Shown here piece after piece: positions 1-54,425 of a DNA stretch of 54,425 nt. Both the position numbers and the translations under genes were made by a program. Origin of the DNA: a virus (lineage: Duplodnaviria; Caudoviricetes); the IMG/VR virus record IMGVR_UViG_3300020043_000840, positions 1 to 54,425 of that record; one strand, written 5' to 3'. Within the stretch, counting starts at the first letter, position 1; the number at the start of each line of letters is the position of its first letter. The notes beneath the pieces were generated by a model. The model searched no databases. It saw only the letters and a program-made list of their open reading frames with translations, and was not told where the DNA came from.

Positions 1-2
1 AT

Positions 3-296
3 ACTGAGCAACAAAAAGATGCTAAATTTAATGAGTTAATTAATAATGTAACTCAGAATCAAAGTAATTTTATAGAGGTTAGCAAGAAAGCAAAAGAAAA
101 AGAAGACAAAATAATTTCTCAGGCAATCACTAAAATTGTAACTTTGAATGAACAAGTAATTGACCTTAAAGGCGAGCTTAGTGAAGTAAAAATAAAAACA
201 ATAATAGATACAGTGTATATACACGATACTATTCAGATTAAAGAAAAGAAAAACTTTTGGGGTAAAACAAAAATTGACACTACAAATAATAAATAA
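3..296 (+). CDS. Partial (5'-truncated) coiled-coil protein of the lysis region
   Basis: Frame open from the window edge (TEQQKDAKFNELINN...IIDTVYIHDTIQIKEKKNFWGKTKIDTTNNK*); its TAA overlaps the next ATG. Not in the ORF track. Confidence 0.6.
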   Translation, partial: TEQQKDAKFNELINNVTQNQSNFIEVSKKAKEKEDKIISQAITKIVTLNEQVIDLKGELSEVKIKTIIDTVYIHDTIQIKEKKNFWGKTKIDTTNNK

Positions 297-562
297 TGAA
301 AAAGATTTTTGGATGGTTATCGGGGTTCTTTTCCTCTGAAAGCGGAACATCAAGCAAGAGATTAGTAGGTATAGTAGGTGCCTTTGCATTATTCTATACT
401 TTATATGACAACTCAAAAACACAAGGTGATTTTGCTCCGGCAGATTCTCTTGTATGGGCTACATTTGCACTTAGTGCTGTAGCATTAGGTTTAACTACAA
501 TTGAGTCAGTAACAAACCTTATAAAAGGATATAAAGAAAAAGAAACTAAAAAAGAAGAATAA
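296..562 (+). CDS. Putative holin
   Basis: 88 aa, two hydrophobic segments, charged C-terminal tail, directly upstream of the endolysin. Confidence 0.6.
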   Translation: MKKIFGWLSGFFSSESGTSSKRLVGIVGAFALFYTLYDNSKTQGDFAPADSLVWATFALSAVALGLTTIESVTNLIKGYKEKETKKEE

Positions 563-1068
563 TGAAAGACGAAAAAACATTAGAGAGAATCCAATTACTT
601 CATCCTAAGTTAAGAGATGAGGCATTAGTTATGTATGATGAGATTGTTGCTGCCTTAACAGGTACAGCAGCTTGTCGATTTGCTTATACGCTTAGAACAT
701 TTGCTGAGCAAGATGCATTATTTGCTCAAGGTAGAACAAAACCGGGTGCTGTAGTTACTAAGGCTAAAGGCGGGCAATCATATCATAATTATGGCTTAGC
801 TATTGATATTGTTCTATTAGTAGATAAGGATAAGAATGGCACTTTTGAGGCAGCAAGTTGGGATTTAAAAACTGATTTTGATGGTGATGGTAAGAGTGAT
901 TGGCAAGAAATTGTAACTATATTTAAAAGATATGGCTATGAGTGGGGCGGAGATTGGAAGTTTAATGACGCTCCTCACTTCCAAAAAACACTTGGCAAAT
1001 CTGTTGCAGAGTTACAGGCATTACATAAATCAGGCAAAGTTGATAAGAATGGCTTTGTATTAATCTAA
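562..1068 (+). CDS. Endolysin, M15 family L-Ala-D-Glu peptidase
   Basis: Motifs RTFAEQDALFAQGRT, SYHNYGLAID, WGGDW..DAPHFQ. Confidence 0.9.
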   Translation: MKDEKTLERIQLLHPKLRDEALVMYDEIVAALTGTAACRFAYTLRTFAEQDALFAQGRTKPGAVVTKAKGGQSYHNYGLAIDIVLLVDKDKNGTFEAASWDLKTDFDGDGKSDWQEIVTIFKRYGYEWGGDWKFNDAPHFQKTLGKSVAELQALHKSGKVDKNGFVLI

Positions 1069-1074
1069 TAATAT

Positions 1075-1530
1075 ATGGGGAAGTATCTTACATTGTTGTT
1101 GGTTAGTTCCCTATTATTTTCTTGTGCATCAAGAAAGGTAGCGGTAACTAAAACTCAAATAGAGACACATATTGACAGCACTGCTGTTGAAAAAAGAGAT
1201 AGCGTATCTGTTCAGCAGAACGCTATTTCTATTAAAGAAGATATTGATGAGATTGAGATAGTCCCTATTGATACCACTAAACCTATTATTATAGGAGATA
1301 AAAAGTATTTTAACGCTACGGTTAGGCTTAAAAAAACAATTAGACACGTAGTGGATACCTCTAAAACCACTGTTGCCAAGTCTGTTGAAAACAAGATTTC
1401 GGTCAAAAAAGACGTTAAAGAGAAGGTCTTTGAGAAAAAAATTGACAAGAAAGCAAACTACTTTATTTTTTTATGGTTACTTCTAATTCCATTGGCTATA
1501 TACTTTGGCAGAAAGTATCTACTAAAATGA
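1075..1530 (+). CDS. Lipoprotein with C-terminal TM helix, candidate unimolecular spanin
   Basis: N-terminal lipobox LLFS-C, C-terminal YFIFLWLLLIPLAIYF followed by a basic tail; follows the endolysin. Confidence 0.6.
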   Translation: MGKYLTLLLVSSLLFSCASRKVAVTKTQIETHIDSTAVEKRDSVSVQQNAISIKEDIDEIEIVPIDTTKPIIIGDKKYFNATVRLKKTIRHVVDTSKTTVAKSVENKISVKKDVKEKVFEKKIDKKANYFIFLWLLLIPLAIYFGRKYLLK

Positions 1531-1544
1531 TAATTTTTATTTAC

Positions 1545-1552
1545 TATATTTG
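1545..1552 (+). promoter_or_regulatory. Bacteroidota-type -7 promoter box TATATTTG
   Basis: Matches TAnnTTTG, intergenic, 21 nt before the ATG at 1574. Confidence 0.6.
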
Positions 1553-1573
1553 TATAAATAAAACTTAAATCAA

Positions 1574-1807
1574 ATGGCAAATTTAACAGCAGAAGAATTA
1601 GACTTTATTAAGACGGGTTCAGCAGAGTACACTAAGATTAAAATCGGTCTTGGCGAACTTGAATTACAAAAGCAAGGATTAATCAAACAGGCACATACTA
1701 TTGTTGAAGCCTTTACTAACAATGAGAAAATTCTTATTGAGAAGTACGGTGCTGATTCAGTAATCAATATGCAAACGGGCGAGGTAACTAAAAAAGAAAA
1801 AAATTAA
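1574..1807 (+). CDS. Hypothetical small coiled-coil protein
   Basis: 77-aa ORF with AAATCAAATG start context. Confidence 0.7.
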   Translation: MANLTAEELDFIKTGSAEYTKIKIGLGELELQKQGLIKQAHTIVEAFTNNEKILIEKYGADSVINMQTGEVTKKEKN

Positions 1808-1810
1808 ACT

Positions 1811-2152
1811 ATGGCACCTAACAAATTTCTAGGAATCCTATTTCAGTCAAGAGATACAATGCACTTGACTCATTTGGACACAAGGTCTTTTGCAGAGCAC
1901 AAGGCACTTGGAGCTTACTACGATGGTATTTTAGAGTTGACTGATTCGTTTACTGAGAAGTTATTTGGTCGTAGTGGTCGTCTTGAGATAACTATTCCTG
2001 AGTCTAAGAAGCAAGATGCTGTTACCCACTTAAAGGGTATGCAAGCAACTATCGAAGCAGAAAGGGATAATTACGCTTCAGACTTACAAAATATTATGGA
2101 CGAGATGCTTGGTCTTGTAAACGAGACATTGTATCTTTTAACATTAGTTTAA
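1811..2152 (+). CDS. Ferritin/Dps-like four-helix protein (DUF5856-like)
   Basis: HLTHL..SFAEHKALGAYYD..DSFTE pattern and C-terminal DEMLGLVNETLYLL. Confidence 0.6.
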   Translation: MAPNKFLGILFQSRDTMHLTHLDTRSFAEHKALGAYYDGILELTDSFTEKLFGRSGRLEITIPESKKQDAVTHLKGMQATIEAERDNYASDLQNIMDEMLGLVNETLYLLTLV

Positions 2153-2153
2153 A

Positions 2154-2417
2154 ATGAAAATTAACTCGTACACTATTGTTGCTCTTCCCAAGTTAGATGA
2201 TAGACTTGTCGGAACAAGCGTTGATGGAAACCCTCCAAATGGGACTTATAACTTTACTCCGGCAGAGTTATTGGAGTTATTTGAGGCAAACTTTAATGCT
2301 CCCGCTATTGTTATAGCTGATACGCCTGTATATGCAGATAATGCTGCAGCACTAGCAGGAGGATTAGTAGCAGGTCAAATTTACAGAACAGGAGATGCAT
2401 TGAAGATAGTACATTAA
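2154..2417 (+). CDS. Small virion-associated protein; N-terminus paralogous to the tail fibre N-terminus
   Basis: PKLDDRLVGTSV..TYNFT..ELLELF mirrors the start of 2431..8169; C-terminal YADNAAALAGGL..GQIYRTG. Confidence 0.65.
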   Translation: MKINSYTIVALPKLDDRLVGTSVDGNPPNGTYNFTPAELLELFEANFNAPAIVIADTPVYADNAAALAGGLVAGQIYRTGDALKIVH

Positions 2418-2430
2418 AACTTTATAGCGG

Positions 2431-5400
2431 ATGTCAAAGATTAGTACATATGAGGTAACTCCTGTACCCAAGTTAGCCGATAAACTAATCGGAACAAGTG
2501 TTGGTGGAGAGATTGAGGACATAACGTACAATTTCACGCTAAGCGAGTTATTAAATTTATTTATACCTAATATCCCTGCAAATACATTGCAGGGAGTTTT
2601 AGATTATGGCAATACAGCAACTCAAGACATTTTCTTAGATGGTACAATATTTGTAACACAACTTGAGGTAAATACTTTAGCAATTTTTCTAAATACTTAC
2701 TTAACCGGTGAGACACATATTTTAGGAGGATTATACGATTCTTTAGATTCAGTAGGAACAGCAGGACAGGTACTTACAAGTACAGGCACCGGGGTTGAGT
2801 GGTATACCATACCTACAGTTATTCCTGACTTACAACAAGTTTTAACATCAGGTAATACAGCTAACGTTGACATCTTATTAGATGCCAATTTAGAGGCATT
2901 AACCGTAATTGCTGATGATGTAGTGTCTAACATAAGTTTAAGCGTTAATGGAACTTTAAAAGACAAAGACGCATCAGTTGGAACGGCAGGTCAGATATTG
3001 TCATCTACAGGCACAAAAGTTCAATGGATAAATCCACCTGTTTATACAGCTACTACTCCATTAAATATAAATAGTACTACTAAGAATATTTCTATTCAAA
3101 AAGCAGATAGTACTCAAGATGGGTATTTATCAAGTCTTGATTGGATAACTTTTGATGGCAAACAAAATGCTATTATATTAACAACTACAGGTTCAAGTGG
3201 ACCGGCTACTTTAGTTGGAAGCACATTGAATATTCCTAATTATGGAATTGGATATGTTCCAACTTCAAGAACATTGACTATCAATGGGGTAACTTATGAT
3301 TTATCTGCAGATAGAACTTGGACAATAGGAGCGGGAGTTTCATCAGTTAGTGCAACTTCTCCTTTATTTTCTACAGGAGGTGCAACTCCAATTATTAGCA
3401 TTCAGAAGGCTGATGGTACTTTAGATGGATATTTATCAAGTGCAGATTGGACTACATTTAATTCAAAACAATCTGCAGGTGATTATATTACTTCATTAAC
3501 AGGAGAGGCAACAGGAGTTGGTCCGGGAGCAACAGCAGTTACGCTTAGTAATTCTGCTGTAATCGGAAAGGTTTTAACAGGATTAAATATAACAGGTGGT
3601 ACTGTAGTATCAACTGATAGTATTTTAACGGCTTTTGGCAAAGTTCAAAATCAAATTAATGGATTAGTAGGTGGAGTTGTATATAAAGGTGTTTGGGATG
3701 CAAGCACAAATACGCCTACTTTAACAAGTAGTGTTGGTACTCAAGGGTGGTATTATGTTGTAAGTGTAGCGGGCAATACCGATTTGAATGGAATTACAAG
3801 TTGGAATATTGGTGATTGGGCAATATTCAATGGTTCCACGTGGAACAAAGTTGATAATACAGATGCAGTTACATCTGTTAATGGTCAGACAGGAGCAGTT
3901 AGTTTAACTACTGACAATATTCCTGAGGGAACAACAAATCTTTATTACTTAGATTCAAGAGCAAGAGCGGCACTTAGTTTCGCAGCAGGTTCAGGAGCAT
4001 ATAATAGTACAACAGGTGTAATTACAATACCTACAAATACAAGTCAATTAACTAATGGGGCTAACTTTATTACATTAAGTTCACTTACTGCAAGTTCCCC
4101 TTTAAGTTATAATAATACAACCGGAGCATTTTCAATTAGTCAAGCAACAACAAGTACTGATGGATATTTAAGTTCTACCGATTGGAATACGTTTAATGGT
4201 AAGCAAGGTGCAATAACTTTAACCACAACGGGGACAAGTGGGGCATCTACTTTAATAGGGAATACTTTAAATATTCCAAATTACACATATACATCTCCTT
4301 TAACAACAAAAGGTGATTTATTTACAAGAAATTCTAGTTCTGATACAAGACTTCCTGTAGGACTAGATACTCAAATATTGGTTGCTGATAGCACTACATC
4401 TACAGGTTTAAGGTGGGCAACAAATAGTGCAGCAACTCCTTTAGGATATTATGGTGCTTGGCAAGATGATGCAACTCAAAGTGCTGCAGCTAATAATACA
4501 GGATATGCAATGATATTTAGAACTGCTGATATTACTCCGAATGGAATATCAATAGTTAATAATGGAAGTGGTGACCCTACAAGAATAACATTTGCAAATA
4601 CAGGCGTTTATAATATTCAATTTAGTTCTCAGTTCCAAAACACTGACACTCAGATTCAAGATGTAACAATATGGTTAAGATTAAATGGTGCTGATGTAGC
4701 AGGAACATCAGGATTTGTGTCAGTGCCTAATTCACACGGTGGAACTCCCGGACGTATTATTGCAGCTTGGAATTATGTTTTAGAAGTAGTTGCAGGTCAA
4801 TATTATGAATTAGTTTGGAGTACAACAGACCATACGCACGTTTCAATGCATTATTATGCTGCAGGTAGTCCTCCTCCTGCTGCTGCTTCAGTAATATTAA
4901 CTGTTACTCAACAAAGCGGTATAATGGCAGGAACAGGCATTACTGCTATAAATAGTTTAACAAGTGCTGCTCAAACATTAGTAACAGGAACAAGTGGAAC
5001 TGATTTCAATATATCAAGTGCAACGGCAACTCATACTTTTAATTTACCTACGGCTTCAGCTACAAATAGGGGTGCATTAAGTTCTGCGGATTGGACTACT
5101 TTTAATAGTAAGCAACCCGCAATAGGATATACTCCTGCAAATGATGCTTTAGTAGTTCATTTGGCGGGTAACGAAACAATAACAGGTGTTAAAACCTTTA
5201 GTGTTCAGCAAAAGTTTGACGGAAGTTTAGCATTAAAAGAAGGGGTTAGTGGAACTTTAGCAGGTTATACGGTTTTAGGTGCTAATGTAAACCAATTAAT
5301 AGTTGGACTTGTAGGTGCAAGTCATACATTAGATTTTCCTTCTTCAACAAATTATACATATACTTTCCCAAGTGCAACAGGAACTTTAGCTTTAGTAGGT

Positions 5401-8169
5401 GGGGCAGGAGTTGGAACAGTTACATCTGTAGCTGCTTTGACTTTAGGTACAAGTGGAACTGATTTATCAAGTACGGTTGCCAATAGTACAACTACTCCTG
5501 TTATTACATTGAATGTGCCAACTGCTTCTGCTACAAATAGAGGAGCATTAAGCTCTACAGATTGGACAACATTTAACAGCAAGCAAGGAGCTATTACTTT
5601 AACTACAACAGGCTCAAGTGGTGCAGCTACATTAATTGGTAATACTTTAAATATACCTAATTACGGAGGTGCATTAACGGGATATGTTCCATATACAGGT
5701 GCGACAGGAAACGTAACATTAGGTGTTTATAAATTAACGGCTACAAATTTAGAGGTTTCAGGTGCAAGTGCTTCAGTTAAAGCAATTGATACAGGGGCAT
5801 CTTTAGTATTAGGAGTTAATGCATATCCAAATTCAATTATAATAGGAAGTACGGGTGATTCAAATTTCTATGGGAATGTTTATTTAACACCTGCAACTAC
5901 TCCTATTGTTGGTATGTTAAAAACCAATTCTAGTGGAAGGATTCTAGCAGCTACTGCAGGAACTGATTATATAGCAGGTGGAACAGGAACAACAAACTAT
6001 GTATCAAAGTTTACCGCAAGTGGAACGATAGGCAATAGCAATATATTCGATAATGGAACAAGCGTAGGCATTGGTACGACTACTCCAACGGCTGAATTAC
6101 AAGTTGTTGGAACAGGGACAGTTTTAGTATTAGGTGAATCTTCAGGAACGACAGGAAGGCAATTATTATTTGGGGTAGACGGTGCAACAGGTCAAAGTGA
6201 AATACAATCAGTTTGGCAAGGGACAGGATTTACAAATTTATTTTTACAGCCATCGGGCGGTAGTGTAGCAATAGGAAGTAGTAGTATAACAAATGGTACA
6301 ACTTGGGGTGGTGGTTTGCAAACAAATTTATTAAAATTGTCTGCTTCAGGTTATCCTGCATTAGAAATAAATACAACAAGTGATGGTGGTGGTTCTATAC
6401 AATTTACTTATGGTACTAATTTGCCAAACCAAGTAAGAGGCTTTATTGGATATAATAGTGGAGGTGGTGCAGTTAATGAATTTTATTTATATAATTCGGC
6501 TTCAGGACCTTTAGTATTTGTAACTAACGCTACTGAAAAAATGAGAATAACTTCTACAGGTAATGTTGGTATTGGTACGGCTTCGCCTTCATATACTTTA
6601 GATGTTACAGGAACAGGTAGATTTACAGGAGCATTAACAGTTCAAGGGGATAATTCAATTTATTCAGGTGGTACTGCAAATAACTTTAATACATATGCAC
6701 TAGGAATAGCTAATACTAAATACTTAGTATTTGCAAGTACCGCAGCGGCACAAGCAGGAGGACGAAATTGGAGTGGTGGTATTGGTGCAGATTCTTCTGA
6801 AAATGTATTTTTAGGTTCTTATAATAATTTATCATTTGGTGCAGGTACTTTGGCAACTAGAATGACAATATTAGGTTCAAGTGGAAATGTAGGAATAGGA
6901 ACAAGTTCACCTTCTTATTTATTAGATGTTAATGGTTCAAGTAGAGTTTTAAATACATTTTTAGTTGATAGTGCAACTACCGCTGAACTAAGATTAAGAG
7001 GTGGTGGATATGGTTCAAGTTATAATACATCATTAAGGTCAATAACAGGAGCAGCAGGTGTATTGCAATTTGGCAATAATGATATTAACTATATTTTAGC
7101 AGGTAATACAGCAGCAGGTGGGTATTTATCAATAAGAGTGAATTGTGCAAGTGAAAGTGTTGCAGCAGGAACTGAGGCAATGCGTATTACTAACACAGGC
7201 AATGTAGGAATAGGAACAAGTTCACCTGATGCTGCATTAGAGACTTCATATACTACAACAAGTGATGTAATACCAACATCAGGATTGGGTTATAGTACAA
7301 CTACTGCATTTTTATTAAATGGTAGTTCACAAAAATATGGTTTAATAATTGGTACTACATATACATCAGGAACTACTTGGCTACAATCAAGGTATAGAAA
7401 TATTACAGGTAGTTTGCCATTATCCTTGCAACCTACAGGGGGAAATGTAGGAATTGGTACTGCTTCACCTGATAATACTGCAAATTATACAACTTTAGAT
7501 GTAAGAGGTGCAAGTGGTGGAATTATACAATCTTCAAATGGTAGTCAAAAAGTACAATTATATTCAACAGGTTCAGGAACTTATGCAGGAGCAGCATCAA
7601 ATGATTTCTTTGGTTTTATTACTAATGGAAGCGAAAGGGCTAGGATAACCAATGCAGGGAAATTATTAGTTAGAACAACAACAAGTACTGCAGGTGGAGG
7701 TGGAGATAGAGTAATTGAATTAGATGGTAACATATATTCAAAGGGTAGTGATTCAGGGTATTTTTGGACCGATAGGTCAAATTCAGCAAATTTTTATGGA
7801 TGGTATGCAACAGGTAATACTATATATTTATATAATGGTTCAGCAAATGCAGCTTCAATAACTCCATCAACAGGTGTTTATACTGCATTATCAGACGTAA
7901 ATAAAAAGAAAGATTTTGAGAATAGCACAATAGGTTTAAATGCAATCTTAGGATTAAAGCCTACTTTATACCGAATGAAAACTGATAGTGAAGATTCTGA
8001 TAAGCAATTAGGATTTATTGCACAGGAAGTAAAAGAATTTATACCACAGGCTTATGTTGAAAATAATGATTTTATAGGTTTAAATGATAGACCTATAATA
8101 GCAGCATTAGTAAAAGCAATCCAAGAATTATCAAACGAATTAAACGAATTAAAAACTAAAATAAAATAA
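2431..8169 (+). CDS. Long tail fibre with C-terminal peptidase S74 intramolecular chaperone
   Basis: G/T/S-rich, repeated GNVGIGT.SP units, C-terminal SD..KK...GFIAQEV...ALVKAIQEL followed by a coiled coil. Confidence 0.85.
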   Translation: MSKISTYEVTPVPKLADKLIGTSVGGEIEDITYNFTLSELLNLFIPNIPANTLQGVLDYGNTATQDIFLDGTIFVTQLEVNTLAIFLNTYLTGETHILGGLYDSLDSVGTAGQVLTSTGTGVEWYTIPTVIPDLQQVLTSGNTANVDILLDANLEALTVIADDVVSNISLSVNGTLKDKDASVGTAGQILSSTGTKVQWINPPVYTATTPLNINSTTKNISIQKADSTQDGYLSSLDWITFDGKQNAIILTTTGSSGPATLVGSTLNIPNYGIGYVPTSRTLTINGVTYDLSADRTWTIGAGVSSVSATSPLFSTGGATPIISIQKADGTLDGYLSSADWTTFNSKQSAGDYITSLTGEATGVGPGATAVTLSNSAVIGKVLTGLNITGGTVVSTDSILTAFGKVQNQINGLVGGVVYKGVWDASTNTPTLTSSVGTQGWYYVVSVAGNTDLNGITSWNIGDWAIFNGSTWNKVDNTDAVTSVNGQTGAVSLTTDNIPEGTTNLYYLDSRARAALSFAAGSGAYNSTTGVITIPTNTSQLTNGANFITLSSLTASSPLSYNNTTGAFSISQATTSTDGYLSSTDWNTFNGKQGAITLTTTGTSGASTLIGNTLNIPNYTYTSPLTTKGDLFTRNSSSDTRLPVGLDTQILVADSTTSTGLRWATNSAATPLGYYGAWQDDATQSAAANNTGYAMIFRTADITPNGISIVNNGSGDPTRITFANTGVYNIQFSSQFQNTDTQIQDVTIWLRLNGADVAGTSGFVSVPNSHGGTPGRIIAAWNYVLEVVAGQYYELVWSTTDHTHVSMHYYAAGSPPPAAASVILTVTQQSGIMAGTGITAINSLTSAAQTLVTGTSGTDFNISSATATHTFNLPTASATNRGALSSADWTTFNSKQPAIGYTPANDALVVHLAGNETITGVKTFSVQQKFDGSLALKEGVSGTLAGYTVLGANVNQLIVGLVGASHTLDFPSSTNYTYTFPSATGTLALVGGAGVGTVTSVAALTLGTSGTDLSSTVANSTTTPVITLNVPTASATNRGALSSTDWTTFNSKQGAITLTTTGSSGAATLIGNTLNIPNYGGALTGYVPYTGATGNVTLGVYKLTATNLEVSGASASVKAIDTGASLVLGVNAYPNSIIIGSTGDSNFYGNVYLTPATTPIVGMLKTNSSGRILAATAGTDYIAGGTGTTNYVSKFTASGTIGNSNIFDNGTSVGIGTTTPTAELQVVGTGTVLVLGESSGTTGRQLLFGVDGATGQSEIQSVWQGTGFTNLFLQPSGGSVAIGSSSITNGTTWGGGLQTNLLKLSASGYPALEINTTSDGGGSIQFTYGTNLPNQVRGFIGYNSGGGAVNEFYLYNSASGPLVFVTNATEKMRITSTGNVGIGTASPSYTLDVTGTGRFTGALTVQGDNSIYSGGTANNFNTYALGIANTKYLVFASTAAAQAGGRNWSGGIGADSSENVFLGSYNNLSFGAGTLATRMTILGSSGNVGIGTSSPSYLLDVNGSSRVLNTFLVDSATTAELRLRGGGYGSSYNTSLRSITGAAGVLQFGNNDINYILAGNTAAGGYLSIRVNCASESVAAGTEAMRITNTGNVGIGTSSPDAALETSYTTTSDVIPTSGLGYSTTTAFLLNGSSQKYGLIIGTTYTSGTTWLQSRYRNITGSLPLSLQPTGGNVGIGTASPDNTANYTTLDVRGASGGIIQSSNGSQKVQLYSTGSGTYAGAASNDFFGFITNGSERARITNAGKLLVRTTTSTAGGGGDRVIELDGNIYSKGSDSGYFWTDRSNSANFYGWYATGNTIYLYNGSANAASITPSTGVYTALSDVNKKKDFENSTIGLNAILGLKPTLYRMKTDSEDSDKQLGFIAQEVKEFIPQAYVENNDFIGLNDRPIIAALVKAIQELSNELNELKTKIK
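3106..5665 (+). repeat. Dispersed intragenic repeats (LSS.DWTTFN.KQ +/- AITLTTTGSSG.ATL.GNTLNIPNY)
   Basis: Three long and two short copies visible in the translation; boundaries approximate. Confidence 0.8.
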
Positions 8170-8170
8170 A

Positions 8171-8527
8171 ATGAGTACAACTTATAATTGGGTAATAAAC
8201 CAAATGGACACAAAGCCAATGGAAGATGGCTTAACTGATGTAGTGGTGACAGTACATTGGACAAGAACAGCGGAACAATATGTAGGTGGTGAGCCTATCT
8301 TGGTTTCTAGTTACGGAACAATGAATTGTAGCACTCCTTCAAGTACGGACTTTACGGCTTACCCTGATTTGACATACGAGCAAGTTTGCGGATGGTTGGA
8401 TGCGGGATTAGACGTGCCTACTATTGACTTAGGATTAGATACTCAAATTGAGAACATAATAAATCCTCCAATTATAGTATTGCCTTTACCTTGGGCTCCT
8501 GAACCAATTACAACACAAATTGTATAA
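8171..8527 (+). CDS. Conserved phage protein downstream of tail fibre (possible fibre assembly factor)
   Basis: 118 aa with VV.VHW and FTAYPDLT.EQV.GWL; position after the fibre. Confidence 0.6.
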   Translation: MSTTYNWVINQMDTKPMEDGLTDVVVTVHWTRTAEQYVGGEPILVSSYGTMNCSTPSSTDFTAYPDLTYEQVCGWLDAGLDVPTIDLGLDTQIENIINPPIIVLPLPWAPEPITTQIV

Positions 8528-8584
8528 TAATAGTTTATTATTATAATAAATATTAGTATTTTTACAAAAATAAAATCAAATAAA

Positions 8585-8752
8585 ATGCAACTAAACGAAC
8601 AACAACTTCAAGAGTTACAAAACATCATTAATGGAATCCCTACATTGTACGGAGTTCAGTTAATTCAATTCTTCCAAAAAGTAGGTCAGGATAATGCTAA
8701 AAAAGAAGAAACAAGTCAATCTGAAAGTAATCCTACAAACGAGTCATTATAA
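8585..8752 (+). CDS. Hypothetical 55-aa protein (not in ORF track)
   Basis: MQLNEQQLQELQNIINGIPTLYGVQLIQFF...; AAATCAAATAAAATG leader; stop overlaps next ATG. Confidence 0.65.
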   Translation: MQLNEQQLQELQNIINGIPTLYGVQLIQFFQKVGQDNAKKEETSQSESNPTNESL

Positions 8753-8979
8753 TGGATATTCGTAAAATATCAATAGGTCCTGACTACAAAGGTGGTGCTA
8801 TGCACTACATTGTAGGTCAAAAGGTGCTTGGAGATACTAACGAAATTCATCTTATAAAACTTGATGTACATAAACAATCTATCAAGATTTTCATTATAAA
8901 CGAGAAAGCAGAGATAGTACTTTGGAAAGAGTTTACCTCTACTATTCCTGTTTCAATTGAATATAACATAAACATTTAA
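8752..8979 (+). CDS. Hypothetical phage protein
   Basis: 75-aa ORF with stop/start overlaps on both sides. Confidence 0.7.
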   Translation: MDIRKISIGPDYKGGAMHYIVGQKVLGDTNEIHLIKLDVHKQSIKIFIINEKAEIVLWKEFTSTIPVSIEYNINI

Positions 8980-9542
8980 TGCAGTCTCCATTCTATTTCA
9001 TAGCTAAGCCTGTGAATGGAAAGCGATACGATAATACCAAAGAGATAGGAGGAGTTGACTTTATTGTTAGTACCTCCGAGGAGGACCATAAGTTCTCTAA
9101 CCGATTTGCAGAAGTCGTTGAACTTCCATTGGGTTACAAAGGTCCTATTAAAAAAGGGGATACTTTGCTTGTTCACCATAACGTGTTCAAGTTTTATAAC
9201 GATATGAGAGGCAGGCAAAAGAGCGGGAAATCTTTTTTTAAAGATAACCTATTCTTTATTGAAACTGAGCAATTTTATATGTATAAGCAAGACTCCACGT
9301 GGAAGGCTTATGATAGATATTGCTTTATTAAACCTATGCCGGCAACAGAAAGTTATATTAAGAAACCATTTAGCGAAGAACCGCTTATGGGTATAATGAA
9401 ATATCCTAACGAGTATTTACTTGAACGTGGGATTAATGCAGGAGATATGGTATGCTTTTCTCCTGATAGCGAATATGAGTTTACGGTAGATGATGAAAAG
9501 TTATATAGGATGTATGACCATCAAATAACAATGAAAATATGA
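8979..9542 (+). CDS. GroES-like co-chaperonin (apparently two tandem GroES-like halves)
   Basis: AEVVELP...IKKGDTLLVHH and GINAGDMVCF...EFTVDDEKLYRM patterns. Confidence 0.55.
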   Translation: MQSPFYFIAKPVNGKRYDNTKEIGGVDFIVSTSEEDHKFSNRFAEVVELPLGYKGPIKKGDTLLVHHNVFKFYNDMRGRQKSGKSFFKDNLFFIETEQFYMYKQDSTWKAYDRYCFIKPMPATESYIKKPFSEEPLMGIMKYPNEYLLERGINAGDMVCFSPDSEYEFTVDDEKLYRMYDHQITMKI

Positions 9543-10012
9543 ATCTAATTACATTCGACAATATTATTAAAGACCCTTTATCTTATGTATCTGATATACA
9601 CTTGCACGGGTTTCAAGACGTGGCAGATGGCGAATACACTTTCAAAAACATTCAGCCAAGAGACAACAACGATGAGTTTGCCAAATATGTCACTAAACTA
9701 TTTATTGGTTATAAAGTAGGTTTAAATTTTATTCGTAAGTCACCATTGAACCAAGAAGAACCGAATTTTATACATACGGACGAGATGATGGGAGATATTA
9801 CTTGCTTGCTTTATTTAAACGAGCACGCACCTGAGGATGATGGGACAACTGTTTATGATGATGATAGAAAGCCATTGCTTACAATGTATTCTAAATTCAA
9901 TCGTATGATAGCGTTCAACTCGGATGCTCCTCACTCAAGAACTTTATTCCATAACTTTGGACAAGCAGAAGACGCTCGATTAGTTCAGGTAATCTTTTTA
10001 AAGGCAAAGTAA
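9539..10012 (+). CDS. 2OG-Fe(II) oxygenase-like protein
   Basis: HTD, YLN, GT, FNR...PH, RLVQVIF: HxD...H...R ligand pattern. Confidence 0.7.
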   Translation: MNLITFDNIIKDPLSYVSDIHLHGFQDVADGEYTFKNIQPRDNNDEFAKYVTKLFIGYKVGLNFIRKSPLNQEEPNFIHTDEMMGDITCLLYLNEHAPEDDGTTVYDDDRKPLLTMYSKFNRMIAFNSDAPHSRTLFHNFGQAEDARLVQVIFLKAK

Positions 10013-10299
10013 TGAAAGATACTAGGGAAATAAAGCTACGAATTATTGAAGCAGGATACAAAGCTGTTAACCACCTTGTAAAGGTAGCTGAGGAAGATAT
10101 TATAAATACTGAATCAGATACAGATGTATCAGCAGATAAAATGAAGAATGCAGCAGCGGCTAAGAAATTAGCCATATTTGATGCATTTGAGATACTAAGT
10201 AGAATAGAAGCAGAGAAAGAAAATCTTGACTCCGCAGACAAGGGAATAAGTAAAACAGATACAAAACAAGGATTTGCAGAAAGAAGGTCAAAACAATAG
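10012..10299 (+). CDS. Putative terminase small subunit
   Basis: Small helical protein overlapping the start of the large terminase; positional call only. Confidence 0.45.
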   Translation: MKDTREIKLRIIEAGYKAVNHLVKVAEEDIINTESDTDVSADKMKNAAAAKKLAIFDAFEILSRIEAEKENLDSADKGISKTDTKQGFAERRSKQ

Positions 10300-12523
10300 T
10301 CTATACCGTGTAGTTGAAAATCACATACCGGCTGCCGTCATCTCTAACAAAAATAGAGTGAGGTCGTGGCTATATGGATATAATGACCAATATAATGTTG
10401 TTGTTATTTCAAAAACCGGACAGATAGGGCAAATAATAGAAATAGAAGGATTGCTAATTGCTCTTCCTGCTGCACCTGAAAAGTGTCTTCAAAGACACTC
10501 CTCTAAGGCTGAACAATATTGGGAACGTCAAGAACTTCCCCGAGAATTATTTAAAATCCAATCCATATTCCAATGGAATGAAAAGCCAAAAGAATTTAAA
10601 GACCGTTGGGTAGATTATATTGAGCAGGAGTTTGATTACCGAGAACAAGGTTTTTGGTTTATGAACAATGGCGTTAAGACCTACATAACCGGTTCTCATT
10701 ATATGTATTTACAATGGTCAAGCATTGACATAGGATACCCTGACTTTCGTGAAGCAAATAGAATATATTGGATATTTTGGGAAGCCTGTCGTGCTGACCC
10801 AAGGTCATTCGGTATGATATATTTAAAGATTAGACGTTCGGGATTTTCATTTATGTCATCATCTGAGTGTATCAATGTAGCTACGCTTGCACGTGACGCA
10901 CGTATAGGTATTCTATCTAAGACAGGTGCTGATGCTAAAAAAATGTTTACAGACAAGGTTGTGCCTATCAATAGCCGTTTACCTTTCTTTTTTAAACCTG
11001 TGATGGATGGTATGGACAAGCCAAAGACAGAATTGGCGTTTAGAGTTCCTGCATCTAAGATTACCAAGAAGAATATGTATGAGTCTAATGACAATGAAAT
11101 TGACGGATTAGATACATCAATAGATTGGAAAAATACAGAAGACAACTCATATGATGGAGAGAAGTTATTGTTTTTGGCTCACGATGAGTCTGCAAAGTGG
11201 ACTAAGCCTGTAAATATTAAGGAGAATTGGCGTGTAACTAAAACCTGTTTACGTTTAGGTAGTAAAATTATTGGCAAGTGTATGATGGGTTCAACCTCAA
11301 ATGCACTTTCAAAAGGAGGACAAAACTATAAAGACATTTACGAGGACTCAAACGTAAAGGTTCGTAATGCCAACGGACAAACAAAAAGTGGTCTGTATGC
11401 ACTTTTTATTCCGATGGAATGGAATATGGAAGGGTTTATTGATAGATATGGTCATCCTGTATTCAACAAGCCTGCCGAGTCTGTAATGGGCGTGGATGGC
11501 AATTGGATTACAAATGGAGCCATTGACTATTGGGAGGCTGAAGTGGACTCTTTAAAGAATGATGCTGACGCACTAAACGAGTTTTATCGTCAGTTCCCAC
11601 GTACGGAGTCTCACGCATTTAGAGATGAAAGTAAGCAGGCTCTATTTAATTTAACTAAACTATATCAGCAGATTGACTATAATGACTCAATGATTAAGGA
11701 ACATTACCTTACTCGTGGGTCTTTTTCGTGGAAGGATGGGATTAAAGATACTGAAGTGATATGGACTCCTGATACTCGTGGTAGGTTTAATATTGCTTGG
11801 GCACCCCCTAAGCATATGCAGAACAATGTGCATATTCGCAATGGTATTAAATATCCCGGCAATGAGCACATTGGTTCATTTGGTTGTGACTCTTATGATA
11901 TTTCAGCCGTAGTTGGAGGACGTGGTTCTAATGGTGCACTGCACGGTATGACTAAGTTTCATATGGATGACGCTCCTGTTAACCAATTCTTTTTAGAGTA
12001 TATTGCTCGTCCACAAACAGCGGAAATATTTTTTGAAGAAGTTTTAATGGCGTGCGTATTCTATGGAATGCCTATATTAGTAGAGAATAACAAGCCAAGA
12101 CTTTTGTACCATATTAAAAATAGGGGATATAGAGGTTTTTCTATTAATAGACCGGATAAGCAAATGGCTAAGTTAACAAAGACTGAGCGTGAGTTAGGAG
12201 GTATTCCAAACTCATCAGAAGATGTAAAACAAGCACACGCATCTGCTATTGAATCTTATATTGAAAAGTTTGTAGGATTGGATTTGGAAGCAAAATATAG
12301 GGACCCGGAGGAAATGGGGACAATGCCATTTACAAGAACTCTTGAAGATTGGGCACGATTTGATATAAATGATAGAACAAGATTTGATGCTTCTATTAGC
12401 TCAGGATTGTGTATTATGGCTAATCAGAAGCATTTATATATGCCGGAGAAAAAAGAATCAAAATTAATTATTAACTTCGCTAAGTATAAAAACGAAGGAA
12501 CAACAAGTCAATTGATTAGATGA
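10274..12523 (+). CDS. terL: Terminase large subunit
   Basis: Walker A-like KIRRSGFS, Walker B LAHDE, coupling motif GST, nuclease domain FGCD...VENN...FDASI; precedes the portal. Confidence 0.85.
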   Translation: MQKEGQNNSLYRVVENHIPAAVISNKNRVRSWLYGYNDQYNVVVISKTGQIGQIIEIEGLLIALPAAPEKCLQRHSSKAEQYWERQELPRELFKIQSIFQWNEKPKEFKDRWVDYIEQEFDYREQGFWFMNNGVKTYITGSHYMYLQWSSIDIGYPDFREANRIYWIFWEACRADPRSFGMIYLKIRRSGFSFMSSSECINVATLARDARIGILSKTGADAKKMFTDKVVPINSRLPFFFKPVMDGMDKPKTELAFRVPASKITKKNMYESNDNEIDGLDTSIDWKNTEDNSYDGEKLLFLAHDESAKWTKPVNIKENWRVTKTCLRLGSKIIGKCMMGSTSNALSKGGQNYKDIYEDSNVKVRNANGQTKSGLYALFIPMEWNMEGFIDRYGHPVFNKPAESVMGVDGNWITNGAIDYWEAEVDSLKNDADALNEFYRQFPRTESHAFRDESKQALFNLTKLYQQIDYNDSMIKEHYLTRGSFSWKDGIKDTEVIWTPDTRGRFNIAWAPPKHMQNNVHIRNGIKYPGNEHIGSFGCDSYDISAVVGGRGSNGALHGMTKFHMDDAPVNQFFLEYIARPQTAEIFFEEVLMACVFYGMPILVENNKPRLLYHIKNRGYRGFSINRPDKQMAKLTKTERELGGIPNSSEDVKQAHASAIESYIEKFVGLDLEAKYRDPEEMGTMPFTRTLEDWARFDINDRTRFDASISSGLCIMANQKHLYMPEKKESKLIINFAKYKNEGTTSQLIR
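10483..10498. repeat. 16-bp palindromic motif copy (GTGTCTTCAAAGACAC) inside terL
   Basis: Read directly; overlaps codons for KCLQRH. Confidence 0.85.
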
Positions 12524-14955
12524 AAAATTTAGCAATAGCAATAAACGCTGTATCATTCCCAAGTCAGATGGCAACTGATGCCGAAAAAGCATCAGAGTCC
12601 TTTGGTTTACAAATAGGGCAAGCAATACAGTATGAGTGGTTTAGAAAAGACGGAAACTCTTGTAGATATTATAGCCAATGGAGAGATTTCCGTAGGTTAA
12701 GATTGTATGCAAGAGGAGAACAGCCTATTTCTAAATATAAAAATGAATTGGCTATTGATGGGGATTTGTCTTATCTAAATTTAGATTGGACTCCTGTTCC
12801 TATTATACCAAAGTTTGTTGACATTGTTGTTAATGGAATGTCAGATAGACTTTTTAAAGTTAAGGCATATGCACAAGATGCAATGTCGCAATCTAAAAGA
12901 AGTAAGTATCAGGATATGGTTGAGGCTCAAATGGTATCAAAAGATATTTTATCTACCATTAAAGATAAAACAGGTGTAGATACCTTTATGATGGACCCTG
13001 AGAAATTACCTGAGACTGACGAAGAATTGTCATTATATATGCAGCTTAACTATAAGCCTGCTATTGAGATTGCAGAAGAAGAAGCGATTAATACTATTTT
13101 TGACGATAATCATTATGATGATTTAAGAAAAAGACTTGATTACGATGCAACGGTAATTGGTATTGAAGTTGTAAAACACGAATTTTTACAAGGTACAGGA
13201 GTTAAGATTTCATACGTTGACCCTGCCAATATTGTTTATAGTTATACAGAAGACCCATTCTTTAAAGATTGTTTTTATTGGGGAGAAATTAAAACACTTC
13301 CTGTATTAGAGTTAATGAAGATTGACCAATCTTTAACAAGAGAAGATTTACAAGAGATTACGCAATATAGCCAATCTTGGTACGATTATTATAACGTAGC
13401 ACAATTCTATGAGAATAGTATGTTCTATCGTGATACTTGTACTTTGATGTATTTTAATTATAAAACTACTAAGAAAGTAGTTTACAAAAAGAAAAACCTT
13501 GAAGGTGGTGGTTCTCGTGTTATTGAGAAAGATGAGACTTTCAATCCTCCTGTTGAGATGATGGAGGAAGGTAACTTTGAGAAGATTGAGAAAACAATTG
13601 ATGTTTGGTATGAAGGTATTATGGTAATGGGTACCAATATTATTTTGCAATGGAGATTATCTGAGAATATGGTTCGTCCTAAGTCAGCATCTCAACACGC
13701 ATTACCAAACTATGTAGCGTGTGCTCCACGTATGTACAAAGGGGTTATTGAATCATTATGTCGCAGAATGATACCATTCGCTGACTTAATTCAAATTACG
13801 CATTTAAAATTGCAACAAGTTATTGCTCGTACTGTTCCTGATGGTGTCTTTATTGATGCTGATGGTCTAAGTGAGATTGATTTGGGTACAGGTAACGCAT
13901 ATAATCCTGAGGATGCTTTAAGATTATATTTCCAAACGGGTAGTGTAATTGGTAGAAGTTTTACTCAAGATGGTGATTTTAACAATGCAAGAGTGCCTAT
14001 TACTCAGTTAAATTCTAATTCAGGTGCTGCTAAAACGCAGATGTTGATTACTAATATGAACCATTACATTGATATGATTAGGTCTGTTACCGGTCTTAAC
14101 GAAGCAAGAGATGGTTCTACTCCTGACCCTAATGCATTAGTTGGATTACAAAAGTTAGCTGCATTAAACTCTAATACTGCTACAAGACATATCCTTGATG
14201 GTTCATTGTTCGTTTATCGTTCATTAGCTGAGGCTCTTACTTATAGGATTGGTGATATTTTACAATATTCTGATTTTAAAGAAGAGTTCACTAATCAGAT
14301 AGGCAAATACAATGTGTCTATTTTAGAAGACATAAAAGACCTTTATATTTACGACTTTGGTATATTCATTGAGGTTTCGCCTGATGAAGAGCAAAAAGCA
14401 CAGCTTGAAGCTAATATCCAAATGGCATTATCTAAAGGTGACATTAACCTTGAAGACGCAATTGACATCCGTGAGATTCGAAATATTAAACTTGCTAATC
14501 AGTTATTGAAGATGAAGCGTATTAAAACTCAAGAGCGTTTAGAAAAGAATGAGATGCAAAAACAAGCGATGATGTCTCAGCAACAACTAAAAGCTCAAGA
14601 AATGGCGGGTCAAGTTGCAATGCAAAAGATTGAGTTGGAAGCAAGGGCTAAGATGCAGATTAAGCAAGCAGAGGTGGCATTTGATATTCAGAAAATGGAG
14701 AAAGAGGCAGAAATGAAATCTCATCTAATGCGTGAAGAGTTCCAATATAATATGCAATTACACGGTATGGAAGTAGGGAATTTAACTAAGAGAGAGCAAA
14801 TGAAAGAAGATGCAAAAGCAAAAAGAATTAGCCAACAAAATACCGAGCAATCTAAGTTAATTAATCAAAGAAAAAACAATTTACCTCCAATGACTTTTGA
14901 GTCAAATGAGGATAGCTTGGATGGGTTTGATTTAGCTGAGTTTGAGCCTCGATAA
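12520..14955 (+). CDS. Portal protein
   Basis: 811 aa after terL, PIIPKFVDIVV motif, long Q-rich coiled-coil C-terminus as in podovirus portals. Confidence 0.8.
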   Translation: MKNLAIAINAVSFPSQMATDAEKASESFGLQIGQAIQYEWFRKDGNSCRYYSQWRDFRRLRLYARGEQPISKYKNELAIDGDLSYLNLDWTPVPIIPKFVDIVVNGMSDRLFKVKAYAQDAMSQSKRSKYQDMVEAQMVSKDILSTIKDKTGVDTFMMDPEKLPETDEELSLYMQLNYKPAIEIAEEEAINTIFDDNHYDDLRKRLDYDATVIGIEVVKHEFLQGTGVKISYVDPANIVYSYTEDPFFKDCFYWGEIKTLPVLELMKIDQSLTREDLQEITQYSQSWYDYYNVAQFYENSMFYRDTCTLMYFNYKTTKKVVYKKKNLEGGGSRVIEKDETFNPPVEMMEEGNFEKIEKTIDVWYEGIMVMGTNIILQWRLSENMVRPKSASQHALPNYVACAPRMYKGVIESLCRRMIPFADLIQITHLKLQQVIARTVPDGVFIDADGLSEIDLGTGNAYNPEDALRLYFQTGSVIGRSFTQDGDFNNARVPITQLNSNSGAAKTQMLITNMNHYIDMIRSVTGLNEARDGSTPDPNALVGLQKLAALNSNTATRHILDGSLFVYRSLAEALTYRIGDILQYSDFKEEFTNQIGKYNVSILEDIKDLYIYDFGIFIEVSPDEEQKAQLEANIQMALSKGDINLEDAIDIREIRNIKLANQLLKMKRIKTQERLEKNEMQKQAMMSQQQLKAQEMAGQVAMQKIELEARAKMQIKQAEVAFDIQKMEKEAEMKSHLMREEFQYNMQLHGMEVGNLTKREQMKEDAKAKRISQQNTEQSKLINQRKNNLPPMTFESNEDSLDGFDLAEFEPR

Positions 14956-14973
14956 AATGTCGAAATTTTTATC

Positions 14974-14981
14974 TATTTTTG
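14974..14981 (+). promoter_or_regulatory. -7 promoter box TATTTTTG
   Basis: TAnnTTTG, intergenic, 20 nt before the scaffold ATG. Confidence 0.55.
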
Positions 14982-15001
14982 TATAAATTAAATTAAATCA
15001 A

Positions 15002-16093
15002 ATGGAATTAAAAGTTAGAGCCGTAGACATAATTGAACCAAAGAGTGTTCAAGAAGTGGAACAACAATTACTTGACAAGCACGAAGAGTCGTTAAGTCAA
15101 GAAACCAAACAAGAGATTGAACCGGAAATACAAGAACCGGAACAACAGCAAAGTGAGGTTGACTTAAAAGACGAAGATGTTCTTTCGTATATTGGTAAAA
15201 GATACAACAAGCAGATTAATTCATTGGATGAATTAGTGGCTGAGCGTAAAGAAGCTGAGTCATTACCTGAAGATGTAGCTGCTTTTATGAAATATAAGCA
15301 AGATACAGGACGTGGGTTTGAAGACTTTGTTAAATTAGGAAAGGACTTCGAAAAAATGAACCCTGACCAATTGCTTAAAGAATACCTTTCTTCCACACAG
15401 GAAGGTCTTGATGATGATGACATTGAGACGTTAATGGATGAGTATAAGTTTGACCCTGAGTTAGACGATGAATCAACCGTTAAAAAAGCAAAAATCGCAA
15501 AAAAGAAAGTTCTTGCTGAAGCCAAGAAATACTTTAATTCGCAAAAGGAACAATACAAAATGCCACTTGAGTCAAGAATGGGATTCGTTCCGGATGAAGA
15601 AAAAGAAGTATACGAAAGCTATAAGCAATATACCCAACAGGCAAAGACCATAGAAGAGGAAAACAATCGTAAACGTCAATGGTTTGACCAAAAGACGAAT
15701 GATGTTTTTAGCGGAGAGTTCAAAGGTTTTGAGTTCAATGTTAATGACAAGAAGTTCACGTTTGCTCCGGGAGACGCTAATGAGTTAAAAAAGAATCAAG
15801 CTACACCACAAAACTTTATTAATAAGTTTTTAGATGAGCAAGGTTTAATGAAAGACGCAGAAGGCTATCATAGGTCATTGTCTATAGCAATGCATCCTGA
15901 GAAATTTGCTAAGTTTTTTTATGAACAAGGAATGGCTGATGCTACTGATGATGTTACTCGTAAAATCAAGAACATCAATATGTCAGATAGAAAAGCTCCC
16001 GAAGTTAGTAAATCAAACGATGGATTTCAGGTAAAGGCTGTAAACCCTGATTCAGGTAGAAACCTGAAAATACGCAGTATAAAAAAAGTTTAA
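15002..16093 (+). CDS. Putative capsid scaffolding protein
   Basis: Acidic helical 363-aa protein between portal and capsid genes. Confidence 0.6.
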   Translation: MELKVRAVDIIEPKSVQEVEQQLLDKHEESLSQETKQEIEPEIQEPEQQQSEVDLKDEDVLSYIGKRYNKQINSLDELVAERKEAESLPEDVAAFMKYKQDTGRGFEDFVKLGKDFEKMNPDQLLKEYLSSTQEGLDDDDIETLMDEYKFDPELDDESTVKKAKIAKKKVLAEAKKYFNSQKEQYKMPLESRMGFVPDEEKEVYESYKQYTQQAKTIEEENNRKRQWFDQKTNDVFSGEFKGFEFNVNDKKFTFAPGDANELKKNQATPQNFINKFLDEQGLMKDAEGYHRSLSIAMHPEKFAKFFYEQGMADATDDVTRKIKNINMSDRKAPEVSKSNDGFQVKAVNPDSGRNLKIRSIKKV

Positions 16094-16114
16094 AACAATT
16101 AAAAATTTAAAAAA

Positions 16115-17533
16115 ATGGCAAGTGCACTTTTAAATAACCCCACCTATGCCCTGCAACCTTCTGCAGAACAGGTAGCGTTACAGACAAACTACATTACCAA
16201 CTTTAACTTCTTGAATCAGTATCTTCCTGATACTTATGAAAAAGAATTTGAGCGTTATGGTAATAGAACAATCGCATCTTTCTTACGTATGGTAGGAGCA
16301 GAGATGCCGTCTAATTCTGACCAAATCAAATGGGCAGAACAAGGACGTTTACACATCAAGTACACAAGTTGTACTTCAGCAGCAGCAGCAGGTGCTTCAA
16401 CAGCAACTTTCACTGTAGCTGATAGTGGTGTAACTTATATCGCTATCCGTGTTGGACAAACTTTGATGATTCAAAACAATACATCAGGTGTTTTCAACAA
16501 GGCTATCGTAACAGCAGTTCCTTCAGCAACTACTTTCACAGTAGCTTACTATGAGACTGCAGGTCAAGCATTCGCAGTTTCTACAGCTTGTACTGTATTC
16601 ATTTACGGTTCTGAGTTCAAAAAAGGAACTAACGGAATGGTTGGTTCATTAGAGTCTGAGGATGATATCTACAGCAACAACCCTATTATCATTAAAGATA
16701 AATATGCGGTTAATGGTTCTGATATGGCTCAAATCGGTTGGGTTGAAGTTACTACTGAGAACGGTGCTACAGGATACTTGTGGTATTTGAAATCAGAGCA
16801 CGAAACTCGTTTACGTTTTGAGGATTACTTAGAGACTGCAATGATTGAAGCAGTTCCTGCTGCATCTTCTTCAGGTGCTGCAACTGCAGGATACATTGGT
16901 TCTCAAGGTATTTTCTACGTAGTAAACAATCGTGGTAACGTTTGGGGTGGTGGTACTCCAACAACTTTGACTGATTGGGATGATATCGTTTCTCGTTTAG
17001 ATAAGCAAGGTGCTATCGAAGAGAACGTAGTATTCGTAAATCGTGGATTAAGTTTTGATATTGACAATATGTTAGCTACATTAAACGGTTACGCTACAAG
17101 CGGTGCGTCTAATTCTGCTTCTTATGGTCTTTTTGATAACGATGTTGATATGGCGTTAAACTTAGGTTTCTCAGGTTTCCGTAGAGGTTATGATTTCTAC
17201 AAAACTGATTGGAAATACTTAAACGACCCAACAATGCGTGGTGGTTTAAATACTACTGCTTCAACTGCAACCGGTACTATCACAGGTTTGATGGTTCCTG
17301 CAGGTTCTACTTCAGTGTACGACCAAATTATGGGTAAGAACGCTAAGCGTCCTTTCTTACACGTAAGATACCGTGCTTCTGAGGCTGAGGATAGAAGATA
17401 CAAGACTTGGATTACAGGTTCTGCCGGTGGTGCTGCTACTAGCGACTTGGATGCAATGGAGGTAAACTTCCTTTCTGAGCGTTGCGTATGTACCTTGGGT
17501 GCAAACAACTTCGTATTATTCCGTTATGGATAA
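16115..17533 (+). CDS. Major capsid protein
   Basis: 472 aa, strongly biased codon usage, position after scaffold, followed by a strong terminator. Confidence 0.8.
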   Translation: MASALLNNPTYALQPSAEQVALQTNYITNFNFLNQYLPDTYEKEFERYGNRTIASFLRMVGAEMPSNSDQIKWAEQGRLHIKYTSCTSAAAAGASTATFTVADSGVTYIAIRVGQTLMIQNNTSGVFNKAIVTAVPSATTFTVAYYETAGQAFAVSTACTVFIYGSEFKKGTNGMVGSLESEDDIYSNNPIIIKDKYAVNGSDMAQIGWVEVTTENGATGYLWYLKSEHETRLRFEDYLETAMIEAVPAASSSGAATAGYIGSQGIFYVVNNRGNVWGGGTPTTLTDWDDIVSRLDKQGAIEENVVFVNRGLSFDIDNMLATLNGYATSGASNSASYGLFDNDVDMALNLGFSGFRRGYDFYKTDWKYLNDPTMRGGLNTTASTATGTITGLMVPAGSTSVYDQIMGKNAKRPFLHVRYRASEAEDRRYKTWITGSAGGAATSDLDAMEVNFLSERCVCTLGANNFVLFRYG

Positions 17534-17547
17534 TAGTTAGTAAATAT

Positions 17548-17583
17548 AGGGGAGGGTGTCTTCAAAGACACTCTCCTTTTTTT
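17548..17583 (+). terminator. Intrinsic terminator built around the 16-bp palindrome (17556-17571)
   Basis: AGGGGAGG-GTGTCTTCAAAGACAC-TCTCC-T7. Confidence 0.8.
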
Positions 17584-17608
17584 AAAATCAAATTAAATTA
17601 AATAAAAA

Positions 17609-18352
17609 ATGGCAAAGAGTATAACTGCTGTAGACAAGGTCTACAAATTAAAAATAGGAAATCCTTTATCCTATACATTAGCATCAAGAAATCATCCAAG
17701 ATTCCCGCTAATGTGGTATGATGAGAAAAATAATGTGAACCGTGCATTGAGATATGCATCTAACCAAAAGTCCCCATTTGAGGACGAACAAGACGGAAAC
17801 TTCATTATTGAGCCTATAATCTTTGAAGATGGCTTTTTAAGAGTTCCAAAGAACAATCCTGTATTACAGCAATTCTTGCACTACCATCCTTTGAATGGAA
17901 TGATTTTCACAGAAGTAGATAAAGAGAAAGATGCAGCAGAAGAGGTTGATGATTTGACTTTAGAGATTGAAGCGTTAGTGGAAGCTCGTCAATTAAGCCT
18001 TGACCAAATTGAGACCCTTACTAGGGTAATGTTTGGAAAAGACCCATCTACCGTATCTACTGCAGAATTAAAGCGTGATATATTGGTGTTTGCTAAAAAA
18101 GACCCAAAAGAGTTCTTAAACATATTAAATGACCCTGAATTGAAGTTTCAAGCCAAGGTTCGTTTATTCTTTGAGAACAAATTATTGATATTAAGAAATG
18201 GTGAGAAAGAGGTATGGTTTAATACCGCCACCAACAAAAAGAAAATGTTATCCGTTCCGTTTGGAGAAGACCCATATGAGATGGTTGCCCACTTCTTACA
18301 GAGCGATGAGGGTATAGACTCTCTAAAGATGTTAGAAGCAACTTTAGGTTAG
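17609..18352 (+). CDS. Hypothetical protein of the morphogenesis region
   Basis: 247-aa ORF with A-rich leader, following the capsid gene. Confidence 0.7.
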   Translation: MAKSITAVDKVYKLKIGNPLSYTLASRNHPRFPLMWYDEKNNVNRALRYASNQKSPFEDEQDGNFIIEPIIFEDGFLRVPKNNPVLQQFLHYHPLNGMIFTEVDKEKDAAEEVDDLTLEIEALVEARQLSLDQIETLTRVMFGKDPSTVSTAELKRDILVFAKKDPKEFLNILNDPELKFQAKVRLFFENKLLILRNGEKEVWFNTATNKKKMLSVPFGEDPYEMVAHFLQSDEGIDSLKMLEATLG

Positions 18353-18385
18353 TAAATACTGATTATTGATTGATGATTGGAAAGA

Positions 18386-18414
18386 AGGGCACTTATTGTG
18401 CCCTCTTTTTTTTT
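18386..18414 (+). terminator. Intrinsic terminator
   Basis: AGGGCAC-ttatt-GTGCCCT followed by C and T9. Confidence 0.8.
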
Positions 18415-18417
18415 ACG

Positions 18418-18425
18418 TATATTTG
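18418..18425 (+). promoter_or_regulatory. -7 promoter box TATATTTG immediately after the terminator
   Basis: TAnnTTTG, 15 nt before ATG 18441. Confidence 0.6.
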
Positions 18426-18440
18426 TAAAAAAAAGAACTA

Positions 18441-19394
18441 ATGATAAACTCAGTAAGAAATGCAGTGTTGTCTATAGTGAATAAGAACAACTATGGATAC
18501 ATATCTCCTTCTGATTTTAATCTGTTTGCTCAAAACTCACAGATGGAAATTTTTGAGGAATACTTCAGTAGTTATAACAAAGTTATAAATTCTGAAAATG
18601 CTCGTATGTCAGGAGTAGATTATGCCGACATTGAGCAACCTATTGCTGAGGTGTTAGAGTATTTCTTACGTACAGATTATTTATGGAAAATTTCTGCTAA
18701 TAAATTCTCGATGCCTACACCTACAACTACAGGTTATGATACTTATATGTTATTGGATGTTAAATGTAAGCCGGTTACTCTTAAGGCAGGAACAAATACA
18801 TCCGTAGTTAGTAATCAGTTAGTTGATAGTACTGCTACGTTTTTATCAGATGATATTTCAGCAGGAGACGTTGTTACTAATATTACAACAGGTTTAGTTT
18901 CTACTGTAACATCGGTAGTTAGTAATACTGTATTAGCATTAGATTCAAATATATTTTTAGCTTCAGCAAATGCTTACGCTATTTTTTCTTCGTCTACTGT
19001 TGTTCAAGCGGAAAAGGTAATTAACAATAAACTTTCTTTATTACTTAATTCTAATTTAACTAAACCAACTAAAGAGTTCCCTGTTTACGCATTACAAGGC
19101 ACAGAATTAACTTTCTATCCTACAACAATAAGTAACAAGGGTCAGGTGCAAGCAACCTATTTTAGGTATCCTAAAGTTCCAAAATGGACCTATATCACAT
19201 TGGCTAATGGAGAACCGGTATTTGACCAATCACAATCTGACTATCAAGATTTTGAATTGCCTCCTGAAGATGAGTATAAATTAGTGACTAAGATACTTGA
19301 ATATGCAGGTATTTCTATTCGTGAGAATGAGGTTACTCAATTTGGTATGGTAGAACAACAACACGAACAGCCTACATTCAGTATGCAACAATAA
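18441..19394 (+). CDS. Putative head-tail adaptor / tail ring protein
   Basis: 317 aa; position in the structural operon; helical termini with a beta-rich insertion. Confidence 0.5.
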   Translation: MINSVRNAVLSIVNKNNYGYISPSDFNLFAQNSQMEIFEEYFSSYNKVINSENARMSGVDYADIEQPIAEVLEYFLRTDYLWKISANKFSMPTPTTTGYDTYMLLDVKCKPVTLKAGTNTSVVSNQLVDSTATFLSDDISAGDVVTNITTGLVSTVTSVVSNTVLALDSNIFLASANAYAIFSSSTVVQAEKVINNKLSLLLNSNLTKPTKEFPVYALQGTELTFYPTTISNKGQVQATYFRYPKVPKWTYITLANGEPVFDQSQSDYQDFELPPEDEYKLVTKILEYAGISIRENEVTQFGMVEQQHEQPTFSMQQ

Positions 19395-19406
19395 AAAATT
19401 TAAGAT

Positions 19407-20330
19407 ATGGCATATATATCACAGTATGAATATTATGAGAATGGAGGTGTGGTACCCGAAGATAAAAATTGGGGGTCTTATCAGTTTATAAGTCTTACGG
19501 ATATTGTAAACAACTTCTTGCTAATGTATGCAGGAAACCATTCATTAGTAAATAACGAAGAACGTTATAAGGTATTATTCCACGCAAAACGTGCAATTCA
19601 AGAGTTAAACTATGATGCTTTTAAAGAAATTAAAGTATTAGAGTTGACTGTACCTGATAACTTAAGATTTATTCTCCCATCTGACTATGTCAATTGGGTT
19701 CGTGTTTCATTATATAAAGATGGTTGGTTAAGACCATTATCCGAAAATATTCAAACACTTTCATCTAGGGCTTATCTTCAAGATAATGTAGGTCGTATTT
19801 TATTTGACCAAGATGGCAACGCATTGAGTCCTCAGTATTCTGAGATTGACTATGATAGATTAAGTAAAATTAAGAAGAGTATTTATTTAAACAAAGGCAA
19901 TCAGTTTAATGGTGAGTTAGGATGGAACTATGATGGAATGTGGTATTTTGAAGGTAACATTGGAACTGCTTATGGTTTAAATACAGAAACAGCAAACTTT
20001 AATCCAACTTTTAATATTGATAGAAAAGCAGGAGTTATTAACTTTGATTCGCCAATGTCAGGATTATCTTGTATTCTTGAGTACGTATCTGATGGTATGG
20101 AGCAAGGAGATAATTCTTTGATTACGGTAAACAAGTTATTTGAGGCATATATTTATGCAGCAATTGAGTACGAAATACTAAGTTCTAAACTTGGTGTTCA
20201 AGAGTATATCATTGCTCGTTCTCGTAAAAAAAGAAAGGCTTTGTTAAACAATGCTAAAATAAGAATTAGTAACATTCATCCGGGTAGACTCTTAATGAAT
20301 ATGAGAGGTATGGACAAGCAAATAAAATAA
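19407..20330 (+). CDS. Putative tail ring / structural protein
   Basis: 307 aa, LPSDYVNWVRVS motif, position before the nozzle. Confidence 0.5.
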   Translation: MAYISQYEYYENGGVVPEDKNWGSYQFISLTDIVNNFLLMYAGNHSLVNNEERYKVLFHAKRAIQELNYDAFKEIKVLELTVPDNLRFILPSDYVNWVRVSLYKDGWLRPLSENIQTLSSRAYLQDNVGRILFDQDGNALSPQYSEIDYDRLSKIKKSIYLNKGNQFNGELGWNYDGMWYFEGNIGTAYGLNTETANFNPTFNIDRKAGVINFDSPMSGLSCILEYVSDGMEQGDNSLITVNKLFEAYIYAAIEYEILSSKLGVQEYIIARSRKKRKALLNNAKIRISNIHPGRLLMNMRGMDKQIK

Positions 20331-20331
20331 A

Positions 20332-23300
20332 ATGGCAAATTTTACAAGAAACTTTATAGCGGGTAGGATGAACAAAATAGTGGACCAACGTTTACTTCCT
20401 GAGGGAGAGTACATTGACGCTATGAATATTAGAATGGGTTCAACTGAGAACTCAGAGGTTGGAGTAATTGAAAATACAAAGGGGAACCTTCCTCTTACTT
20501 CGTTAACGTACACTGATGGTACTCCATTAAGTGTTGACGCAAGATGTATTGGTGCCATTGAGGATAGTGCTAACGAGACTATTTATTGGTTTGTACACGA
20601 CTCTAATTTCCCTATAGGAGCTACAGGAAAACTTGATTTAATTGTTTCTTTTAATATATTTACAAACATATTAACGTATCACGTAATTAGTATTAATGAT
20701 GGCGGAGATGTTAATACCGTGTTAAACTTTAACGAAAATTATCTTATTACAGGGGTAGATATATTGAACAATTTATTGTTCTTTACAGATGATTATAATG
20801 CTCCAAGATTTATAAACATAGGAAGGAATTATCCTAATCCTATTGCAGATATAGACCAAGTAACAGCAGAGTCTTTACTTGTAATTAAAAAACCACCGGT
20901 AGAATCTCCTGCAGTTCAACCAATTGTGACAAATGGACAAGAGAACTATTTGACTACAAGATTTATTTGTTTTGCTTATAGATACCAATATATTGATGGG
21001 GAGTATAGTGCTACCTCTCAATGGTCTCAACCTTCATTTGTACCTAATCCTTTTAACTTTAGTGTTGAGAGTTTTCTTAATGAGGGTATGACTAACTTCT
21101 GCAACTCTGCAATCATTACATACAACTCAGGCAGTTCGCTTGTGGTTGGTATTGATTTGTTATTTAAAAGGTCAGATGGTAATGTGATTAAGGTTATTGA
21201 AAAACTTGACAAAAGTAATTTAGGTCTAGCAGACAATACAGAATATCAATTTACATTTAGTAATAGTAAAATATTTACTATACTACCCGAGTCTGAGTTA
21301 TTGAGATTATACGACAACGTACCTAGATATGCTAAGGCTCAAACTATTATGGGCAATAGATTAATGTACGGAAATTATGTAGAAGGATATGACTTATTAG
21401 ATTCAATGTCAAACCCAATAAAGTTAGAATATACTACTAGCTTGGTATCAACTGAAGTAGGGAATACTAACATTGATGATGGTCTTGATTCAGGTAGTTA
21501 TACTATTAATGGAAGTGTTAATATAACAGATGCTACAGTTACATTTGACTTAGCGGGACAAAGTTTAGTTTCAGGTTCTGCAATTAACTTAGACGTATCT
21601 ATTATTCACTCTCAGTTTTCAGGAACAACCCCTTATCCTACAGAGACTACAAATACAATAAGATTAAACTTTGCGTTTTTCTTATCAACTACATATGCAT
21701 CTGTTTATGAATTAGCAACAAGTGTTGAGTTTCAAAACGCTATAGGAACAGCAGCTAATATACAACCGGTATCAACCGCTTGTACAGGAACAACATTTAC
21801 AGATTCATTTAACTGTGCTATTCCTAACAATTTAGATGCATTTATAAAAAATGGAAGTGGAATAAGTGCAGTAGGTCAACCTGTTTTAATTATAACAAGT
21901 CCGGCAAGCAGTGTAATTGGATTACAGTTTCCTGCAATGAGATATGTAGATAATATTGTTACGCCTACTCAAACTTTTTATGAATACTATAAAGTTACAT
22001 TTGCAGAGGCTACATTCCAAGAAATAGCAAACCCTCAAAGTTTGCATAGTAATAGAGATTACGAGATTGGTATAGTTTATATGGATGAATTTAATAGAGC
22101 AACAACAGCATTAGTTAGTCCTTATAATACAGAGCACGTACCTTGTGGATTATCTGCATTTAAAAATTCTATTCAAGTATCAATACCTTCAGAACAACAT
22201 CCTCCGGCTTGGGCAACAAGATATAAATTTGTTATTAAGCCTGACGAAGAAAATTATGAGACAATTTATTGTAACATATTCTTTGAGGACCCATTGACAA
22301 ATAATGCTTATTTTTTACTTGAAGGAGAGAATGCAAGGAAAGTTGAGGTTGGAGATAGATTGATTGTTAAGGCTGACTCTAATGGAGCAACCACATCTTG
22401 CGTATATGCAACTGTACTTGAAAAGCAATCGCAAGCATCAAACTTTATTGAGATTGAAAGTCAATTAGACCCAACGGTATTGATACCAATACCTGCAGGC
22501 GTATATATGAAGATTAACCCAAATAGTTTTAATATCGTTCAAGACGAGTTAGCAATTATTGCTCCGGGTAAAATTACTGAAAGAGCACCAAGAGGTTCAG
22601 GAGCTGCTCCTATTTTATACTATCCAATGAATCGCTATGATACTGCTACATCCGCTTGGGTTGATTATAGCATTCCTGCAGGAAGTAGGATTCTATTGAA
22701 TTTTAAGCAAACAAGAGGTGGTGTAGGTGCTAGTTGCGAGGAAAGAAGAAGTTCTTTAGAAAAAACTTTAATTGCTTCCAATGATTATGACAATATGTAT
22801 GATTGGTGGGTAGGGGATAATGTTGAGCAATTTTTAAATGATGGACCAAGATATGCAGGAGAAGGTCAATGTACTCCTACTAATGAATTTATTTCTACTA
22901 TTACTAATACTGCAGGAGATATATTAACGGATTTATGTATTAACTACTATAAGTTTTACAGAAACACAAGCACCAATCAATTAGAGTTGATGGTAACAGG
23001 TACATTACCTTGTACGGGTATTGGGTCTCCAAACGCTCGTGCATCTGATGTTGAGGTTAATATTACTGTATTCCGTTCTGATAAGACAATTATATTTGAG
23101 ACTCAGCCAAGTGAAGCGTTACCTGATGTATTCTTTGAAAATGAAATGTCATTTGAAATTGTGAATGGTAACCATATGGGTAACATTCAAAACCAAGATA
23201 TTGCAAGCGGAATACCTGCTATCATTGACACTAAGTTTTTTAACTGTTTCTGTTTTGGAAATGGAGCAGAAAGTTATAAGATTCGTGACTCAATTGTTGG

Positions 23301-24744
23301 CAATTCATTTAATTTTGGCAATAGAGTTACAAGCGTATCTGCTCAAGACTACAAAGCGTCTGATAGACTTTCTGATATTACATATAGTGGTATTTATAAT
23401 GCTGAGTCAAATGTAAATAAGCTAAATGAATTTAATTTAGGATTGCTTAACTATAAGCATTTAGAAAGTTCTTTTGGAGAAATATTTATATTGGATGGCA
23501 GACAAACTGATGTGCTAACACTTCAAGAAGATAAAATATCATATGTACTAGCAGGTAAGAATTTATTATCTGACTCTACAGGTGGTGGTGCGGTTACATC
23601 TGTTCCTGAGGTATTAGGAACTCAGATTGCTCGTACTGAGAAGTATGGAATTAGTTTTAATCCTGAGAGTTATGTTCAATGGGGATACGATAGATATTTT
23701 ACAGATGTAAAACGTGGAGTTGTTTTACAGCTTCGTGGTAATTCATATTCTAATGAAGAACTTAAAGTTATTTCTGAAATGAATATGAGAACTTGGTTTA
23801 GAGATAATTTTAACGAAAGTTTTAATACTCAAAAACTTGGTGGATTTGACCCTTATATGAACGAGTATGTTTTATCAAGCAATACAAGAAGTCTTCCATA
23901 TAATACAAGTTGTTTATCTTGTGGTATTTCTCAAGCCTTTACTTTAAGTACATTGGCAGAAGAAATTAAAACATTTGTATATTGTGTTGACTTTGGTCCT
24001 ACAGTAGGAATAACTGATATTAACTATAGTTTAACAAGTATTAGTGAAGGAGCTGAATTTGAGATAATAGTTGATTATGATGGCTCAACTGATACTACAG
24101 GATGGATTAGTACTGATGGAACACTTACATTTAATAAAGACAGTATATCAGCAGAAACTGCAACAATAACTATTAATTATACAGGGGATATGGTATTAAA
24201 CATACTTCCTAATTGTTCCCAAGCTAATCAGTTAACTATTGTTCAAATAGTTTTGACAAACGATTACCAATCAGGAGAAACTGTTCATACTCAATATAGA
24301 TATGTAGATGGTTCTTATGTTTCTCCATTACAATCAAGTTTTGTAACTTTTGTTTCAGGAACAAATAATCCTCTTGTATCAAGATACAATGTAACATCTG
24401 ACTATGTAGGCACAGGTGCATTTCCTCCTTCAGGAAGTACTGTTTCCTTAATTTCAAATCAATTTGCAACAGATACTTTTGTGTTTAATGCTACTAATGA
24501 TAGTTTTAAATACCACGTATCAAATACTTTTTATGATAATAATAGTGCGGATTTGAATACTTTATTAGGACTAGCAACAACAGCTACGCCTAATCAAGGA
24601 GGAGGTTCATACAATTATGCAGATTTCACGGTACCAAGTACTCAAGATTATTTATATTTGATATGGGATTTTAGGCAATCAGTTCCGGTTACTTTGTGTT
24701 ATTCTGATATAGATATTGATGATGTATGTTTTAATTGTGGTTAA
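20332..24744 (+). CDS. Tail nozzle / stabilisation-like protein, main part
   Basis: 1470 aa, N-terminal F..GRMN..D.RLLP.GEY.DA.N.R motif, beta-rich, LFFTD..N.PR and YGIS.NPES. Confidence 0.65.
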   Translation: MANFTRNFIAGRMNKIVDQRLLPEGEYIDAMNIRMGSTENSEVGVIENTKGNLPLTSLTYTDGTPLSVDARCIGAIEDSANETIYWFVHDSNFPIGATGKLDLIVSFNIFTNILTYHVISINDGGDVNTVLNFNENYLITGVDILNNLLFFTDDYNAPRFINIGRNYPNPIADIDQVTAESLLVIKKPPVESPAVQPIVTNGQENYLTTRFICFAYRYQYIDGEYSATSQWSQPSFVPNPFNFSVESFLNEGMTNFCNSAIITYNSGSSLVVGIDLLFKRSDGNVIKVIEKLDKSNLGLADNTEYQFTFSNSKIFTILPESELLRLYDNVPRYAKAQTIMGNRLMYGNYVEGYDLLDSMSNPIKLEYTTSLVSTEVGNTNIDDGLDSGSYTINGSVNITDATVTFDLAGQSLVSGSAINLDVSIIHSQFSGTTPYPTETTNTIRLNFAFFLSTTYASVYELATSVEFQNAIGTAANIQPVSTACTGTTFTDSFNCAIPNNLDAFIKNGSGISAVGQPVLIITSPASSVIGLQFPAMRYVDNIVTPTQTFYEYYKVTFAEATFQEIANPQSLHSNRDYEIGIVYMDEFNRATTALVSPYNTEHVPCGLSAFKNSIQVSIPSEQHPPAWATRYKFVIKPDEENYETIYCNIFFEDPLTNNAYFLLEGENARKVEVGDRLIVKADSNGATTSCVYATVLEKQSQASNFIEIESQLDPTVLIPIPAGVYMKINPNSFNIVQDELAIIAPGKITERAPRGSGAAPILYYPMNRYDTATSAWVDYSIPAGSRILLNFKQTRGGVGASCEERRSSLEKTLIASNDYDNMYDWWVGDNVEQFLNDGPRYAGEGQCTPTNEFISTITNTAGDILTDLCINYYKFYRNTSTNQLELMVTGTLPCTGIGSPNARASDVEVNITVFRSDKTIIFETQPSEALPDVFFENEMSFEIVNGNHMGNIQNQDIASGIPAIIDTKFFNCFCFGNGAESYKIRDSIVGNSFNFGNRVTSVSAQDYKASDRLSDITYSGIYNAESNVNKLNEFNLGLLNYKHLESSFGEIFILDGRQTDVLTLQEDKISYVLAGKNLLSDSTGGGAVTSVPEVLGTQIARTEKYGISFNPESYVQWGYDRYFTDVKRGVVLQLRGNSYSNEELKVISEMNMRTWFRDNFNESFNTQKLGGFDPYMNEYVLSSNTRSLPYNTSCLSCGISQAFTLSTLAEEIKTFVYCVDFGPTVGITDINYSLTSISEGAEFEIIVDYDGSTDTTGWISTDGTLTFNKDSISAETATITINYTGDMVLNILPNCSQANQLTIVQIVLTNDYQSGETVHTQYRYVDGSYVSPLQSSFVTFVSGTNNPLVSRYNVTSDYVGTGAFPPSGSTVSLISNQFATDTFVFNATNDSFKYHVSNTFYDNNSADLNTLLGLATTATPNQGGGSYNYADFTVPSTQDYLYLIWDFRQSVPVTLCYSDIDIDDVCFNCG

Positions 24745-24764
24745 AAATTAGTAAAAATAAAATT

Positions 24765-25280
24765 ATGGCAACAAGTTCAACATATTATTTAAACGCTCCA
24801 TCGCTAGCATCTGCAACTGCAGTATTCTCGGATGCAGATTTATTAGTATTAGCTGCTGATGGGTTCTATTCGGATGGGGTTATATCAAGAGAACAAGTTG
24901 ATGGTGTATTACTTCCTCAACAACTATGTATTCCACCTGTAGGAAGTGCTTCATTAGCTTGGTCTTATACAATATCAGGAGGAGCAACAGGAACTATGGA
25001 TTTATATATTAATAGTGTATTGGCAGAAAATGTAAACTTTAATTCAAGTGGAACCATACTTTTAAATGTTGGCGATACAATTAATGTCGAGATATCTACA
25101 AGTGGGTGTAGCGGAGGAAGTGGAAAGGCAAATGCTTATTGCACAGGTATAATAGATGAGTCAAGCTGTGCTGATGGTGTTACAAGTTTAGTTAGTTCAG
25201 TATATACCGTTCTTAGCGGAGATTTAGGAACGGTATTGGTTTTAGATACAATTTCACTCTGTGATACAGGATGTGTATAA
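24765..25280 (+). CDS. Cys-containing small structural/accessory protein
   Basis: ATG at 24765 with A-rich leader preferred over the track start at 24735. Confidence 0.6.
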   Translation: MATSSTYYLNAPSLASATAVFSDADLLVLAADGFYSDGVISREQVDGVLLPQQLCIPPVGSASLAWSYTISGGATGTMDLYINSVLAENVNFNSSGTILLNVGDTINVEISTSGCSGGSGKANAYCTGIIDESSCADGVTSLVSSVYTVLSGDLGTVLVLDTISLCDTGCV

Positions 25281-25291
25281 AATAAATAAAT

Positions 25292-26095
25292 ATGCCAAAT
25301 AAAACATTAACATATAGTGATATGGTTGGAGGATGGGTATCCTTCTATTCCTTTTATCCTGATTGGATGCTAGGAATGAACAATTATTTCTATACATTTA
25401 AGGGAGGAGACCTATATAGACATAACGTAAATAGTGAAAGAAACACATTCTATAAGCCTTGGTTTGTTAAAATAAGCCAACCGGCAGATGCGTTTACACC
25501 TACTACTTTGCAAAGTGTGCTTAATACAGCACCGCTTGAGAACAAACTCTTTAAGACAATCAACCTGCAAGGGGATGCCAAGTGGGCAGCAGCATTAGAA
25601 ACTGACTTGCAATACTCGGGTTTTATAGAAGAAAGTTGGTTTGAAAAGAAAGAAGCCTCTTATTTTGCTTTTGTGCGTAATAATTCAGTAGGTGAACTCG
25701 CTCTTAGAAGTGTCAACGGAATAGGTAAAAGCTATCAAGTTACAGGTGGCAATGTCGTTAAATTTGTAGTTGGCGTTTCTATAGGAAGTATTATTAGCGT
25801 TGGAGATTATCTATACTACTCTTTACCTCCTTATATTACCCCTATTCTAGCAGGCAAGGTAACGGCTATTACAGTCGATTTGCCAAACTCTGTAAACCAA
25901 TTGACCATAGATACGACAATACCTTATACTAGCCCTATACCTATTCAGGATGCGTTTTTCTTGTATATTAAAAATTCGGTAGCTGAGTCTCACGGAGTCT
26001 TAGGACATTATTGTACCTTTAGTATAACTAACACATCTAATGACAAAATAGAATTGTTTGCGGTTCAGTCAGAAGTTATGAAAAGTTTTCCTTAA
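25292..26095 (+). CDS. Tail protein resembling the C-terminal segment of nozzle proteins
   Basis: TLTYS...GWVSFYSF.P...YTFKGG.LYRHN...K.FKTI.L.G...FEKKE. Confidence 0.55.
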   Translation: MPNKTLTYSDMVGGWVSFYSFYPDWMLGMNNYFYTFKGGDLYRHNVNSERNTFYKPWFVKISQPADAFTPTTLQSVLNTAPLENKLFKTINLQGDAKWAAALETDLQYSGFIEESWFEKKEASYFAFVRNNSVGELALRSVNGIGKSYQVTGGNVVKFVVGVSIGSIISVGDYLYYSLPPYITPILAGKVTAITVDLPNSVNQLTIDTTIPYTSPIPIQDAFFLYIKNSVAESHGVLGHYCTFSITNTSNDKIELFAVQSEVMKSFP

Positions 26096-26101
26096 ATTTA
26101 A

Positions 26102-26109
26102 TATCTTTG
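26102..26109 (+). promoter_or_regulatory. -7 promoter box TATCTTTG
   Basis: TAnnTTTG, 7 nt before ATG 26117. Confidence 0.6.
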
Positions 26110-26116
26110 TAAGAAT

Positions 26117-26527
26117 ATGGAATTGTATATACGAGAACTGACACACACCGACTACGATGATATTCTTCTAGGATGGTGGAAACAGTGGGGATGGGAGCCT
26201 CCTCAAAGAGATTTTCTTCCTAATGATGGCAAGGGTGGTATAATTATCTATGATGACCAAACGCCTGTATGTGCCGGATTTATGTATCTTACTAATTCCA
26301 AAGTAGCTTGGGTAGATTGGATAATATCAAACAAGGAATATACCAATAAACTACAAAGAAAGGACGCCATTAAGTTATTGGTGTCAGCGTTGACAGATAT
26401 ATGCAAGACAGCAGGTAATAAATATAGTTACGCATTAATTAAAAATGAAAGTCTTATAGGAATGTACGAGGACCTTGGATACGTTAAAGGTGATTCTTAT
26501 ACAGGCGAAATGATAAAAGTATTATAA
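26117..26527 (+). CDS. GNAT-fold protein preceding the internal virion genes
   Basis: 136 aa; IREL...D, PVCAGF, AWVDWIISNKEY, MYEDLGY patterns. Confidence 0.55.
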   Translation: MELYIRELTHTDYDDILLGWWKQWGWEPPQRDFLPNDGKGGIIIYDDQTPVCAGFMYLTNSKVAWVDWIISNKEYTNKLQRKDAIKLLVSALTDICKTAGNKYSYALIKNESLIGMYEDLGYVKGDSYTGEMIKVL

Positions 26528-26528
26528 T

Positions 26529-27350
26529 ATGGCAGCATTTACTACAATTGCATCAGCAACAGCATTAGCAGCTACAGCAGCTACTACTACAATGTCTTTT
26601 GTGCAAGCAGGCAAACAAAAAAGTGCACAGCGTCAAGCTGAGCGTGATGCCGATGAAGCTATGCAAGAGGCTCGTAAGAAACTAGAAACAAACTTCTATG
26701 CTCAACAAGGTATCAAAAAAGAACCTTATGAGTTAGAAAGAGAGGCATTACTTTCTCAAGGTGCTCAAGCTATTCAAGCAGGTGTTGAAAGTGAAAGAGG
26801 TGCGGCAGCAACAGCAGGTCGTATTCAAATGGCACAACAAGAAGGTCAAGCGGGAATCAGAACTGCAATGGGTCAAGAGTTAACAAATTTAGAGAATAAA
26901 CAATTAGCAGAAGAAAGTCGTCTTCGTGATATTGGTGTTCAGTTAGATTTAGGGGAAGTATCAGGTGCTCAACAAGCGGCAGCAAATGCAGCAGAGTTAG
27001 GTGCTCAAGCTACTCAACAAGGATTCCAAGGTGTAACAAGTATGGCAAATCAGCTTTCAAATTTTGCTCCACTATATGAAAAGTCTGCAAGTGCTCGTCA
27101 ATTTAATAGAATTGAAGATATGGCAGCAAGGCAAGATAAGTTAACTCCTGAACAAACTCAGGCAAAAATTGCATCATTAGGAACAATTGGAGGAACAGAT
27201 TTTAGCAAAGTTAGTCTTATGGATAGATTGCAATATCAAGATTTTATGAGTAAACAAAATGCTGATACGCTTAAAATGTTAAGACAACAAGGTCTTGACT
27301 TATATGGATTTAATCCATATAAACCATCGACATATAAAAACATTTTTTAA
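26529..27350 (+). CDS. Putative internal virion / DNA ejection protein
   Basis: A/T-rich hydrophobic N-terminus and A/Q/G-rich helical body, typical of pilot proteins. Confidence 0.6.
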   Translation: MAAFTTIASATALAATAATTTMSFVQAGKQKSAQRQAERDADEAMQEARKKLETNFYAQQGIKKEPYELEREALLSQGAQAIQAGVESERGAAATAGRIQMAQQEGQAGIRTAMGQELTNLENKQLAEESRLRDIGVQLDLGEVSGAQQAAANAAELGAQATQQGFQGVTSMANQLSNFAPLYEKSASARQFNRIEDMAARQDKLTPEQTQAKIASLGTIGGTDFSKVSLMDRLQYQDFMSKQNADTLKMLRQQGLDLYGFNPYKPSTYKNIF

Positions 27351-27369
27351 TAGAAATTAAAACATTTAG

Positions 27370-29151
27370 TTGATGGCAACATATTATAATTACGCAGAAC
27401 GGAACGCAAATAGCCAAGTCAATTGGGCTGAAGTCGGCAAGAGCATATCCGATATGCTTAAAGACGAAGTAAAAATTCGTGAAGAAAAGAAAAGTGCAAT
27501 TGACCAAGCAACTCGTGAATTTCAAACAACTTTAGAGAATGCTCCACAAGGGCAATATCAAGATGCTAATAAGTTTACCAATGACTTTGCTCACTCTGTA
27601 ATGGAGCAGCAAATGATTGACAATAGATTATTGAAGTCAGGTCAAATGAAGTTACAAGACTTTACTTATAGAAGACAGAACTATGTAGATGGAACAAATA
27701 CATTATTTGATTTACAAAAATTATATCAAGAGAATTATAAAACAAAAATGGCAGGTGTTCAAAGTGGTGAGTTTCAACCATTGACAAGTGCTAATATGGC
27801 TTCTGTAGAGGGATTTGCTGATTTCTCAAAATCAAAAGCAGTCATTGACCCTGCAACAGGAATTATAAATGTTGGTGTAATGAAACCAAATCCTAAAACA
27901 GGAGTGTTGGAATTAACTAATGATGTTGCTCCGGTTAATGTTATTAAAGGAAAGATACTAGCAAATATCCCTTCTTTTAAAGTTGATGAAGCGATGAACA
28001 ATACAGTTAAAGGTCTTGGTGATAGAATTGAAGTATTGTATGATATTGCAACTAAAACAAAAGCAGGTACTATTACTAAGTTAACGGGTATAGGTGCATT
28101 AGAAGCAGCTAAAAATCCTAAGTTTAAAACTGAAATAGACCAATTTAATAAAGCAATCGACCAAACTATTGATGGATATTTTTCAGACCCTTATCACTTA
28201 TCTTCTGTATTAACAATGAACACAGGAAAGTATGACGCTACATCATTCACATATGATAAAAATGAAAAAGACCCTAGTAAAATACTATTAAAAATAGATA
28301 AGACTTCGGGTCTTCCTGTTTTAGATGAATCAGGTGCTAACTATAAAGCACAAGAACAAGAAGCAAAAGATTGGGTTAGAAGTCAGTTATTATCTAAGAT
28401 GGATTCTAAAAAAGAAATGCAAGAAACAGGAACTATTCCTTATGGTCCTCAGCCACAACAATGGCAGGTTCAAGGAGCTCAAGATGCTAAAATTAAACAA
28501 GCAGCGGCAGGTGCTTGGAACCAATTATACACAGGTAAAACAGCGGCTGAGAAACAAGCAGCGGCTGATATATTATTAGGTACTCCAAATGCTCAGGCTT
28601 TAGGATTACTTAGTATTGATTTATCTACTCCGGGTGTTGTAAAACTTGGTTATGCTGATAGTAAAAAGAATAGAAGTATTGGAATGCGAGATGCAAATAA
28701 TCAACCAATTAGTTTAATGGATTTTGCAGCTAAAGGAGTTGAACTTCACGGTGAAGCAGATAAAAATAAAGCATATGCAGCAGGAGGCGGTGGTAAAACA
28801 TACGGACCATTGACGGCTGCAGATTGGGGAACGGTTAAGGCTTCAAGAGCAGGAGCAACTGCAGCACCTGTAGGAGCTAATGTAAATATACCGCTTGCAG
28901 TATTTGATGTTCCTGCTCAAAGGTCGGCAGCAGCATTAAAAGGCATACTACCTCCTGCATTTAGAGTAGATGAAAATATGTTAGGAATAGGAAATGAAGT
29001 TAAAATTGTAGCTCCAAATGGTGCAGAATATATATATAATTCTCTTTTAGATAAGAGTGCGGCTACACTAGAAAAACAACAACTTGAGGACTTTATAAGA
29101 AGTAATGGTGCTGCTGCAGGTGGAACACTTTCAGGTGGCAAGGTTAGGTAG
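27370..29151 (+). CDS. Putative internal virion / DNA ejection protein
   Basis: 593-aa Cys-free protein between a pilot-like gene and the giant gene. Confidence 0.55.
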   Translation: MMATYYNYAERNANSQVNWAEVGKSISDMLKDEVKIREEKKSAIDQATREFQTTLENAPQGQYQDANKFTNDFAHSVMEQQMIDNRLLKSGQMKLQDFTYRRQNYVDGTNTLFDLQKLYQENYKTKMAGVQSGEFQPLTSANMASVEGFADFSKSKAVIDPATGIINVGVMKPNPKTGVLELTNDVAPVNVIKGKILANIPSFKVDEAMNNTVKGLGDRIEVLYDIATKTKAGTITKLTGIGALEAAKNPKFKTEIDQFNKAIDQTIDGYFSDPYHLSSVLTMNTGKYDATSFTYDKNEKDPSKILLKIDKTSGLPVLDESGANYKAQEQEAKDWVRSQLLSKMDSKKEMQETGTIPYGPQPQQWQVQGAQDAKIKQAAAGAWNQLYTGKTAAEKQAAADILLGTPNAQALGLLSIDLSTPGVVKLGYADSKKNRSIGMRDANNQPISLMDFAAKGVELHGEADKNKAYAAGGGGKTYGPLTAADWGTVKASRAGATAAPVGANVNIPLAVFDVPAQRSAAALKGILPPAFRVDENMLGIGNEVKIVAPNGAEYIYNSLLDKSAATLEKQQLEDFIRSNGAAAGGTLSGGKVR

Positions 29152-29172
29152 AACAAAATAAAATAATTAATT

Positions 29173-32100
29173 ATGCCGGATTTAAAACAAGTATTAAAAG
29201 ATTTTGTAGCCACTTCTAATAGCGGTAAATATACCGATGATGCTACCTTATTATCTAAGTTTCCTGAATTAAAAGGATACGATATTAATACATTAAAAGA
29301 TTTTGTAGCTACTTCTAATAGTGGAAGATATCCAAATGAGAATGATTTGTTTTTACAATTCCCTGAATTTGGACTTGGTGTTAAAAAAAAAGTCGCTACG
29401 GCATCTTCTTCGGGCAGTGGTTCTTCGGCTTCACAAAAACAGGACGAAGGGATACTTGATTATATAGGAAATGTTGCTTCGACAATAGGGGAAGAAGTTA
29501 GTAGTGCTGCGTCAGCAGCAAAAGAAGGTGTTGTTGCTGCTGCTGAATATGTAGGTGAAGGTATTAAAGAAGGATACCAATATGCCGGTAACGTTGCAGC
29601 AGGTATTAATAAAGGTCTTTTAAAAGTTGGTAGTGAATCTGTAAAGGGGTTAGGTACATTTTTACAATGGGGTGTAGGTAAAGACGCACTTAATACTTCA
29701 ATAGTTGATTTTGGTAATTATCTGAGCAAAGAAATTGATGAAATTACTCCACAAGATGAAAAATTTAAGGGTAGTGTATCTGACCAATTCTCACAAGCAT
29801 TAGGGAATGTAGCAGGTTTAATAGCTACAGGAGGAACATCTAAAGCTATAAGTCTTGCAGGAAAAGCACCAAGTGCATTACAGATGGCTGAATTAGCCGC
29901 TCAAGTTGCACCAAAAACAGCAGGTGTAGCGGCAACTGCATTAAAAACAGTAGGGAGTCAAATAGCTTCTCCTGTTGGAATTGTTGGAGGATTACAAATG
30001 GGTCAATCAGAATTTGAAAGAGCAAAAGCTGCCGGTGCTACCGATAAGCAGGCTTATGATGTATTTCTAAAAAATGCTGTTGTTGGCTCTGCTTTAGAAG
30101 CTATTCCTGTTACAGGATTTTTAAAAAGATTTGAGAAAGCATCGGAAGGTGGTGTTACTAATTATTTAAAAACAAAAGCTATTGGAGGTCTTGTGGGTGG
30201 TACAGAAGAAATGACCACAGAAGTATTGCAACAACTATATGCTAATAAAACAGCAAAGGATATTTATAACACTAATCAAAATTTATTTGAAGGAGTTGGT
30301 GAATCAGGTGGTTTAGGTTTTGGTGTTGGATTCTTGTTAAACGCAATGGGTGCTAATGCTAAAATACTTAAGAAAGAAGGTAAAACACAAGAGGCTGCAG
30401 TAGTAGAGAAACAAGCTGAAGAGTTTAGGGAGCAAATGAAAAATGGTGGTCCATCTTCTTATACAATAAGTGGAATAAAAGTGAATCCTGATGTTGCAGT
30501 TCCTTTTATACAAAATTTGAGTGGTGCGGATTTGGCTAATGCTAATATTCAAATAGTAAATAATCCTGAGCTTAACAATCAAGTACAACAAAAAATTGTT
30601 ACTCATTCAGTTAGAGAGCAAGTAAGACAAGCAAATCCCGAACTTAACGAGCCAAGTTTAAATGCCATTGCTGACTTAGAAATACAGTTAAGAGCTTTAG
30701 ATGGTAATACAACTCAAACGGGTAAAGATAAAGCGGCTGCAATTAGAACTCAAATTAAAAATATTCAAGAGAATCAATTACAAGAAGAAGCTGTTGCTTT
30801 AACAAAAGAAGAATCTGTAAATAAATTAATAAAAATATTTGTTCCAAAAATAGAAGACCCAAATTTTGAAATAACTAATTGGGATAAAAATCTTGTAAGT
30901 CAAATAAAAGATAATCCTATTCAATTTATAGATAGTTTATTGGATTTAAACAAGAGAGAAATAGAAGCAAATCCACAAGGAGCAAATGTTGGTCTTTTAA
31001 ATAACTTAACAAAAAAATTAGAAGAGGCAAAGAAAGATTATCTTAATGCAGAAGCTGCTCAGGCTGTTCAACCTACTCAAGCTGTTCAACCTGCTCAACC
31101 TACTCAACCTGCTCAAGTTACCGCAGAACCAACCATAGTAGTTCATTCTCCTGTAAACGGTTTTGGTTTACAATACTCTGAGAATGTAGCTCAAGAAAAT
31201 ATCACTGCACCTCAAGACCCAAGAGGTATGGTTACTGAAGAGCAACAAAGTGAGTTAAATAGAGGGAAATCAATAATAAATGAGGATACAACTTTAGAGA
31301 ATGGAGATAAGAAAGTATCTATTTTATCTGAGGCTTATGATGCTTTTGGAAGAAAGGGGGTATCTGTATTTGATTTTGTAATACCTAGTAATAATCAATC
31401 TACTGCTGATGGCGTTAAATTAATTATCGAAGAAGTACGTAAAGAAAATTTATTTACTGACTTGTCTCCTAATGAACTTATAAATCAAACGGTAAGTAAA
31501 GTAAAAGAATATTTAGATTCAAATAAAACAAACACTCAACAAAATGCCATTCAAGAACAAACAACAAATGAAGGCTTGCTACTCAGCCAAGCAGCAAAAT
31601 TGGGATTGCAGCAAATGGGCGAAGGAAACATCCAACCTCAAGTCACTACCACAAGGACCCAAGAAGTCGCTCCTACGCAACCGCAAGAAGTAGTTAATAT
31701 CAACATAAAAAATATTGTAGATGAAGAAGGTAATATAAATACCTATAGTTTAAAAGCTGCTGTAGTTGATTCCCCTGCTTTAATAAATGTAAATAAAAAT
31801 ACTATAGAAAATACAGTAGGTTATTTAAGACAAATAGCAGACAAAGTAAATGATAAAGAATTAAATGATACTGTTACTTATTTAGAAGATGCGTCTAATA
31901 TGTTATTATCCATAAAAAATATGGAAGAAGGCAAAAGAAATGAATTTTTAAGCAATCAAGAAAACTTTTATTCTGATAAAAAGCCACCATCTGAAGTATT
32001 AAAAAGACTTAATGATTGGGCTAAAGTATTAAAAGGTAATACTGCAAAAAATAATGCAGAAAGATTATTGAAAGAACAATATCAGCAAGTTTTAGCTGAA

Positions 32101-35100
32101 ATTGAAAGAAGATTTATAAATGAAAAACAAAAACCAAATAGACCAAAATTATTAGAAGCTACTCAAACAGTGTCTTCAAAGACACAAGCACCTAAGTTTG
32201 TTAAAGATATCTCTGCTCTTATTACTCCGGCTACTGTGCGTGGGTTTAGTCCACTTACTGAAAGGATTAAGAAGTTGTCGTTGAATTATGATAAACTTGT
32301 AAAGCAATATGCTAAAAAGAAAGACCCTAAAGTGCTTGCTAAGATAAAAGCTGCGGAGGCTCAAATATTAAACGATGCCAAGCAGGAGATTATTGATGCA
32401 GTAGCAAAGGTAGATGGTGTAGCTGTTCAATTTAAAGATACTAAACGTGGATTATGGGATAAGAAGTTTGAGCCATCATTTAATATGACTTTATCAATTA
32501 GTCCACAGGCGGATACTAAAAAAGTAAGTGATTTACTATTTGACTTTGCAGAAAAGTATTCTCAAGACTCATTTATATTAGAAACTGAATCTGAATTACA
32601 CGATGAATGGGTTAATGGCAATATAGCTATGCCTCTTACTGAACTTGATGAAAATAAATTACAAAATTATCCGCAAATTATTTATACATTTGCTGAACCA
32701 ATAACTGACGAACAAGTAGCAGACCTATCTATAGCGTTAGAAAATGGTGGTGTTGATGCATTTAATATAAATAATAATGAAATTAAAGTATCAGTAATTA
32801 CATTTCTTTCAGAAGAACAACAAAATAATTTAACTAAAGATGAACAATACAATGAAAAACTTAAAGACTTCCAATCAAAGTCAAGTGCAACCGCAAATGC
32901 AGTCGGGGAAATACTCGGAAGTAATGCAGTGGATGGACGAGATGTTGTCATCCAAAAATCTTCTTACCAAGGAGCAACCAACGAAGGCACCCAAGACCCA
33001 ACAAGGAAGTTCGATAGGAGTGACATTCTTAAAGCGTTCCAAGAATCAACCACAAAAGTAGAAAAACTTGCTGTTGAACTTGCTGATTTACGCCAAAAAG
33101 AAATAGACTTACAAAAAGAAGGCAAGAAATTATCTGCTGAAGACCAAACTAGATTTAACGAGTTACTTAAAAAAGTACAACCTGCTGTACAAGGTACATT
33201 TGAAGCAAATAAAAAACTTTACGAAGACGCTAAGACTGAGGTAGAAGGTATTGCACAAGATGCAATCGCTCAAGTTGACGCATCTATATCTCCATTCCCA
33301 ATTAAGCGTGCTGAGCGTGCATCTGTTAAAGCTATCAGATGGTATAATGCATTTACAGAAAAACTTGGTGATGGTTCACGTGTAAATATTGTAGTAGATA
33401 CTGACGCTAATGCTGACAAAGTATTTAAAATTATTGATGAGAAGTATCCGGGTGATAATGAAGTAAGAAGAATAACAGAGACTACAGACTTAGGTTACCC
33501 AAAAAGACTTATTGAAATTCGTACATCTAATGGTACCATTGCAGAAATTCAAGTGATTACTAATGAAGCATATTTAGCTAAAGATGGTATTCAAGGATTT
33601 ACCGGAGATAGCAAACAAAAAGCTACAGCTAAACAAAAATTAGATGCGGTACGTGCTCGTCTTGGTTGGAATATACCTGATGGTCTTGGGCATTATTTCT
33701 ATGAGATTCAAAGAGATACTAATGTAGACGAGAACTTAAGAGACGAGGCTGCAAGATTAAGCGACCTATACTATGATGCGTTTACTAATCCGAAATCTAC
33801 ACTTACTGAGTCATTTATGAGGGATGTAGAAACATTTAAAAAGAATGTAGATGCTGCTGACAAATCAGAATGGGACGTAGGTAATAATGGCAAGGCTCCT
33901 CAATCTTTAATAGATTATAAGCCAACTAAGGCTGTTGTAACTGCAGAAGTAGAGGAAGAGGTGTTTCAACCAATTACTGCGAAAGATGTAAAGACGGATG
34001 CATTTACAAAAGATAATGCTTTAGATTATGAAGAAGATGAAAGGGAGTCTGACAGTGGAAGAATAAGTACATACTTGTCATCTATAACTGTTGAAGCAAC
34101 AAATGCTGATGGAGACCCTATTGGAACTGTAACTAAATTAACAGACGAGGATAAAATATTCTATTTCACTGTTGAGGATTCAGAAGGAAATCAACTTAAC
34201 TTAGATGGATATGATACATTAGGAGAGGCTAAGAAGGCACTTGCTGATAGCTATAATAAGATTCAAAAGAAAGAATTTGATAAGGCTGCTAAAAAGAAAG
34301 CAAAAGCTGCAGAAAAAGCTGCTCAAAAAGTAGGGGGTATTATTGAAACAGTAGATGATTTACTTGCATTAGACCCTAATGATAAAACTACATTGCAAAA
34401 GAGCTCTGAATTTCTTGATAGAGCAATAAAAGATATTGACAAATTTGGTAAAGAAAATACAAGTTTTGGTATTGCATTACCTGTAGTTAAAAAAATTCTT
34501 CAAGCAATTAAGGTTTTAGTAGATGCAGGTATATCAATACAAGAAGCTATCAAGAGAGTGTCTGCAGATAACAATGTATCTCAAGATTCGGTAAAGGATA
34601 TTTTAAATATCACTCCTATTCAAAAAGAATATGATGCCTTAATGATTAAGGTAGATGAATTAATTGCTCGCCAAAAATCAAGAGGAGTTGACAACGCTAA
34701 GATTACAAGAAATGTAGATACATATATCCGTAACTCAGATGTTTATGACAATGCCAATGATGCTCAGAAGAAGATTATGGAGCGTGAGGGCAGAAGTAAA
34801 ATGGAGGCACCTGCAAGACGTTCTGTGTCAATGGGACGTGTATTGGGTGCTTTAAAAGATATTACGAATATCTCAAGACAAGAAAAGATGCAAGTCATCA
34901 AGCAGATAAGAGAGTTGTCAAGAGATGCTGCAAAAGATTTAGCTAATGAGATTAGAGACTTGGCTAAAGCAGGCAAGATTACAGTTAACCAAGCGGCTAA
35001 TGTTATAGCAAGATTTGGTAAAGTAAATATGCTAAATGAAGTGTCAGTGTCAAACTTTGTAGATTATATGTCTAAGGTATTTACTGATGCCGAGTATGTA

Positions 35101-38100
35101 AATAAAATTGAACAAGCTAAGAGTAGATTAAAAACTGCAAAGAAAAACATTGCTACTAAGATTGGTATTGCTGATGGATTAAACCTTTCATTACAGAAGT
35201 TATTCTCTATAAATCCAACGCTTATACCGGAGACTTCTCTTGATAAATATCTTGAGTTAGTAAATATGTTTGGTCAAAGGCAAGCTGTTCTTTCTCTTGA
35301 AGAGAAGTCGGAAGTAACTAAAGACGTTGATTCAATTCTTAATGAAATAAATGAAGAGCAATCAGTAGCAAACGAATTAGCTGATAGGTTTAATTATTTT
35401 GAAGGAAAAGTATTTGATGATGACGGTAATTTGAAATATGCTGACACTATCAATAAGATGGTTGAGGAAGAAGTTATTGATGAAAAAGAAGCAGAAATTA
35501 TGCGTAAGTATAAGTCTGACATTGCTCCTCAGGTAGGCAAAACAAAGATGACTGAGCAAGAAATTGCAGAAGAAAAAGCTGAGTTGTTAGAAGTTTTAGA
35601 TAAAACACAAGTTGAAACAAGTGGATTAGCTACTGCTGATGAACGTAAATTAGCTAATCGTCTGAAGGATTTATTGTCAACAAGTGCTGTTAAAGAATTA
35701 AACAATACAGATTTAAAGAACTTAATAAAAGTTATTGATAACATAAATAATAACTATTTACCTCATTATGCATACTTGATGGTAAAGAAATTAAATTCAA
35801 AGAATAATGCAAAGACTTTAACATCTGCAATTAAAAGTGCTGTTGTTGCCAAGTTATCAGGTCTTTATTCAAGAGTAAAATCTTTGATTACAAGAAGAGG
35901 AGCAATAGAGGAAATGATAAGGAGAAATCCATTATTTAATATAGACCAATTATTTGGAAACTATAAAACAAAAGATATATTTAATTCTATTTTAAGTAAA
36001 GCGGCTGAAGGTGAGGCTAAGTTTAAAGCAGAACTTAAAAAAATTCAAAACATATTAGAGAAGGCAGAAGAAAAAGTTGCTAAGTCATTTAAACTTGACC
36101 CAAATAAAACGTTAATGTCTAAGTTTAAAATGATGACTTATATGGTTCAGCTTGAGAATGACTCTAACCAAGGTAGCAAGCAAGTTAATCCTGCATCTGA
36201 GTATTTAAAGGCAACTATCAAGCACATTGACGAAGGTAAATCTGCTTTTGGAGAACGTGATTCAGATATGTTGCAAGAGATACTTGACAAGTACTCTGAC
36301 GCAGATGGCAATATTGATAATCAAAAGTTATACGATTCATTTAATCAAGCAGAAAAAGATGCAATTAATGACATACGTGGCGTGAACGAATCACTTAGAG
36401 AGAAAGCCGAATATACTGCAGCAATTATTCGTGGAGATAGGATTAATCCACTTACAAACTATGTGCATTTAAACGTGCTTCAGGATAATCAACCAAACGA
36501 TTTAACTGCAGGAACTGCTTTCATTACTGAATATAATAATTCAATGAGACCATCTACAAGAGCTAAGTCATTGATAGCAAGAACGGGCAAAGTAAGTCCA
36601 TTGAACTTTGATATATTTGCATCTGCTCAACGTGGTGCCAAGTTTGTATTGATGGATTATAATTTAACAGAGCCTATTCAAACTGCTCGTCAAACTATTA
36701 ATGAAACAATAGCAAACTTTGAAGAAGAAGGTAGAATACCTAAAGAAAAAAGACAGATTATCAATGCAATCAATTCTGCATTAGAAGAAACTACCGAGAA
36801 TTTATTGACTAATTCTTTTGTGACTACTTCTATAGCCGATGATGCTGTTGATTATATTAATAAACAAGGTTATCGTGCTGTTCTTGCGGGTACATCAAGA
36901 TTTGTTTCAGAGTTAAGTTCAAACATTGGATTTGCTGTTATATCAGACCCTCAAGCATTAAACACAGGAATAGAAAATAGAGGTATCGTAATGTCTACTG
37001 AAGCTCCTGTTATTATGGAGAATGTGAATAGCAAGCAAACAAGTAGAATATTCCCTACAGATACTTTATCAGGCAAGATGATTGACACTAATATACTTCA
37101 ACAAACAGGTGGTATTAAAGGCGGAAAATCAAAGAACCCTGTTGCAAATAAGACTCAACAGATTTGGAATTTATCAGGAAAGAAATATACTAATATAGTT
37201 GAATTGATAGCTGACAGTTTAATATCTACACCGGATAAATTAATTATGCGTCCAATGTGGTTTGGTTCATTTGCTAATCATTTTAAAAGTATTACAGGTG
37301 AAAATGTAGACTTTGAGAAGATTGCAGCGAATGATGAAACTTATATGGAAGAGAATAAAGAAGCCATCGATAAAGCAAAGGACTATGCTGATGAAAGGTC
37401 TGTAATGGTTGGAGCTACTGATAATGCATTTATGGGAATCCTTAAGGGTTCAGTTAAACCTAATCAAAGTGTATCATTAAGAGCGTTTAACAACTTCAAT
37501 AACTTTATGACTAAGTTCTTGATTTTTGAATTTGTCACTGCTCGTACAGCTATCAACGCAGCAATGGGTAATGGGTCTTTAAGTAGAAAGCAAGGAGCTG
37601 CAGTACTTGGTGCTGTTACTACAAGAATGATTACTTATGGATTAATTACTCAAATGTTGGGTTCAGGTCTTATGGGATTATTCTTTGATGACCAAGAACC
37701 TGAAGATGATAAGTCATTTTTGCAAAAAGTTGGACAACAAATGACATCTGCATTTACATCATTGATATTTGGTAGAGATTTTGGCAATGCAACCAAGGCA
37801 ATAGTAAACTATGGTTTAGAAAAAGGCAATGAAAAGTATCTTGATTTCTTAAGAGAGGGAGAATACGACCCGTATAAAGATGCTATTCAATACACAATTG
37901 TACCTCCTGAAAAGAAAGGGAAAGAAAGAGATTTATCTGATTTCTTATTGAATATGGGTGGGGCATTTGGTCCTTCATTGAAAACTGCAGATTTAATTGT
38001 TCGTAAAGCTCTAGGAGCTGAGAAGAAAACAGAAGATGCTATTTCAAGAAGCGAAGAAGAAAACTATGTTCGTATCCCATTAGAGATATTAGGTAATGCA

Positions 38101-38514
38101 GGATTCATTCCTTTATATAAAGATATTCGTAAAGCTGTAATGAAATCAATATACAGCAGCCTTGAAAGCTCAGGTAAATCAACTAATAAAAGTTCAAGAA
38201 AAGGAATATCAGGTGGAGAAAGTAGTTCATCAAAATTACAAGGATACGAAAGCCAATCTGATATGAAGCGTTATAACCCTGAACTTTGGGATAGAACATA
38301 TGGTCCTAATGCTCCTGACTATGATGAAGAGCAAGCTAAGAAAGCAATTAAAAAAACTAAAGATAGTTTAGAAAGAGCGATGAAGGATGAGATGTACGAC
38401 TATATTCCTAAAGCTAAAGGAGGATTTGGTTCATCAGGATTTGGCTCGGGAGGTTTTGGAGGAAAGCAAAGTAGGAGCAAGGGAGGATTTGGGACAGCAA
38501 AATTTGGTCAGTAA
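29173..38514 (+). CDS. Giant internal virion (polyvalent) protein with RelA/SpoT-like domain
   Basis: 3113 aa, Cys-free, G/A-rich membrane-like N-terminal region, GGTEEMTTEVLQQ motif, RSH-like motifs at about 33290-33710, last gene of the + strand arm. Confidence 0.7.
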   Translation: MPDLKQVLKDFVATSNSGKYTDDATLLSKFPELKGYDINTLKDFVATSNSGRYPNENDLFLQFPEFGLGVKKKVATASSSGSGSSASQKQDEGILDYIGNVASTIGEEVSSAASAAKEGVVAAAEYVGEGIKEGYQYAGNVAAGINKGLLKVGSESVKGLGTFLQWGVGKDALNTSIVDFGNYLSKEIDEITPQDEKFKGSVSDQFSQALGNVAGLIATGGTSKAISLAGKAPSALQMAELAAQVAPKTAGVAATALKTVGSQIASPVGIVGGLQMGQSEFERAKAAGATDKQAYDVFLKNAVVGSALEAIPVTGFLKRFEKASEGGVTNYLKTKAIGGLVGGTEEMTTEVLQQLYANKTAKDIYNTNQNLFEGVGESGGLGFGVGFLLNAMGANAKILKKEGKTQEAAVVEKQAEEFREQMKNGGPSSYTISGIKVNPDVAVPFIQNLSGADLANANIQIVNNPELNNQVQQKIVTHSVREQVRQANPELNEPSLNAIADLEIQLRALDGNTTQTGKDKAAAIRTQIKNIQENQLQEEAVALTKEESVNKLIKIFVPKIEDPNFEITNWDKNLVSQIKDNPIQFIDSLLDLNKREIEANPQGANVGLLNNLTKKLEEAKKDYLNAEAAQAVQPTQAVQPAQPTQPAQVTAEPTIVVHSPVNGFGLQYSENVAQENITAPQDPRGMVTEEQQSELNRGKSIINEDTTLENGDKKVSILSEAYDAFGRKGVSVFDFVIPSNNQSTADGVKLIIEEVRKENLFTDLSPNELINQTVSKVKEYLDSNKTNTQQNAIQEQTTNEGLLLSQAAKLGLQQMGEGNIQPQVTTTRTQEVAPTQPQEVVNINIKNIVDEEGNINTYSLKAAVVDSPALINVNKNTIENTVGYLRQIADKVNDKELNDTVTYLEDASNMLLSIKNMEEGKRNEFLSNQENFYSDKKPPSEVLKRLNDWAKVLKGNTAKNNAERLLKEQYQQVLAEIERRFINEKQKPNRPKLLEATQTVSSKTQAPKFVKDISALITPATVRGFSPLTERIKKLSLNYDKLVKQYAKKKDPKVLAKIKAAEAQILNDAKQEIIDAVAKVDGVAVQFKDTKRGLWDKKFEPSFNMTLSISPQADTKKVSDLLFDFAEKYSQDSFILETESELHDEWVNGNIAMPLTELDENKLQNYPQIIYTFAEPITDEQVADLSIALENGGVDAFNINNNEIKVSVITFLSEEQQNNLTKDEQYNEKLKDFQSKSSATANAVGEILGSNAVDGRDVVIQKSSYQGATNEGTQDPTRKFDRSDILKAFQESTTKVEKLAVELADLRQKEIDLQKEGKKLSAEDQTRFNELLKKVQPAVQGTFEANKKLYEDAKTEVEGIAQDAIAQVDASISPFPIKRAERASVKAIRWYNAFTEKLGDGSRVNIVVDTDANADKVFKIIDEKYPGDNEVRRITETTDLGYPKRLIEIRTSNGTIAEIQVITNEAYLAKDGIQGFTGDSKQKATAKQKLDAVRARLGWNIPDGLGHYFYEIQRDTNVDENLRDEAARLSDLYYDAFTNPKSTLTESFMRDVETFKKNVDAADKSEWDVGNNGKAPQSLIDYKPTKAVVTAEVEEEVFQPITAKDVKTDAFTKDNALDYEEDERESDSGRISTYLSSITVEATNADGDPIGTVTKLTDEDKIFYFTVEDSEGNQLNLDGYDTLGEAKKALADSYNKIQKKEFDKAAKKKAKAAEKAAQKVGGIIETVDDLLALDPNDKTTLQKSSEFLDRAIKDIDKFGKENTSFGIALPVVKKILQAIKVLVDAGISIQEAIKRVSADNNVSQDSVKDILNITPIQKEYDALMIKVDELIARQKSRGVDNAKITRNVDTYIRNSDVYDNANDAQKKIMEREGRSKMEAPARRSVSMGRVLGALKDITNISRQEKMQVIKQIRELSRDAAKDLANEIRDLAKAGKITVNQAANVIARFGKVNMLNEVSVSNFVDYMSKVFTDAEYVNKIEQAKSRLKTAKKNIATKIGIADGLNLSLQKLFSINPTLIPETSLDKYLELVNMFGQRQAVLSLEEKSEVTKDVDSILNEINEEQSVANELADRFNYFEGKVFDDDGNLKYADTINKMVEEEVIDEKEAEIMRKYKSDIAPQVGKTKMTEQEIAEEKAELLEVLDKTQVETSGLATADERKLANRLKDLLSTSAVKELNNTDLKNLIKVIDNINNNYLPHYAYLMVKKLNSKNNAKTLTSAIKSAVVAKLSGLYSRVKSLITRRGAIEEMIRRNPLFNIDQLFGNYKTKDIFNSILSKAAEGEAKFKAELKKIQNILEKAEEKVAKSFKLDPNKTLMSKFKMMTYMVQLENDSNQGSKQVNPASEYLKATIKHIDEGKSAFGERDSDMLQEILDKYSDADGNIDNQKLYDSFNQAEKDAINDIRGVNESLREKAEYTAAIIRGDRINPLTNYVHLNVLQDNQPNDLTAGTAFITEYNNSMRPSTRAKSLIARTGKVSPLNFDIFASAQRGAKFVLMDYNLTEPIQTARQTINETIANFEEEGRIPKEKRQIINAINSALEETTENLLTNSFVTTSIADDAVDYINKQGYRAVLAGTSRFVSELSSNIGFAVISDPQALNTGIENRGIVMSTEAPVIMENVNSKQTSRIFPTDTLSGKMIDTNILQQTGGIKGGKSKNPVANKTQQIWNLSGKKYTNIVELIADSLISTPDKLIMRPMWFGSFANHFKSITGENVDFEKIAANDETYMEENKEAIDKAKDYADERSVMVGATDNAFMGILKGSVKPNQSVSLRAFNNFNNFMTKFLIFEFVTARTAINAAMGNGSLSRKQGAAVLGAVTTRMITYGLITQMLGSGLMGLFFDDQEPEDDKSFLQKVGQQMTSAFTSLIFGRDFGNATKAIVNYGLEKGNEKYLDFLREGEYDPYKDAIQYTIVPPEKKGKERDLSDFLLNMGGAFGPSLKTADLIVRKALGAEKKTEDAISRSEEENYVRIPLEILGNAGFIPLYKDIRKAVMKSIYSSLESSGKSTNKSSRKGISGGESSSSKLQGYESQSDMKRYNPELWDRTYGPNAPDYDEEQAKKAIKKTKDSLERAMKDEMYDYIPKAKGGFGSSGFGSGGFGGKQSRSKGGFGTAKFGQ
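31544..31693 (+). CDS. Candidate overprinted 49-aa basic protein nested in the giant gene (alternative frame)
   Basis: MPFKNKQQMKACYSAKQQNWDCSKWAKETSNLKSLPQGPKKSLLRNRKK*; A-rich leader AAATAAAACAAACACTCAACAAA-ATG. Confidence 0.5.
   Translation: MPFKNKQQMKACYSAKQQNWDCSKWAKETSNLKSLPQGPKKSLLRNRKK
32170..32185. repeat. 16-bp palindromic motif copy (GTGTCTTCAAAGACAC) inside the giant gene
   Basis: Read directly; encodes VSSKT. Confidence 0.85.
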
Positions 38515-38928
38515 TTAAACATACCTAATATACTTAAGCTCCTTCTGTTTATCATAATAAACCATCATCTCAGCATCATTAACTGCACCATCACGGGGAG
38601 TTCGACCTCCCCATTTAATCTCTCCTTGTAGTTTATTGGCTTTGCCATAGATGATGCCATCCTCGCAAGCCCATATCAATACGGGTGCCAATCTTTTGTC
38701 AATTAACTTGACCAATTTCTTTGCAGATATAGGAAGCGGATACGCTGAACGCATAGTTCTAATGCGACCCTTAACTTCAACGTAGGCTATTAGATTCTTA
38801 TCTTTATCAAATACTTTATAGTCTATGTCGTGTGGGTCTAGTTTCTTATATGACCCGCCAAAAATGCTAACAAATAGTTCAATTGCTTTCTTCTCTCTGA
38901 TTAAGTCTATCTCTGTTTCAAAAGTCAT
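38515..38928 (-). CDS. PD-(D/E)XK nuclease-like protein
   Basis: IDY...AYVEVKGR motif. Confidence 0.6.
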   Translation of the reverse strand: MTFETEIDLIREKKAIELFVSIFGGSYKKLDPHDIDYKVFDKDKNLIAYVEVKGRIRTMRSAYPLPISAKKLVKLIDKRLAPVLIWACEDGIIYGKANKLQGEIKWGGRTPRDGAVNDAEMMVYYDKQKELKYIRYV

Positions 38929-39112
38929 CGTCTTCCATTGATTTTAATATTAGTCGTAAGTCTACGATAAGATTCCTAATGTCTTGTTCTGCAGGCACAA
39001 AGTCCCTGTCCACAAGATTTTCGTAGATATTTGCTAAAAGCAGATGCTGCTCATTAATTCTAAAGGCTATCCGCTCTGCTCGAGCGTTTTCACCATTCAA
39101 GTTCTTGTCCAT
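38918..39112 (-). CDS. Hypothetical protein
   Basis: 64-aa ORF overlapping both neighbours. Confidence 0.6.
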   Translation of the reverse strand: MDKNLNGENARAERIAFRINEQHLLLANIYENLVDRDFVPAEQDIRNLIVDLRLILKSMEDDDF

Positions 39113-39575
39113 AGTCAGTTAGTCCGTTAAACATTAAGTTAATTTGCCTAAGCACGAAAGACTCTTTCCCTTTTGGTGTACGACTATCTATAAACTCAAT
39201 TATATTCTTAAGTCTTTTATGCTTTTGAGCCTCTTTTAATAAGGCGTTTCTATCCAAAATTAATGAATCTAATTGATTTAGCAATTGTTCTTTATTTGAC
39301 GTCTTCATTTCACTTGTCTTATCTGACATAAAAGCATCTTTGCAGGCAAAGTATTTATCAGCAAACATCTCATCAGTATCTAATAAGTCATTAGCTCCAT
39401 TCCTATAATGGATGATACTTGAATGGTGTTTTTTGATAGCCCTTCCTAATCTGCTTATTCCATATCCCCTGTCATTTAATATCTTAGAAAATACCATTCT
39501 GCCGTCTACATATATTCGTTCATTAGTTTTCTTGGTTATATCTACGTTCATAATATTTTTTATAATATCAATCAT
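39090..39575 (-). CDS. DnaA C-terminal (domain IV)-like HTH protein
   Basis: R..VDGRMVF..IL...ISRLGRAIKKHHSSIIH resembles DnaA R...AM..L..IG..F.RDH.TV.H. Confidence 0.6.
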   Translation of the reverse strand: MIDIIKNIMNVDITKKTNERIYVDGRMVFSKILNDRGYGISRLGRAIKKHHSSIIHYRNGANDLLDTDEMFADKYFACKDAFMSDKTSEMKTSNKEQLLNQLDSLILDRNALLKEAQKHKRLKNIIEFIDSRTPKGKESFVLRQINLMFNGLTDYGQELEW

Positions 39576-39612
39576 CTCTTCTATTTCTTTTCTTTCTTGC
39601 TTTTTATTTGAT

Positions 39613-39855
39613 TTAATTTCCTTTAAATACTTCCACTTTCACTCCGTGGTTTTCCAATTCCTTCTTCCTAAACTCCTGTAGTTTAGACATCTTTCCATCC
39701 GGTTTCTTAACTTCTATAAATAGAACGTCAGAATTTGGCGGGATAGCTATTAAGTCAGGGATTCCGTTCTTGTTTGTGTTAATTAATTTTATCACGTAAT
39801 ATCCCTGAGCTTCTAATTCCTTAATTTTTTTTGCTTGTATCTGTTGTTCTTTCAT
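39613..39855 (-). CDS. VRR-NUC domain nuclease
   Basis: E..IQ, GIPDL, FIEVKKPDGKMSKLQ. Confidence 0.85.
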   Translation of the reverse strand: MKEQQIQAKKIKELEAQGYYVIKLINTNKNGIPDLIAIPPNSDVLFIEVKKPDGKMSKLQEFRKKELENHGVKVEVFKGN

Positions 39856-40147
39856 TTGTTTGTTTTAGCAACTCTTTAATTGACATATTTACGTGAGTGC
39901 ACTCTTCAATAAAATCAACTAACTTACCAATATCTTCTTTGCTAAATGCAAATCTATTGGCTAAGAAGAACTCATAAGGCATACAACTTTCATCAAGGTC
40001 AATCTCGTCTAGCTGAACAGCTAAAGTTTTCTGTGGGAGAACCACTAACGTGAATATCACCGTATACTCCTGACCTTCGGTCAACCATTTCGTTGGCGGC
40101 ACTTTGCTCGGACGGTTTTTGGCGTCTATGCATATGCATTTTATCAT
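39821..40147 (-). CDS. Hypothetical protein
   Basis: 108-aa ORF (KCICID...LTEGQEYTV...RF). Confidence 0.65.
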   Translation of the reverse strand: MIKCICIDAKNRPSKVPPTKWLTEGQEYTVIFTLVVLPQKTLAVQLDEIDLDESCMPYEFFLANRFAFSKEDIGKLVDFIEECTHVNMSIKELLKQTNERTTDTSKKN

Positions 40148-40153
40148 ATTAAA

Positions 40154-40585
40154 TTAAATTTTTTTTGACCAATAAAGCATCTCTTTACCTCCATAAGCAT
40201 ACTCGGGGAAGTAAAACTTAAACCCCTTTGCTATCAAGTTATTTATGCTTGGATAATTATCTTTAGTGGCATAAGTTATAGCTATATAACAACCTTTTTC
40301 TTTTGCCGCTTTTATTCTCGTACTTATGAGTCTTTTCTGAACTCCCTTTCCTCTATAAGATTTCTTAACCCAAGCCCTTATAAATATGCAAATCCCCTGC
40401 GAATATATTGAACCACAATATGCACCTATCTTACCCTTTTTATCTAAAAGCACCCACCATTCTCTGTTTTCTTGGAACTCATTATTGCAACCATAGAAGA
40501 TATTCTTATCCATTACTTGTAATAATTCGTACAGTGGTTCATTAATCACAGTACCAAAACTAAATATCTTCTTAGCCCTAAGCAT
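40154..40585 (-). CDS. GNAT acetyltransferase
   Basis: V..SYRGKGVQKRLI (motif A), N.PS.NNL...GF. Confidence 0.85.
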   Translation of the reverse strand: MLRAKKIFSFGTVINEPLYELLQVMDKNIFYGCNNEFQENREWWVLLDKKGKIGAYCGSIYSQGICIFIRAWVKKSYRGKGVQKRLISTRIKAAKEKGCYIAITYATKDNYPSINNLIAKGFKFYFPEYAYGGKEMLYWSKKI

Positions 40586-40588
40586 TGG

Positions 40589-41560
40589 TTAGTGAATTTT
40601 ATTATTGATTATTCTTTTATTAATAACCTCAAACTCACCATTACTTTCAACTAGGATATGAGCAAATCCTAAATTATGCTTTGTATTATGTGGGTCGTAG
40701 TCAGGTGCAAGTGTACATAGGCATCCTGTACTCCAACAAGATATAGGCTCCTCTTTTATATTGGTTTCAGAATGGTTACTTGTTGAGTGAACGTGTCCTA
40801 TAATCATTGAACTTTTTGATTTCACAAATACTCCTCTTGCAGCATTAACGGGTGCCATAAATCCACGCATAATTGTATGACCGTGTAGCATATGTAATTT
40901 GCCTGCTCTTAATACAATGTTTTGCTCATAAAAATCTACGCCATATTTTTTTAAGTCAAGTCTCTGCGGAAGTCTAAAATAGTCGTCATTAAAAAGCATT
41001 GGTGCTTTCTTCATTAGGTACCTTACATACCAATTGTCGTGATTGCCCTCTATCCAAACAATATGTGCTTTAGGAAACTTTGTTCTTAAGTGGCTTAAAA
41101 ATATTTGACAATACTCAAACCATTCTACAACATCATCTGCTGATGGGGGTGGTGCATCGTGATTGGTAAACGGAGTATTATCTAACACATCGCCTCCTAA
41201 TACTATGCAATTAATTTTATTCTTAACCCCATAATCAATAGCCAATTTTAAAGCCTCATTATCTTGATTGGGTATGTGGATGTCGCTCATCCAAAGAATA
41301 TTATTACTGCTTACAGGCAAATCAACAAACTCCCTATTTGTCATTCTGCTTGGTGGCAAGTCAGGAGTGTGAGGTATGTTTATTTTTTTTGAAGACCATA
41401 TTCCATTTGCATTTGTTACCCTTCTTATTCTTGTTCTTACAGCTTCTACAGTCGCAAATATGTGAGCGTGGTCATTATATAATTTTACAGCAATTGAGCT
41501 TTTACTTATAGAAGGAAACTTAGTTAAATACTCTAAAGCCAATTGGTCTCTTATTTTCAT
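40589..41560 (-). CDS. Calcineurin-like metallophosphoesterase
   Basis: SDIH, GGDVLD, GNHD, HGH, GHVH motifs. Confidence 0.9.
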   Translation of the reverse strand: MKIRDQLALEYLTKFPSISKSSIAVKLYNDHAHIFATVEAVRTRIRRVTNANGIWSSKKINIPHTPDLPPSRMTNREFVDLPVSSNNILWMSDIHIPNQDNEALKLAIDYGVKNKINCIVLGGDVLDNTPFTNHDAPPPSADDVVEWFEYCQIFLSHLRTKFPKAHIVWIEGNHDNWYVRYLMKKAPMLFNDDYFRLPQRLDLKKYGVDFYEQNIVLRAGKLHMLHGHTIMRGFMAPVNAARGVFVKSKSSMIIGHVHSTSNHSETNIKEEPISCWSTGCLCTLAPDYDPHNTKHNLGFAHILVESNGEFEVINKRIINNKIH

Positions 41561-41564
41561 ATTA

Positions 41565-41572
41565 CAAAATTA
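41565..41572 (-). promoter_or_regulatory. -7 promoter box TAATTTTG
   Basis: TAnnTTTG on the - strand, 4 nt before ATG 41560. Confidence 0.45.
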
Positions 41573-41579
41573 ATGTTTA

Positions 41580-43025
41580 TTACAATAACGTTTTTTCAAA
41601 GTGCTTTAGTGTGTAGTCTTTTTTCTTTGTGACAGCTTTATAGATGTCGTGTTCAATGCCTCCCTTAGCAAAAATCCAATATACTTGATTCTCTAGCCTT
41701 TCCTTTGTAGTCATTCGGTCTTTGCTCTGCCAATAACTCGTAGCACTAAAGTCTATATTGTAGTAAACCAAGTACTCAGCTTGTTTAAGACTGATTCCCT
41801 CACGTCCACTTACAATTTGTAGAGCTATAGATTTACCGGTGTCTTCAAAGACACTCAACTCTGAGGTTAGGTCATCTCCAAAGACTTGCTTGAGTGCATT
41901 GTATTCTTCTTTAAACTTGTAGAAGATTCCAATTTTACATCCTTCAAACTGCTCTTTGATAAACTCAGCCTTGCTCAAGTCAAGTATCATACTATTCCCA
42001 CTCTCAAATTTAATGGTACCACTGCATAACTGATGCACTTTCATCATCAATTTAACAGGAGTATCTGCCAAAATTATATCTTCTTTTCCTTCTACAACTA
42101 AATCTTTCTTTAATTTTTTAATAATTTTATAAGTAGACTCTTTCATTTCAACCTCAAGTATCTCTTCTGTGGTCTCGGTCATAAACCCTGCCTCTTGTTG
42201 CGTGTAGTTAATTGTGTACGGTTCCATTGCTTTAATGATGGTGTCAAGTCCTCCACTGTAGTCTTTTACAAGCAGCCCGTTAATCTTGCGTTGCTTCACG
42301 TTTACAAACTTATCGCAGAATCTATAGAAGTTTTTAAACTCAGAGAATGGATTGTTTGGTATCGCATAAACCTGATGATACATCTGAGAATAACTCTCAG
42401 GTGTTGGTGTCCCACTAAGTAGTATCACCATTGGTCTATGCTTTTTAATTACCTCTGCAACTAACTCCGCACGTCCACTTGGCTTTGGGAATGCACCCAT
42501 ACTATGAGCCTCATCGCAGATAACTAAATCCCACTTCTTATCGTTCATAACTAGGTGTAGGCTTTCATAATTGATGACAGATAGGGAGTACGTTGGTTTT
42601 AACGCACTGTAGTCGTCTTCAATTGAGCTAATTGCTTTCTTTTTAGTAATGAACAGCACATTTTTTATGCCACACATATCTGCTATACCAAGACTTGTAA
42701 GGGTTTTACCCGTACGAACTTCCATTGCAAGGTATAAGAATCTGTATTTTGAAAGTATCTCATACCCACTATGAATAATGTCAACCTGATAGTCCCTGAA
42801 CTGAAATTTATTTTGTTCCATCTCATATAGGTTTTTATAATACTCGCAACTGCTGACAATCTTATCTATTATATTCGGGTCTGTGTTATACTTAAGTGCT
42901 TCTCTAATCTCAATTGCCTTGCCTCTACCTGACTTAACAGTTTCGGTTTTAAGAACAACTTTTTTTAGAGATTCACAGTAATCCAACATTGCCTTGTTGC
43001 TGTATCCTGAAGTTCTTTCAATCAT
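41580..43025 (-). CDS. SF2 (SNF2-like) helicase
   Basis: FRDYQ, EVRTGKT, DEAH, LSGTP, SGREGISL, YWQSKDR. Confidence 0.9.
   Translation of the reverse strand: MIERTSGYSNKAMLDYCESLKKVVLKTETVKSGRGKAIEIREALKYNTDPNIIDKIVSSCEYYKNLYEMEQNKFQFRDYQVDIIHSGYEILSKYRFLYLAMEVRTGKTLTSLGIADMCGIKNVLFITKKKAISSIEDDYSALKPTYSLSVINYESLHLVMNDKKWDLVICDEAHSMGAFPKPSGRAELVAEVIKKHRPMVILLSGTPTPESYSQMYHQVYAIPNNPFSEFKNFYRFCDKFVNVKQRKINGLLVKDYSGGLDTIIKAMEPYTINYTQQEAGFMTETTEEILEVEMKESTYKIIKKLKKDLVVEGKEDIILADTPVKLMMKVHQLCSGTIKFESGNSMILDLSKAEFIKEQFEGCKIGIFYKFKEEYNALKQVFGDDLTSELSVFEDTGKSIALQIVSGREGISLKQAEYLVYYNIDFSATSYWQSKDRMTTKERLENQVYWIFAKGGIEHDIYKAVTKKKDYTLKHFEKTLL
41839..41854. repeat. 16-bp palindromic motif copy (GTGTCTTCAAAGACAC) inside the helicase gene
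   Basis: Read directly; overlaps codons for SVFEDT on the - strand. Confidence 0.85.
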
Positions 43026-43357
43026 TTTTTTAATCTTTTAGTACAGTGACCGCAATACATTTTTCTGCTGTAATCAATTATTACAGGCTGAGGACACTCG
43101 CACTCATCTACAATGCGTGTACCATCCTCGTCAAAATTTTCGTCAATGTAATCCATCAACTCTTTGCAGTTCTCGAACATCTCATATGATTGGAAGTAAT
43201 CTATCATCAACTCAACCAATTCAATTGGCACCTCCTCATCAGGTATGTGTGCAAATAGACTCACATCAGACATTGCAATCTCATCAAGTGTATTTCTTTC
43301 TGTAATTAAGTTAAATGAATTAACCATCCCCACGTGAATCATTTGTTCTTGTGTCAT
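43022..43357 (-). CDS. Hypothetical protein with C-terminal Cys cluster
   Basis: 111 aa, CEC...C..C. Confidence 0.65.
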   Translation of the reverse strand: MTQEQMIHVGMVNSFNLITERNTLDEIAMSDVSLFAHIPDEEVPIELVELMIDYFQSYEMFENCKELMDYIDENFDEDGTRIVDECECPQPVIIDYSRKMYCGHCTKRLKK

Positions 43358-43366
43358 TTGTTTTAT

Positions 43367-45790
43367 TTAAAAAGGTGCTTCTTCAATACTTTCAGGTTTA
43401 CTTTTAATGATTATCCATCTACCTTGTTGGTCTCTATCCTCTTGTGGCATCGTTCCAACCTTATAAATCCCATAGGCGATAAGCCATTTGTAAAACTTGG
43501 TTCTGCTTACGCTCATCCTACCACGAGGTCCATAGTCGGGATACTCATCTACAAAGTTAGAATATAATTCGTTCTTGTAAAGTCTCGTGTCGGTCTGTAA
43601 CATAACCTCTCTGTTCTGATGGGTATCTACAAGTCCGCACCACTCAATAAACTCGTGGCAAGTCTCTGCTGACAACTGACGAATCTTAAGGTTTACAAAC
43701 TTGCTCTTTACAAGACCTATTCTGATATAGGTAGTCAAGCAACCAATCATATAATTGTCAAACTCACACCAATCCTCATCATTCCAATCGCCAAACATCA
43801 ACTTACCAAACTCATCAAGTGGAGTAAACTCCTTGGTATAATACTGATGCAACTCCAACTCCCACTTTCTTCTAGCGAATGAATTACCGGCACCCTTAAT
43901 TGCATAGTTCGTTGTAATGGCAATCTTCGGAGACCTGCTGAATGGTATCTTGATGGCGTCCTTGTTTTTCTTCTCAAGCGTTAGACCCTCCGTAACTACT
44001 GAGAATAAACGCTCGAAGTCAAAATGCTTTCTCACATCATCGAAGCAAAGTATCTGCGTGTCTGCTGACACCAACTGATAAGCGAAGCTACGCTCGAAAG
44101 CAAATGACTTGCCATCAATCACAACCAATTTCTTCATCTTACTAAGTGCATTCATAAGAAGTCCTTTCCCTGTTCCACCCTCAGGATTATCACTGATAAC
44201 CTCATCGTTTAAAATCACAGCAGGGCAGAATGATAGGTTCTTATATCCGTGCATTAAGAATCCAAGTGTACTCTCCATTGACTTAACTCTTTGCTCATCT
44301 CCACCATTGATATTGCTAACAAACTTTTTGAAGTCGCACTTTCCGGTGACATCGCAAATGTTAAAGTTCCTATCAATCACGTGGTCTTTCCACACGTATC
44401 CTCCCAAATCCAAATAGTCAAGCGTTGTTATACCATCCTTGCTAATCTTTACAGCACAGTTCTTGTAGTACAAGTATGATGCATCTTTTGTATCAGCAAT
44501 AAAGTAAATCTCAATCGTTGATAGCATTGACAAAAACTCTTCTTTAAAGAATCGTGTGTTGTCAGCGAAGTAGTTATAAACTCCAATGTCATCTAGCTCC
44601 AATAAATGCGTAAGCACAAAGTCTTTAATCTCCTTCTCTGAAGTATGGTCAATCAAATTGTTTGTAACCTTCACGAATATGTAGTTCTTACCACCCTCAG
44701 GGCAGTACTTGTAGAATCCATTGTCTTCCAAGAATTGCTTAAACTGTACGTGTACAACCTTAATGACTCCTCTGTCATTCCTATCCCAAAATGTCTGCAT
44801 CGCATTCTCTTCCTCAACCTTGTTTAATACAGACTCGATAGTATCGCTCTCCAAATTAGAGTCCTGCAATTGGATGCGAATCTCTTTTTTTGATACACCT
44901 CTCCTTAACTTTGCTTTGATGCTATTGATACGCTCCTCATCCTCGTAGTACTTAGTACCAAAGTTCGCTGTATGCCTATATGCTGAATCAATGGTCGTTC
45001 CAATCTCTCTTAGCGTAAAGTCTTCCGTTGCAAACTGATTGATTACATAAGACGCAAGACTCTTGTTAATACCAAAGTCATTAAATGCCATAGCAAGTAC
45101 GTACGCATTCTGATTACGCTGTCCCTCGTTCATAGGATACTTCTTCTCCCACCACTTTACAAGTATCTCTACAATCTTATTCTCATCCGTAATAGGTATC
45201 GTTGCTTTGTCTCTTGTTCTACTTACCTCAGTGTACTCAGGTTCCTCAATCACATCCCAAATGCTACTATTCTCATTAATCGCAATTAGAGGGTCATACG
45301 ACTCGTAACACACTCGGCTTAGGTTCTTACTCGTCTTGTCGAAATAAGGAGAATTAAAGTACTTCTCTAGCGAATTAAAGTACATCGTATGGTTCTCTGC
45401 ATCTGCAGGAATCTTAACCAATACTTTTAACCCATTACCCGAAGGAGAAATGAATACTGAATACACGTACTTGTTCTTTGACAAGTTCTCTTTGTCTTGC
45501 AATAGTTCTTTCTGCTTTGTATATCCATCGAAGTCTAAACATATCAATCCTGAATGCTCAATGAGTGATGCATCTGTTCTTTTATTAAACGTACCGCTGA
45601 AACATATCGCAGGCAACTGCTTCTTCAACTCCTGTCTCTCAGGCTTACGCTTCTCTAAGCGTATTTTCTTTACCAAATCTTTAGTAGCACCGGCTCCGTC
45701 CTTTATTCTGTCGAGTATAACGTGTACATCTCGGAAGAATGGCGTGTCAGTATCTCTAATATTTTGGAATATCGTCACATTATGTACCAT
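43367..45790 (-). CDS. Primase-helicase (VirE-N/BT4734-like domain + PriCT + P-loop NTPase)
   Basis: KKQLPAICFSGTF, HSGLICLDFD, FISPSGNGLK, EGQRN, GGTGKG, CFDD, ITTN. Confidence 0.85.
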   Translation of the reverse strand: MVHNVTIFQNIRDTDTPFFRDVHVILDRIKDGAGATKDLVKKIRLEKRKPERQELKKQLPAICFSGTFNKRTDASLIEHSGLICLDFDGYTKQKELLQDKENLSKNKYVYSVFISPSGNGLKVLVKIPADAENHTMYFNSLEKYFNSPYFDKTSKNLSRVCYESYDPLIAINENSSIWDVIEEPEYTEVSRTRDKATIPITDENKIVEILVKWWEKKYPMNEGQRNQNAYVLAMAFNDFGINKSLASYVINQFATEDFTLREIGTTIDSAYRHTANFGTKYYEDEERINSIKAKLRRGVSKKEIRIQLQDSNLESDTIESVLNKVEEENAMQTFWDRNDRGVIKVVHVQFKQFLEDNGFYKYCPEGGKNYIFVKVTNNLIDHTSEKEIKDFVLTHLLELDDIGVYNYFADNTRFFKEEFLSMLSTIEIYFIADTKDASYLYYKNCAVKISKDGITTLDYLDLGGYVWKDHVIDRNFNICDVTGKCDFKKFVSNINGGDEQRVKSMESTLGFLMHGYKNLSFCPAVILNDEVISDNPEGGTGKGLLMNALSKMKKLVVIDGKSFAFERSFAYQLVSADTQILCFDDVRKHFDFERLFSVVTEGLTLEKKNKDAIKIPFSRSPKIAITTNYAIKGAGNSFARRKWELELHQYYTKEFTPLDEFGKLMFGDWNDEDWCEFDNYMIGCLTTYIRIGLVKSKFVNLKIRQLSAETCHEFIEWCGLVDTHQNREVMLQTDTRLYKNELYSNFVDEYPDYGPRGRMSVSRTKFYKWLIAYGIYKVGTMPQEDRDQQGRWIIIKSKPESIEEAPF

Positions 45791-45791
45791 C

Positions 45792-45942
45792 TTATGTCGG
45801 TTTTATGTCGGTTTAAAGTATCTAACTATCTGATTACTAATACTAATGTCGATTATGTCGATTTTAAGTTCAAATTATAATCAAAGAAAATAAAAAGAAT
45901 ATAAAAACACATATAGAGAATATAGGGAAAACACATCGACAT
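45792..45942. promoter_or_regulatory. Putative replication origin: ATGTCG repeats flanking an AT-rich tract
   Basis: TTATGTCGGTTT x2 (45792, 45803), ATGTCGATT x2 (45846, 45855), inverted ATCGACAT (45935), A-rich spacer; directly upstream of the primase. Confidence 0.5.
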
Positions 45943-45962
45943 TTTCGTCACGCATTAGAGGT

Positions 45963-45989
45963 AAAAAAAGGGAGAGCTTTCACTCCCCC
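45963..45989 (-). terminator. Intrinsic terminator after the SSB-like gene
   Basis: - strand GGGGGAGT-GAAA-GCTCTCCC-T7. Confidence 0.8.
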
Positions 45990-46017
45990 AATTTTTGTTT
46001 CTAAATGGGTGTTAATT

Positions 46018-46344
46018 CTAAAATGGTAATGTACCATCGTCTTCTTCATCTTCAACCGCAGGTTTTGTCTGCTTAGGTTTTGACTGAGGCTTCGCCTCTG
46101 CTTTCTCTGATTGTGGTTTAGCACCACCGCCTTGCGTTGGCTCGTAGGTATCCAACTCAACATAATGATTGCCACTACGTGCAGTCTTAATGTTTAGGTT
46201 TACCCATCCACCTTTCTCGTGCTGTCTGATGAATGCTACCGCTTCATCTACTTTCATTGATAATCTCCCAACTACAAAGTCAGGTGCCTTTTCGTTTCTC
46301 TTAAATGAGAATCCGTCTGCAAAGATTTTTTCGTCTTGTGCCAT
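46018..46344 (-). CDS. Putative single-stranded DNA-binding protein
   Basis: Small beta-rich domain, flexible linker, acidic tail EDEEDDGTLPF; follows the exonuclease and annealing genes. Confidence 0.6.
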   Translation of the reverse strand: MAQDEKIFADGFSFKRNEKAPDFVVGRLSMKVDEAVAFIRQHEKGGWVNLNIKTARSGNHYVELDTYEPTQGGGAKPQSEKAEAKPQSKPKQTKPAVEDEEDDGTLPF

Positions 46345-46363
46345 TGTTCTTGAATTTATTTTT

Positions 46364-46417
46364 GTCCCAATCTATTTAAACTGAATGATAACCTTTGGGA
46401 CTAAGCCAACACTCAGT
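46364..46417 (-). ncRNA. Candidate cis-regulatory H-type pseudoknot in the SSB-like gene leader
   Basis: ACUGAGUGUUGGCUU pairs with AGGUUAUCAUUCAGU (four G-U pairs, one U-U mismatch); loop AGUCCCAA is complementary to downstream UUGGGAC. Confidence 0.55.
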
Positions 46418-46423
46418 ATCGTA

Positions 46424-46439
46424 GTGTCTTTAAAGACAC
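46424..46439. repeat. 16-bp perfect palindrome GTGTCTTTAAAGACAC
   Basis: Read directly; 6 nt after the exonuclease stop. Confidence 0.9.
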
Positions 46440-46445
46440 AATCTT

Positions 46446-47189
46446 TTATAACAAGTACTCGTCAATGTAATAGTTTACAATGTCATCACTTGGTTTAGAG
46501 CTAAAGTATTTATTATATACCTCAATGGCTTTTCCTACCTTAGCTTCGCCACCTTTTACAAAGTCTTCTGTTGGTCTAAAGATACCTAAAACTCCTGTTC
46601 CTTTATCAATTACATAGAAAACTAATGGCTTACCAAATAACTCCTGATAGATATAGCACTGAGAATCGTAGTTATACGACTTAGCACTATACTTAAACTT
46701 GTGTATGTCACTTGTAGTCTTAAGGTCAATCACTGCATTGTCTGTAACAATATCAGCCTTCCCCTTCCACATCATCCCCTGAATCTCTGCAACTGCCGGA
46801 GTCTCGTAAAGATTACCTGCCTTATAAATCTCATCATAGAACGCAATGTTCCCATTGATAATGCTTACAAGGTTTTGAATCTCATCTTGCTCCTTCTTCA
46901 ACATACAAAAAGGTAAATTGTTTTCTTCGCAGAATGCTTTGTACTCTTTCGTATTACGTGTACTCACATCTACTGAGGGCATAACCTTCGCCTTTTCAGG
47001 CTCCAAGATTAATTGGTGAAAGTATCTGCCATCCATAAATGCTTTGTTGTCTTCTCTAGTCTTACCAAAGTCTTGAGGATTATTAAGCAATACTCCTATG
47101 TCTGAATTGGATAGGTATTGTTTCCCAATACCATTATAATACTCGTTGTCATTCCTGAGCAACGTTATGATTTCTAATTCCTCTGCCAT
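46446..47189 (-). CDS. RecE-like PD-(D/E)XK exonuclease (DUF3799-like)
   Basis: LSNSD, G..FH..ILEP, KGKAD...IDLKTT, Y..Q.YIY. Confidence 0.8.
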   Translation of the reverse strand: MAEELEIITLLRNDNEYYNGIGKQYLSNSDIGVLLNNPQDFGKTREDNKAFMDGRYFHQLILEPEKAKVMPSVDVSTRNTKEYKAFCEENNLPFCMLKKEQDEIQNLVSIINGNIAFYDEIYKAGNLYETPAVAEIQGMMWKGKADIVTDNAVIDLKTTSDIHKFKYSAKSYNYDSQCYIYQELFGKPLVFYVIDKGTGVLGIFRPTEDFVKGGEAKVGKAIEVYNKYFSSKPSDDIVNYYIDEYLL

Positions 47190-47191
47190 TA

Positions 47192-47836
47192 TTATGCGTT
47201 TATAATGTTAGCGATTTCTTTCTTTAATGCAGGACTTACTTTGTACTTACGTACCAACTGAGCACCAATCTTCTCAATACCCAAAGACTTGTTAGCCGTT
47301 ACGTATTTTACAACCGCATCCCAATTCTCTGTACCTTTTTTTAAGTCGACTAATTCTTCTGCTGTTGTAGGTACTACCTTCTTAGTAGCCTCAACTTTTG
47401 TAGCTGTAGTCTCTCCCTCAGGTAAATCTTCTCCTGCATAAATATAAATCCCCAACCCAAACATCGCTAAGTTCTTAACTAAGCAACGCATAATTGTTTT
47501 GTTAATGTCGAATGTTGTAGCTCCTTCCACTTGCTTGTCTCCATAGCGTGTGCTGTAGCTATATGCTGTCTTCTTCATTGACTTGTTCGCACCATCCATT
47601 ACGGGCAACCACATCTCAAGCGTCTCGCCTTCGATAGTTACGGTAGTGTGACACATAAATCCAAGAGCATCGTCATACTCTGTCTCTAAGATTTTGTACG
47701 TAGCATCAGGGCAGGCTCTCTTTGTTTCGCTCCAAGCCCAAGCCCAAGATAAATAGGTTAGATTACTTTTCTTTTCAACGTGGTCGTTCACGTTAATGGC
47801 AGATAGCCTCTCGAAAACTGTTTGTTTGTTTTCCAT
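47192..47836 (-). CDS. Sak-type (DUF1071) single-strand annealing protein
   Basis: NVNDHVEKK..LTYLSWAWAW, LPVMD, RCLVK.LAMFGLG.YIYAGEDLP. Confidence 0.85.
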   Translation of the reverse strand: MENKQTVFERLSAINVNDHVEKKSNLTYLSWAWAWSETKRACPDATYKILETEYDDALGFMCHTTVTIEGETLEMWLPVMDGANKSMKKTAYSYSTRYGDKQVEGATTFDINKTIMRCLVKNLAMFGLGIYIYAGEDLPEGETTATKVEATKKVVPTTAEELVDLKKGTENWDAVVKYVTANKSLGIEKIGAQLVRKYKVSPALKKEIANIINA

Positions 47837-47870
47837 TTGATTAGATTTGATTGATTACTGATTGACTTGA

Positions 47871-48173
47871 TTAGATAAATACCGCTCTCTCCACATCCTT
47901 GACAATAGACACATAGTCTTTGTCTTCTGCTATCTTCTGCTCAACTGCAGTGATGCCGTGGATGATTGAGGAGTGCTTAATATCGTACCCTGCTTCGTTC
48001 ATATACTTTTGAATATAGGTAACTTGCATAGGTCTCTTTGAACATAGGTAGTAAACAAGGTGCCTTGCATCTACGAACTCCCTCTTCTTTGATTTTGAGA
48101 ATATATCCTCCTTATTTATATTAAATAGGTCTGCAACTCTCTCTACATACTGATTAAAAACATCGTGCTTCAT
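47871..48173 (-). CDS. DnaA C-terminal (domain IV)-like HTH protein
   Basis: VADLFNI...IFSKSKKREFVDARHLVYYLC...HSSIIHG; ATG 48173 preferred over the track start at 48197, which overlaps a promoter box. Confidence 0.7.
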   Translation of the reverse strand: MKHDVFNQYVERVADLFNINKEDIFSKSKKREFVDARHLVYYLCSKRPMQVTYIQKYMNEAGYDIKHSSIIHGITAVEQKIAEDKDYVSIVKDVERAVFI

Positions 48174-48194
48174 AACTTCAATTTGATTATACAA

Positions 48195-48202
48195 CAAATG
48201 TA
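48195..48202 (-). promoter_or_regulatory. -7 promoter box TACATTTG
   Basis: TAnnTTTG on the - strand, 21 nt before ATG 48173. Confidence 0.55.
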
Positions 48203-48227
48203 CTGAAAATGTTCATACATTGTTCAT

Positions 48228-48470
48228 TTATTTGTTAATATTTTTTAAAAACAACCATCCTTCTGCTTCATCCAATGAGATACTTTTAAATCCCTCATCC
48301 ACCATAAACTGACCTGACTTCAATCCTTGAATGATATGACCGCCAATGTACTGAACTACATCTGTGCAGTCTTTGTGCAGTATTTCATCAGGATTCTTTT
48401 CAAGATATGCATCTCTTCCTATAAATCTTCCTGTGCTACTAAATTCTTCTAGTGTTGTGTTGATTTTCAT
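48228..48470 (-). CDS. Hypothetical protein
   Basis: 80-aa ORF with ATCAAATG start. Confidence 0.65.
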   Translation of the reverse strand: MKINTTLEEFSSTGRFIGRDAYLEKNPDEILHKDCTDVVQYIGGHIIQGLKSGQFMVDEGFKSISLDEAEGWLFLKNINK

Positions 48471-48524
48471 TTGATAAAAGTTTATGGGAGCACAAGGCTC
48501 CCGTTGATTTGATTAAATTCCGTA

Positions 48525-48532
48525 CAAAGATA
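48525..48532 (-). promoter_or_regulatory. -7 promoter box TATCTTTG, with a leader hairpin at 48486-48502
   Basis: TAnnTTTG on the - strand, TTG 19 nt upstream; downstream hairpin GGGAGC-cttgt-GCTCCC. Confidence 0.6.
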
Positions 48533-48539
48533 GTTCAAT

Positions 48540-48737
48540 TTATTTATAAAACAATAGGTCTGTATATTTTACATAGACGAAACCATCGTGGATGATTTTG
48601 TCTGCGTTGTCCCAAGACTCTTTTGTAATTATGTGTCCCTCAGGAAAGTTTGGATTGGATTCCAACTCCTGAATTAATGAAGACGTCTGTTCTTGCAACA
48701 TCCTCAGTCTGTCTATTAGTGTTTCTTGCTTATCCAT
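48540..48737 (-). CDS. Hypothetical protein
   Basis: 65-aa ORF overlapping the upstream gene. Confidence 0.6.
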   Translation of the reverse strand: MDKQETLIDRLRMLQEQTSSLIQELESNPNFPEGHIITKESWDNADKIIHDGFVYVKYTDLLFYK

Positions 48738-49128
48738 AAACTACCTCCCCCATTGTTAAGTATTGGAAAACTATATCAGCGGAACCCGCATCTCCGTGTC
48801 CTCTCATATGATTTTCTAATGCCCATTTGTTTTCTTTGCTGTCTGATAATAATTGTAAACGTGCCTGCATAGTACCACGTGTGATTACTCCAATAACCTC
48901 TTCTTCGTTTTCTGCGTCATTGATAGCCACCTTTACATCGTGGTCTAATATTGCTTTAAGGATTGCTGTACTTAGGTACGGGTCTTCGCTCTTAGGAACC
49001 GCCTTCCTTATCTTTGCAACTGATTCATCAGGCAAGTAATACCAATAGTTACTACCGCCCTCTAGTGCTGTTACGAAAATGTCTTCTAAGACTTGTCGCT
49101 CTACTCCTTGAATGATTTTGATTTCCAT
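48730..49128 (-). CDS. Hypothetical early-type phage protein
   Basis: 132 aa, TALEGG.NYW...DA..ADIVFQ...GEVVYG. Confidence 0.7.
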   Translation of the reverse strand: MEIKIIQGVERQVLEDIFVTALEGGSNYWYYLPDESVAKIRKAVPKSEDPYLSTAILKAILDHDVKVAINDAENEEEVIGVITRGTMQARLQLLSDSKENKWALENHMRGHGDAGSADIVFQYLTMGEVVYG

Positions 49129-49129
49129 T

Positions 49130-49351
49130 TTATTTGATTTGATTGTTAGTTAAATATTGACACACCTCATCATAAATCTCATCATACTCGTATTGAATGA
49201 TGCCGTTGTAAACCATTACACCTCTCTTCTCTACCATAGTTACAACTCCCGTATTCTCATACTTCTTGTCGATGATTAGAGCTGTTAACTCCGATGCCAA
49301 TTCGTTCATATAGAACGTAGCCTTTGGCGTAGCATTGATTACATTTTCCAT
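49130..49351 (-). CDS. Hypothetical protein
   Basis: 73 aa, AATCAAATG leader. Confidence 0.65.
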   Translation of the reverse strand: MENVINATPKATFYMNELASELTALIIDKKYENTGVVTMVEKRGVMVYNGIIQYEYDEIYDEVCQYLTNNQIK

Positions 49352-49371
49352 TTGATTATTTGATTTGATTG

Positions 49372-49701
49372 TTATTGATTTTCATAAGGTCTGTACCATA
49401 ATTTGATTTCTAAATCGTCACACGTATCGTCAATGGCTAAAAAGATTTGCTCTGTCGTAGCCTCGTTGGTCATTGCTCTCTCAAGTATATTGTAGGCTAC
49501 ATCTTTACTACAATCGTAGTTCTGCAGAACATCGTCAATGCTCCATAGATTATCAACGAAGTACCCTTTACTCCTTAGCAACGCACGTGCTGTCGCCTCA
49601 TCGTTTAATTTTTCTTTTAATCGCTTCACTTCATCTCGAAGGAAGTCGATTTCCAAGTTAGCACTTGCCACTTGACTCATCTCGTAGTGATTTTTTTGCA
49701 T
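49372..49701 (-). CDS. Hypothetical protein
   Basis: 109-aa ORF, LWSIDDV motif. Confidence 0.65.
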   Translation of the reverse strand: MQKNHYEMSQVASANLEIDFLRDEVKRLKEKLNDEATARALLRSKGYFVDNLWSIDDVLQNYDCSKDVAYNILERAMTNEATTEQIFLAIDDTCDDLEIKLWYRPYENQ

Positions 49702-49814
49702 AAAAATTTGATTAAGATTACTAAAAGTATTGCCGTGAAAACTAACATAGCCAATGGCACCGATATAAATATATAATATAGAATGCCTAATAAAAAGTTA
49801 AAACTTTGTCTCAT
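49677..49814 (-). CDS. Small membrane peptide (45 aa)
   Basis: MRQSFNFLLGILYYIFISVPLAMLVFTAILLVILIKFLCKK...; ATG 4 nt after the upstream stop. Confidence 0.55.
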   Translation of the reverse strand: MRQSFNFLLGILYYIFISVPLAMLVFTAILLVILIKFLCKKITTR

Positions 49815-49818
49815 AGGT

Positions 49819-50043
49819 TTAGAATGATATGGTTTCAAAATTATAATACAATACAATTGTAGCCTTGGGGTGCTTACTTTGTAATGCTGAGATATAATCC
49901 TCATTGTCATACAATATCTCATTCTCCCTTTCGTAGTCTACCATAGGCTGAATGATTTTTCTTACTTGTTCTTCGCTTAGTGAAGTCATCAGGTAGAAGT
50001 CTTCTTCTCCCCAAGCACTCGTGTTGATTTTAAATACTTGCAT
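49819..50043 (-). CDS. Hypothetical protein downstream of hammerhead 1 (74 aa)
   Basis: ATG 50043 (MQVFKINT...); the longer track ORF only reads through the ribozyme. Confidence 0.7.
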   Translation of the reverse strand: MQVFKINTSAWGEEDFYLMTSLSEEQVRKIIQPMVDYERENEILYDNEDYISALQSKHPKATIVLYYNFETISF

Positions 50044-50063
50044 CTTTGTGGTTTGATTAAATT

Positions 50064-50115
50064 TCCGTTTCATCCTTTCGGACTCATCAGTCGGGATAAC
50101 ACATCCCGATACGGA
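50064..50115 (-). ncRNA. Type III hammerhead ribozyme 1
   Basis: UCCGU-A / UCGGGAU-GUGUU-AUCCCGA / CUGAUGA / GUCC-GAAA-GGAU / GAA-ACGGA; predicted cut after GUA (50110|50109). Confidence 0.93.
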
Positions 50116-50120
50116 GGATA

Positions 50121-50136
50121 GTGTCTTTAAAGACAC
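50121..50136. repeat. 16-bp perfect palindrome, extended by flanking pairs to about 50115-50143
   Basis: - strand AGGGTA-GTGTCTTTAAAGACAC-TATCCT. Confidence 0.9.
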
Positions 50137-50150
50137 TACCCTAAGTGGGA

Positions 50151-51269
50151 CTAAGGTCTAAATCTTAAAACCTCAGTCTCAGTGAACCACTCATCGCAAC
50201 CACTACAATGATAATTTGCGAACGCATCGTGCTCTAAATCGTGAAAGCAATTTACACATATAGGTTTCTCATCCTCTATGTTGAAGTCGCAATCGTCACA
50301 CTCATCGTCCAATATGTCTAACAAGCATACGCTCTTGGGCTCATCATATCCCATTTGGGAAAATATGCTTTGATACTTTTCGCTTTCTCTCTTGTCCTCC
50401 TTCTCCCAATAACTCAATGGTCTTGTGTCCTGAGTGTAGGTGCTGTGATGCTGTTTGCCATCTGCCTTTTCACGTATGTTAAAGTATACCCAACACTTAA
50501 GCACTCCGGTCTTGGTCTTTATGTCAATCTGCTTCCTTCTGTACCAATCAGGGTGACCCTCCAATCTATCAAGGTTTGCCAATACACTGCTACTCACTTT
50601 GAATATGTCCACCTCCACGTGATGACCTTGTCCACTCTTCTCAATCAAGTAAGGCAATCCACTAATGACAAGCGGATACTTTTTCTTTGTCGTTCCTTTA
50701 GATATAAATTTGGATGCACTCAAGTAACTATGATAGTTACTATACCCTTTCTTTAACGTGCCATACACTGCAATTAAATTGTCCTCAAGCACATTGTCTT
50801 TGCTGTACCATACGCCATCTCTCTGACTCCACAACTCTTTGTTGTAGATTTGGTATGTCCTGCTGTGCGTGTTAACTGACACGAACCTGCACTCGTACTG
50901 CTCCAACTCCTTCTTCCACTTGTGGCGTGGTATATCTCCTAGATTCTCTGCTAGTACCTTTGAGTCACTCTTCTTGACGTTACCAAGGTTTCTAATTGTT
51001 CCGTTCATCATAAGCCATTCCTGTTTGTTGTTCCCGCATCTGAACGGATGCGTATTTTCTTTATTGATAGCACCAATGGTAGCGTATCTAAAGTGAGCAA
51101 TGAATGGTCTCTCTGTGTCAAGTACTTTGTACTCTGATGACTTGTGATATGTTACCTCAAAGGTATCTAACCACACAACCCCCAACCCGTGAGGATTGAT
51201 TCGTGCTGAAGTCTTTGCAACTTCCTGAGGGACTTTCTTCCCCTTCTGCTTGATAATGATTACACACAT
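50151..51269 (-). CDS. Class II glutamine amidotransferase fused to gamma-glutamylcyclotransferase and a C-terminal Zn-ribbon
   Basis: N-terminal MC, NPHGLG, HFRYAT.G...NTHPF, NG, SDS; AVYGTLKKG...LDRLEG; CxxC...CxxC. Confidence 0.85.
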   Translation of the reverse strand: MCVIIIKQKGKKVPQEVAKTSARINPHGLGVVWLDTFEVTYHKSSEYKVLDTERPFIAHFRYATIGAINKENTHPFRCGNNKQEWLMMNGTIRNLGNVKKSDSKVLAENLGDIPRHKWKKELEQYECRFVSVNTHSRTYQIYNKELWSQRDGVWYSKDNVLEDNLIAVYGTLKKGYSNYHSYLSASKFISKGTTKKKYPLVISGLPYLIEKSGQGHHVEVDIFKVSSSVLANLDRLEGHPDWYRRKQIDIKTKTGVLKCWVYFNIREKADGKQHHSTYTQDTRPLSYWEKEDKRESEKYQSIFSQMGYDEPKSVCLLDILDDECDDCDFNIEDEKPICVNCFHDLEHDAFANYHCSGCDEWFTETEVLRFRP

Positions 51270-51291
51270 AAGCTAAATTGATTTGTGGGCA

Positions 51292-51307
51292 ATGTCTTTG
51301 AAGACAT
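51292..51307. repeat. Palindrome variant ATGTCTTTGAAGACAT between promoter and GATase start
   Basis: Read directly. Confidence 0.8.
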
Positions 51308-51335
51308 AGAACCCGATTAATGAACTGATAATGAA

Positions 51336-51367
51336 CAAAGATACGACATAAATTAGACATCTCCAAA
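51336..51367 (-). promoter_or_regulatory. Complete Bacteroidota sigma-A-type promoter TTTG-N20-TATCTTTG
   Basis: Both -33 and -7 elements with canonical spacing, upstream of GATase-GGCT. Confidence 0.75.
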
Positions 51368-51368
51368 T

Positions 51369-51527
51369 TTATTTTTTGATTGCCTTGAATTTTGCACGCT
51401 CCAAATAAGGATGTTCTCCTATAAATTTGTAGAACGTTTTGTCGATAGCCTCCCACTTTGTGTGGGCGACTACTGACAGCACAAAAGTTTTCTCGTAGTA
51501 AACTTTAAAAAAATACTGATTCTCCAT
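51369..51527 (-). CDS. Hypothetical 52-aa protein (not in ORF track)
   Basis: MENQYFFKVYYEKTFVLSVVAHTKWEAIDK...; AAATCAAATCAAAATG leader. Confidence 0.65.
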   Translation of the reverse strand: MENQYFFKVYYEKTFVLSVVAHTKWEAIDKTFYKFIGEHPYLERAKFKAIKK

Positions 51528-51545
51528 TTTGATTTGATTTAAGAT

Positions 51546-51836
51546 TTAATAATCATCCTCCAATCTCTCACCTGCATACGACTCATCGAAGTATCTATCC
51601 TTACGATATGGATACTTGTCACTATCGTAGCACTTGTCACACCAATCTCCCGTTCCGTATCCGTACGCATCGCATCTGCTTTCTACGAACTCCTTTGTGT
51701 CCTTAGTTCCACACTCTCTACATCTTGGTAGATTCTCGTGGCATCTCTCACAAAGGTTATCCTCGAACCACATATCGTGGCGTCCTTGTGGGTGCCCACA
51801 TAGTGAGCACTCCCAAACATCATTTGCTTTTGTCAT
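51546..51836 (-). CDS. Cys-rich zinc-finger-like protein
   Basis: Four CxxC pairs in 96 aa. Confidence 0.7.
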   Translation of the reverse strand: MTKANDVWECSLCGHPQGRHDMWFEDNLCERCHENLPRCRECGTKDTKEFVESRCDAYGYGTGDWCDKCYDSDKYPYRKDRYFDESYAGERLEDDY

Positions 51837-52042
51837 TACTTGGATTTTTTTACGTGATAGATTCTGATTCCGTCTTTTATCTTTACGTCAATGGGATACA
51901 ACTCCTCAAGGATTGAAAGATAATCTTTGTAGTTTTTCAACTCTGCCTTAGGCAAGTACAACAACCTATCAATGATAGGCTGTAGGATTTCGTTACGCTC
52001 TCTCACCTCTTGTTCGGGTGCGAATTGTTTTTGCTTTGTCAT
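51836..52042 (-). CDS. Hypothetical protein downstream of hammerhead 2 (68 aa)
   Basis: ATG 52042 (MTKQKQF...) with AAATCAAATCAAGATG leader. Confidence 0.7.
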   Translation of the reverse strand: MTKQKQFAPEQEVRERNEILQPIIDRLLYLPKAELKNYKDYLSILEELYPIDVKIKDGIRIYHVKKSK

Positions 52043-52063
52043 CTTGATTTGATTTAAGTGGTT

Positions 52064-52115
52064 TCCGTTTCGTCCTTTTGGACTCATCAGCCTAAGCGAT
52101 ACACTCAGGGACGGA
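52064..52115 (-). ncRNA. Type III hammerhead ribozyme 2
   Basis: UCCGU-C / CCUGAG-UGUAUCG-CUUAGG / CUGAUGA / GUCC-AAAA-GGAC / GAA-ACGGA; predicted cut after GUC (52110|52109). Confidence 0.95.
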
Positions 52116-52131
52116 GTGTCTTTAAAGACAC
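52116..52131. repeat. 16-bp perfect palindrome GTGTCTTTAAAGACAC abutting hammerhead 2
   Basis: Read directly. Confidence 0.9.
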
Positions 52132-52140
52132 CCCCACTTG

Positions 52141-52716
52141 TTAAGCTATGCAATAACTCTCATTTAAGATTCTCACTGCACTATCTACGTCCTCAGGTCG
52201 AACAACTAAAAAGAAGTTAGGGCAATACATCCCTTCGGTATCTGACTCCATCCTTCTTGTTGGTATCCCTGACACGTTAAGCATTGCCTCCACCGGCTCA
52301 AGGCTTACCTCCATAATTGTATGGAACACCGCATAGATTGGTTTGCTGTATCCCTCACTCCTTATCCACTCGCTCGTTAAGTCGAACTCAGGCTCCTGCA
52401 CATTCTCCTCAGGGATTGAGACATCAACACCACGTGAAAAACTATCAACGTGAACCCAACTGCCATCCCATTCCACCTCATTCAAGTACCACTTACCACG
52501 TCTCTGAATAATATGAACGCTAGATAATCCATTGAGCCTCTCTTTTGTAGTTGAGCTATCCCATCCCGCATTTGTTATCCATAGCCCATCCCTCCTGATT
52601 TCAGCTATCTTGTTACCGAATAGCCATAGGCTCTCGCCATTTGTACGGCTGTTGCCGATTGTAAGTGAACGGCTGTTCTGAAAAGCGTTCACAATGTCTC
52701 TTGTGATTTTTCTCAT
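52141..52716 (-). CDS. Hypothetical early-type phage protein
   Basis: 191 aa, L.GNKIA...ITNAGW...TTKERLNGL. Confidence 0.75.
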   Translation of the reverse strand: MRKITRDIVNAFQNSRSLTIGNSRTNGESLWLFGNKIAEIRRDGLWITNAGWDSSTTKERLNGLSSVHIIQRRGKWYLNEVEWDGSWVHVDSFSRGVDVSIPEENVQEPEFDLTSEWIRSEGYSKPIYAVFHTIMEVSLEPVEAMLNVSGIPTRRMESDTEGMYCPNFFLVVRPEDVDSAVRILNESYCIA

Positions 52717-52829
52717 TTGATTTGATTTTTAGGTGCCTCGCTCTCTCTGAAGTCTTTGATACATTGGTATGCAAAGAAAACAGCGAAAGCAATTGTGCAA
52801 GTGAATGCAAAAATGTAATTAATGCTCAT
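52713..52829 (-). CDS. Small membrane peptide (38 aa, not in ORF track)
   Basis: MSINYIFAFTCTIAFAVFFAYQCIKDFRESEAPKNQIK*; ATGA overlap with the next gene. Confidence 0.55.
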   Translation of the reverse strand: MSINYIFAFTCTIAFAVFFAYQCIKDFRESEAPKNQIK

Positions 52830-52848
52830 TGTCAATTGATTGTAGTGG

Positions 52849-53043
52849 TTACTTAATAATTTTCTTTAACTCACCCTCGATAACTATCATAGATACAGCA
52901 AGGGATAAAACTAATAACACCCAAACACCTAGGAAAGCCCCCATTGAGGAACTACCCTTAGATAGTAAATTGATTCCCGCAATTTGTACTAATAAGCATA
53001 AGCCTAAAGTGATTCCGATTTTTGTGATGATTCTCTTTTTCAT
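52849..53043 (-). CDS. Two-TM membrane peptide downstream of hammerhead 3 (64 aa)
   Basis: ATG 53043 (MKKRIITKIGITLGLCLLV...) with AAATCAAATCAAATG leader. Confidence 0.7.
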   Translation of the reverse strand: MKKRIITKIGITLGLCLLVQIAGINLLSKGSSSMGAFLGVWVLLVLSLAVSMIVIEGELKKIIK

Positions 53044-53064
53044 TTGATTTGATTTTTGTGGTTT

Positions 53065-53115
53065 ACTGTTTCGTTCTTTTGAACTCATCAGGAGGAGCAC
53101 TCACTCCCCGACAGT
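53065..53115 (-). ncRNA. Type III hammerhead ribozyme 3
   Basis: ACUGU-C / GGGGAG-UGAGUG-CUCCUC / CUGAUGA / GUUC-AAAA-GAAC / GAA-ACAGU; predicted cut after GUC (53110|53109). Confidence 0.95.
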
Positions 53116-53119
53116 GGGA

Positions 53120-53135
53120 GTGTCTTTAAAGACAC
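53120..53135. repeat. 16-bp perfect palindrome GTGTCTTTAAAGACAC
   Basis: - strand GGGG-GTGTCTTTAAAGACAC-TCCC. Confidence 0.9.
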
Positions 53136-53146
53136 CCCCGTAAGCC

Positions 53147-54019
53147 TTAACTCAAGTACATTGATATGTCTTGATGTATCTCACCTTTCAGTATGAACGC
53201 TCTGAATAACTTTGATAATCTCAACACCTCATTAGCCTCATCCTCATTGCCATTGTACATTGATAGCACAATAGGTTTGATTTTCTTAAGTAAGCCATCG
53301 TGCGACCCATTAGGCGTTGCAATGCTGTAATTAACAACCTCGTAAAATAGCTCATATCTCCTCATCATTTGCTTAACCGATTGGAAACGACTAGGAACTC
53401 TAAACTCTAGGCATCCACCCTTTACAAGGGCTAATTGGTACTTATGGTGCCAATTGTTAGACTCCTCGCTTTTTTGCATCCTGTTGTTATATCTGCAATA
53501 GCTGTTTGAAAGACGCTTTTTAAACAAGGCGTAAATGATACCGCAATTTTTACGGATAGCTTCTCTTAACTCACCACCACTCATCCCGTCACACGCTATC
53601 GTGATGTGACCGCCACATCGTCTATCGGACGGGCTAAATCTATCATCGATAATCTTTTCCGCCTTGTGCATCATATCATACACCTTCGTCCTCCATTGAC
53701 CCGCGGGTAGCAATGGTAATACGTGGGTCACCGCTTCGTACCCGCAAGACCCGTCACGCTCAAACCCGCAAAACAATTCATATTCACGTACCGCATTTCG
53801 TCAAAGTTGGTTTTTCTCGACCTCAAACCCGATAGTGAATTTAGACTCATACTCACCATCCTCAAACCTAATTGCACTACGCTGTTGAGCGGGCTTAAGC
53901 CCTGAAATGTCAATAGCGTGCTTGCTCTTGTTTAAAAATAGTGGTGAGGGTTTCCCGTGGTAACTTGCCACTTGCCCCCTTCGGCTCTCGCCTGTTTTTG
54001 TGTAAATAATTCCGTTCAT
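53147..54019 (-). CDS. Putative amidoligase (COOH-NH2 ligase / glutamine synthetase-like) interrupted by one in-frame TGA at 53801-53803
   Basis: IGFEVEK NQL*RNAVREYELFCG FERDGS..YEAVT...CGGHITI...LEFR; the two track ORFs are in the same frame. Confidence 0.75.
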
Positions 54020-54040
54020 AGTTGTAGTGGTTTTATGTGG

Positions 54041-54424
54041 TTATCTATTTTCTAAACTAAATCTTAGTACACTTATTGCCTCCGCTATTTGCTCGTCCGT
54101 GTTCGTGGTTTTCAATAAACCATTCGCATCGATACGTACGGAAACATTACCGCCCTCACCCTTGTAAGTGAATGTTAGGATGGTTTCAACACGTGTCTCA
54201 ACTTGAGGCTCATCTCCACCCTCGCTCTCGCTCTCACTCTCTCCACCCTCGCTCTCACTCTCTCCACCCGTATTCACTTGCTTAGCGAATTTCAATAAAC
54301 CCTCAAGTGAACGATTCGGCTCCTCACCTCTCGCCTCTACCTCATTGCACTTTGTGTTGAACGATTCAATTACAGACTCCTCAAGGCGTCCCGCCTTTAC
54401 TACTTTGTAGAAAAAAGACTTTTG
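54041..54424 (-). CDS. Partial hypothetical protein (runs off the window) with GGESESE low-complexity linker
   Basis: Frame stays open from 54424 to the stop at 54041. Confidence 0.65.
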   Translation of the reverse strand, partial: QKSFFYKVVKAGRLEESVIESFNTKCNEVEARGEEPNRSLEGLLKFAKQVNTGGESESEGGESESESEGGDEPQVETRVETILTFTYKGEGGNVSVRIDANGLLKTTNTDEQIAEAISVLRFSLENR

Positions 54425-54425
54425 C

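Follow-up and report, generated by a model that had tools for sequence, protein, structure and literature searches.

A recurrent 16-bp palindrome associated with putative hammerhead ribozymes, a capsid-gene terminator and an orphan early gene in a phage genome

Palindrome copies between and within genes

The 54,425-bp record IMGVR_UViG_3300020043_000840, which was scanned in its entirety and is referred to here as the window, belongs to a large clade of uncultured phages from freshwater, the hosts of which are likely Bacteroidota; the nearest cultured kin is Elemovirus, for which a name search of the literature returned surveys only. The sequence GTGTCTTYAAAGACAC occurs exactly at eight sites in these 54,425 bp (12 match rows, because perfect copies match both strands), compared with 0.00 in 100 dinucleotide shuffles. 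Copies at 10483, 17556, 32170 and 41839 carry a TTCAAA centre on the plus strand, and those at 46424, 50121, 52116 and 53120 have the TTTAAA centre of a perfect palindrome. Allowing up to three mismatches added only a variant at 51292, giving nine sites against 0.31 expected and a shuffle maximum of 2. The scan of the whole record called for in a preliminary description, which had counted at least nine copies by eye, thus confirms that count as eight exact sites plus one variant, none expected by chance, and because only the 51292 site was added at this tolerance the count is complete for this record. Relatives of 63 kb have about 9 kb and one more copy that are missing from it.

Each of the four perfect copies follows the stop codon of a minus-strand gene at a distance of 6 to 14 nt: 46424-46439 falls 6 nt past the stop of an exonuclease gene (46446-47189), 50121-50136 falls 14 nt past that of an amidotransferase/GGACT gene (50151-51269), and 52116-52131 and 53120-53135 follow the stops of the genes at 52141-52716 and 53147-53776 by 9 and 11 nt, respectively. 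The variant copy (51292-51307, minus strand), which has a symmetric pair of substitutions at its two outermost positions (G1 to A, C16 to T), is located 22 nt upstream of the amidotransferase gene ATG, and relatives have a perfect copy in the same slot. It had been described as sitting between a full promoter and its gene, as an operator would, but the promoter does not hold up: it is a 9-of-12 sigma-70 match on the plus strand (51250-51279), antisense to all the local genes and falling within the opening codons of the amidotransferase gene, and matches of that grade number 19 in the window versus 22 in shuffles.

Three copies fall inside genes and, as first described, in three codon phases (offset 2 in terL, 0 in the giant gene and 1 in the helicase gene). 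The copy at 10483-10498 (plus strand) encodes part of a variable linker of the large terminase (KCLQRH) and is present in 7 of 33 unique terL sequences, while that at 32170-32185 (plus strand), in the gene of a 3113-aa virion protein, is present in two of three unique sequences, too few to judge; the relative L003 has a copy in the equivalent slot with flanks that are the reverse complement of those in the window. The minus-strand copy at 41839-41854, in the gene of the SNF2-type helicase (residues SVFEDT), starts with the middle base of a Ser codon and could be evaluated by codon choice. Its residues are kept in just 46-48 of 65 unique sequences, yet where they are kept the codons are AGT in 44 of 46 cases for Ser, GTC in 39 of 48 for Val and GAC in 44 of 46 for Asp. 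This check of synonymous sites, which the preliminary description had proposed, indicates that synonymous codons are selected while the amino acids vary; judged by codon choice, the helicase copy is under nucleotide-level selection. Among relatives, copies also occur inside the primase gene and in linker-coding DNA.

Hammerhead ribozymes, clamp hairpins and the capsid-gene terminator

The earlier inspection overlooked the context of the minus-arm copies, which are part of hairpin-plus-hammerhead cassettes: of the four perfect copies, three are the immediate 5' neighbours of type III hammerhead ribozymes (Rfam RF00008), all on the minus strand. The copy at 53120 forms the tip of a longer RNA hairpin (~53116-53139, with a 10-bp stem in the fold) adjoining the hammerhead at 53063-53117 (43.5 bits, E 3e-6; 74.4 bits with a clade model), in which the CUGAUGA and GAAA core and the GUC cleavage site are intact. 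The 52116 copy is likewise the tip of a clamp hairpin before the hammerhead at 52062-52117 (40.4 bits, E 2.2e-5; clade model 65.7 bits), and the 50121 copy tips a 12-bp hairpin preceding the hammerhead at 50062-50117 (40.9 bits, E 1.7e-5; clade model 65.9 bits), which has a GUA cleavage site. The copy at 46424 is followed by the conserved hairpin-pseudoknot leader of the next gene instead of a ribozyme. The three scores (43.5, 40.9 and 40.4 bits) do not reach the Rfam RF00008 gathering score of 48.5; a short loop 2 lowers them. All three elements have CUGAUGA, GAAA and a GUC or GUA site, in columns that are invariant across 43 clade copies. In an alignment of copies chosen by a finder that itself required pairing, with stems I and II loop-closed and stem III open, 641 of 641 cells were paired, 12 of 16 pairs had changed on both sides and the covariation score was 0.692 versus 0.22 in shuffles. 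By core and covariation, the window elements are putative type III hammerheads for which self-cleavage is predicted.

A covariance model identified 71 hammerheads in 80 related loci, 2 of them in motif-free loci, and one more in cultured Elemovirus; these matches in motif-free loci overturned the impression given by a strict finder (48 hits) that hammerheads are limited to motif-positive genomes. A hairpin abuts stem III in 74 of 74 hammerheads, with the palindrome core in 56 and GC-rich stems of unrelated sequence in the other 18, which makes the clamp role a generic one. The placing of a clamp hairpin against each hammerhead is a fixed design of the clade, and the cassettes are clearly paralogous. 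The ribozyme at 50062-50117 matches, over 47-48 nt at 89.6% identity, intergenic DNA of 51 Pseudomonas phage records, the group that also contains the PaP3 phage hammerhead (PMC3088659). That paper, on type III hammerheads next to phage and prophage genes, reports several hammerheads between the genes of one phage operon and proposes that they cut long transcripts into gene-length mRNAs (Perreault et al. 2011). Compared with the hammerheads described there, those of the present clade have a hairpin against stem III throughout and usually the invariant 16-mer at its tip, and the 16-mer is also found far from any ribozyme, a coupling not described in the available portion of PMC3088659.

The plus-strand copy at 17556-17571 occupies the tip of an intrinsic terminator after the capsid gene (17549-17583), which starts 16 nt past the capsid stop and in which GGGGAGG pairs with UCUCC at the base, giving a 14-pair stem (-20.2 kcal/mol, z -5.2) followed by seven U. 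Although it is absent from the output of a simple consensus terminator scan, the element is, by stem and U-run, an intrinsic (factor-independent) terminator. In relatives, a hairpin and U-run follow the capsid gene in 74 of 74 loci examined; the palindrome is at the tip in 26, and other lineages have related, covarying tips such as GTGTAC paired with GTACAC.

Early mRNA of phage T7 carries intercistronic hairpins processed by RNase III. The present arrangement resembles it in having repeated structured elements at early polycistronic junctions and a hairpin left on the 3' end of the upstream message. Cleavage here would, unlike in T7, proceed by ribozyme or tRNA processing, RNase III being unlikely because a 6-12 bp stem is too short, and T7 sites are not known to lie inside genes or upstream of the promoter, where the palindrome does occur.

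Motif geometry, distribution and the first early gene

We found 337 relatives and examined 80 related IMG/VR loci. The pattern GTGTC-N6-GACAC occurs 205 times in these loci, compared with one occurrence with N5 and two with N7. Of 108 unique intergenic copies with at most one mismatch, 88 are perfect, and the outer 5 bp account for only three changes, none of them compensated; the arms are thus nearly invariant and do not covary. In L047 the stem letters are conserved and the loop varies, and in MW202828 a symmetric switch from T6/A11 to G6/C11 is present in 14 of 14 copies, an allele also carried by a second lineage (L322). The motif is all-or-none by genome: it is present in 53 of 80 loci and wholly lacking, coding copies included, in 27, with 9-11 copies in each of five relatives (four rated 100% complete, one 67%; reversed-pattern control 0) and none in four complete relatives, one more having a single odd copy. 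Mapped on a primase tree, motif state requires 11 changes, at least eight of these on well-supported branches.

Outside the clade, a scan of bacterial genomes gave, among at least 120 matches listed, single matches and two phage-like contigs from Cytophagales and Flavobacteriaceae genome bins. REP/REPIN-type repeats have many host-chromosome copies and a RAYT transposase; the window proteins that were scanned include no transposase. Neither a copy nor another repeated palindrome occurs in the cultured Flavobacterium phage MT497078, which is therefore an unsuitable test bed for the site. A text search of the papers available to us, with several spellings, did not find the motif. T7 primase also recognizes GTGTC, a match we judged coincidental, since the window encodes a primase of another type.

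One copy lies in the control region, 190-260 nt upstream of the first early gene. In two relatives (G001 and G005) it follows GC-rich iterons and precedes by ~190 nt a Bacteroidota-type promoter, TTTG-N19-TATATTTG; given this position upstream of the early promoter, the control-region copy is probably not transcribed. Its centres show no strand bias (CA 3, TG 2, TA 3).

The first early gene is represented in the window by its 3' part (54041-54424, minus strand; 127 codons, cut by the end of the record), and its product, which has 215 residues in a complete relative, is an orphan protein with a helix-turn-helix-like helix pair. We regard it as the candidate binder of the palindrome. Of the rows with data, all 26 motif-positive ones have the gene and none of the 10 motif-negative ones does, and the independent contrasts (four on supported branches, six on all branches) are all concordant, although the comparison is underpowered (sign test p 0.125) and block inheritance could mimic a functional link, since the gene belongs to the same early module as most copies. 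A profile search of five further records found the gene in none, which is uninformative because four are 56-73% fragments and the fifth, a 107-kb phage, is unrelated and matches the motif only once.

In an AlphaFold model of the protein (pLDDT 82), helices 79-87 and 91-101 span the invariant stretch KVFGWQKSFFYKVVKA and are followed by an acidic linker and a small C-terminal domain. Searches of Pfam, PHROGs and Foldseek (PDB, E 0.001 or better) returned nothing, and no Pfam family, that of the ParB N-terminal (ParBc/CTPase) domain included, was found in a full-length ortholog at E up to 1. The best structural Z in a wide VIA-align search was 5.8; against the DNA-binding domains of KorB and Spo0J (1r71, 1vz0) it was 4.7 over 97-99 residues (rmsd 3.7-3.9), which is within the stated noise range for helical proteins. 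A protein atlas matched the candidate only to unnamed viral clusters, the nearest named cluster, DUF3102 at 0.91, being a lead at most, and dimer prediction gave 0.41 against a mark of 0.42. At the candidate recognition helix, WQKS is invariant in 14 orthologs of the T6/A11 type and is replaced in the two G6/C11 lineages by LSKS or LSKA; IEKS, however, stands at this position in G015, a distant ortholog of the T6/A11 type, so the argument is not diagnostic. Of the DnaA-like proteins, which had been put forward for binding tests, the DnaA-C-like one encoded at 47871-48197 (Pfam match) occurs in 13 of 13 motif-free loci examined, evidence against its being the specific binder. Amidoligase-like, Kyano_Gp96-like and amidotransferase proteins were also considered and rejected, as they merely track the motif-positive lineage.

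Possible readers of the palindrome

The broad proposal of the preliminary description, that the motif is bound by a dimeric DNA-binding protein or is an RNA hairpin recognized by a protein, fits the invariant arms, strict spacing, nucleotide-level selection, concerted symmetric change and co-occurrence with a helix-turn-helix-like early gene; its promoter at 51292 does not survive, and the evidence counts against the DnaA-C-like protein as the specific binder. Our preferred reading, to which we assign a probability of roughly 45%, is that the 16-mer may be a multi-copy DNA site for the candidate first-early-gene protein, located where palindromes are tolerated. The two 5-bp half-sites, GTGTC and GACAC, exactly 6 bp apart and hence one helical turn centre to centre, would be read by a lineage-specific phage factor, most likely a dimer of the first early gene product, which most likely binds double-stranded DNA. 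The roughly ten sites per genome are densest in the early operon and beside the iteron-bearing control region upstream of the first gene. Because the genome is compact, sites would sit where a palindrome is harmless or reusable: in short spacers just past stop codons, in stretches of the terL, helicase and giant-protein genes that encode linkers, and at the tips of pre-existing RNA hairpins, namely the capsid intrinsic terminator and the hammerhead clamps at early-gene junctions. That the first-gene product is the binder, that DNA and not RNA is bound, and what binding does are points that we infer; as to the last, our guess would be KorB-like global control of the early operon or a polymerase roadblock just past a finished cistron.

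KorB operators (OB) of the IncP plasmid RK2 and parS sites are palindromes of 13-16 bp, about ten per replicon, some within genes, some beside promoters and some ~100-200 bp upstream, and the gene for the helix-turn-helix dimer lies beside a site, near the origin region. The palindrome family shows this pattern, being multi-copy, in part gene-internal and clustered towards the candidate gene and origin region: there are 9-11 copies, gene-internal copies are conserved, one copy lies 190-260 nt upstream of the candidate gene, and iterons adjoin it in G001 and G005. The candidate differs from KorB and ParB in having no Pfam-detectable ParB N-terminal domain, with a structural likeness (Z 4.7) within noise, and the replicon here is a lytic-type podophage. 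Many sites here, unlike parS or OB, double as RNA hairpin tips in hammerhead clamps and the terminator, a double use that to our knowledge has not been described for either.

Some of the evidence would be explained more directly by an RNA-binding reader, namely a phage or host protein recognizing a 6-bp stem and 4-nt loop at cistron ends, which could serve as a 3'-end cap after hammerhead or RNase P cleavage or as a gate on termination, on cleavage or on translation downstream; analogous cases are the SLBP-bound stem-loop of histone mRNA and Csy4-type hairpin recognition. At 43 unique ribozyme-linked copies, stem extensions of ~4 bp contain 100 Watson-Crick pairs, 48 G.U, 3 A.C and 21 other mismatches, and since the G.U excess over A.C is usable by the sense transcript only, an RNA hairpin forms at these copies. 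The palindrome also tips a true intrinsic terminator; 79 of 119 unique non-coding copies lie 0-20 nt past a called stop codon; predicted cleavage leaves a 5-13 nt tail 3' of the hairpin in 33 of 35 cases; and the sense-strand centre of non-coding copies is TTCAAA in 77 cases versus TTTGAA in 13, a bias much of which may come from shared ancestry. A tRNA gene passing the Rfam threshold begins 4-5 nt after a copy in L006 (at 790) and L008 (at 9291). By a T-arm regular expression, tRNA-like sequence follows 17 copies; ARAGORN placed only 1 of 11 tRNAs within 40 nt 3' of a copy, and 2 tRNAs in eight loci reached the Rfam gathering score. Eight or nine consecutive early genes of MW202828 are separated by a stop codon, 2-3 nt, the palindrome and an A/C-rich leader of 16-23 nt, and the stretches between those genes contain no promoter-like motif. 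The sequencing runs listed for window positions 46000-54000 comprise 20 of DNA and 0 of RNA. Against recognition in RNA, a conserved stem with a variable loop, as in L047, is the reverse of what most hairpin-binding proteins prefer, one copy lies upstream of the early promoter, and no role in RNA is apparent for the conserved copies within helicase, terL, primase and linker-coding DNA. Bare copies, moreover, lack the stem extension and fold weakly (~-6.6 kcal/mol, z -0.4 to -1.8), single changes within the 16-mer that keep a wobble pair show no sense excess (5 on the sense strand versus 6 antisense-only), and the co-occurring candidate is predicted to resemble a helix-turn-helix protein. We hold RNA recognition to be unlikely, if well worth retaining. 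That a single phage protein recognizes the 16-mer in both forms, double-stranded DNA and RNA hairpin tip, seems distinctly unlikely to us; if so, occupancy would couple transcription control to RNA fate, gating hammerhead self-cleavage and capsid termination or protecting cleaved 3' ends, and the hairpin-plus-ribozyme cassettes would be regulated rather than constitutive mRNA punctuation.

The generic clamp at every hammerhead, 18 of unrelated sequence, the paralogy of the cassettes and the covarying terminator tips of other lineages could be accounted for with no trans-acting factor, the copies being structural hairpins (insulators, clamps or terminator stems) that owe their identity to cassette duplication and gene conversion. 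This is improbable, as it leaves unexplained the invariance of the arms without covariation over more than 200 copies, the codon-level selection in the helicase gene, the terL and primase gene copies, the strict N6 spacing, the genome-wide allele switch and the loss of all copies, coding ones too, in 27 of 80 loci. Copies also bracket single small genes in an early region that is mosaic (many window early ORFs are present in only 2-21 of 31 motif-positive loci), and the repeated changes of motif state on the primase tree suggest module exchange, so that the repeats might be boundaries of exchangeable gene cassettes that promote modular shuffling. T4-type phages contain promoter-stem-loop cassettes (PeSL) for which such shuffling has been proposed. 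The likeness lies in near-identical short stem-loop repeats between small early genes of a mosaic region; unlike PeSL, the palindrome has no promoter attached, occurs in essential genes and the late terminator, where it brackets no cassette, and is under strict sequence selection on its arms. Sixteen bases are very short for homologous exchange, and shuffling requires neither strong purifying selection on the arms nor strict spacing, which makes a boundary role very improbable. Finally, coliphage N4 uses hairpin promoters for its virion RNA polymerase, with a template-strand hairpin upstream of the start site, and the giant virion protein gene together with the position of copies 15-23 nt ahead of many early genes would accommodate promoters of this type, the 3113-aa protein acting as the virion-delivered polymerase. 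However, Pfam, PHROGs and PDB sequence searches detected no polymerase domain in either the 3113-aa or the 1470-aa protein, the G.U extensions place the hairpin on the sense strand or RNA instead of the template strand, hammerheads require read-through transcription of the palindrome, and a host-type early promoter lies upstream of the operon in G001 and G005; hairpin promoters are already disfavoured and can be given hardly any credence.

Hammerheads are common between phage genes. In this clade, clamp hairpins, sites inside genes, a late terminator and a promoter-distal control region are all linked by one invariant palindrome to a single orphan early protein. Should that protein bind the site, as in the DNA-site reading that we favour, the result would be a compact global regulatory or genome-organizing system in a lytic-type phage and a natural counterpart of the ribozyme-plus-hairpin insulators of synthetic biology; if the site acts in RNA, bacterial viruses would have an analogue of the sequence-specific hairpins at mRNA 3' ends. 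In both cases, the 16-mer and its 215-residue protein provide a precise probe for a phage group without genetics.

Distribution and conservation of the palindrome

An exact scan of the window recovered GTGTCTTYAAAGACAC with a TTCAAA centre on the + strand at 10483, 17556, 32170 and 41839, and GTGTCTTYAAAGACAC as a perfect palindrome at 46424, 50121, 52116 and 53120, against 0.00 exact 16-mer matches expected from shuffles. Permitting three mismatches added one variant site at 51292, giving nine sites versus 0.31 expected. The preliminary description had put the number at nine or more, with three coding copies in three different phases; its count and coordinates are correct, and a reading-frame check reproduced the phases. 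The window spans the entire 54,425-bp record. Its plus arm (about 1-38514, + strand) carries the terminase, portal, capsid, tail and giant virion genes, and the convergent minus arm (- strand) the recombination, primase, helicase and small early genes. The perfect copies all lie 6-14 nt past the stop codon of the upstream gene, and the 51292 variant lies 22 nt ahead of the ATG of an amidotransferase/GGACT gene. A "full promoter" reported beside this variant did not hold up: the sequence fits sigma-70 at 9 of 12 positions, but on the antisense strand and within the first codons of that gene, and matches of that grade are not enriched (19 versus 22 in shuffles).

The closest GenBank record, the uncultured podophage MW202828.1 (60.8 kb; primase 76.8% identical), contains neither the standard-allele motif nor a hammerhead ribozyme; in its early arm, however, GTGTCGTTAACGACAC, a form of the palindrome altered symmetrically at positions 6 and 11, is present as 14 identical copies. 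From 337 primase relatives in IMG/VR we retained 80 loci (79-97% identical), in which GTGTC-N6-GACAC occurs 205 times and 27 of which are motif-free. Five relatives of 63-65 kb, four of them rated complete, have 9-11 copies genome-wide, occupying the window's slots plus one more, and a reversed-pattern control scored 0 in the same five. Four complete motif-free relatives have no copy and a fifth relative a single odd one; the cultured Flavobacterium phage MT497078 (Elemovirus) likewise has none. Presence or absence of the motif requires 11 switches on an 81-row primase tree, at least eight falling on well-supported branches. Among the matches listed, bacterial genomes gave scattered single hits, and two phage-like contigs were binned with Cytophagales and Flavobacteriaceae.

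Arm spacing across the 80 loci is fixed at N6 (205, versus one N5 and two N7); N4 was found 28 times, chiefly at a single conserved position within the primase coding sequence. Of 108 unique intergenic copies with at most one mismatch, 88 are perfect, and the outer five pairs show only 3 changes, none of them compensated. The sole known compensated change, T6/A11 to G6/C11, is genome-wide where found (14/14 copies in MW202828); it recurs in one further locus (L322), and the four copies of another (L321) belong to the MW202828 lineage. At the helicase copy (65 unique sequences), Ser is encoded by AGT in 44/46 cases, Val by GTC in 39/48, although GTC is the rarest Val codon elsewhere, Glu by GAA in 39/46 and Asp by GAC in 44/46. 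The residues themselves are retained in only 46-48 of the 65 sequences; the palindrome is thus imposed on the protein. In terL the copy falls within a variable linker and occurs in 7/33 unique sequences, and the giant-gene copy is kept in 2/3, too few comparators to judge. Separately, residues 1351-1537 of the 3113-residue giant virion protein (29173-38514, +) resemble Tas1 (PDB 6ox6, E 2.3e-5), a RelA/SpoT-like (p)ppApp synthetase effector, and may form an ejected enzyme domain.

Relatives also carry a copy 190-260 nt upstream of the first early gene. In two of these genomes (G001 and G005) it sits directly 3' of GC-rich iterons, with a TTTG-N19-TATATTTG promoter following about 190 nt downstream, and is probably untranscribed; the centres of control-region copies show no strand bias. 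The 16-mer's letters and spacing are under selection everywhere, coding DNA and probably untranscribed spacer included. The iterons of this divergent region, TTGCGCCCC four times in G005 (L296, G005:64300-64500) and ATTGCCTG three times in G001 (L288:3250-3300), may mark an origin and early control region, just short of which the window stops. Over its last ~125 nt (L288:3300-3424), the IMG/VR contig of G001 repeats part of its own first early gene in reverse-complement orientation; the probable cause is an assembly artefact of the fold-back type.

Hammerhead ribozymes, terminators and other RNA elements

On the minus strand, a type III hammerhead ribozyme (Rfam; 53117-53063, 52117-52062 and 50117-50062, all -) comes within 1-4 nt after three of the four perfect copies, which the preliminary description had overlooked. 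With E values of 3e-6 to 2e-5, the scores of 40.4-43.5 bits fall short of Rfam's gathering score (48.5), although core and cleavage triplet are intact. On folding, the 16-mer forms the tip (6 bp and a 4-nt loop) of 10-12-bp hairpins immediately ahead of ribozyme stem III. At the four flanking positions of 43 unique ribozyme-linked copies we counted 100 Watson-Crick pairs, 48 G.U, 3 A.C and 21 other mismatches, a G.U-bearing pairing usable by the sense transcript only; the same count revealed no stem extension beyond the 16-mer in other copy classes.

A covariance model trained on 43 clade hammerheads finds three in the window and one in Elemovirus; the 80 loci yield 71, every one on the sense strand and two within motif-free loci. 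In the training set, which was picked for pairing, the 16 helix pairs are paired in 641/641 cells, with double changes in 12 of the pairs. A hairpin adjoins stem III in 74/74 hammerheads, with the palindrome core in 56 and an unrelated GC-rich hairpin in 18, and predicted cleavage would leave a 5-13 nt tail past the hairpin in 33/35 cases. Over 47-48 nt, one window hammerhead matches intergenic DNA of PaP3-like Pseudomonas phages at 89.6% identity. Hammerheads flanking phage genes are already a known class (PMC3088659), of which those in the window are ordinary members. The Elemovirus hammerhead (Flavobacterium phage vB_FspP_elemoE_10-3D, L283:28913-28966, -; 42.9 bits, E 1.9e-8 with the clade model), at the head of the early region, offers a culturable system for hairpin-plus-hammerhead cassettes. 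AAGUGG 5' of the 52116 hairpin (52132-52140, -) can pair with CCACUU just past the hammerhead (52062-52068); both segments are conserved in relatives, and the pairing would enclose the entire cassette and could tether both cleavage products or compete with ribozyme folding.

The hairpin that has the 17556 copy as its tip comprises 14 pairs (-20.2 kcal/mol, z -5.2); together with the seven U behind it, it makes an intrinsic terminator downstream of the capsid gene, ordinary of its kind. Relatives share this build, their first flanking pair being G.U, and hairpin and U-run occur in 74/74 capsid terminators examined, the tip being the palindrome in 26 and other or degenerate in the rest. Since both hammerhead clamps and capsid terminators exist without palindrome tips, these hairpins are present irrespective of the palindrome. 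Transcribed copies are often built into functional RNA hairpins, which has to be squared with the selection on letters and spacing seen outside transcripts as well. Of the non-coding copies, 79 of 119 unique cases lie 0-20 nt past a called stop. The sense-strand centre of non-coding copies is TTCAAA in 77 and TTTGAA in 13, a bias of little weight because copies share ancestry and the ratio at the capsid terminator is only 13 to 4, plus 5 TA.

Downstream of the 46424 copy lies a conserved element of another kind. Within 46345-46420 (-), the loop of a conserved hairpin base-pairs with sequence further downstream to give a pseudoknot; the segments involved covary from one relative to another, motif-free loci carry the element too, and it has no Rfam match. 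It precedes the gene after the exonuclease (46018-46344, -), whose 108-residue product has an acidic SSB-like tail with DDGTLPF at its end, and resembles an autoregulatory leader of the T4 gene 32 type. After this SSB-like gene lies another intrinsic-terminator-like hairpin with a U-run (45970-45989, -), whose GGGGGAG/CUCUCCC base resembles that of the capsid terminator and whose tip differs. Relatives have tRNA genes with long insertions (L006:790-898, L008:9291-9382 and L001:523-630; 46 nt in MW202828), two of which begin 4-5 nt past a palindrome copy; many other tRNA-like stretches after copies fail both ARAGORN and the Rfam threshold.

A candidate reader and a possible function of the palindrome

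When gene content was compared between six motif-positive and six motif-free genomes, the first gene of the early operon was present in four complete relatives and MW202828, with its 3' part in the window (54041-54424, -), and in none of the motif-free genomes. An amidoligase-like ORF with the same pattern was set aside as a member of an enzyme set. A 12-ortholog profile found the first early gene in 5/5 further positive and 0/5 further negative genomes, and in 0/5 additional records that are fragments or unrelated; with locus-level presences included, it occurs in 26/26 positive and 0/10 negative rows. Independent contrasts of gene and motif number four on supported branches (six on all) and are all concordant, but the sign test reaches no better than p 0.125.

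The product, 215 residues in G001, belongs to no Pfam or PHROG family. Its predicted structure (pLDDT 82) is a helical one: helices 79-87 and 91-101 cover an invariant stretch, from which an acidic linker leads to a small C-terminal domain of beta-beta-alpha type. Fold searches with this model gave no identification, KorB-operator and Spo0J chains reaching only the noise level (Z 4.7). The invariant WQKS with which the second helix opens gives way to other residues in both G6/C11 lineages, and also in one distant T6/A11 genome, so covariation of helix and allele is not diagnostic. Among the early genes, what look like an amidoligase-type ORF (53147-54019, -; two frames split by a stop) and a fusion of class II glutamine amidotransferase with GGACT cyclotransferase (50151-51269, -) track motif-positive lineages; such a gene set is familiar from phage peptide-modification systems.

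We favor, at a probability of 0.45, the view that a lineage-specific protein uses the 16-mer as its multi-copy site and that this protein is most likely the first early gene product, bound to DNA as a dimer, as this explains most with least. The main rival, in which the reader binds the RNA hairpin and influences 3' ends, cleavage, termination or translation, accords with the sense-only flank pairing and has to accommodate coding and probably untranscribed copies; we consider it unlikely, if a serious contender. The remaining explanations fit less well than either. Purely structural hairpins, improbable to our minds, would suit the ribozyme and terminator stems, which also form around other tips, but would not account for outer pairs conserved without compensated changes. 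Boundaries of cassette exchange, more doubtful still, would suit copies between genes better than those within them, and N4-like hairpin promoters, which strike us as very improbable, would need the hairpin on the template strand, whereas the G.U-bearing extensions place it on the sense strand.

The 16-mer has no match in the literature searched, nor are three features described there: an invariant palindrome common to ribozyme clamps, a late terminator, gene-internal sites and a control region; a clamp hairpin at every hammerhead of a clade; and the palindrome's link to an orphan early protein. As a putative multi-copy protein-recognition palindrome it belongs to a known type, and its distribution, similar to that of KorB or ParB sites, recalls these systems in what binding might do. 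In so tightly packed a genome, copies would have settled where the palindrome is harmless or reusable, namely in gene-end spacers, in linker-coding stretches and at the tips of hairpins needed anyway, and those just past stop codons would suit a roadblock that halts polymerase once the cistron is completed.

Follow-up and report, generated by a model that had tools for sequence, protein, structure and literature searches.

The minus strand of the window (the whole 54,425-nucleotide stretch of viral DNA analyzed here) holds three 51-nt type III hammerheads, each of which is abutted on its 5' side by a hairpin with the core GUGUCUUUAAAGACAC. The module formed by stop codon, hairpin, hammerhead, and AUG is real and under selection, as shown by covariation, hairpin adjacency, and a narrow cut-to-AUG distance, and its layout is repeated in many related phages and is no local accident. 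The layout probably cuts a long message into protected pieces. The source of the window is a phage of ~55 to 60 kb of Flavobacteriia-type hosts. The three modules are given below in minus-strand order, with scores from Rfam RF00008 (Hammerhead_3) and from R1, a hammerhead model built in this analysis.

53116-53139, minus strand: hairpin 3, a 10-bp stem around the 16-mer GUGUCUUUAAAGACAC (53120-53135) in the MFE fold
53065-53115, minus strand: hammerhead 3, type III (RF00008, 43.5 bits; R1, 71.7 bits); predicted cut after C53110 (GUC), 3' product from 53109
53041-53064, minus strand: A-rich, G-poor leader (53064-53044) and AUG (53043-53041) at the start of the 64-aa ORF 52849-53043
52114-52133, minus strand: hairpin 2, 16-mer at 52116-52131
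52064-52115, minus strand: hammerhead 2, type III (RF00008, 40.4 bits; R1, 64.5 bits); predicted cut after C52110
52042, minus strand: AUG of the 68-aa ORF 51836-52042, 67 nt past the hammerhead 2 cut
50116-50141, minus strand: hairpin 1, 16-mer at 50121-50136, outer stem GGGUA/UAUCC
50064-50115, minus strand: hammerhead 1, type III (RF00008, 40.9 bits; R1, 67.0 bits); predicted cut after A50110 (GUA)
50043, minus strand: AUG of the 74-aa ORF 49819-50043, 66 nt past the hammerhead 1 cut

Judged by their sequences, all three are type III hammerhead ribozymes of the active type and, at 51 nt, of minimal size. The CUGAUGA...GAAAC core occurs four times, at three sites, against 0.28 expected. An Rfam scan of the window returned nothing beyond three RF00008 matches on the minus strand (53117-53063, with an E value of 2.2e-7, 52117-52062, and 50117-50062). 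A point against our reading is that all three fall below the gathering score of 48.5, so a default Rfam scan of the window is blank. RNA folds of the three modules had z-scores of -3.2 to -3.5, and in the predicted folds the hairpin, stem I, and stem II were formed and the leader was open. Two features of the folds count against our reading: stem III has only 4 to 5 bp, and in the MFE fold of hammerhead 2 it competes with outer pairs of the hairpin. The flanks of hammerhead 2 (AAGUGG and CCACUU) could pair around both hairpin and ribozyme.

An earlier note on this DNA had described the same layout from the sequence alone, and its distances were reproduced. The 16-mer GTGTCTTTAAAGACAC, placed by the note 9 to 14 nt after a stop codon, starts 14, 9, and 11 nt past the stops of the ORFs ending at 50151, 52141, and 53147 and ends 5, 0, and 4 nt before the model start of hammerheads 1, 2, and 3 (0 to 5 nt in the note). 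No U-tract follows any of the three ribozyme-linked hairpins, as the note had stated, and the cuts do lie 66, 67, and 66 nt before the AUGs at 50043, 52042, and 53043. Measured from the base of the stem, hairpins 3 and 2 start 7 nt past the stops of ORFs 53147-53776 and 52141-52716, and hairpin 1 starts 9 nt past the stop of a 372-aa GGACT-domain ORF (50151-51269). Hairpin 3 meets hammerhead 3 with a gap of 0 nt, and the two outermost pairs of hairpin 2 overlap positions 1 and 2 of hammerhead 2.

The note had proposed a covariance-model search of relatives. With R1, 74 sources yielded 142 such hammerheads, and a further 100 came from 66 independently fetched viral loci. RF00008 gave 85 matches in 39 related records, only 1 of them above the gathering score, which is why standard annotation misses the family. 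The core (CUGAUGA plus GAAA) was invariant in all 76 aligned sequences, and the cleavage-site base was never G in 131 hammerheads (GUC in 77, GUA in 44, GUU in 8, and AUC in 2). In the training set, 95.9% of cells were paired versus 70.5% in shuffles, with compensatory changes at 13 of 15 pairs; in an independent set outside model building, the values were 95.3% and 61.5%, and stem I was 100% paired with covariation at 6 of 6 pairs. Covariation is thus strong in all three stems, and the loop nucleotides are conserved, as would be expected of loop-loop contacts. Against our reading, the 10.1-11.1 pair is non-canonical (U.U or A.A; G.U in hammerhead 1) in roughly a third to a half of the family (25/76 and, in the independent set, 41/85).

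The hairpin accompanies the ribozyme in these relatives. Its 3' end lies 0 nt from the ribozyme in 116 of 128 contexts and at most 2 nt away in 126, and the 48 nt upstream of the ribozyme have a median MFE of -16.3 kcal/mol versus -7.25 kcal/mol when shuffled. For the independent set, loci were fetched without reference to the hairpin and those with the exact core were left out; here the gap was at most 1 nt in 60 of 88, but in 14 of 88 the nearest hairpin was at least 9 nt away, which does not favor our reading. Across six whole genomes, a strong hairpin followed the stop codon at 16 of 21 hammerhead junctions versus 19 of 354 other same-strand junctions. The palindrome itself was replaced by unrelated hairpins, mostly GC-rich with GNRA, UUCG, or other loops, in 24 of 131 cases in the first set and in 71 of 88 in the hairpin-blind set, so structure rather than sequence is coupled to the ribozyme. 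The linkage claimed in the note therefore survives in that a hairpin is nearly always present, though not always this palindrome. Flavobacterium phage elemoA_7-9A offers a natural contrast (n = 1): its single hammerhead lies in the 5' untranslated region of the first gene and has neither an upstream ORF nor a hairpin.

Spacing on the other side of the ribozyme is also narrow. In the first R1 set, 106 of 131 cuts fall 60 to 73 nt ahead of the start of an ORF (median, 67), and in the independent set the median is 69, with 60 of 86 at 60 to 76 nt. Together with the covariation and the 126/128 adjacency, this bears out the note's description of a stereotyped module. The leaders are 55% A and 1.7% G, and Shine-Dalgarno-like motifs were found in 0 of 113. 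Initiation in Bacteroidetes has been described as Shine-Dalgarno independent and tuned by mRNA structure (PMC6847099), and such G-poor leaders fit that description.

The palindrome is also an independent, genome-wide element with no fixed link to the ribozyme. When up to 3 mismatches are allowed, the 16-mer has 9 copies in the window (0.31 expected), and only 3 carry a ribozyme, which corrects the picture given in the note. Sites elsewhere in the window are as follows.

10483-10498, plus strand: palindrome alone, without U-tract or ribozyme, in the 361-nt gap that precedes the terminase large subunit gene
17549-17583, plus strand: long outer stem around the hairpin core GUGUCUUCAAAGACAC, then seven U; a canonical intrinsic terminator
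32170-32185, plus strand: palindrome in a 3113-aa ORF, sense orientation, without outer stem
41839-41854, plus strand: palindrome antisense to a 481-aa helicase ORF (minus strand), without outer stem
46424-46439, minus strand: palindrome without ribozyme or R1 match, 6 nt past the stop of a DUF3799 exonuclease gene (46446-47189)
51292-51307, minus strand: degenerate palindrome AUGUCUUCAAAGACAU without ribozyme; the AUG of the GGACT-domain gene follows after 22 nt

The element at 17549-17583, which starts 15 nt past a 472-aa virion structural protein gene (16115-17533), is a terminator use of the same hairpin and favors our reading. At 46424-46439, the following ~45 nt are similar to stems I and II of hammerhead 2, although both CUGAUGA and GAAA are missing. 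Close relatives have the hairpin at this junction with a tRNA or tRNA-like gene directly behind it, which would be an RNase P cut site parallel to the hammerhead. The six genomes contain 75 core sites, 8 with a U-tract. About 30 of the 75 lie inside ORFs in either orientation and without outer stems, and a role at RNA 3' ends leaves these copies unexplained, which weighs against our reading. The arms are conserved and the center is lineage specific: GTGTC-TTTAAA-GACAC in the window phage, GTGTC-GTTAAC-GACAC in 14 copies between early genes of MW202828, and still other centers elsewhere. We found no hammerhead in MW202828, the closest GenBank relative, which also counts against our reading; the hairpin clearly has a role independent of the ribozyme, and the cut is dispensable.

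In five of five complete relatives, hammerhead clusters lie 0.7 to 5.7 kb into a strand block that starts at a divergent junction, and those of the window are promoter-proximal in the strand block to which the replication genes also belong. This analysis establishes the sequence anatomy of the module and its position in the genome, its conservation and covariation, its spacing, and the statistics of its linkage. Two promoter consensus scans were at chance level, so a single long transcript is an assumption.

We consider it moderately likely that self-cleavage cuts a promoter-proximal polycistronic transcript into multi-gene segments with hairpin 3' ends and ribozyme-capped 5'-OH leaders. As the polycistronic RNA is synthesized, each ribozyme would cut itself after GUC or GUA. 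The upstream RNA would then end in a stable hairpin, a tail of 5 to 6 nt, and a 2',3'-cyclic phosphate, a terminator-like and exonuclease-resistant 3' end formed without stopping polymerase. The downstream RNA would have a 5'-OH and would open with the folded body of the ribozyme (stems I and II). Between this body and the AUG would lie ~22 nt of leader, which is unstructured, rich in A, and poor in G. The first cistron of each segment would thus gain a context-independent initiation region and a 5' end that offers a poor entry point for 5'-end-dependent decay. Where termination is wanted, the phage would use the hairpin with a U-tract; where an RNA end without termination is wanted, it would use the hairpin with a ribozyme and no U-tract. 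From the sequence data we infer cleavage in vivo, stabilization of the RNA by its ends, and a single early transcript. On the ORF map, cuts at the three hammerheads would free multi-gene segments of ~1.0 and 2.0 kb. The note's idea of separate, uniformly translated mRNAs could therefore apply to no more than the leading cistron in each segment.

The hairpin might instead mainly serve the ribozyme, as a helix stacked on the short stem III that acts as a folding clamp or insulator and shields the 51-nt fold from the coding sequence upstream and from terminating ribosomes, with 3'-end protection incidental. The 0-nt gap to stem III in 116 of 128 contexts, the 4 to 5 pairs of that stem, the substitution by hairpins of unrelated sequence, and a hairpin base only ~4 to 9 nt past the stop codon would all suit this arrangement. 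We nevertheless regard it as unlikely. Gaps of at least 2 nt in 28 of 88 members of the independent set, and of at least 9 nt in 14, indicate that stacking is not universal; the elemoA hammerhead has a stem III of equal length and no hairpin; the same hairpin occurs at other gene ends, alone or with a U-tract; and in hammerhead 2 its outer pairs are in competition with stem III and do not lengthen it. We give somewhat less weight again to the possibility that the modules, as regulatory sequences repeated at the borders of genes, chiefly serve recombination in early-gene swaps among related phages, in the manner of the PeSL motifs of T4-type phages, with RNA cutting secondary. Breaks in synteny do coincide with the module: identities over the upstream 400 nt, the ribozyme, and the downstream region are 87.8%, 100%, and 33.6% (unrelated) between loci L045 and L046, 74.8%, 94.2%, and 13.1% between L017 and L054, and 69.5%, 98.1%, and 40.8% between window hammerhead 2 and L054. 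The genes flanked by phage hammerheads were likewise not constant in the description by Perreault et al. (PMC3088659). However, within a genome the copies diverge in each of the three stems and have in common just the positions under functional constraint, which leaves little homology for recombination; compensatory changes reflect selection on RNA structure; and neither the AUG spacing nor the invariant catalytic core would be explained. Recombination is also compatible with transcript cutting and not exclusive of it.

It is improbable, and a little more so, that the palindrome is a DNA or transcription signal (an operator for a dimeric protein, a promoter element, or a factor-dependent terminator), that transcripts start or end there, and that the hammerhead merely trims a 5' leader. 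The perfect palindromy of the 16-mer, its conserved arms around a lineage-specific center, the copies inside ORFs, and the near absence of a reversed-pattern control (5 matches in total in 39 records) are in keeping with such a signal. Against it, intergenic copies are strand oriented (UUCAAA in 28, UUUGAA in 3), ribozyme-linked copies are sense in 86 cases and antisense in 1, the outer stems covary, and with a U-tract the palindrome resembles an ordinary intrinsic terminator. The 0 to 5 nt between 16-mer and ribozyme leave no space for a start site that includes stem III, and unrelated hairpins replace the palindrome in both sets, including the hairpin-blind one from which exact-core loci were excluded. 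We think it very improbable that segments between two hammerheads are circularized into circular mRNAs by ribozyme self-ligation or an RtcB-type ligase. The predicted products would bear the 5'-OH and 2',3'-cyclic phosphate ends for this, and because hammerheads 2 and 1 have identical stems III (UCCGU/ACGGA), the 2-kb segment that separates them could reconstitute a hybrid ribozyme. However, circular or spliced products were sought by Perreault et al., and none were found (PMC3088659). Stem III compatibility between consecutive hammerheads (27/75) is not enriched over random pairs (28.5%), and neighboring hammerheads are incompatible in the close relative L008.

The proposed cutting of one message into protected segments resembles the processing of T7 early RNA, in which RNase III cuts one long transcript at intercistronic structures and the upstream products end in a protective stem. 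In T7, a host protein cuts inside the hairpin and leaves 5'-phosphate and 3'-OH ends; here, the RNA itself would cut beside the hairpin, and 5'-OH and cyclic phosphate ends would result. RiboJ, an engineered insulator placed after promoters, likewise has a self-cleaving hammerhead-type ribozyme just upstream of the translation initiation region, which strips off the upstream context and gives the transcript a structured start. Its helper hairpin is 3' of the ribozyme, whereas the hairpin here lies on the 5' side of the cut and would remain on the upstream product. The PeSLs of T4-type phages, promoter-terminator cassettes with a proposed role in recombination, are also composite regulatory motifs that occur in repeated copies and include a stem-loop. 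They too separate small early genes whose content varies and mark places at which related genomes diverge, but they carry a promoter where the present modules carry a ribozyme.

The window hammerheads match all 54 positions of RF00008, with its canonical core, three stems, and open stem III, but score 40 to 43 bits and belong to a family with an often non-canonical 10.1-11.1 pair. In the haloviruses HF1 and HF2, a hammerhead lies upstream of an early helicase operon, with a mapped 5' end near the cleavage site (PMC3088659). This too is a phage hammerhead that sits shortly before a start codon on an early polycistronic transcript, but it is a single copy with a variant core, 13 nt from the start codon, in an archaeal host, and that account describes no upstream hairpin.

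Closest to the present case are the clustered hammerheads that flank genes in prophages and phages, reported by Perreault et al. in 2011 in PLoS Comput Biol (PMC3088659). Those authors showed that tandem sets cleaved in vitro and proposed a processing of long phage transcripts that yields mRNAs the length of an operon or a gene. In both cases, multiple intergenic hammerheads are co-oriented with the genes and surround single genes or short blocks of variable identity, and the earlier note's view of an undescribed kind of system does not hold for this reason. Types I, II, and III all occur among the 2011 examples, against a single uniform type III form of 51 nt here, and the relevant sections of that paper mention no obligate 5'-abutting hairpin, fixed start-codon distance, or Flavobacteriia phage group; the alignments in its Dataset S1 may already include members of the present subfamily. 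The idea that hammerheads process phage transcripts thus dates from 2011; relative to what those sections describe, the obligate coupling to a hairpin and the fixed spacing are new.

A 3.1-kb stretch of the window contains three type III hammerhead ribozymes, all in one orientation and on the same strand as the genes. Each is a full-length match to the Rfam model Hammerhead_3 (RF00008):

50117-50062, minus strand: hammerhead 1, type III, RF00008 full-length, 40.9 bits
52117-52062, minus strand: hammerhead 2, type III, RF00008 full-length, 40.4 bits
53117-53063, minus strand: hammerhead 3, type III, RF00008 full-length, 43.5 bits

These matches were visible only when an E-value threshold was applied (E-values of 2e-7 to 2e-6 in a 4.1-kb search); the Rfam scan at default settings was blank, and all three scores fall below the Rfam gathering score of 48.5. 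The gathering score is a curation cut-off, not a structural feature, and every structural feature of type III that we tested is present. The catalytic core C3-U4-G5-A6-N7-G8-A9 ... G12-A13-A14 occurs as CUGAUGA plus GAAA in all three copies, each with a U-A pair adjoining the cut and a cut at GUC or GUA. Stem I has 6 bp, stem II has 4 bp, and the open stem III has 4 to 5 bp. The type III topology, in which loops close stems I and II and stem III opens to the flanks, holds in the Rfam alignment and in our alignment A1. Site-specific cleavage to a 2',3'-cyclic phosphate and a 5'-OH is predicted from the sequence. The rest of the window gave no further Rfam match. An AUG lies within each CUGAUGA (50087-50085, 52087-52085, and 53088-53086, minus strand); in hammerheads 2 and 3, not in hammerhead 1, it shares the reading frame of the downstream ORF and no stop codon intervenes, and ORF callers may therefore extend genes into the ribozyme.

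An earlier note on this DNA had described each site as a cassette of stop codon, palindromic hairpin, hammerhead, and AUG at a fixed distance. That description is correct, as we reproduced the three hammerheads, the hairpins, and the spacings. For hammerheads 1, 2, and 3, respectively, the 16-mer GTGTCTTTAAAGACAC begins 14, 9, and 11 nt past the upstream stop, the ribozyme begins 5, 0, and 4 nt past the 16-mer, and the cut lies 66, 67, and 66 nt ahead of the next AUG. The three ribozyme-linked hairpins also lack a U-tract, as the note had said, and do not qualify as intrinsic terminators. Folding of the cassettes predicted a hairpin of 8 to 12 bp followed by stems I and II, with the leader left open (z of about -3.3).

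The window hammerheads belong to a family of related viral sequences. A first scan of the collection for the palindrome core plus the hammerhead core gave 104 matches in 71 viral loci. Extraction for alignment dropped 10 of 107 pattern matches, namely 6 spurious ones and 4 real cassettes mismatched in stem III. The resulting 76 distinct hammerheads, 62 of them exactly 51 nt long, were aligned and used to build a hammerhead model, R1, by which 98 of the 104 pattern matches are real hammerheads and 6 are spurious; R1 later recovered the four real cassettes that had been dropped. The core CUGAUGA plus GAAA is invariant in all 76 aligned relatives. Covariation was strong: pairing was found in 95.9% of cells versus 70.5% in shuffled alignments, with compensatory changes at 13 of 15 pairs. 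Three stem III pairs were imposed by the extraction filter, and stems I and II were free of it; slid controls paired at 35 to 47%. A search of 803,650 nt with R1 returned 142 matches, all of at least 44 bits, and none between E-values of 4e-9 and 0.1, these E-values being rough by design.

A second scan, pattern-based like the first, used ribozyme features alone and ignored the hairpin. It added at least 66 new loci with at least 100 R1 matches. Merging of duplicate contexts reduced the first set from 142 to 131 and the hairpin-blind set from 100 to 89. Among the hairpin-blind sequences, which were unused in model building, 95.3% of cells were paired versus 61.5% after shuffling, and stem I was 100% paired with covariation at 6 of 6 pairs. 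The cleavage-site pair U16.1-A15.1 is invariant in both sets (76/76 and 85/85), and H17 is C, A, or U, never G, in 131 of 131 hammerheads. The family varies at the 10.1-11.1 pair of stem II, next to the catalytic core (columns 33/48 in A1 and 38/105 in A3, the hairpin-blind alignment). G-C accounts for only about half to two thirds of the family at this pair, with U.U or A.A in others, and it is noncanonical in 25 of 76 sequences in A1 and 41 of 85 in A3; window hammerhead 1 has G.U here. Across 39 whole related records, RF00008 found 85 matches in 34 records. Because only 1 of the 85 scores above the gathering score, the Rfam threshold hides this hammerhead family. RF00008 also misses the whole A.A class, leaving four cassette-bearing records without a match. 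Hammerheads number one to four per related record by RF00008 and three to four by R1 in five whole genomes.

Copies in prophages or hosts were also sought. The 58 cassette-pattern matches in genome contigs are attributable to chance, since R1 finds no hammerhead among them. BLAST against the phage collection with a 5-kb query returned only a Pseudomonas ribozyme core and a GGACT-type gene in MW202828, and a 106-nt cassette query gave two chance-level matches only. Window positions 50066-50113 are 89.6% identical over 48 nt to a site in 51 records of Pseudomonas LUZ24/PaP3-like phages, which lies about 1 kb from the genome end and is unannotated or labeled "hypothetical protein." This site is presumably the PaP3-type hammerhead tested by Perreault in 2011.

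The ribozyme is embedded in a nearly constant context. The exact 12-mer core of the palindrome lies upstream in 106 of 131 distinct contexts, with one mismatch in three more and truncation by the locus end in one. The remaining contexts have another hairpin at the same place, including GC-rich stems capped by GNRA or UUCG loops. A second recurring motif that replaces the palindrome, CCUAAGCA-N-UAAAACUGCUU, forms a 5-bp stem with an 11-nt loop; at L049:9653, L033:5673, L021:669, L019:7786, and L036:5048, it follows an ORF of about 340 aa and lies upstream of the hammerheads. Whatever its sequence, the hairpin directly abuts position 1 of the ribozyme with its 3' end in 116 of 128 contexts, and the gap is at most 2 nt in 126 of 128. 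The distance from cut to AUG has a median of 67 nt (interquartile range, 65 to 72; 60 to 73 in 106 of 131). All 131 hammerheads have a downstream ORF, and for 126 of them a same-strand ORF ends upstream, a median of 34 nt ahead of the ribozyme. In another group (L110, L119, L120, L123, and L113), an AT-rich hairpin, UAUUUACCAGUAAAUA, with a U-run precedes the hammerhead, which abuts it (gap of 0 to 1 nt) in about half of this group and lies 11 to 15 nt downstream in the rest.

The spacing recurs in the hairpin-blind set (at least 66 loci), counted in new loci only with previously fetched loci excluded, so that its zero exact cores arise by construction. There, the hairpin gap is at most 1 nt in 60 of 88 contexts, and the cut-to-AUG distance has a median of 69 nt (60 to 76 in 60 of 86); 17 hairpins are GTGTC-N-GACAC with other centers, and 71 are unrelated. 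Across six whole genomes, 16 of 21 hammerhead junctions have a strong hairpin behind the stop codon, versus 19 of 354 other same-strand junctions, or 13 of 101 of those with a spacer of at least 40 nt, on ORF maps that are ATG-only and heuristic and misfile some sites. These results show the anatomy of the cassette, its conservation, and the linkage of its elements.

The leaders (n = 113) are 55% A and 1.7% G, with no Shine-Dalgarno-like motif. This composition agrees with Bacteroidetes initiation as described in PMC6847099. The narrow cut-to-AUG spacing may represent the minimum open landing pad for a ribosome in a compact genome. On the minus strand, AAGUGG (52134-52139) ahead of hairpin 2 is complementary to CCACUU (52052-52057) in the leader, and their pairing would enclose hairpin and ribozyme; orthologues occur in L045, L046, L050, L054, L017, L064, and L008, the last with AUGGU/ACCAU at this place, a possible compensatory change. 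As a general feature of the module, such a flank helix was rejected: it is strong in 9 of 128 contexts, which include the hammerhead 2 orthologues, versus 1.8% of permuted pairs.

The palindrome also occurs apart from the ribozyme. The window has 9 copies versus 0.31 expected: 3 linked to ribozymes, 1 with a U-tract, 3 intergenic and alone, and 2 inside long ORFs. The copy at 17549-17583 (plus strand), which lies behind a virion protein gene and combines a long outer stem with seven U, is a textbook intrinsic terminator. Related records have the 12-mer core in 37 of 39 cases, at 1 to 14 sites per record where counted (1 in the record G016), with a count of 9 to 16 sites in six whole genomes, and a reversed control is almost absent. 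The six genomes together have 75 core sites, of which 17 are ribozyme-linked, 10 have a U-tract (8 intergenic), and about 30 fall inside ORFs, in either orientation; the ORF map behind these counts is crude, and at least two ribozyme-linked palindromes were scored as coding.

The closest GenBank relative, MW202828 (MW202828.1, locus L076), has no hammerhead and none of the window 12-mer core. Its early region (L076 13746-25155) has 14 copies of a perfect palindrome, GTGTCGTTAACGACAC, with the same arms as the window palindrome and a different center. Most copies stand right after stop codons, 16 to 35 nt ahead of the next AUG, and one lies at the orthologue of the junction that bears window hammerhead 1. 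The hairpin downstream of the DUF3799 exonuclease gene is conserved to about 50% protein identity, and in the closest relatives a tRNA or tRNA-like gene follows it within a few nucleotides. The tRNA-like gene at L008 10169-10260 scores 43.6 bits with RF00005 and is called by ARAGORN. The same junction occurs in L045, L079, L017, L046, L056, L064, and L074; ARAGORN called no tRNA at it in L079, L045, or L017, and the tRNA-like gene has an insertion of about 28 nt in the D-arm region. Because the hairpin occurs alone, with a U-tract, in MW202828, and at the DUF3799/tRNA(-like) junction, it is the older mark of gene ends and the more general one, with the ribozyme as one of several elements placed behind it. 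After the ribozyme-less palindrome at 46424 in the window, the stretch at 46314-46423 (minus strand) resembles stems I and II of hammerhead 2 and has neither CUGAUGA nor GAAA. It matched neither a hammerhead nor a tRNA; by eye alignment, it may be a decayed ribozyme.

The window record is linear, with 54,425 bp and an estimated completeness of 90%. Structural and packaging genes occupy the plus strand from 562 to 38514 (terminase, portal, virion proteins, and ORFs of 1,912, 1,470, and 3,113 aa), and the minus strand, read from 54.4 kb down to 38.5 kb, carries replication and small accessory genes. The terminase shares 82% identity with that of Caudoviricetes sp. MW202828 and 47% with that of Flavobacterium Elemovirus phages; other relatives infect Cellulophaga, Tenacibaculum, and Maribacter. 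Given the hosts of these relatives, the window phage likely has a Flavobacteriia-type host. Promoter scans stayed at chance level, with 5 matches to a Bacteroidetes-type pattern versus 4.9 expected and 25 sigma-70 matches versus 28.3 expected. Residues 1351 to 1537 of the 3,113-aa protein (29173-38514, plus strand) resemble Tas1 (PDB 6ox6; E = 2.3e-5), a RelA/SpoT-like (p)ppApp synthetase toxin. No evidence emerged for a phage-encoded RNA polymerase within this protein, which matched no Pfam family and had the Tas1-like stretch as its sole PDB sequence match. A canonical intrinsic terminator built without the palindrome, GGGGGAGUGAAAGCUCUCCC plus a U-run, lies at 45970-45989 (minus strand), between a 108-aa ORF and the gene for an 807-aa primase/helicase. 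In five complete relatives, the three to four hammerheads lie 0.7 to 5.7 kb into a strand block that starts at a divergent junction. The phage elemoA_7-9A has a single hammerhead, with the core CUGAAGA, in the 5' untranslated region of the first gene, and here both the upstream ORF and the hairpin are absent.

We consider it moderately probable that the promoter-proximal RNA cleaves itself into segments as it is transcribed. The cuts in the window would produce segments of about 1.0 and 2.0 kb with three to five ORFs each. The hairpin would give the upstream piece a terminator-like end with no termination, and the ribozyme body would leave the downstream piece with a structured 5'-OH end, some 22 nt ahead of the first AUG. 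This scheme takes in cleavage in vivo, stabilization of the RNA pieces, and a single transcript across the region, all of which we infer. Two alternatives are compatible with segment cutting. The hairpin might help the abutting ribozyme to fold, and the cassette might be a recombination module. Concerning the latter, 6 of 11 hand-picked pairs of relatives keep the upstream gene and the ribozyme, and the downstream 25 to 400 nt are less than 45% identical. Identities of the upstream gene, ribozyme, and downstream region were 87.8%, 100%, and 33.6% in one pair and 69.5%, 98.1%, and 40.8% in another, and the ribozyme thus appears more conserved than the adjoining coding sequence. Since the upstream gene and ribozyme are kept where the downstream region differs, the cassettes may mark gene-swap boundaries, at least among these hand-picked pairs.

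The palindrome could instead act as a DNA or transcription signal, against which stands the orientation of its copies: intergenic ones are oriented (UUCAAA in 28 versus UUUGAA in 3), and ribozyme-linked ones are sense in 86 cases versus antisense in 1. Circular RNA formed through compatible stems III of neighboring hammerheads was rejected, as consecutive hammerheads have compatible stems III in 27 of 75 cases versus 28.5% for random pairs. A broader scheme, which strikes us as rather doubtful, is one of modular RNA punctuation, in which a lineage-specific hairpin marks cistron boundaries and carries swappable 3' modules, the cassettes being also junctions at which phages would exchange early genes with one another. 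Such a hairpin, with arms GUGUC/GACAC and a variable center, may be read by a phage or host factor. Behind it, a U-tract may bring termination, a hammerhead a protein-free cut with read-through, and a tRNA-like gene a cut by RNase P; there may also be nothing. The hammerhead version may provide 3' ends like those of a terminator with no actual termination, and equip the following cistron with a standardized, ribozyme-capped 5'-OH leader.

The cassette is an unusually clean and testable case: ribozymes of 51 nt, nearly identical and numbering in the hundreds, share a fixed context of stop codon, hairpin, ribozyme, open leader of about 22 nt, and AUG. Natural variants part the elements: some have the hairpin by itself, some have it with a U-tract or a tRNA(-like) gene, and the ribozyme is found without the hairpin where the upstream gene is absent. 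Leader structure should matter greatly, because the hosts initiate without Shine-Dalgarno guidance. If segment cutting is true, the cassette would be a natural counterpart of the ribozyme insulators of synthetic biology and a compact operon-building part for Bacteroidota.

RNase III processing in T7 and the insulator RiboJ are functional analogies to the cassette only, and PeSL motifs offer a further comparison as a repeated motif found where the gene content of close relatives differs. The literature covered, with supplements and subscription journals outside its scope, yielded no hairpin-coupled hammerheads, obligate upstream hairpin, fixed spacing, or Flavobacteriia-phage subfamily. The transcript-processing idea is known, and it is the combination of obligate upstream hairpin, fixed spacing, and a Flavobacteriia-phage subfamily that appears to be without a description. 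What most genome-encoded hammerheads do biologically is still described as elusive in PMC6765202 and PMC13725137. A 2011 paper (PMC3088659) already reported phage genes flanked by clustered hammerheads and proposed that these process long transcripts. The window shares with the systems of Perreault 2011 an arrangement of several hammerheads that lie between genes in a common orientation and flank genes or gene blocks (PMC3088659).

Follow-up and report, generated by a model that had tools for sequence, protein, structure and literature searches.

The minus strand of an uncultured phage encodes three complete type III hammerhead ribozymes, each located between genes (Table 1). These elements, termed HH1, HH2 and HH3, reside in a window that comprises the entire 54,425 nt stretch of DNA analyzed, and they are almost certainly genuine hammerheads under selection. 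They are additional representatives of the phage hammerhead clusters already described, and they probably cut a long early message into separate pieces. An initial annotation had proposed type III hammerheads at these minus-strand sites. The sequence reads as claimed, and the proposed cut positions coincide with the scissile bonds that we predict by reading it (HH1, 53110/53109; HH2, 52110/52109; HH3, 50110/50109).

Table 1. Hammerheads, associated hairpins and predicted processed segments, in minus-strand order.
Feature	Positions	Strand	Remarks
Hairpin 1, GGGGGUGUC / UUUAAA / GACACUCCC	53116-53139	-	Forms in the in-context fold
Hammerhead 1 (HH1), type III	53061-53117	-	Stem III 5′ strand 53115-53111; C17 at 53110
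Predicted segment A, 1000 nt	52110-53109	-	Ends predicted from cleavage sites; would terminate in hairpin 2
Hairpin 2	52113-52135	-	3′ arm shares 3 nt (UCC, 52115-52113) with HH2 stem III
Hammerhead 2 (HH2), type III	52060-52117	-	Stem III 5′ strand 52115-52111; C17 at 52110
Predicted segment B, 2000 nt	50110-52109	-	Ends predicted; would terminate in hairpin 3
Hairpin 3, AGGGUAGUGUC / UUUAAA / GACACUAUCCU	50115-50142	-	Shares 1 nt with HH3 stem III
Hammerhead 3 (HH3), type III	50060-50117	-	Stem III 5′ strand 50115-50111; A17 at 50110
First ORF after HH3, 74 aa	49819-50043	-	ATG 66 nt past the predicted cut

Read along the minus strand, every copy consists of the 5′ strand of stem III, GUH, the stem I hairpin, CUGAUGA, the stem II hairpin, GAAA and the 3′ strand of stem III. 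The core nucleotides (CUGAUGA, GAAA and UH) match the consensus in all three copies, with H17 being C, C and A, i.e. never G. HH1 has stem III ACUGU/ACAGU with cleavage site GUC, stem I GGGGAG/CUCCUC including one G-U pair, loop I UGAGUG, stem II GUUC/GAAC and loop II AAAA. The corresponding parts of HH2 are stem III UCCGU/ACGGA with cleavage site GUC, stem I CCUGAG/CUUAGG, again including one G-U pair, and stem II GUCC/GGAC capped by loop II AAAA. HH3 uses stem III UCCGU/ACGGA with cleavage site GUA, stem I UCGGGA/UCCCGA, stem II GUCC/GGAU, which ends in a G10.1-U11.1 wobble, and loop II GAAA. All three copies may be active, as the initial annotation proposed.

When the whole window was searched with Rfam at the gathering threshold, no match was obtained. 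With an E-value threshold and a search region of 49800-53400, RF00008 (Hammerhead_3, clan CL00010) matched all three copies over model positions 1-54 of 54, with scores of 43.5 (HH1), 40.4 (HH2) and 40.9 (HH3) bits and E-values of 2e-7 to 1.4e-6. The default scan finds nothing because the copies score 40-43 bits, below the gathering cut-off of 48.5 bits, which is a database criterion and not a biochemical one. The shortfall is due to loop lengths rather than to the core or stems: the copies have the full core, the three helices and the open stem III of RF00008, whereas loop II is 4 nt (NAAA) instead of the consensus of about 8 nt, loop I is 6-7 nt and begins with UG, and stem III is short (3-5 bp). 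A covariance model of the present family (R1) gives 76.6, 67.1 and 72.1 bits for HH1, HH2 and HH3, and the best of all other sites in the window reaches only 9.0 bits when filters are disabled. Moreover, the bare core pattern CTGATGA-N8-30-GAAA occurs six times when 1.16 occurrences are expected, a number reached in none of 100 shuffles. The gap in R1 scores and the excess of core patterns together indicate that the window has three copies and no more, far in excess of chance.

Viral contigs were scanned for the hairpin with CTGATGA after it, which gave 68 loci that by table count fall in 61 distinct contigs. Related phage contigs supplied 88 distinct modules of hairpin plus hammerhead, in which standard pairs fill 96.8% of 2119 pair cells, compared with 79.9% after shuffling and 38-46% when the partners are slid. 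Two-sided changes occupy 403 cells versus 116 in shuffled data and are seen at 16 of 25 pairs. Pairing reaches 99.8% in stem I, all six pairs of which covary, as do four of five pairs in stem III and three of four in stem II. The catalytic core columns do not vary across the 88 modules, which partly reflects how the set was built: CTGATGA was in the fetch pattern, and extraction required GAAA. These data bear out the annotated intact core with three stems, in the window copies as in the related modules, and likewise the claims of compensatory change in all three stems and of conserved loops (loop I starting with UG, loop II RAAA). The 10.1-11.1 pair is G-C in 60 modules, non-standard (U-U, A-A or U-C) in 27 and G-U in one. 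HH1 and HH2 carry G-C there, and HH3 is the sole G-U module and may therefore be slower.

Copy number and placement are also conserved. R1 finds 168 matches in 77 related loci, and all five complete relatives carry three to four copies each (19 in total), on one strand and within 3-5 kb. In nine of nine loci with a relative of the 191-aa ORF, a hammerhead begins 26-95 nt past the gene, and protein identity at these orthologous sites is 68-74%. This synteny, along with the covariation, supports the annotated claim of selection. An ATG-initiated ORF of at least 35 codons lies downstream in 123 of 129 distinct modules (median 18 nt past the model match), and an upstream ORF is present in 124 of the 129, its stop a median of 32 nt ahead of the match. 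The window copies all lie on the coding strand between ORFs, presumably on one shared transcript; for HH1, HH2 and HH3, respectively, the next ATG is 17, 17 and 16 nt away and the preceding stop 29, 23 and 33 nt. It is very improbable that these elements are selfish or residual cassettes, in which hairpin and hammerhead spread between intergenic sites by recombination and are tolerated with no benefit to expression. Adjoining genes do vary across the family, near-identical cassettes recur within one genome, and text passages of Perreault et al. (2011; PMC3088659) state that the flanked genes are not constant. However, such cassettes would not be expected to keep all three stems paired through compensatory changes, to hold their placement relative to stop codon and ATG so tightly, to be retained at all nine orthologous sites, or to be limited to one strand of a single 3-5 kb region.

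A conserved hairpin, absent from the initial annotation, is located directly upstream of each hammerhead. Its palindrome, GTGTCTTTAAAGACAC, is found at 53120-53135, 52116-52131 and 50121-50136. ORF 53147-53776 has its TAA stop at 53149-53147; hairpin 1 begins 7 nt beyond this stop and extends right up to stem III. Hairpin 2 comes after the 191-aa Kyano_Gp96-like ORF (52141-52716; TAA stop at 52143-52141), and hairpin 3 after a 372-aa ORF (50151-51269; TAG stop at 50153-50151) with GATase-like and GGACT assignments. Among related modules, the 3′ end of the hairpin lies 0-2 nt from position 16.3 in 120 of 127, and the median hairpin stability is -15.9 kcal/mol. The usual palindrome is missing from 24 of 129 modules, most of which hold another GC-rich hairpin, some with GAAA or UUCG loops. 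The 16-nt palindrome is much more common than the hammerhead: of 333 contexts, a count that includes both strands of true palindromes, 104 continue into a hammerhead core and 229 do not, and a T run is present in only 22 of these 229. Three ORFs of the window contain the palindrome as well, and a degenerate copy of the hairpin lies within segment B at 51292-51307. This abundance in the absence of hammerheads, together with the occurrences in ORFs, indicates that the hairpin has a role of its own. In relatives, the hairpin also precedes an aberrant tRNA-like gene that is a likely RNase P site, such that cleavage directly 3′ of the hairpin seems to be a recurrent theme.

Structure prediction bears on how the hairpin and the ribozyme interact. 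The minimum-energy folds of isolated HH2 and HH3 are the hammerhead fold, whereas for isolated HH1 the centroid, but not the minimum-energy structure, is. In context, the centroid of HH3 gives the hammerhead fold, and the HH1 and HH2 modules have minimum-energy folds without stem III, whose bases are occupied by the hairpin or flanks. Overlap between hairpin and stem III could therefore hinder rather than help folding. The elements might be gated switches and not constitutive cutters, with the sequence-invariant hairpin (perhaps bound by a phage or host protein) or a short upstream mimic of the stem III 3′ strand competing with stem III and setting the moment of cleavage; we regard this as unlikely, but if it were so, the switches could time early gene expression. 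Besides the in-context folds of HH1 and HH2, the idea draws on the 1-3 nt that the hairpin base has in common with stem III in HH2 and HH3, and on the 0-2 nt spacing in nearly all modules. The 16-nt hairpin core also occurs 10-15 times per genome (by strand) versus zero for a reversed control, and its presence inside ORFs fits a recognized site. Furthermore, approximately 45% of modules have a 3-nt RCR just before the hairpin that could pair with the YGU of stem III, where RCG goes with CGU 13 versus 4 times and RCA with UGU 27 versus 7 times, counts that ignore relatedness. However, a competitor of only 3 bp is weak, the palindrome is invariant in this set partly because loci were fetched with it, and no binding protein was identified. 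The unrelated hairpins in 24 of 129 modules also mean that a sequence-specific reader cannot be general.

A related proposal, which we consider quite unlikely, is that the invariant 16-nt hairpin is the recognized RNA element of a phage-wide punctuation system, in which whatever follows the hairpin (hammerhead, aberrant tRNA-like RNase P substrate or plain leader) would set the mode of cutting. Because hairpin base and stem III share nucleotides, protein binding to the hairpin would control whether the ribozyme folds. If true, early gene expression would be timed by natural hammerheads under protein control.

We find it more improbable still that the hairpin is a transcription signal, promoter-like or a pause/terminator, acting on DNA or nascent RNA. 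The hammerhead would then trim a short 5′ leader, removing the 5′-triphosphate, or cut read-through transcripts. Such a function would suit the many hammerhead-less hairpin copies located about 20-25 nt ahead of an ATG, as well as one copy at 17556-17571 that follows a capsid-like gene and, with its run of seven T residues, resembles a true terminator. However, the hairpins closely trail stop codons, and variant modules have the RNA-type loops GAAA and UUCG. Also, the 5′ strands of stem III lie only 0-2 nt from the hairpin, and a start site after the hairpin would omit the substrate strand. A scan for sigma-70-type promoters showed no enrichment (20 found, 22.9 expected), which likewise counts against this idea. 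One might speculate that a 3113-aa virion-module protein is in principle a virion RNA polymerase, but a search for a polymerase domain in this protein found none.

The motif, its family-wide covariation, its intercistronic placement and its juxtaposition with a hairpin are best explained by genuine hammerheads that process a polycistronic minus-strand transcript to give hairpin-protected 3′ ends and 5′-OH downstream messages. We hold this explanation as a whole to be likely, and the proposed function in processing and end protection to be moderately so. A long minus-strand message would extend over the small right-end genes of the approximately 54-kb phage record. Among the listed sequencing runs that contain this stretch, none is recorded as RNA. 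In each intercistronic module, the stop codon is followed by a strong hairpin rich in GC, then by the hammerhead, an A-rich leader of about 20 nt and an ATG, with the short stem III abutting or overlapping the hairpin base. As polymerase advances through the sites, each ribozyme would fold and cut in vivo after its own GUH. The upstream mRNA would be freed with an end composed of the hairpin, a few nucleotides and a 2′,3′-cyclic phosphate, and so would look like a terminated transcript while transcription continues. The downstream mRNA would start with a 5′-OH and two ribozyme hairpins. The outcome would be separate mRNAs of about 1.0 and 2.0 kb plus their neighbors, insulated from adjacent cistrons in stability and translation. 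Segment A would carry a 66-nt 5′ leader, a 64-aa ORF (52849-53043), a short frame (52613-52810) and the 191-aa ORF, and segment B would carry ORFs of 68 aa (51836-52042), 96 aa (51546-51836), 52 aa (51369-51527) and 372 aa. In other bacteria, 3′ hairpins and 5′-OH ends stabilize RNA, although this may not apply to the present host. The early genes of phage T7 are separated by intercistronic RNase III sites, and cutting there leaves the upstream mRNA ending in a hairpin. T7, however, uses a host enzyme on a double-stranded site, whereas here the RNA itself would cut, beside the hairpin and not within it. In synthetic insulators of the RiboJ type, a hammerhead before the coding sequence removes upstream context and gives a defined 5′ leader. 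RiboJ is an engineered element whose extra hairpin follows the ribozyme, whereas in the phage the hairpin is upstream and would stay on the upstream fragment.

There is only a very slight chance that hammerhead pairs excise the intervening segment, whose ends would be joined by the ribozyme or an RtcB-type ligase to form circular or spliced phage RNAs. Viroid-like and retrozyme RNAs have a matching topology. Between the ends of segment B (HH2 3′ strand and HH3 5′ strand), a perfect stem III of 5 bp would form again, and 35% of 69 neighboring pairs are fully compatible. However, the HH1-HH2 chimera has just two contiguous pairs, and neighbors are no better matched than random hammerheads of the family (mean of 3.49 versus 3.53 contiguous pairs, permutation p = 0.63). 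The possibility was raised in text passages of Perreault et al. (2011; PMC3088659), which also report that spliced or circular products were not detected.

Processing of polycistronic RNA, the reading that we prefer, has precedents. The same passages of Perreault et al. (2011; PMC3088659) describe phage genes flanked by hammerhead clusters, report in vitro cleavage for all of the clustered hammerheads in prophage transcripts of about 2 kb, and propose processing into single-gene or operon-length mRNAs. In the triple arrangement around ardA of Agrobacterium tumefaciens presented there, hammerheads likewise bracket genes or short blocks on one transcript, and the proposed role, processing of polycistronic phage RNA, is the same. 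The present case differs from the prophage clusters in those passages in that a virulent-looking, uncultured phage family carries a syntenic array of three to four copies, all of type III. It also differs in having an upstream hairpin fused to each copy, a feature that does not appear in the text passages. The HHphage ribozyme of haloviruses HF1 and HF2, as given there, similarly lies a few nucleotides ahead of the gene that opens an early polycistronic transcript, with a mapped 5′ end near the cleavage site; it is, however, a single-copy, core-variant ribozyme of an archaeal virus.

In the sequence comparison, an unannotated element of 66 Pseudomonas phage records, among them PaP3 (89.6%), matches HH3 at 87.5-89.6% identity over 47-48 nt. 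Beyond this element, the similarity found was limited to a stretch of 180 nt in a single further record. The PaP3/LUZ24-like element shares stem I, loop I and the U at 11.1 with HH3, and, like the window copies, it occupies an intergenic site in the early-end region, with a long hairpin directly upstream and a start codon directly downstream. In phage Clew-1 it lies directly ahead of the gene 2 ATG. The legend to Fig. S6 of Perreault et al. (2011; PMC3088659) lists a PaP3 hammerhead as an active core variant, which presumably corresponds to the HH3-like locus. The phage group of the window is unrelated to the PaP3-like phages, and the Pseudomonas phages have a single copy, a U10.1-U11.1 pair (read in Clew-1) and an AUG overlapping stem III, in contrast to the three copies, the G at 10.1 and the extra leader of about 20 nt in the window.

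Three type III hammerheads (HH1, HH2 and HH3) lie on the minus strand of the window, each with a full hammerhead layout, an open stem III, and the stems, loops and cleavage triplets that the initial annotation had read from the sequence. The predicted scissile bonds are also those proposed there. A covariance model built from the hammerhead family (R1) assigns 76.6 bits to HH1, 67.1 to HH2 and 72.1 to HH3, and in an unfiltered search the next best window site scores 9.0 bits. The window has six matches to the bare core pattern against an expectation of 1.16. The window contains exactly three hammerhead copies, beyond chance.

The initial annotation had suggested Rfam Hammerhead_3 (RF00008) as a check. 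Under an E-value threshold, the whole length of this model aligns to each copy, with 43.5 bits for HH1, 40.4 for HH2 and 40.9 for HH3 (E 2e-7 to 1.4e-6), but these scores fall below the cut-off of 48.5 bits, and at the gathering threshold there are no Rfam matches in the window. The bits are lost in the loops, with loop II at 4 nt and loop I longer, and not in the core or stems.

Coordinates of the hammerheads and of the other features discussed (L-numbers denote fetched related loci)
Feature	Location	Strand	Remarks
HH1	window 53061-53117	-	GUC; scissile bond between 53110 and 53109
HH2	window 52060-52117	-	GUC; scissile bond between 52110 and 52109
HH3	window 50060-50117	-	GUA; scissile bond between 50110 and 50109
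191-aa ORF	window 52141-52716
Palindrome copy	window 10483-10498
Palindrome copy	window 17556-17571		after capsid-like gene; then seven T; terminator-like
Palindrome copy	window 32170-32185
Palindrome copy	window 41839-41854
Palindrome copy	window 46424-46439
Palindrome copy	window 51292-51307
3113-aa ORF	window 29173-38514	+	end of structural block; without Pfam family
372-aa ORF	window 50151-51269	-	between degenerate hairpin at 51292 and HH3
Conserved leader	window 46345-46424	-	two interleaved helices, pseudoknot-like; upstream of ORF 46018-46344
108-aa ORF	window 46018-46344		without Pfam family; just after Sak annealing and PD-(D/E)XK genes
tRNA-like gene	L086:790-898
tRNA-like gene	L092:1976-2067
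tRNA-like gene	L100:1677-1751

To examine the proposed structure comparatively, viral contigs were scanned for the palindromic hairpin of the window copies (described below) followed by CTGATGA, which returned 68 loci on 61 distinct contigs, mostly of 35-65 kb. From the fetched loci, 88 distinct modules (hairpin plus hammerhead between a stop codon and the next ATG) were taken for alignment. The palindrome and CTGATGA are fixed by the fetch pattern and GAAA by extraction, leaving only the stems and loops as free evidence. The proposed structure is 96.8% paired over 2119 cells, compared with 79.9% after shuffling and 38-46% with partners slid, and 403 cells show changes on both sides versus 116 after shuffling. 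In stem I, 99.8% of cells are paired and 6 of 6 pairs covary; covariation is also seen at 4 of 5 pairs in stem III and at the inner stem II pairs. Loop I starts with UG in 84 of the 88 rows and loop II is NAAA in 76, sequences that would fit the loop-loop contacts remarked on in the initial annotation. Its overall interpretation is supported, and we infer that HH1-HH3 are active in cleavage.

One modelling result points the other way. Stem III is missing from the minimum-energy folds of HH1 and HH2 computed in context, which counts as weak but real contrary evidence; it is weak because energy models leave out hammerhead tertiary contacts. Among the 88 modules, the cleavage-site nucleotide (position 17) tracks the stem II pair next to the core (10.1-11.1): C17 occurs with G-C (49), A-A (3) and U-C (1), A17 with U-U (15), G-C (11) and G-U (1), and U17 with A-A (7) and U-U (1). 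The sole G-U is that of HH3. This association may come from descent rather than structure, since the alignment rows are related. A putative outer helix around HH2, AAGUGG/CCACUU, is invariant in orthologues and so offers no covariation.

The array itself is conserved. R1 gives 168 matches in 77 loci, which together with the three window copies reduce to 129 distinct modules. Five complete relatives (58.8-64.9 kb) carry 3, 4, 4, 4 and 4 hammerheads on one strand within 3-5 kb. Relatives of the 191-aa ORF (68-74% identity) are followed by a hammerhead 26-95 nt after the gene in 9 of 9 loci, with further hammerheads ~0.4-1.0 kb upstream of the gene start and ~2 kb downstream, and we regard the array as syntenic because all nine keep sites around this gene. 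In the window, the cleavage sites at 50110, 52110 and 53110 are spaced by exactly 2000 and 1000 nt. An artefact was considered and rejected: model-match starts in relatives (L053, L023, L018 and L062) are 818-1017 and 2006-2341 nt apart, and near-identical orthologous modules are present in other contigs. Given those distances, we take the round-number spacing to be a coincidence.

Hammerhead position relative to the genes is also regular. In 123 of 129 modules, an ORF with an ATG start and 35 codons or more lies downstream, at a median of 18 nt past the model match (interquartile range 16-23), and the stop codon of an upstream ORF precedes the match in 124 of 129, at a median of 32 nt. If cut, the window's upstream fragments would end 31-41 nt past their stop codons, and the downstream messages would begin with a 66-67-nt leader comprising the ribozyme remnant and ~20 A-rich nt.

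A strong hairpin, a feature absent from the initial annotation, stands 5′ of each window hammerhead. It has a core palindrome, GTGTCTTTAAAGACAC, lengthened by G-C-rich pairs; it begins a few nucleotides 3′ of the upstream stop codon and reaches up to or into the stem III 5′ strand, sharing 0 (HH1), 3 (HH2) and 1 (HH3) nt with it. The distance from the hairpin 3′ end to position 16.3 is 0-2 nt in 120 of 127 modules, so that the hairpin (median energy -15.9 kcal/mol) adjoins or overlaps the outer pairs of a stem III of 3-5 bp. The exact palindrome lies upstream in 105 of 129 modules and is absent from 24, a ratio biased because the loci were fetched by palindrome. Most of these 24 have another G-C-rich hairpin there, some with GAAA or UUCG loops, and a few have no hairpin and share an upstream motif instead.

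These features lead us to propose that the module is a self-contained processing site. The hairpin would fold first, and the ribozyme would fold behind it and cut 5-7 nt past the hairpin. The upstream mRNA would then have a stable hairpin at its 3′ end, like a terminated transcript, with the polymerase still running, and the downstream mRNA would begin with a 5′-OH and two small hairpins followed by an open leader. Both 3′ hairpins and 5′-OH ends have protective effects in other bacteria, and T7 RNase III processing and RiboJ provide parallels to the module.

Circular or spliced RNA from pairs of hammerheads is an alternative to which we give low probability: the ends of segment B, the predicted piece between the HH2 and HH3 cuts (50110..52109), are perfectly stem III-compatible, but the compatibility of neighbours' stem III strands does not exceed that of random pairs (3.49 versus 3.53 contiguous pairs, p = 0.63). 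A second rival makes the ribozymes a gated switch. A 3-nt RCR complementary to the YGU of stem III lies just 5′ of the hairpin in ~45% of 127 modules and could possibly form a weak competitor helix. It tracks YGU in counts that ignore relatedness (RCG with CGU, 13 versus 4; RCA with UGU, 27 versus 7).

The palindrome greatly outnumbers the ribozymes. In its 16-nt form, GTGTCTTYAAAGACAC, it has 9 copies in the window versus 0.31 expected (at most three mismatches), three of them inside ORFs (terminase, the 3113-aa ORF and the SNF2 helicase), and relatives hold 10-15 per genome, counted by strand. Of 333 contexts, 229 are without a hammerhead, and a T run follows in only 22 of these. Many of the relatives' copies stand ~20-25 nt before an ATG. 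There are two further rivals: the hairpin may be a transcription signal, with the hammerhead trimming the 5′ end, or the modules may be a selfish cassette. An asymmetric form of the hairpin core, TTCAAA, is found on the ribozyme strand in the hammerhead region of 5 of 5 relatives searched. This same-strand form, the T-run copy and a tRNA-like gene that follows the hairpin in relatives fit a hairpin that serves as an RNA-level end structure, the role it would have in a processing site.

The tRNA-like gene occurs in many relatives (L084-L100), a few nucleotides after a palindromic hairpin downstream of the PD-(D/E)XK gene; the window has no tRNA and lacks this element. It has normal acceptor and T arms with large insertions, and Rfam tRNA gives it 33-42 bits in 3 of the 10 loci searched. 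Of 13 loci run through ARAGORN, two have a tRNA call, and just one of these calls is at the hairpin-following place. RNase P would cut at the tRNA-like gene after the hairpin.

The window record (54,425 bases; estimated completeness 90%) has terminase, portal, capsid-like and tail-fibre genes in its plus-strand half. The minus-strand block runs from 54425 down to ~38515, with many small ORFs first, among which HH1-HH3 lie on the coding strand, and further along a Sak single-strand annealing protein, a PD-(D/E)XK protein, a primase-helicase-like protein and a SNF2 helicase. It is reasonable to read this block as a probable early-type operon. Of the 21 sequencing runs listed for the window, mostly with small shares, none is on record as RNA.

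The observed kind of element is already known from type III hammerheads, from hammerhead clusters in phages and from the PaP3 relative, and phage hammerheads have been on record since 2011. Matches to HH3 occur in 66 Pseudomonas phage records including PaP3 (87.5-89.6% over 47-48 nt), almost all with nothing annotated under the match. The phage Clew-1 element stands directly after a long hairpin and directly before the gene 2 ATG, and its 10.1-11.1 pair is U-U. The Fig. S6 legend of Perreault et al. 2011 (PMC3088659) places a PaP3 hammerhead from a phage intergenic region among active core variants. Passages of that paper describe prophage genes flanked by multiple hammerheads, propose processing into single-gene or operon-length mRNAs, and say that spliced or circular products were not detected. 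A passage of a 2019 review (PMC6765202) calls the purpose of bacterial and phage hammerheads still undefined. We found no literature on this phage family's hammerheads or on the hairpin-hammerhead module, although the supplements and Fig. 3 of Perreault et al. may hold subfamily members; the word ‘ribozyme’ does not occur in the LUZ24 transcriptome paper (PMC10914365).

The new findings are modest but useful. They comprise a large family of uncultured phages whose 3-4 ribozymes form a syntenic array, a hairpin-ribozyme module of fixed layout, and a hammerhead subfamily that goes unannotated as a whole, scoring below the Rfam cut-off. Dozens of related genomes, each with 3-4 syntenic ribozymes in a fixed stop-hairpin-ribozyme-leader-ATG layout, offer a clean natural system for testing the purpose of phage hammerheads, with internal contrasts in which the same hairpin occurs with a hammerhead, a tRNA-like element, a T run, or alone. 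Synthetic operons are a further possible use, with the module as a compact, natural insulator.

Other elements adjoin the hairpin or share the window. A fourth, decayed hammerhead after the 46424-46439 hairpin, suspected from resemblance to HH2 stem I, was rejected: R1 finds none there and matches 0 of 80 orthologous loci, and the sequence is a different conserved element, the pseudoknot-like leader. Across 13 sequences, its helix 2 is 100% paired and shows covariation at 5 of 7 pairs; in helix 1, covariation is visible by eye, with 51% pairing in an alignment whose register is off, a +1 slide scoring better. We speculate that this leader might be autoregulatory. The N-terminal part of the 372-aa ORF is weakly class-II glutamine amidotransferase-like, below Pfam cut-offs, and the protein also has a gamma-glutamyl cyclotransferase (GGACT) domain (83.8 bits); in relatives, where it starts MCV, the palindromic hairpin without a hammerhead often lies before the gene. 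The idea that the 3113-aa ORF encodes a virion RNA polymerase gained no support: the ORF's sole PHROG match is unnamed (residues 2218-3054) and its one weak PDB match is 6ox6 (Tas1; residues 1351-1537, E 2.3e-5). At ~54215-54275 on the minus strand, a short tandem repeat of GGTGGAGAGAGTGAGAGCGAG-like units, seen by eye, lies in the coding frame of the window-edge ORF and encodes Gly/Glu/Ser-rich repeats.
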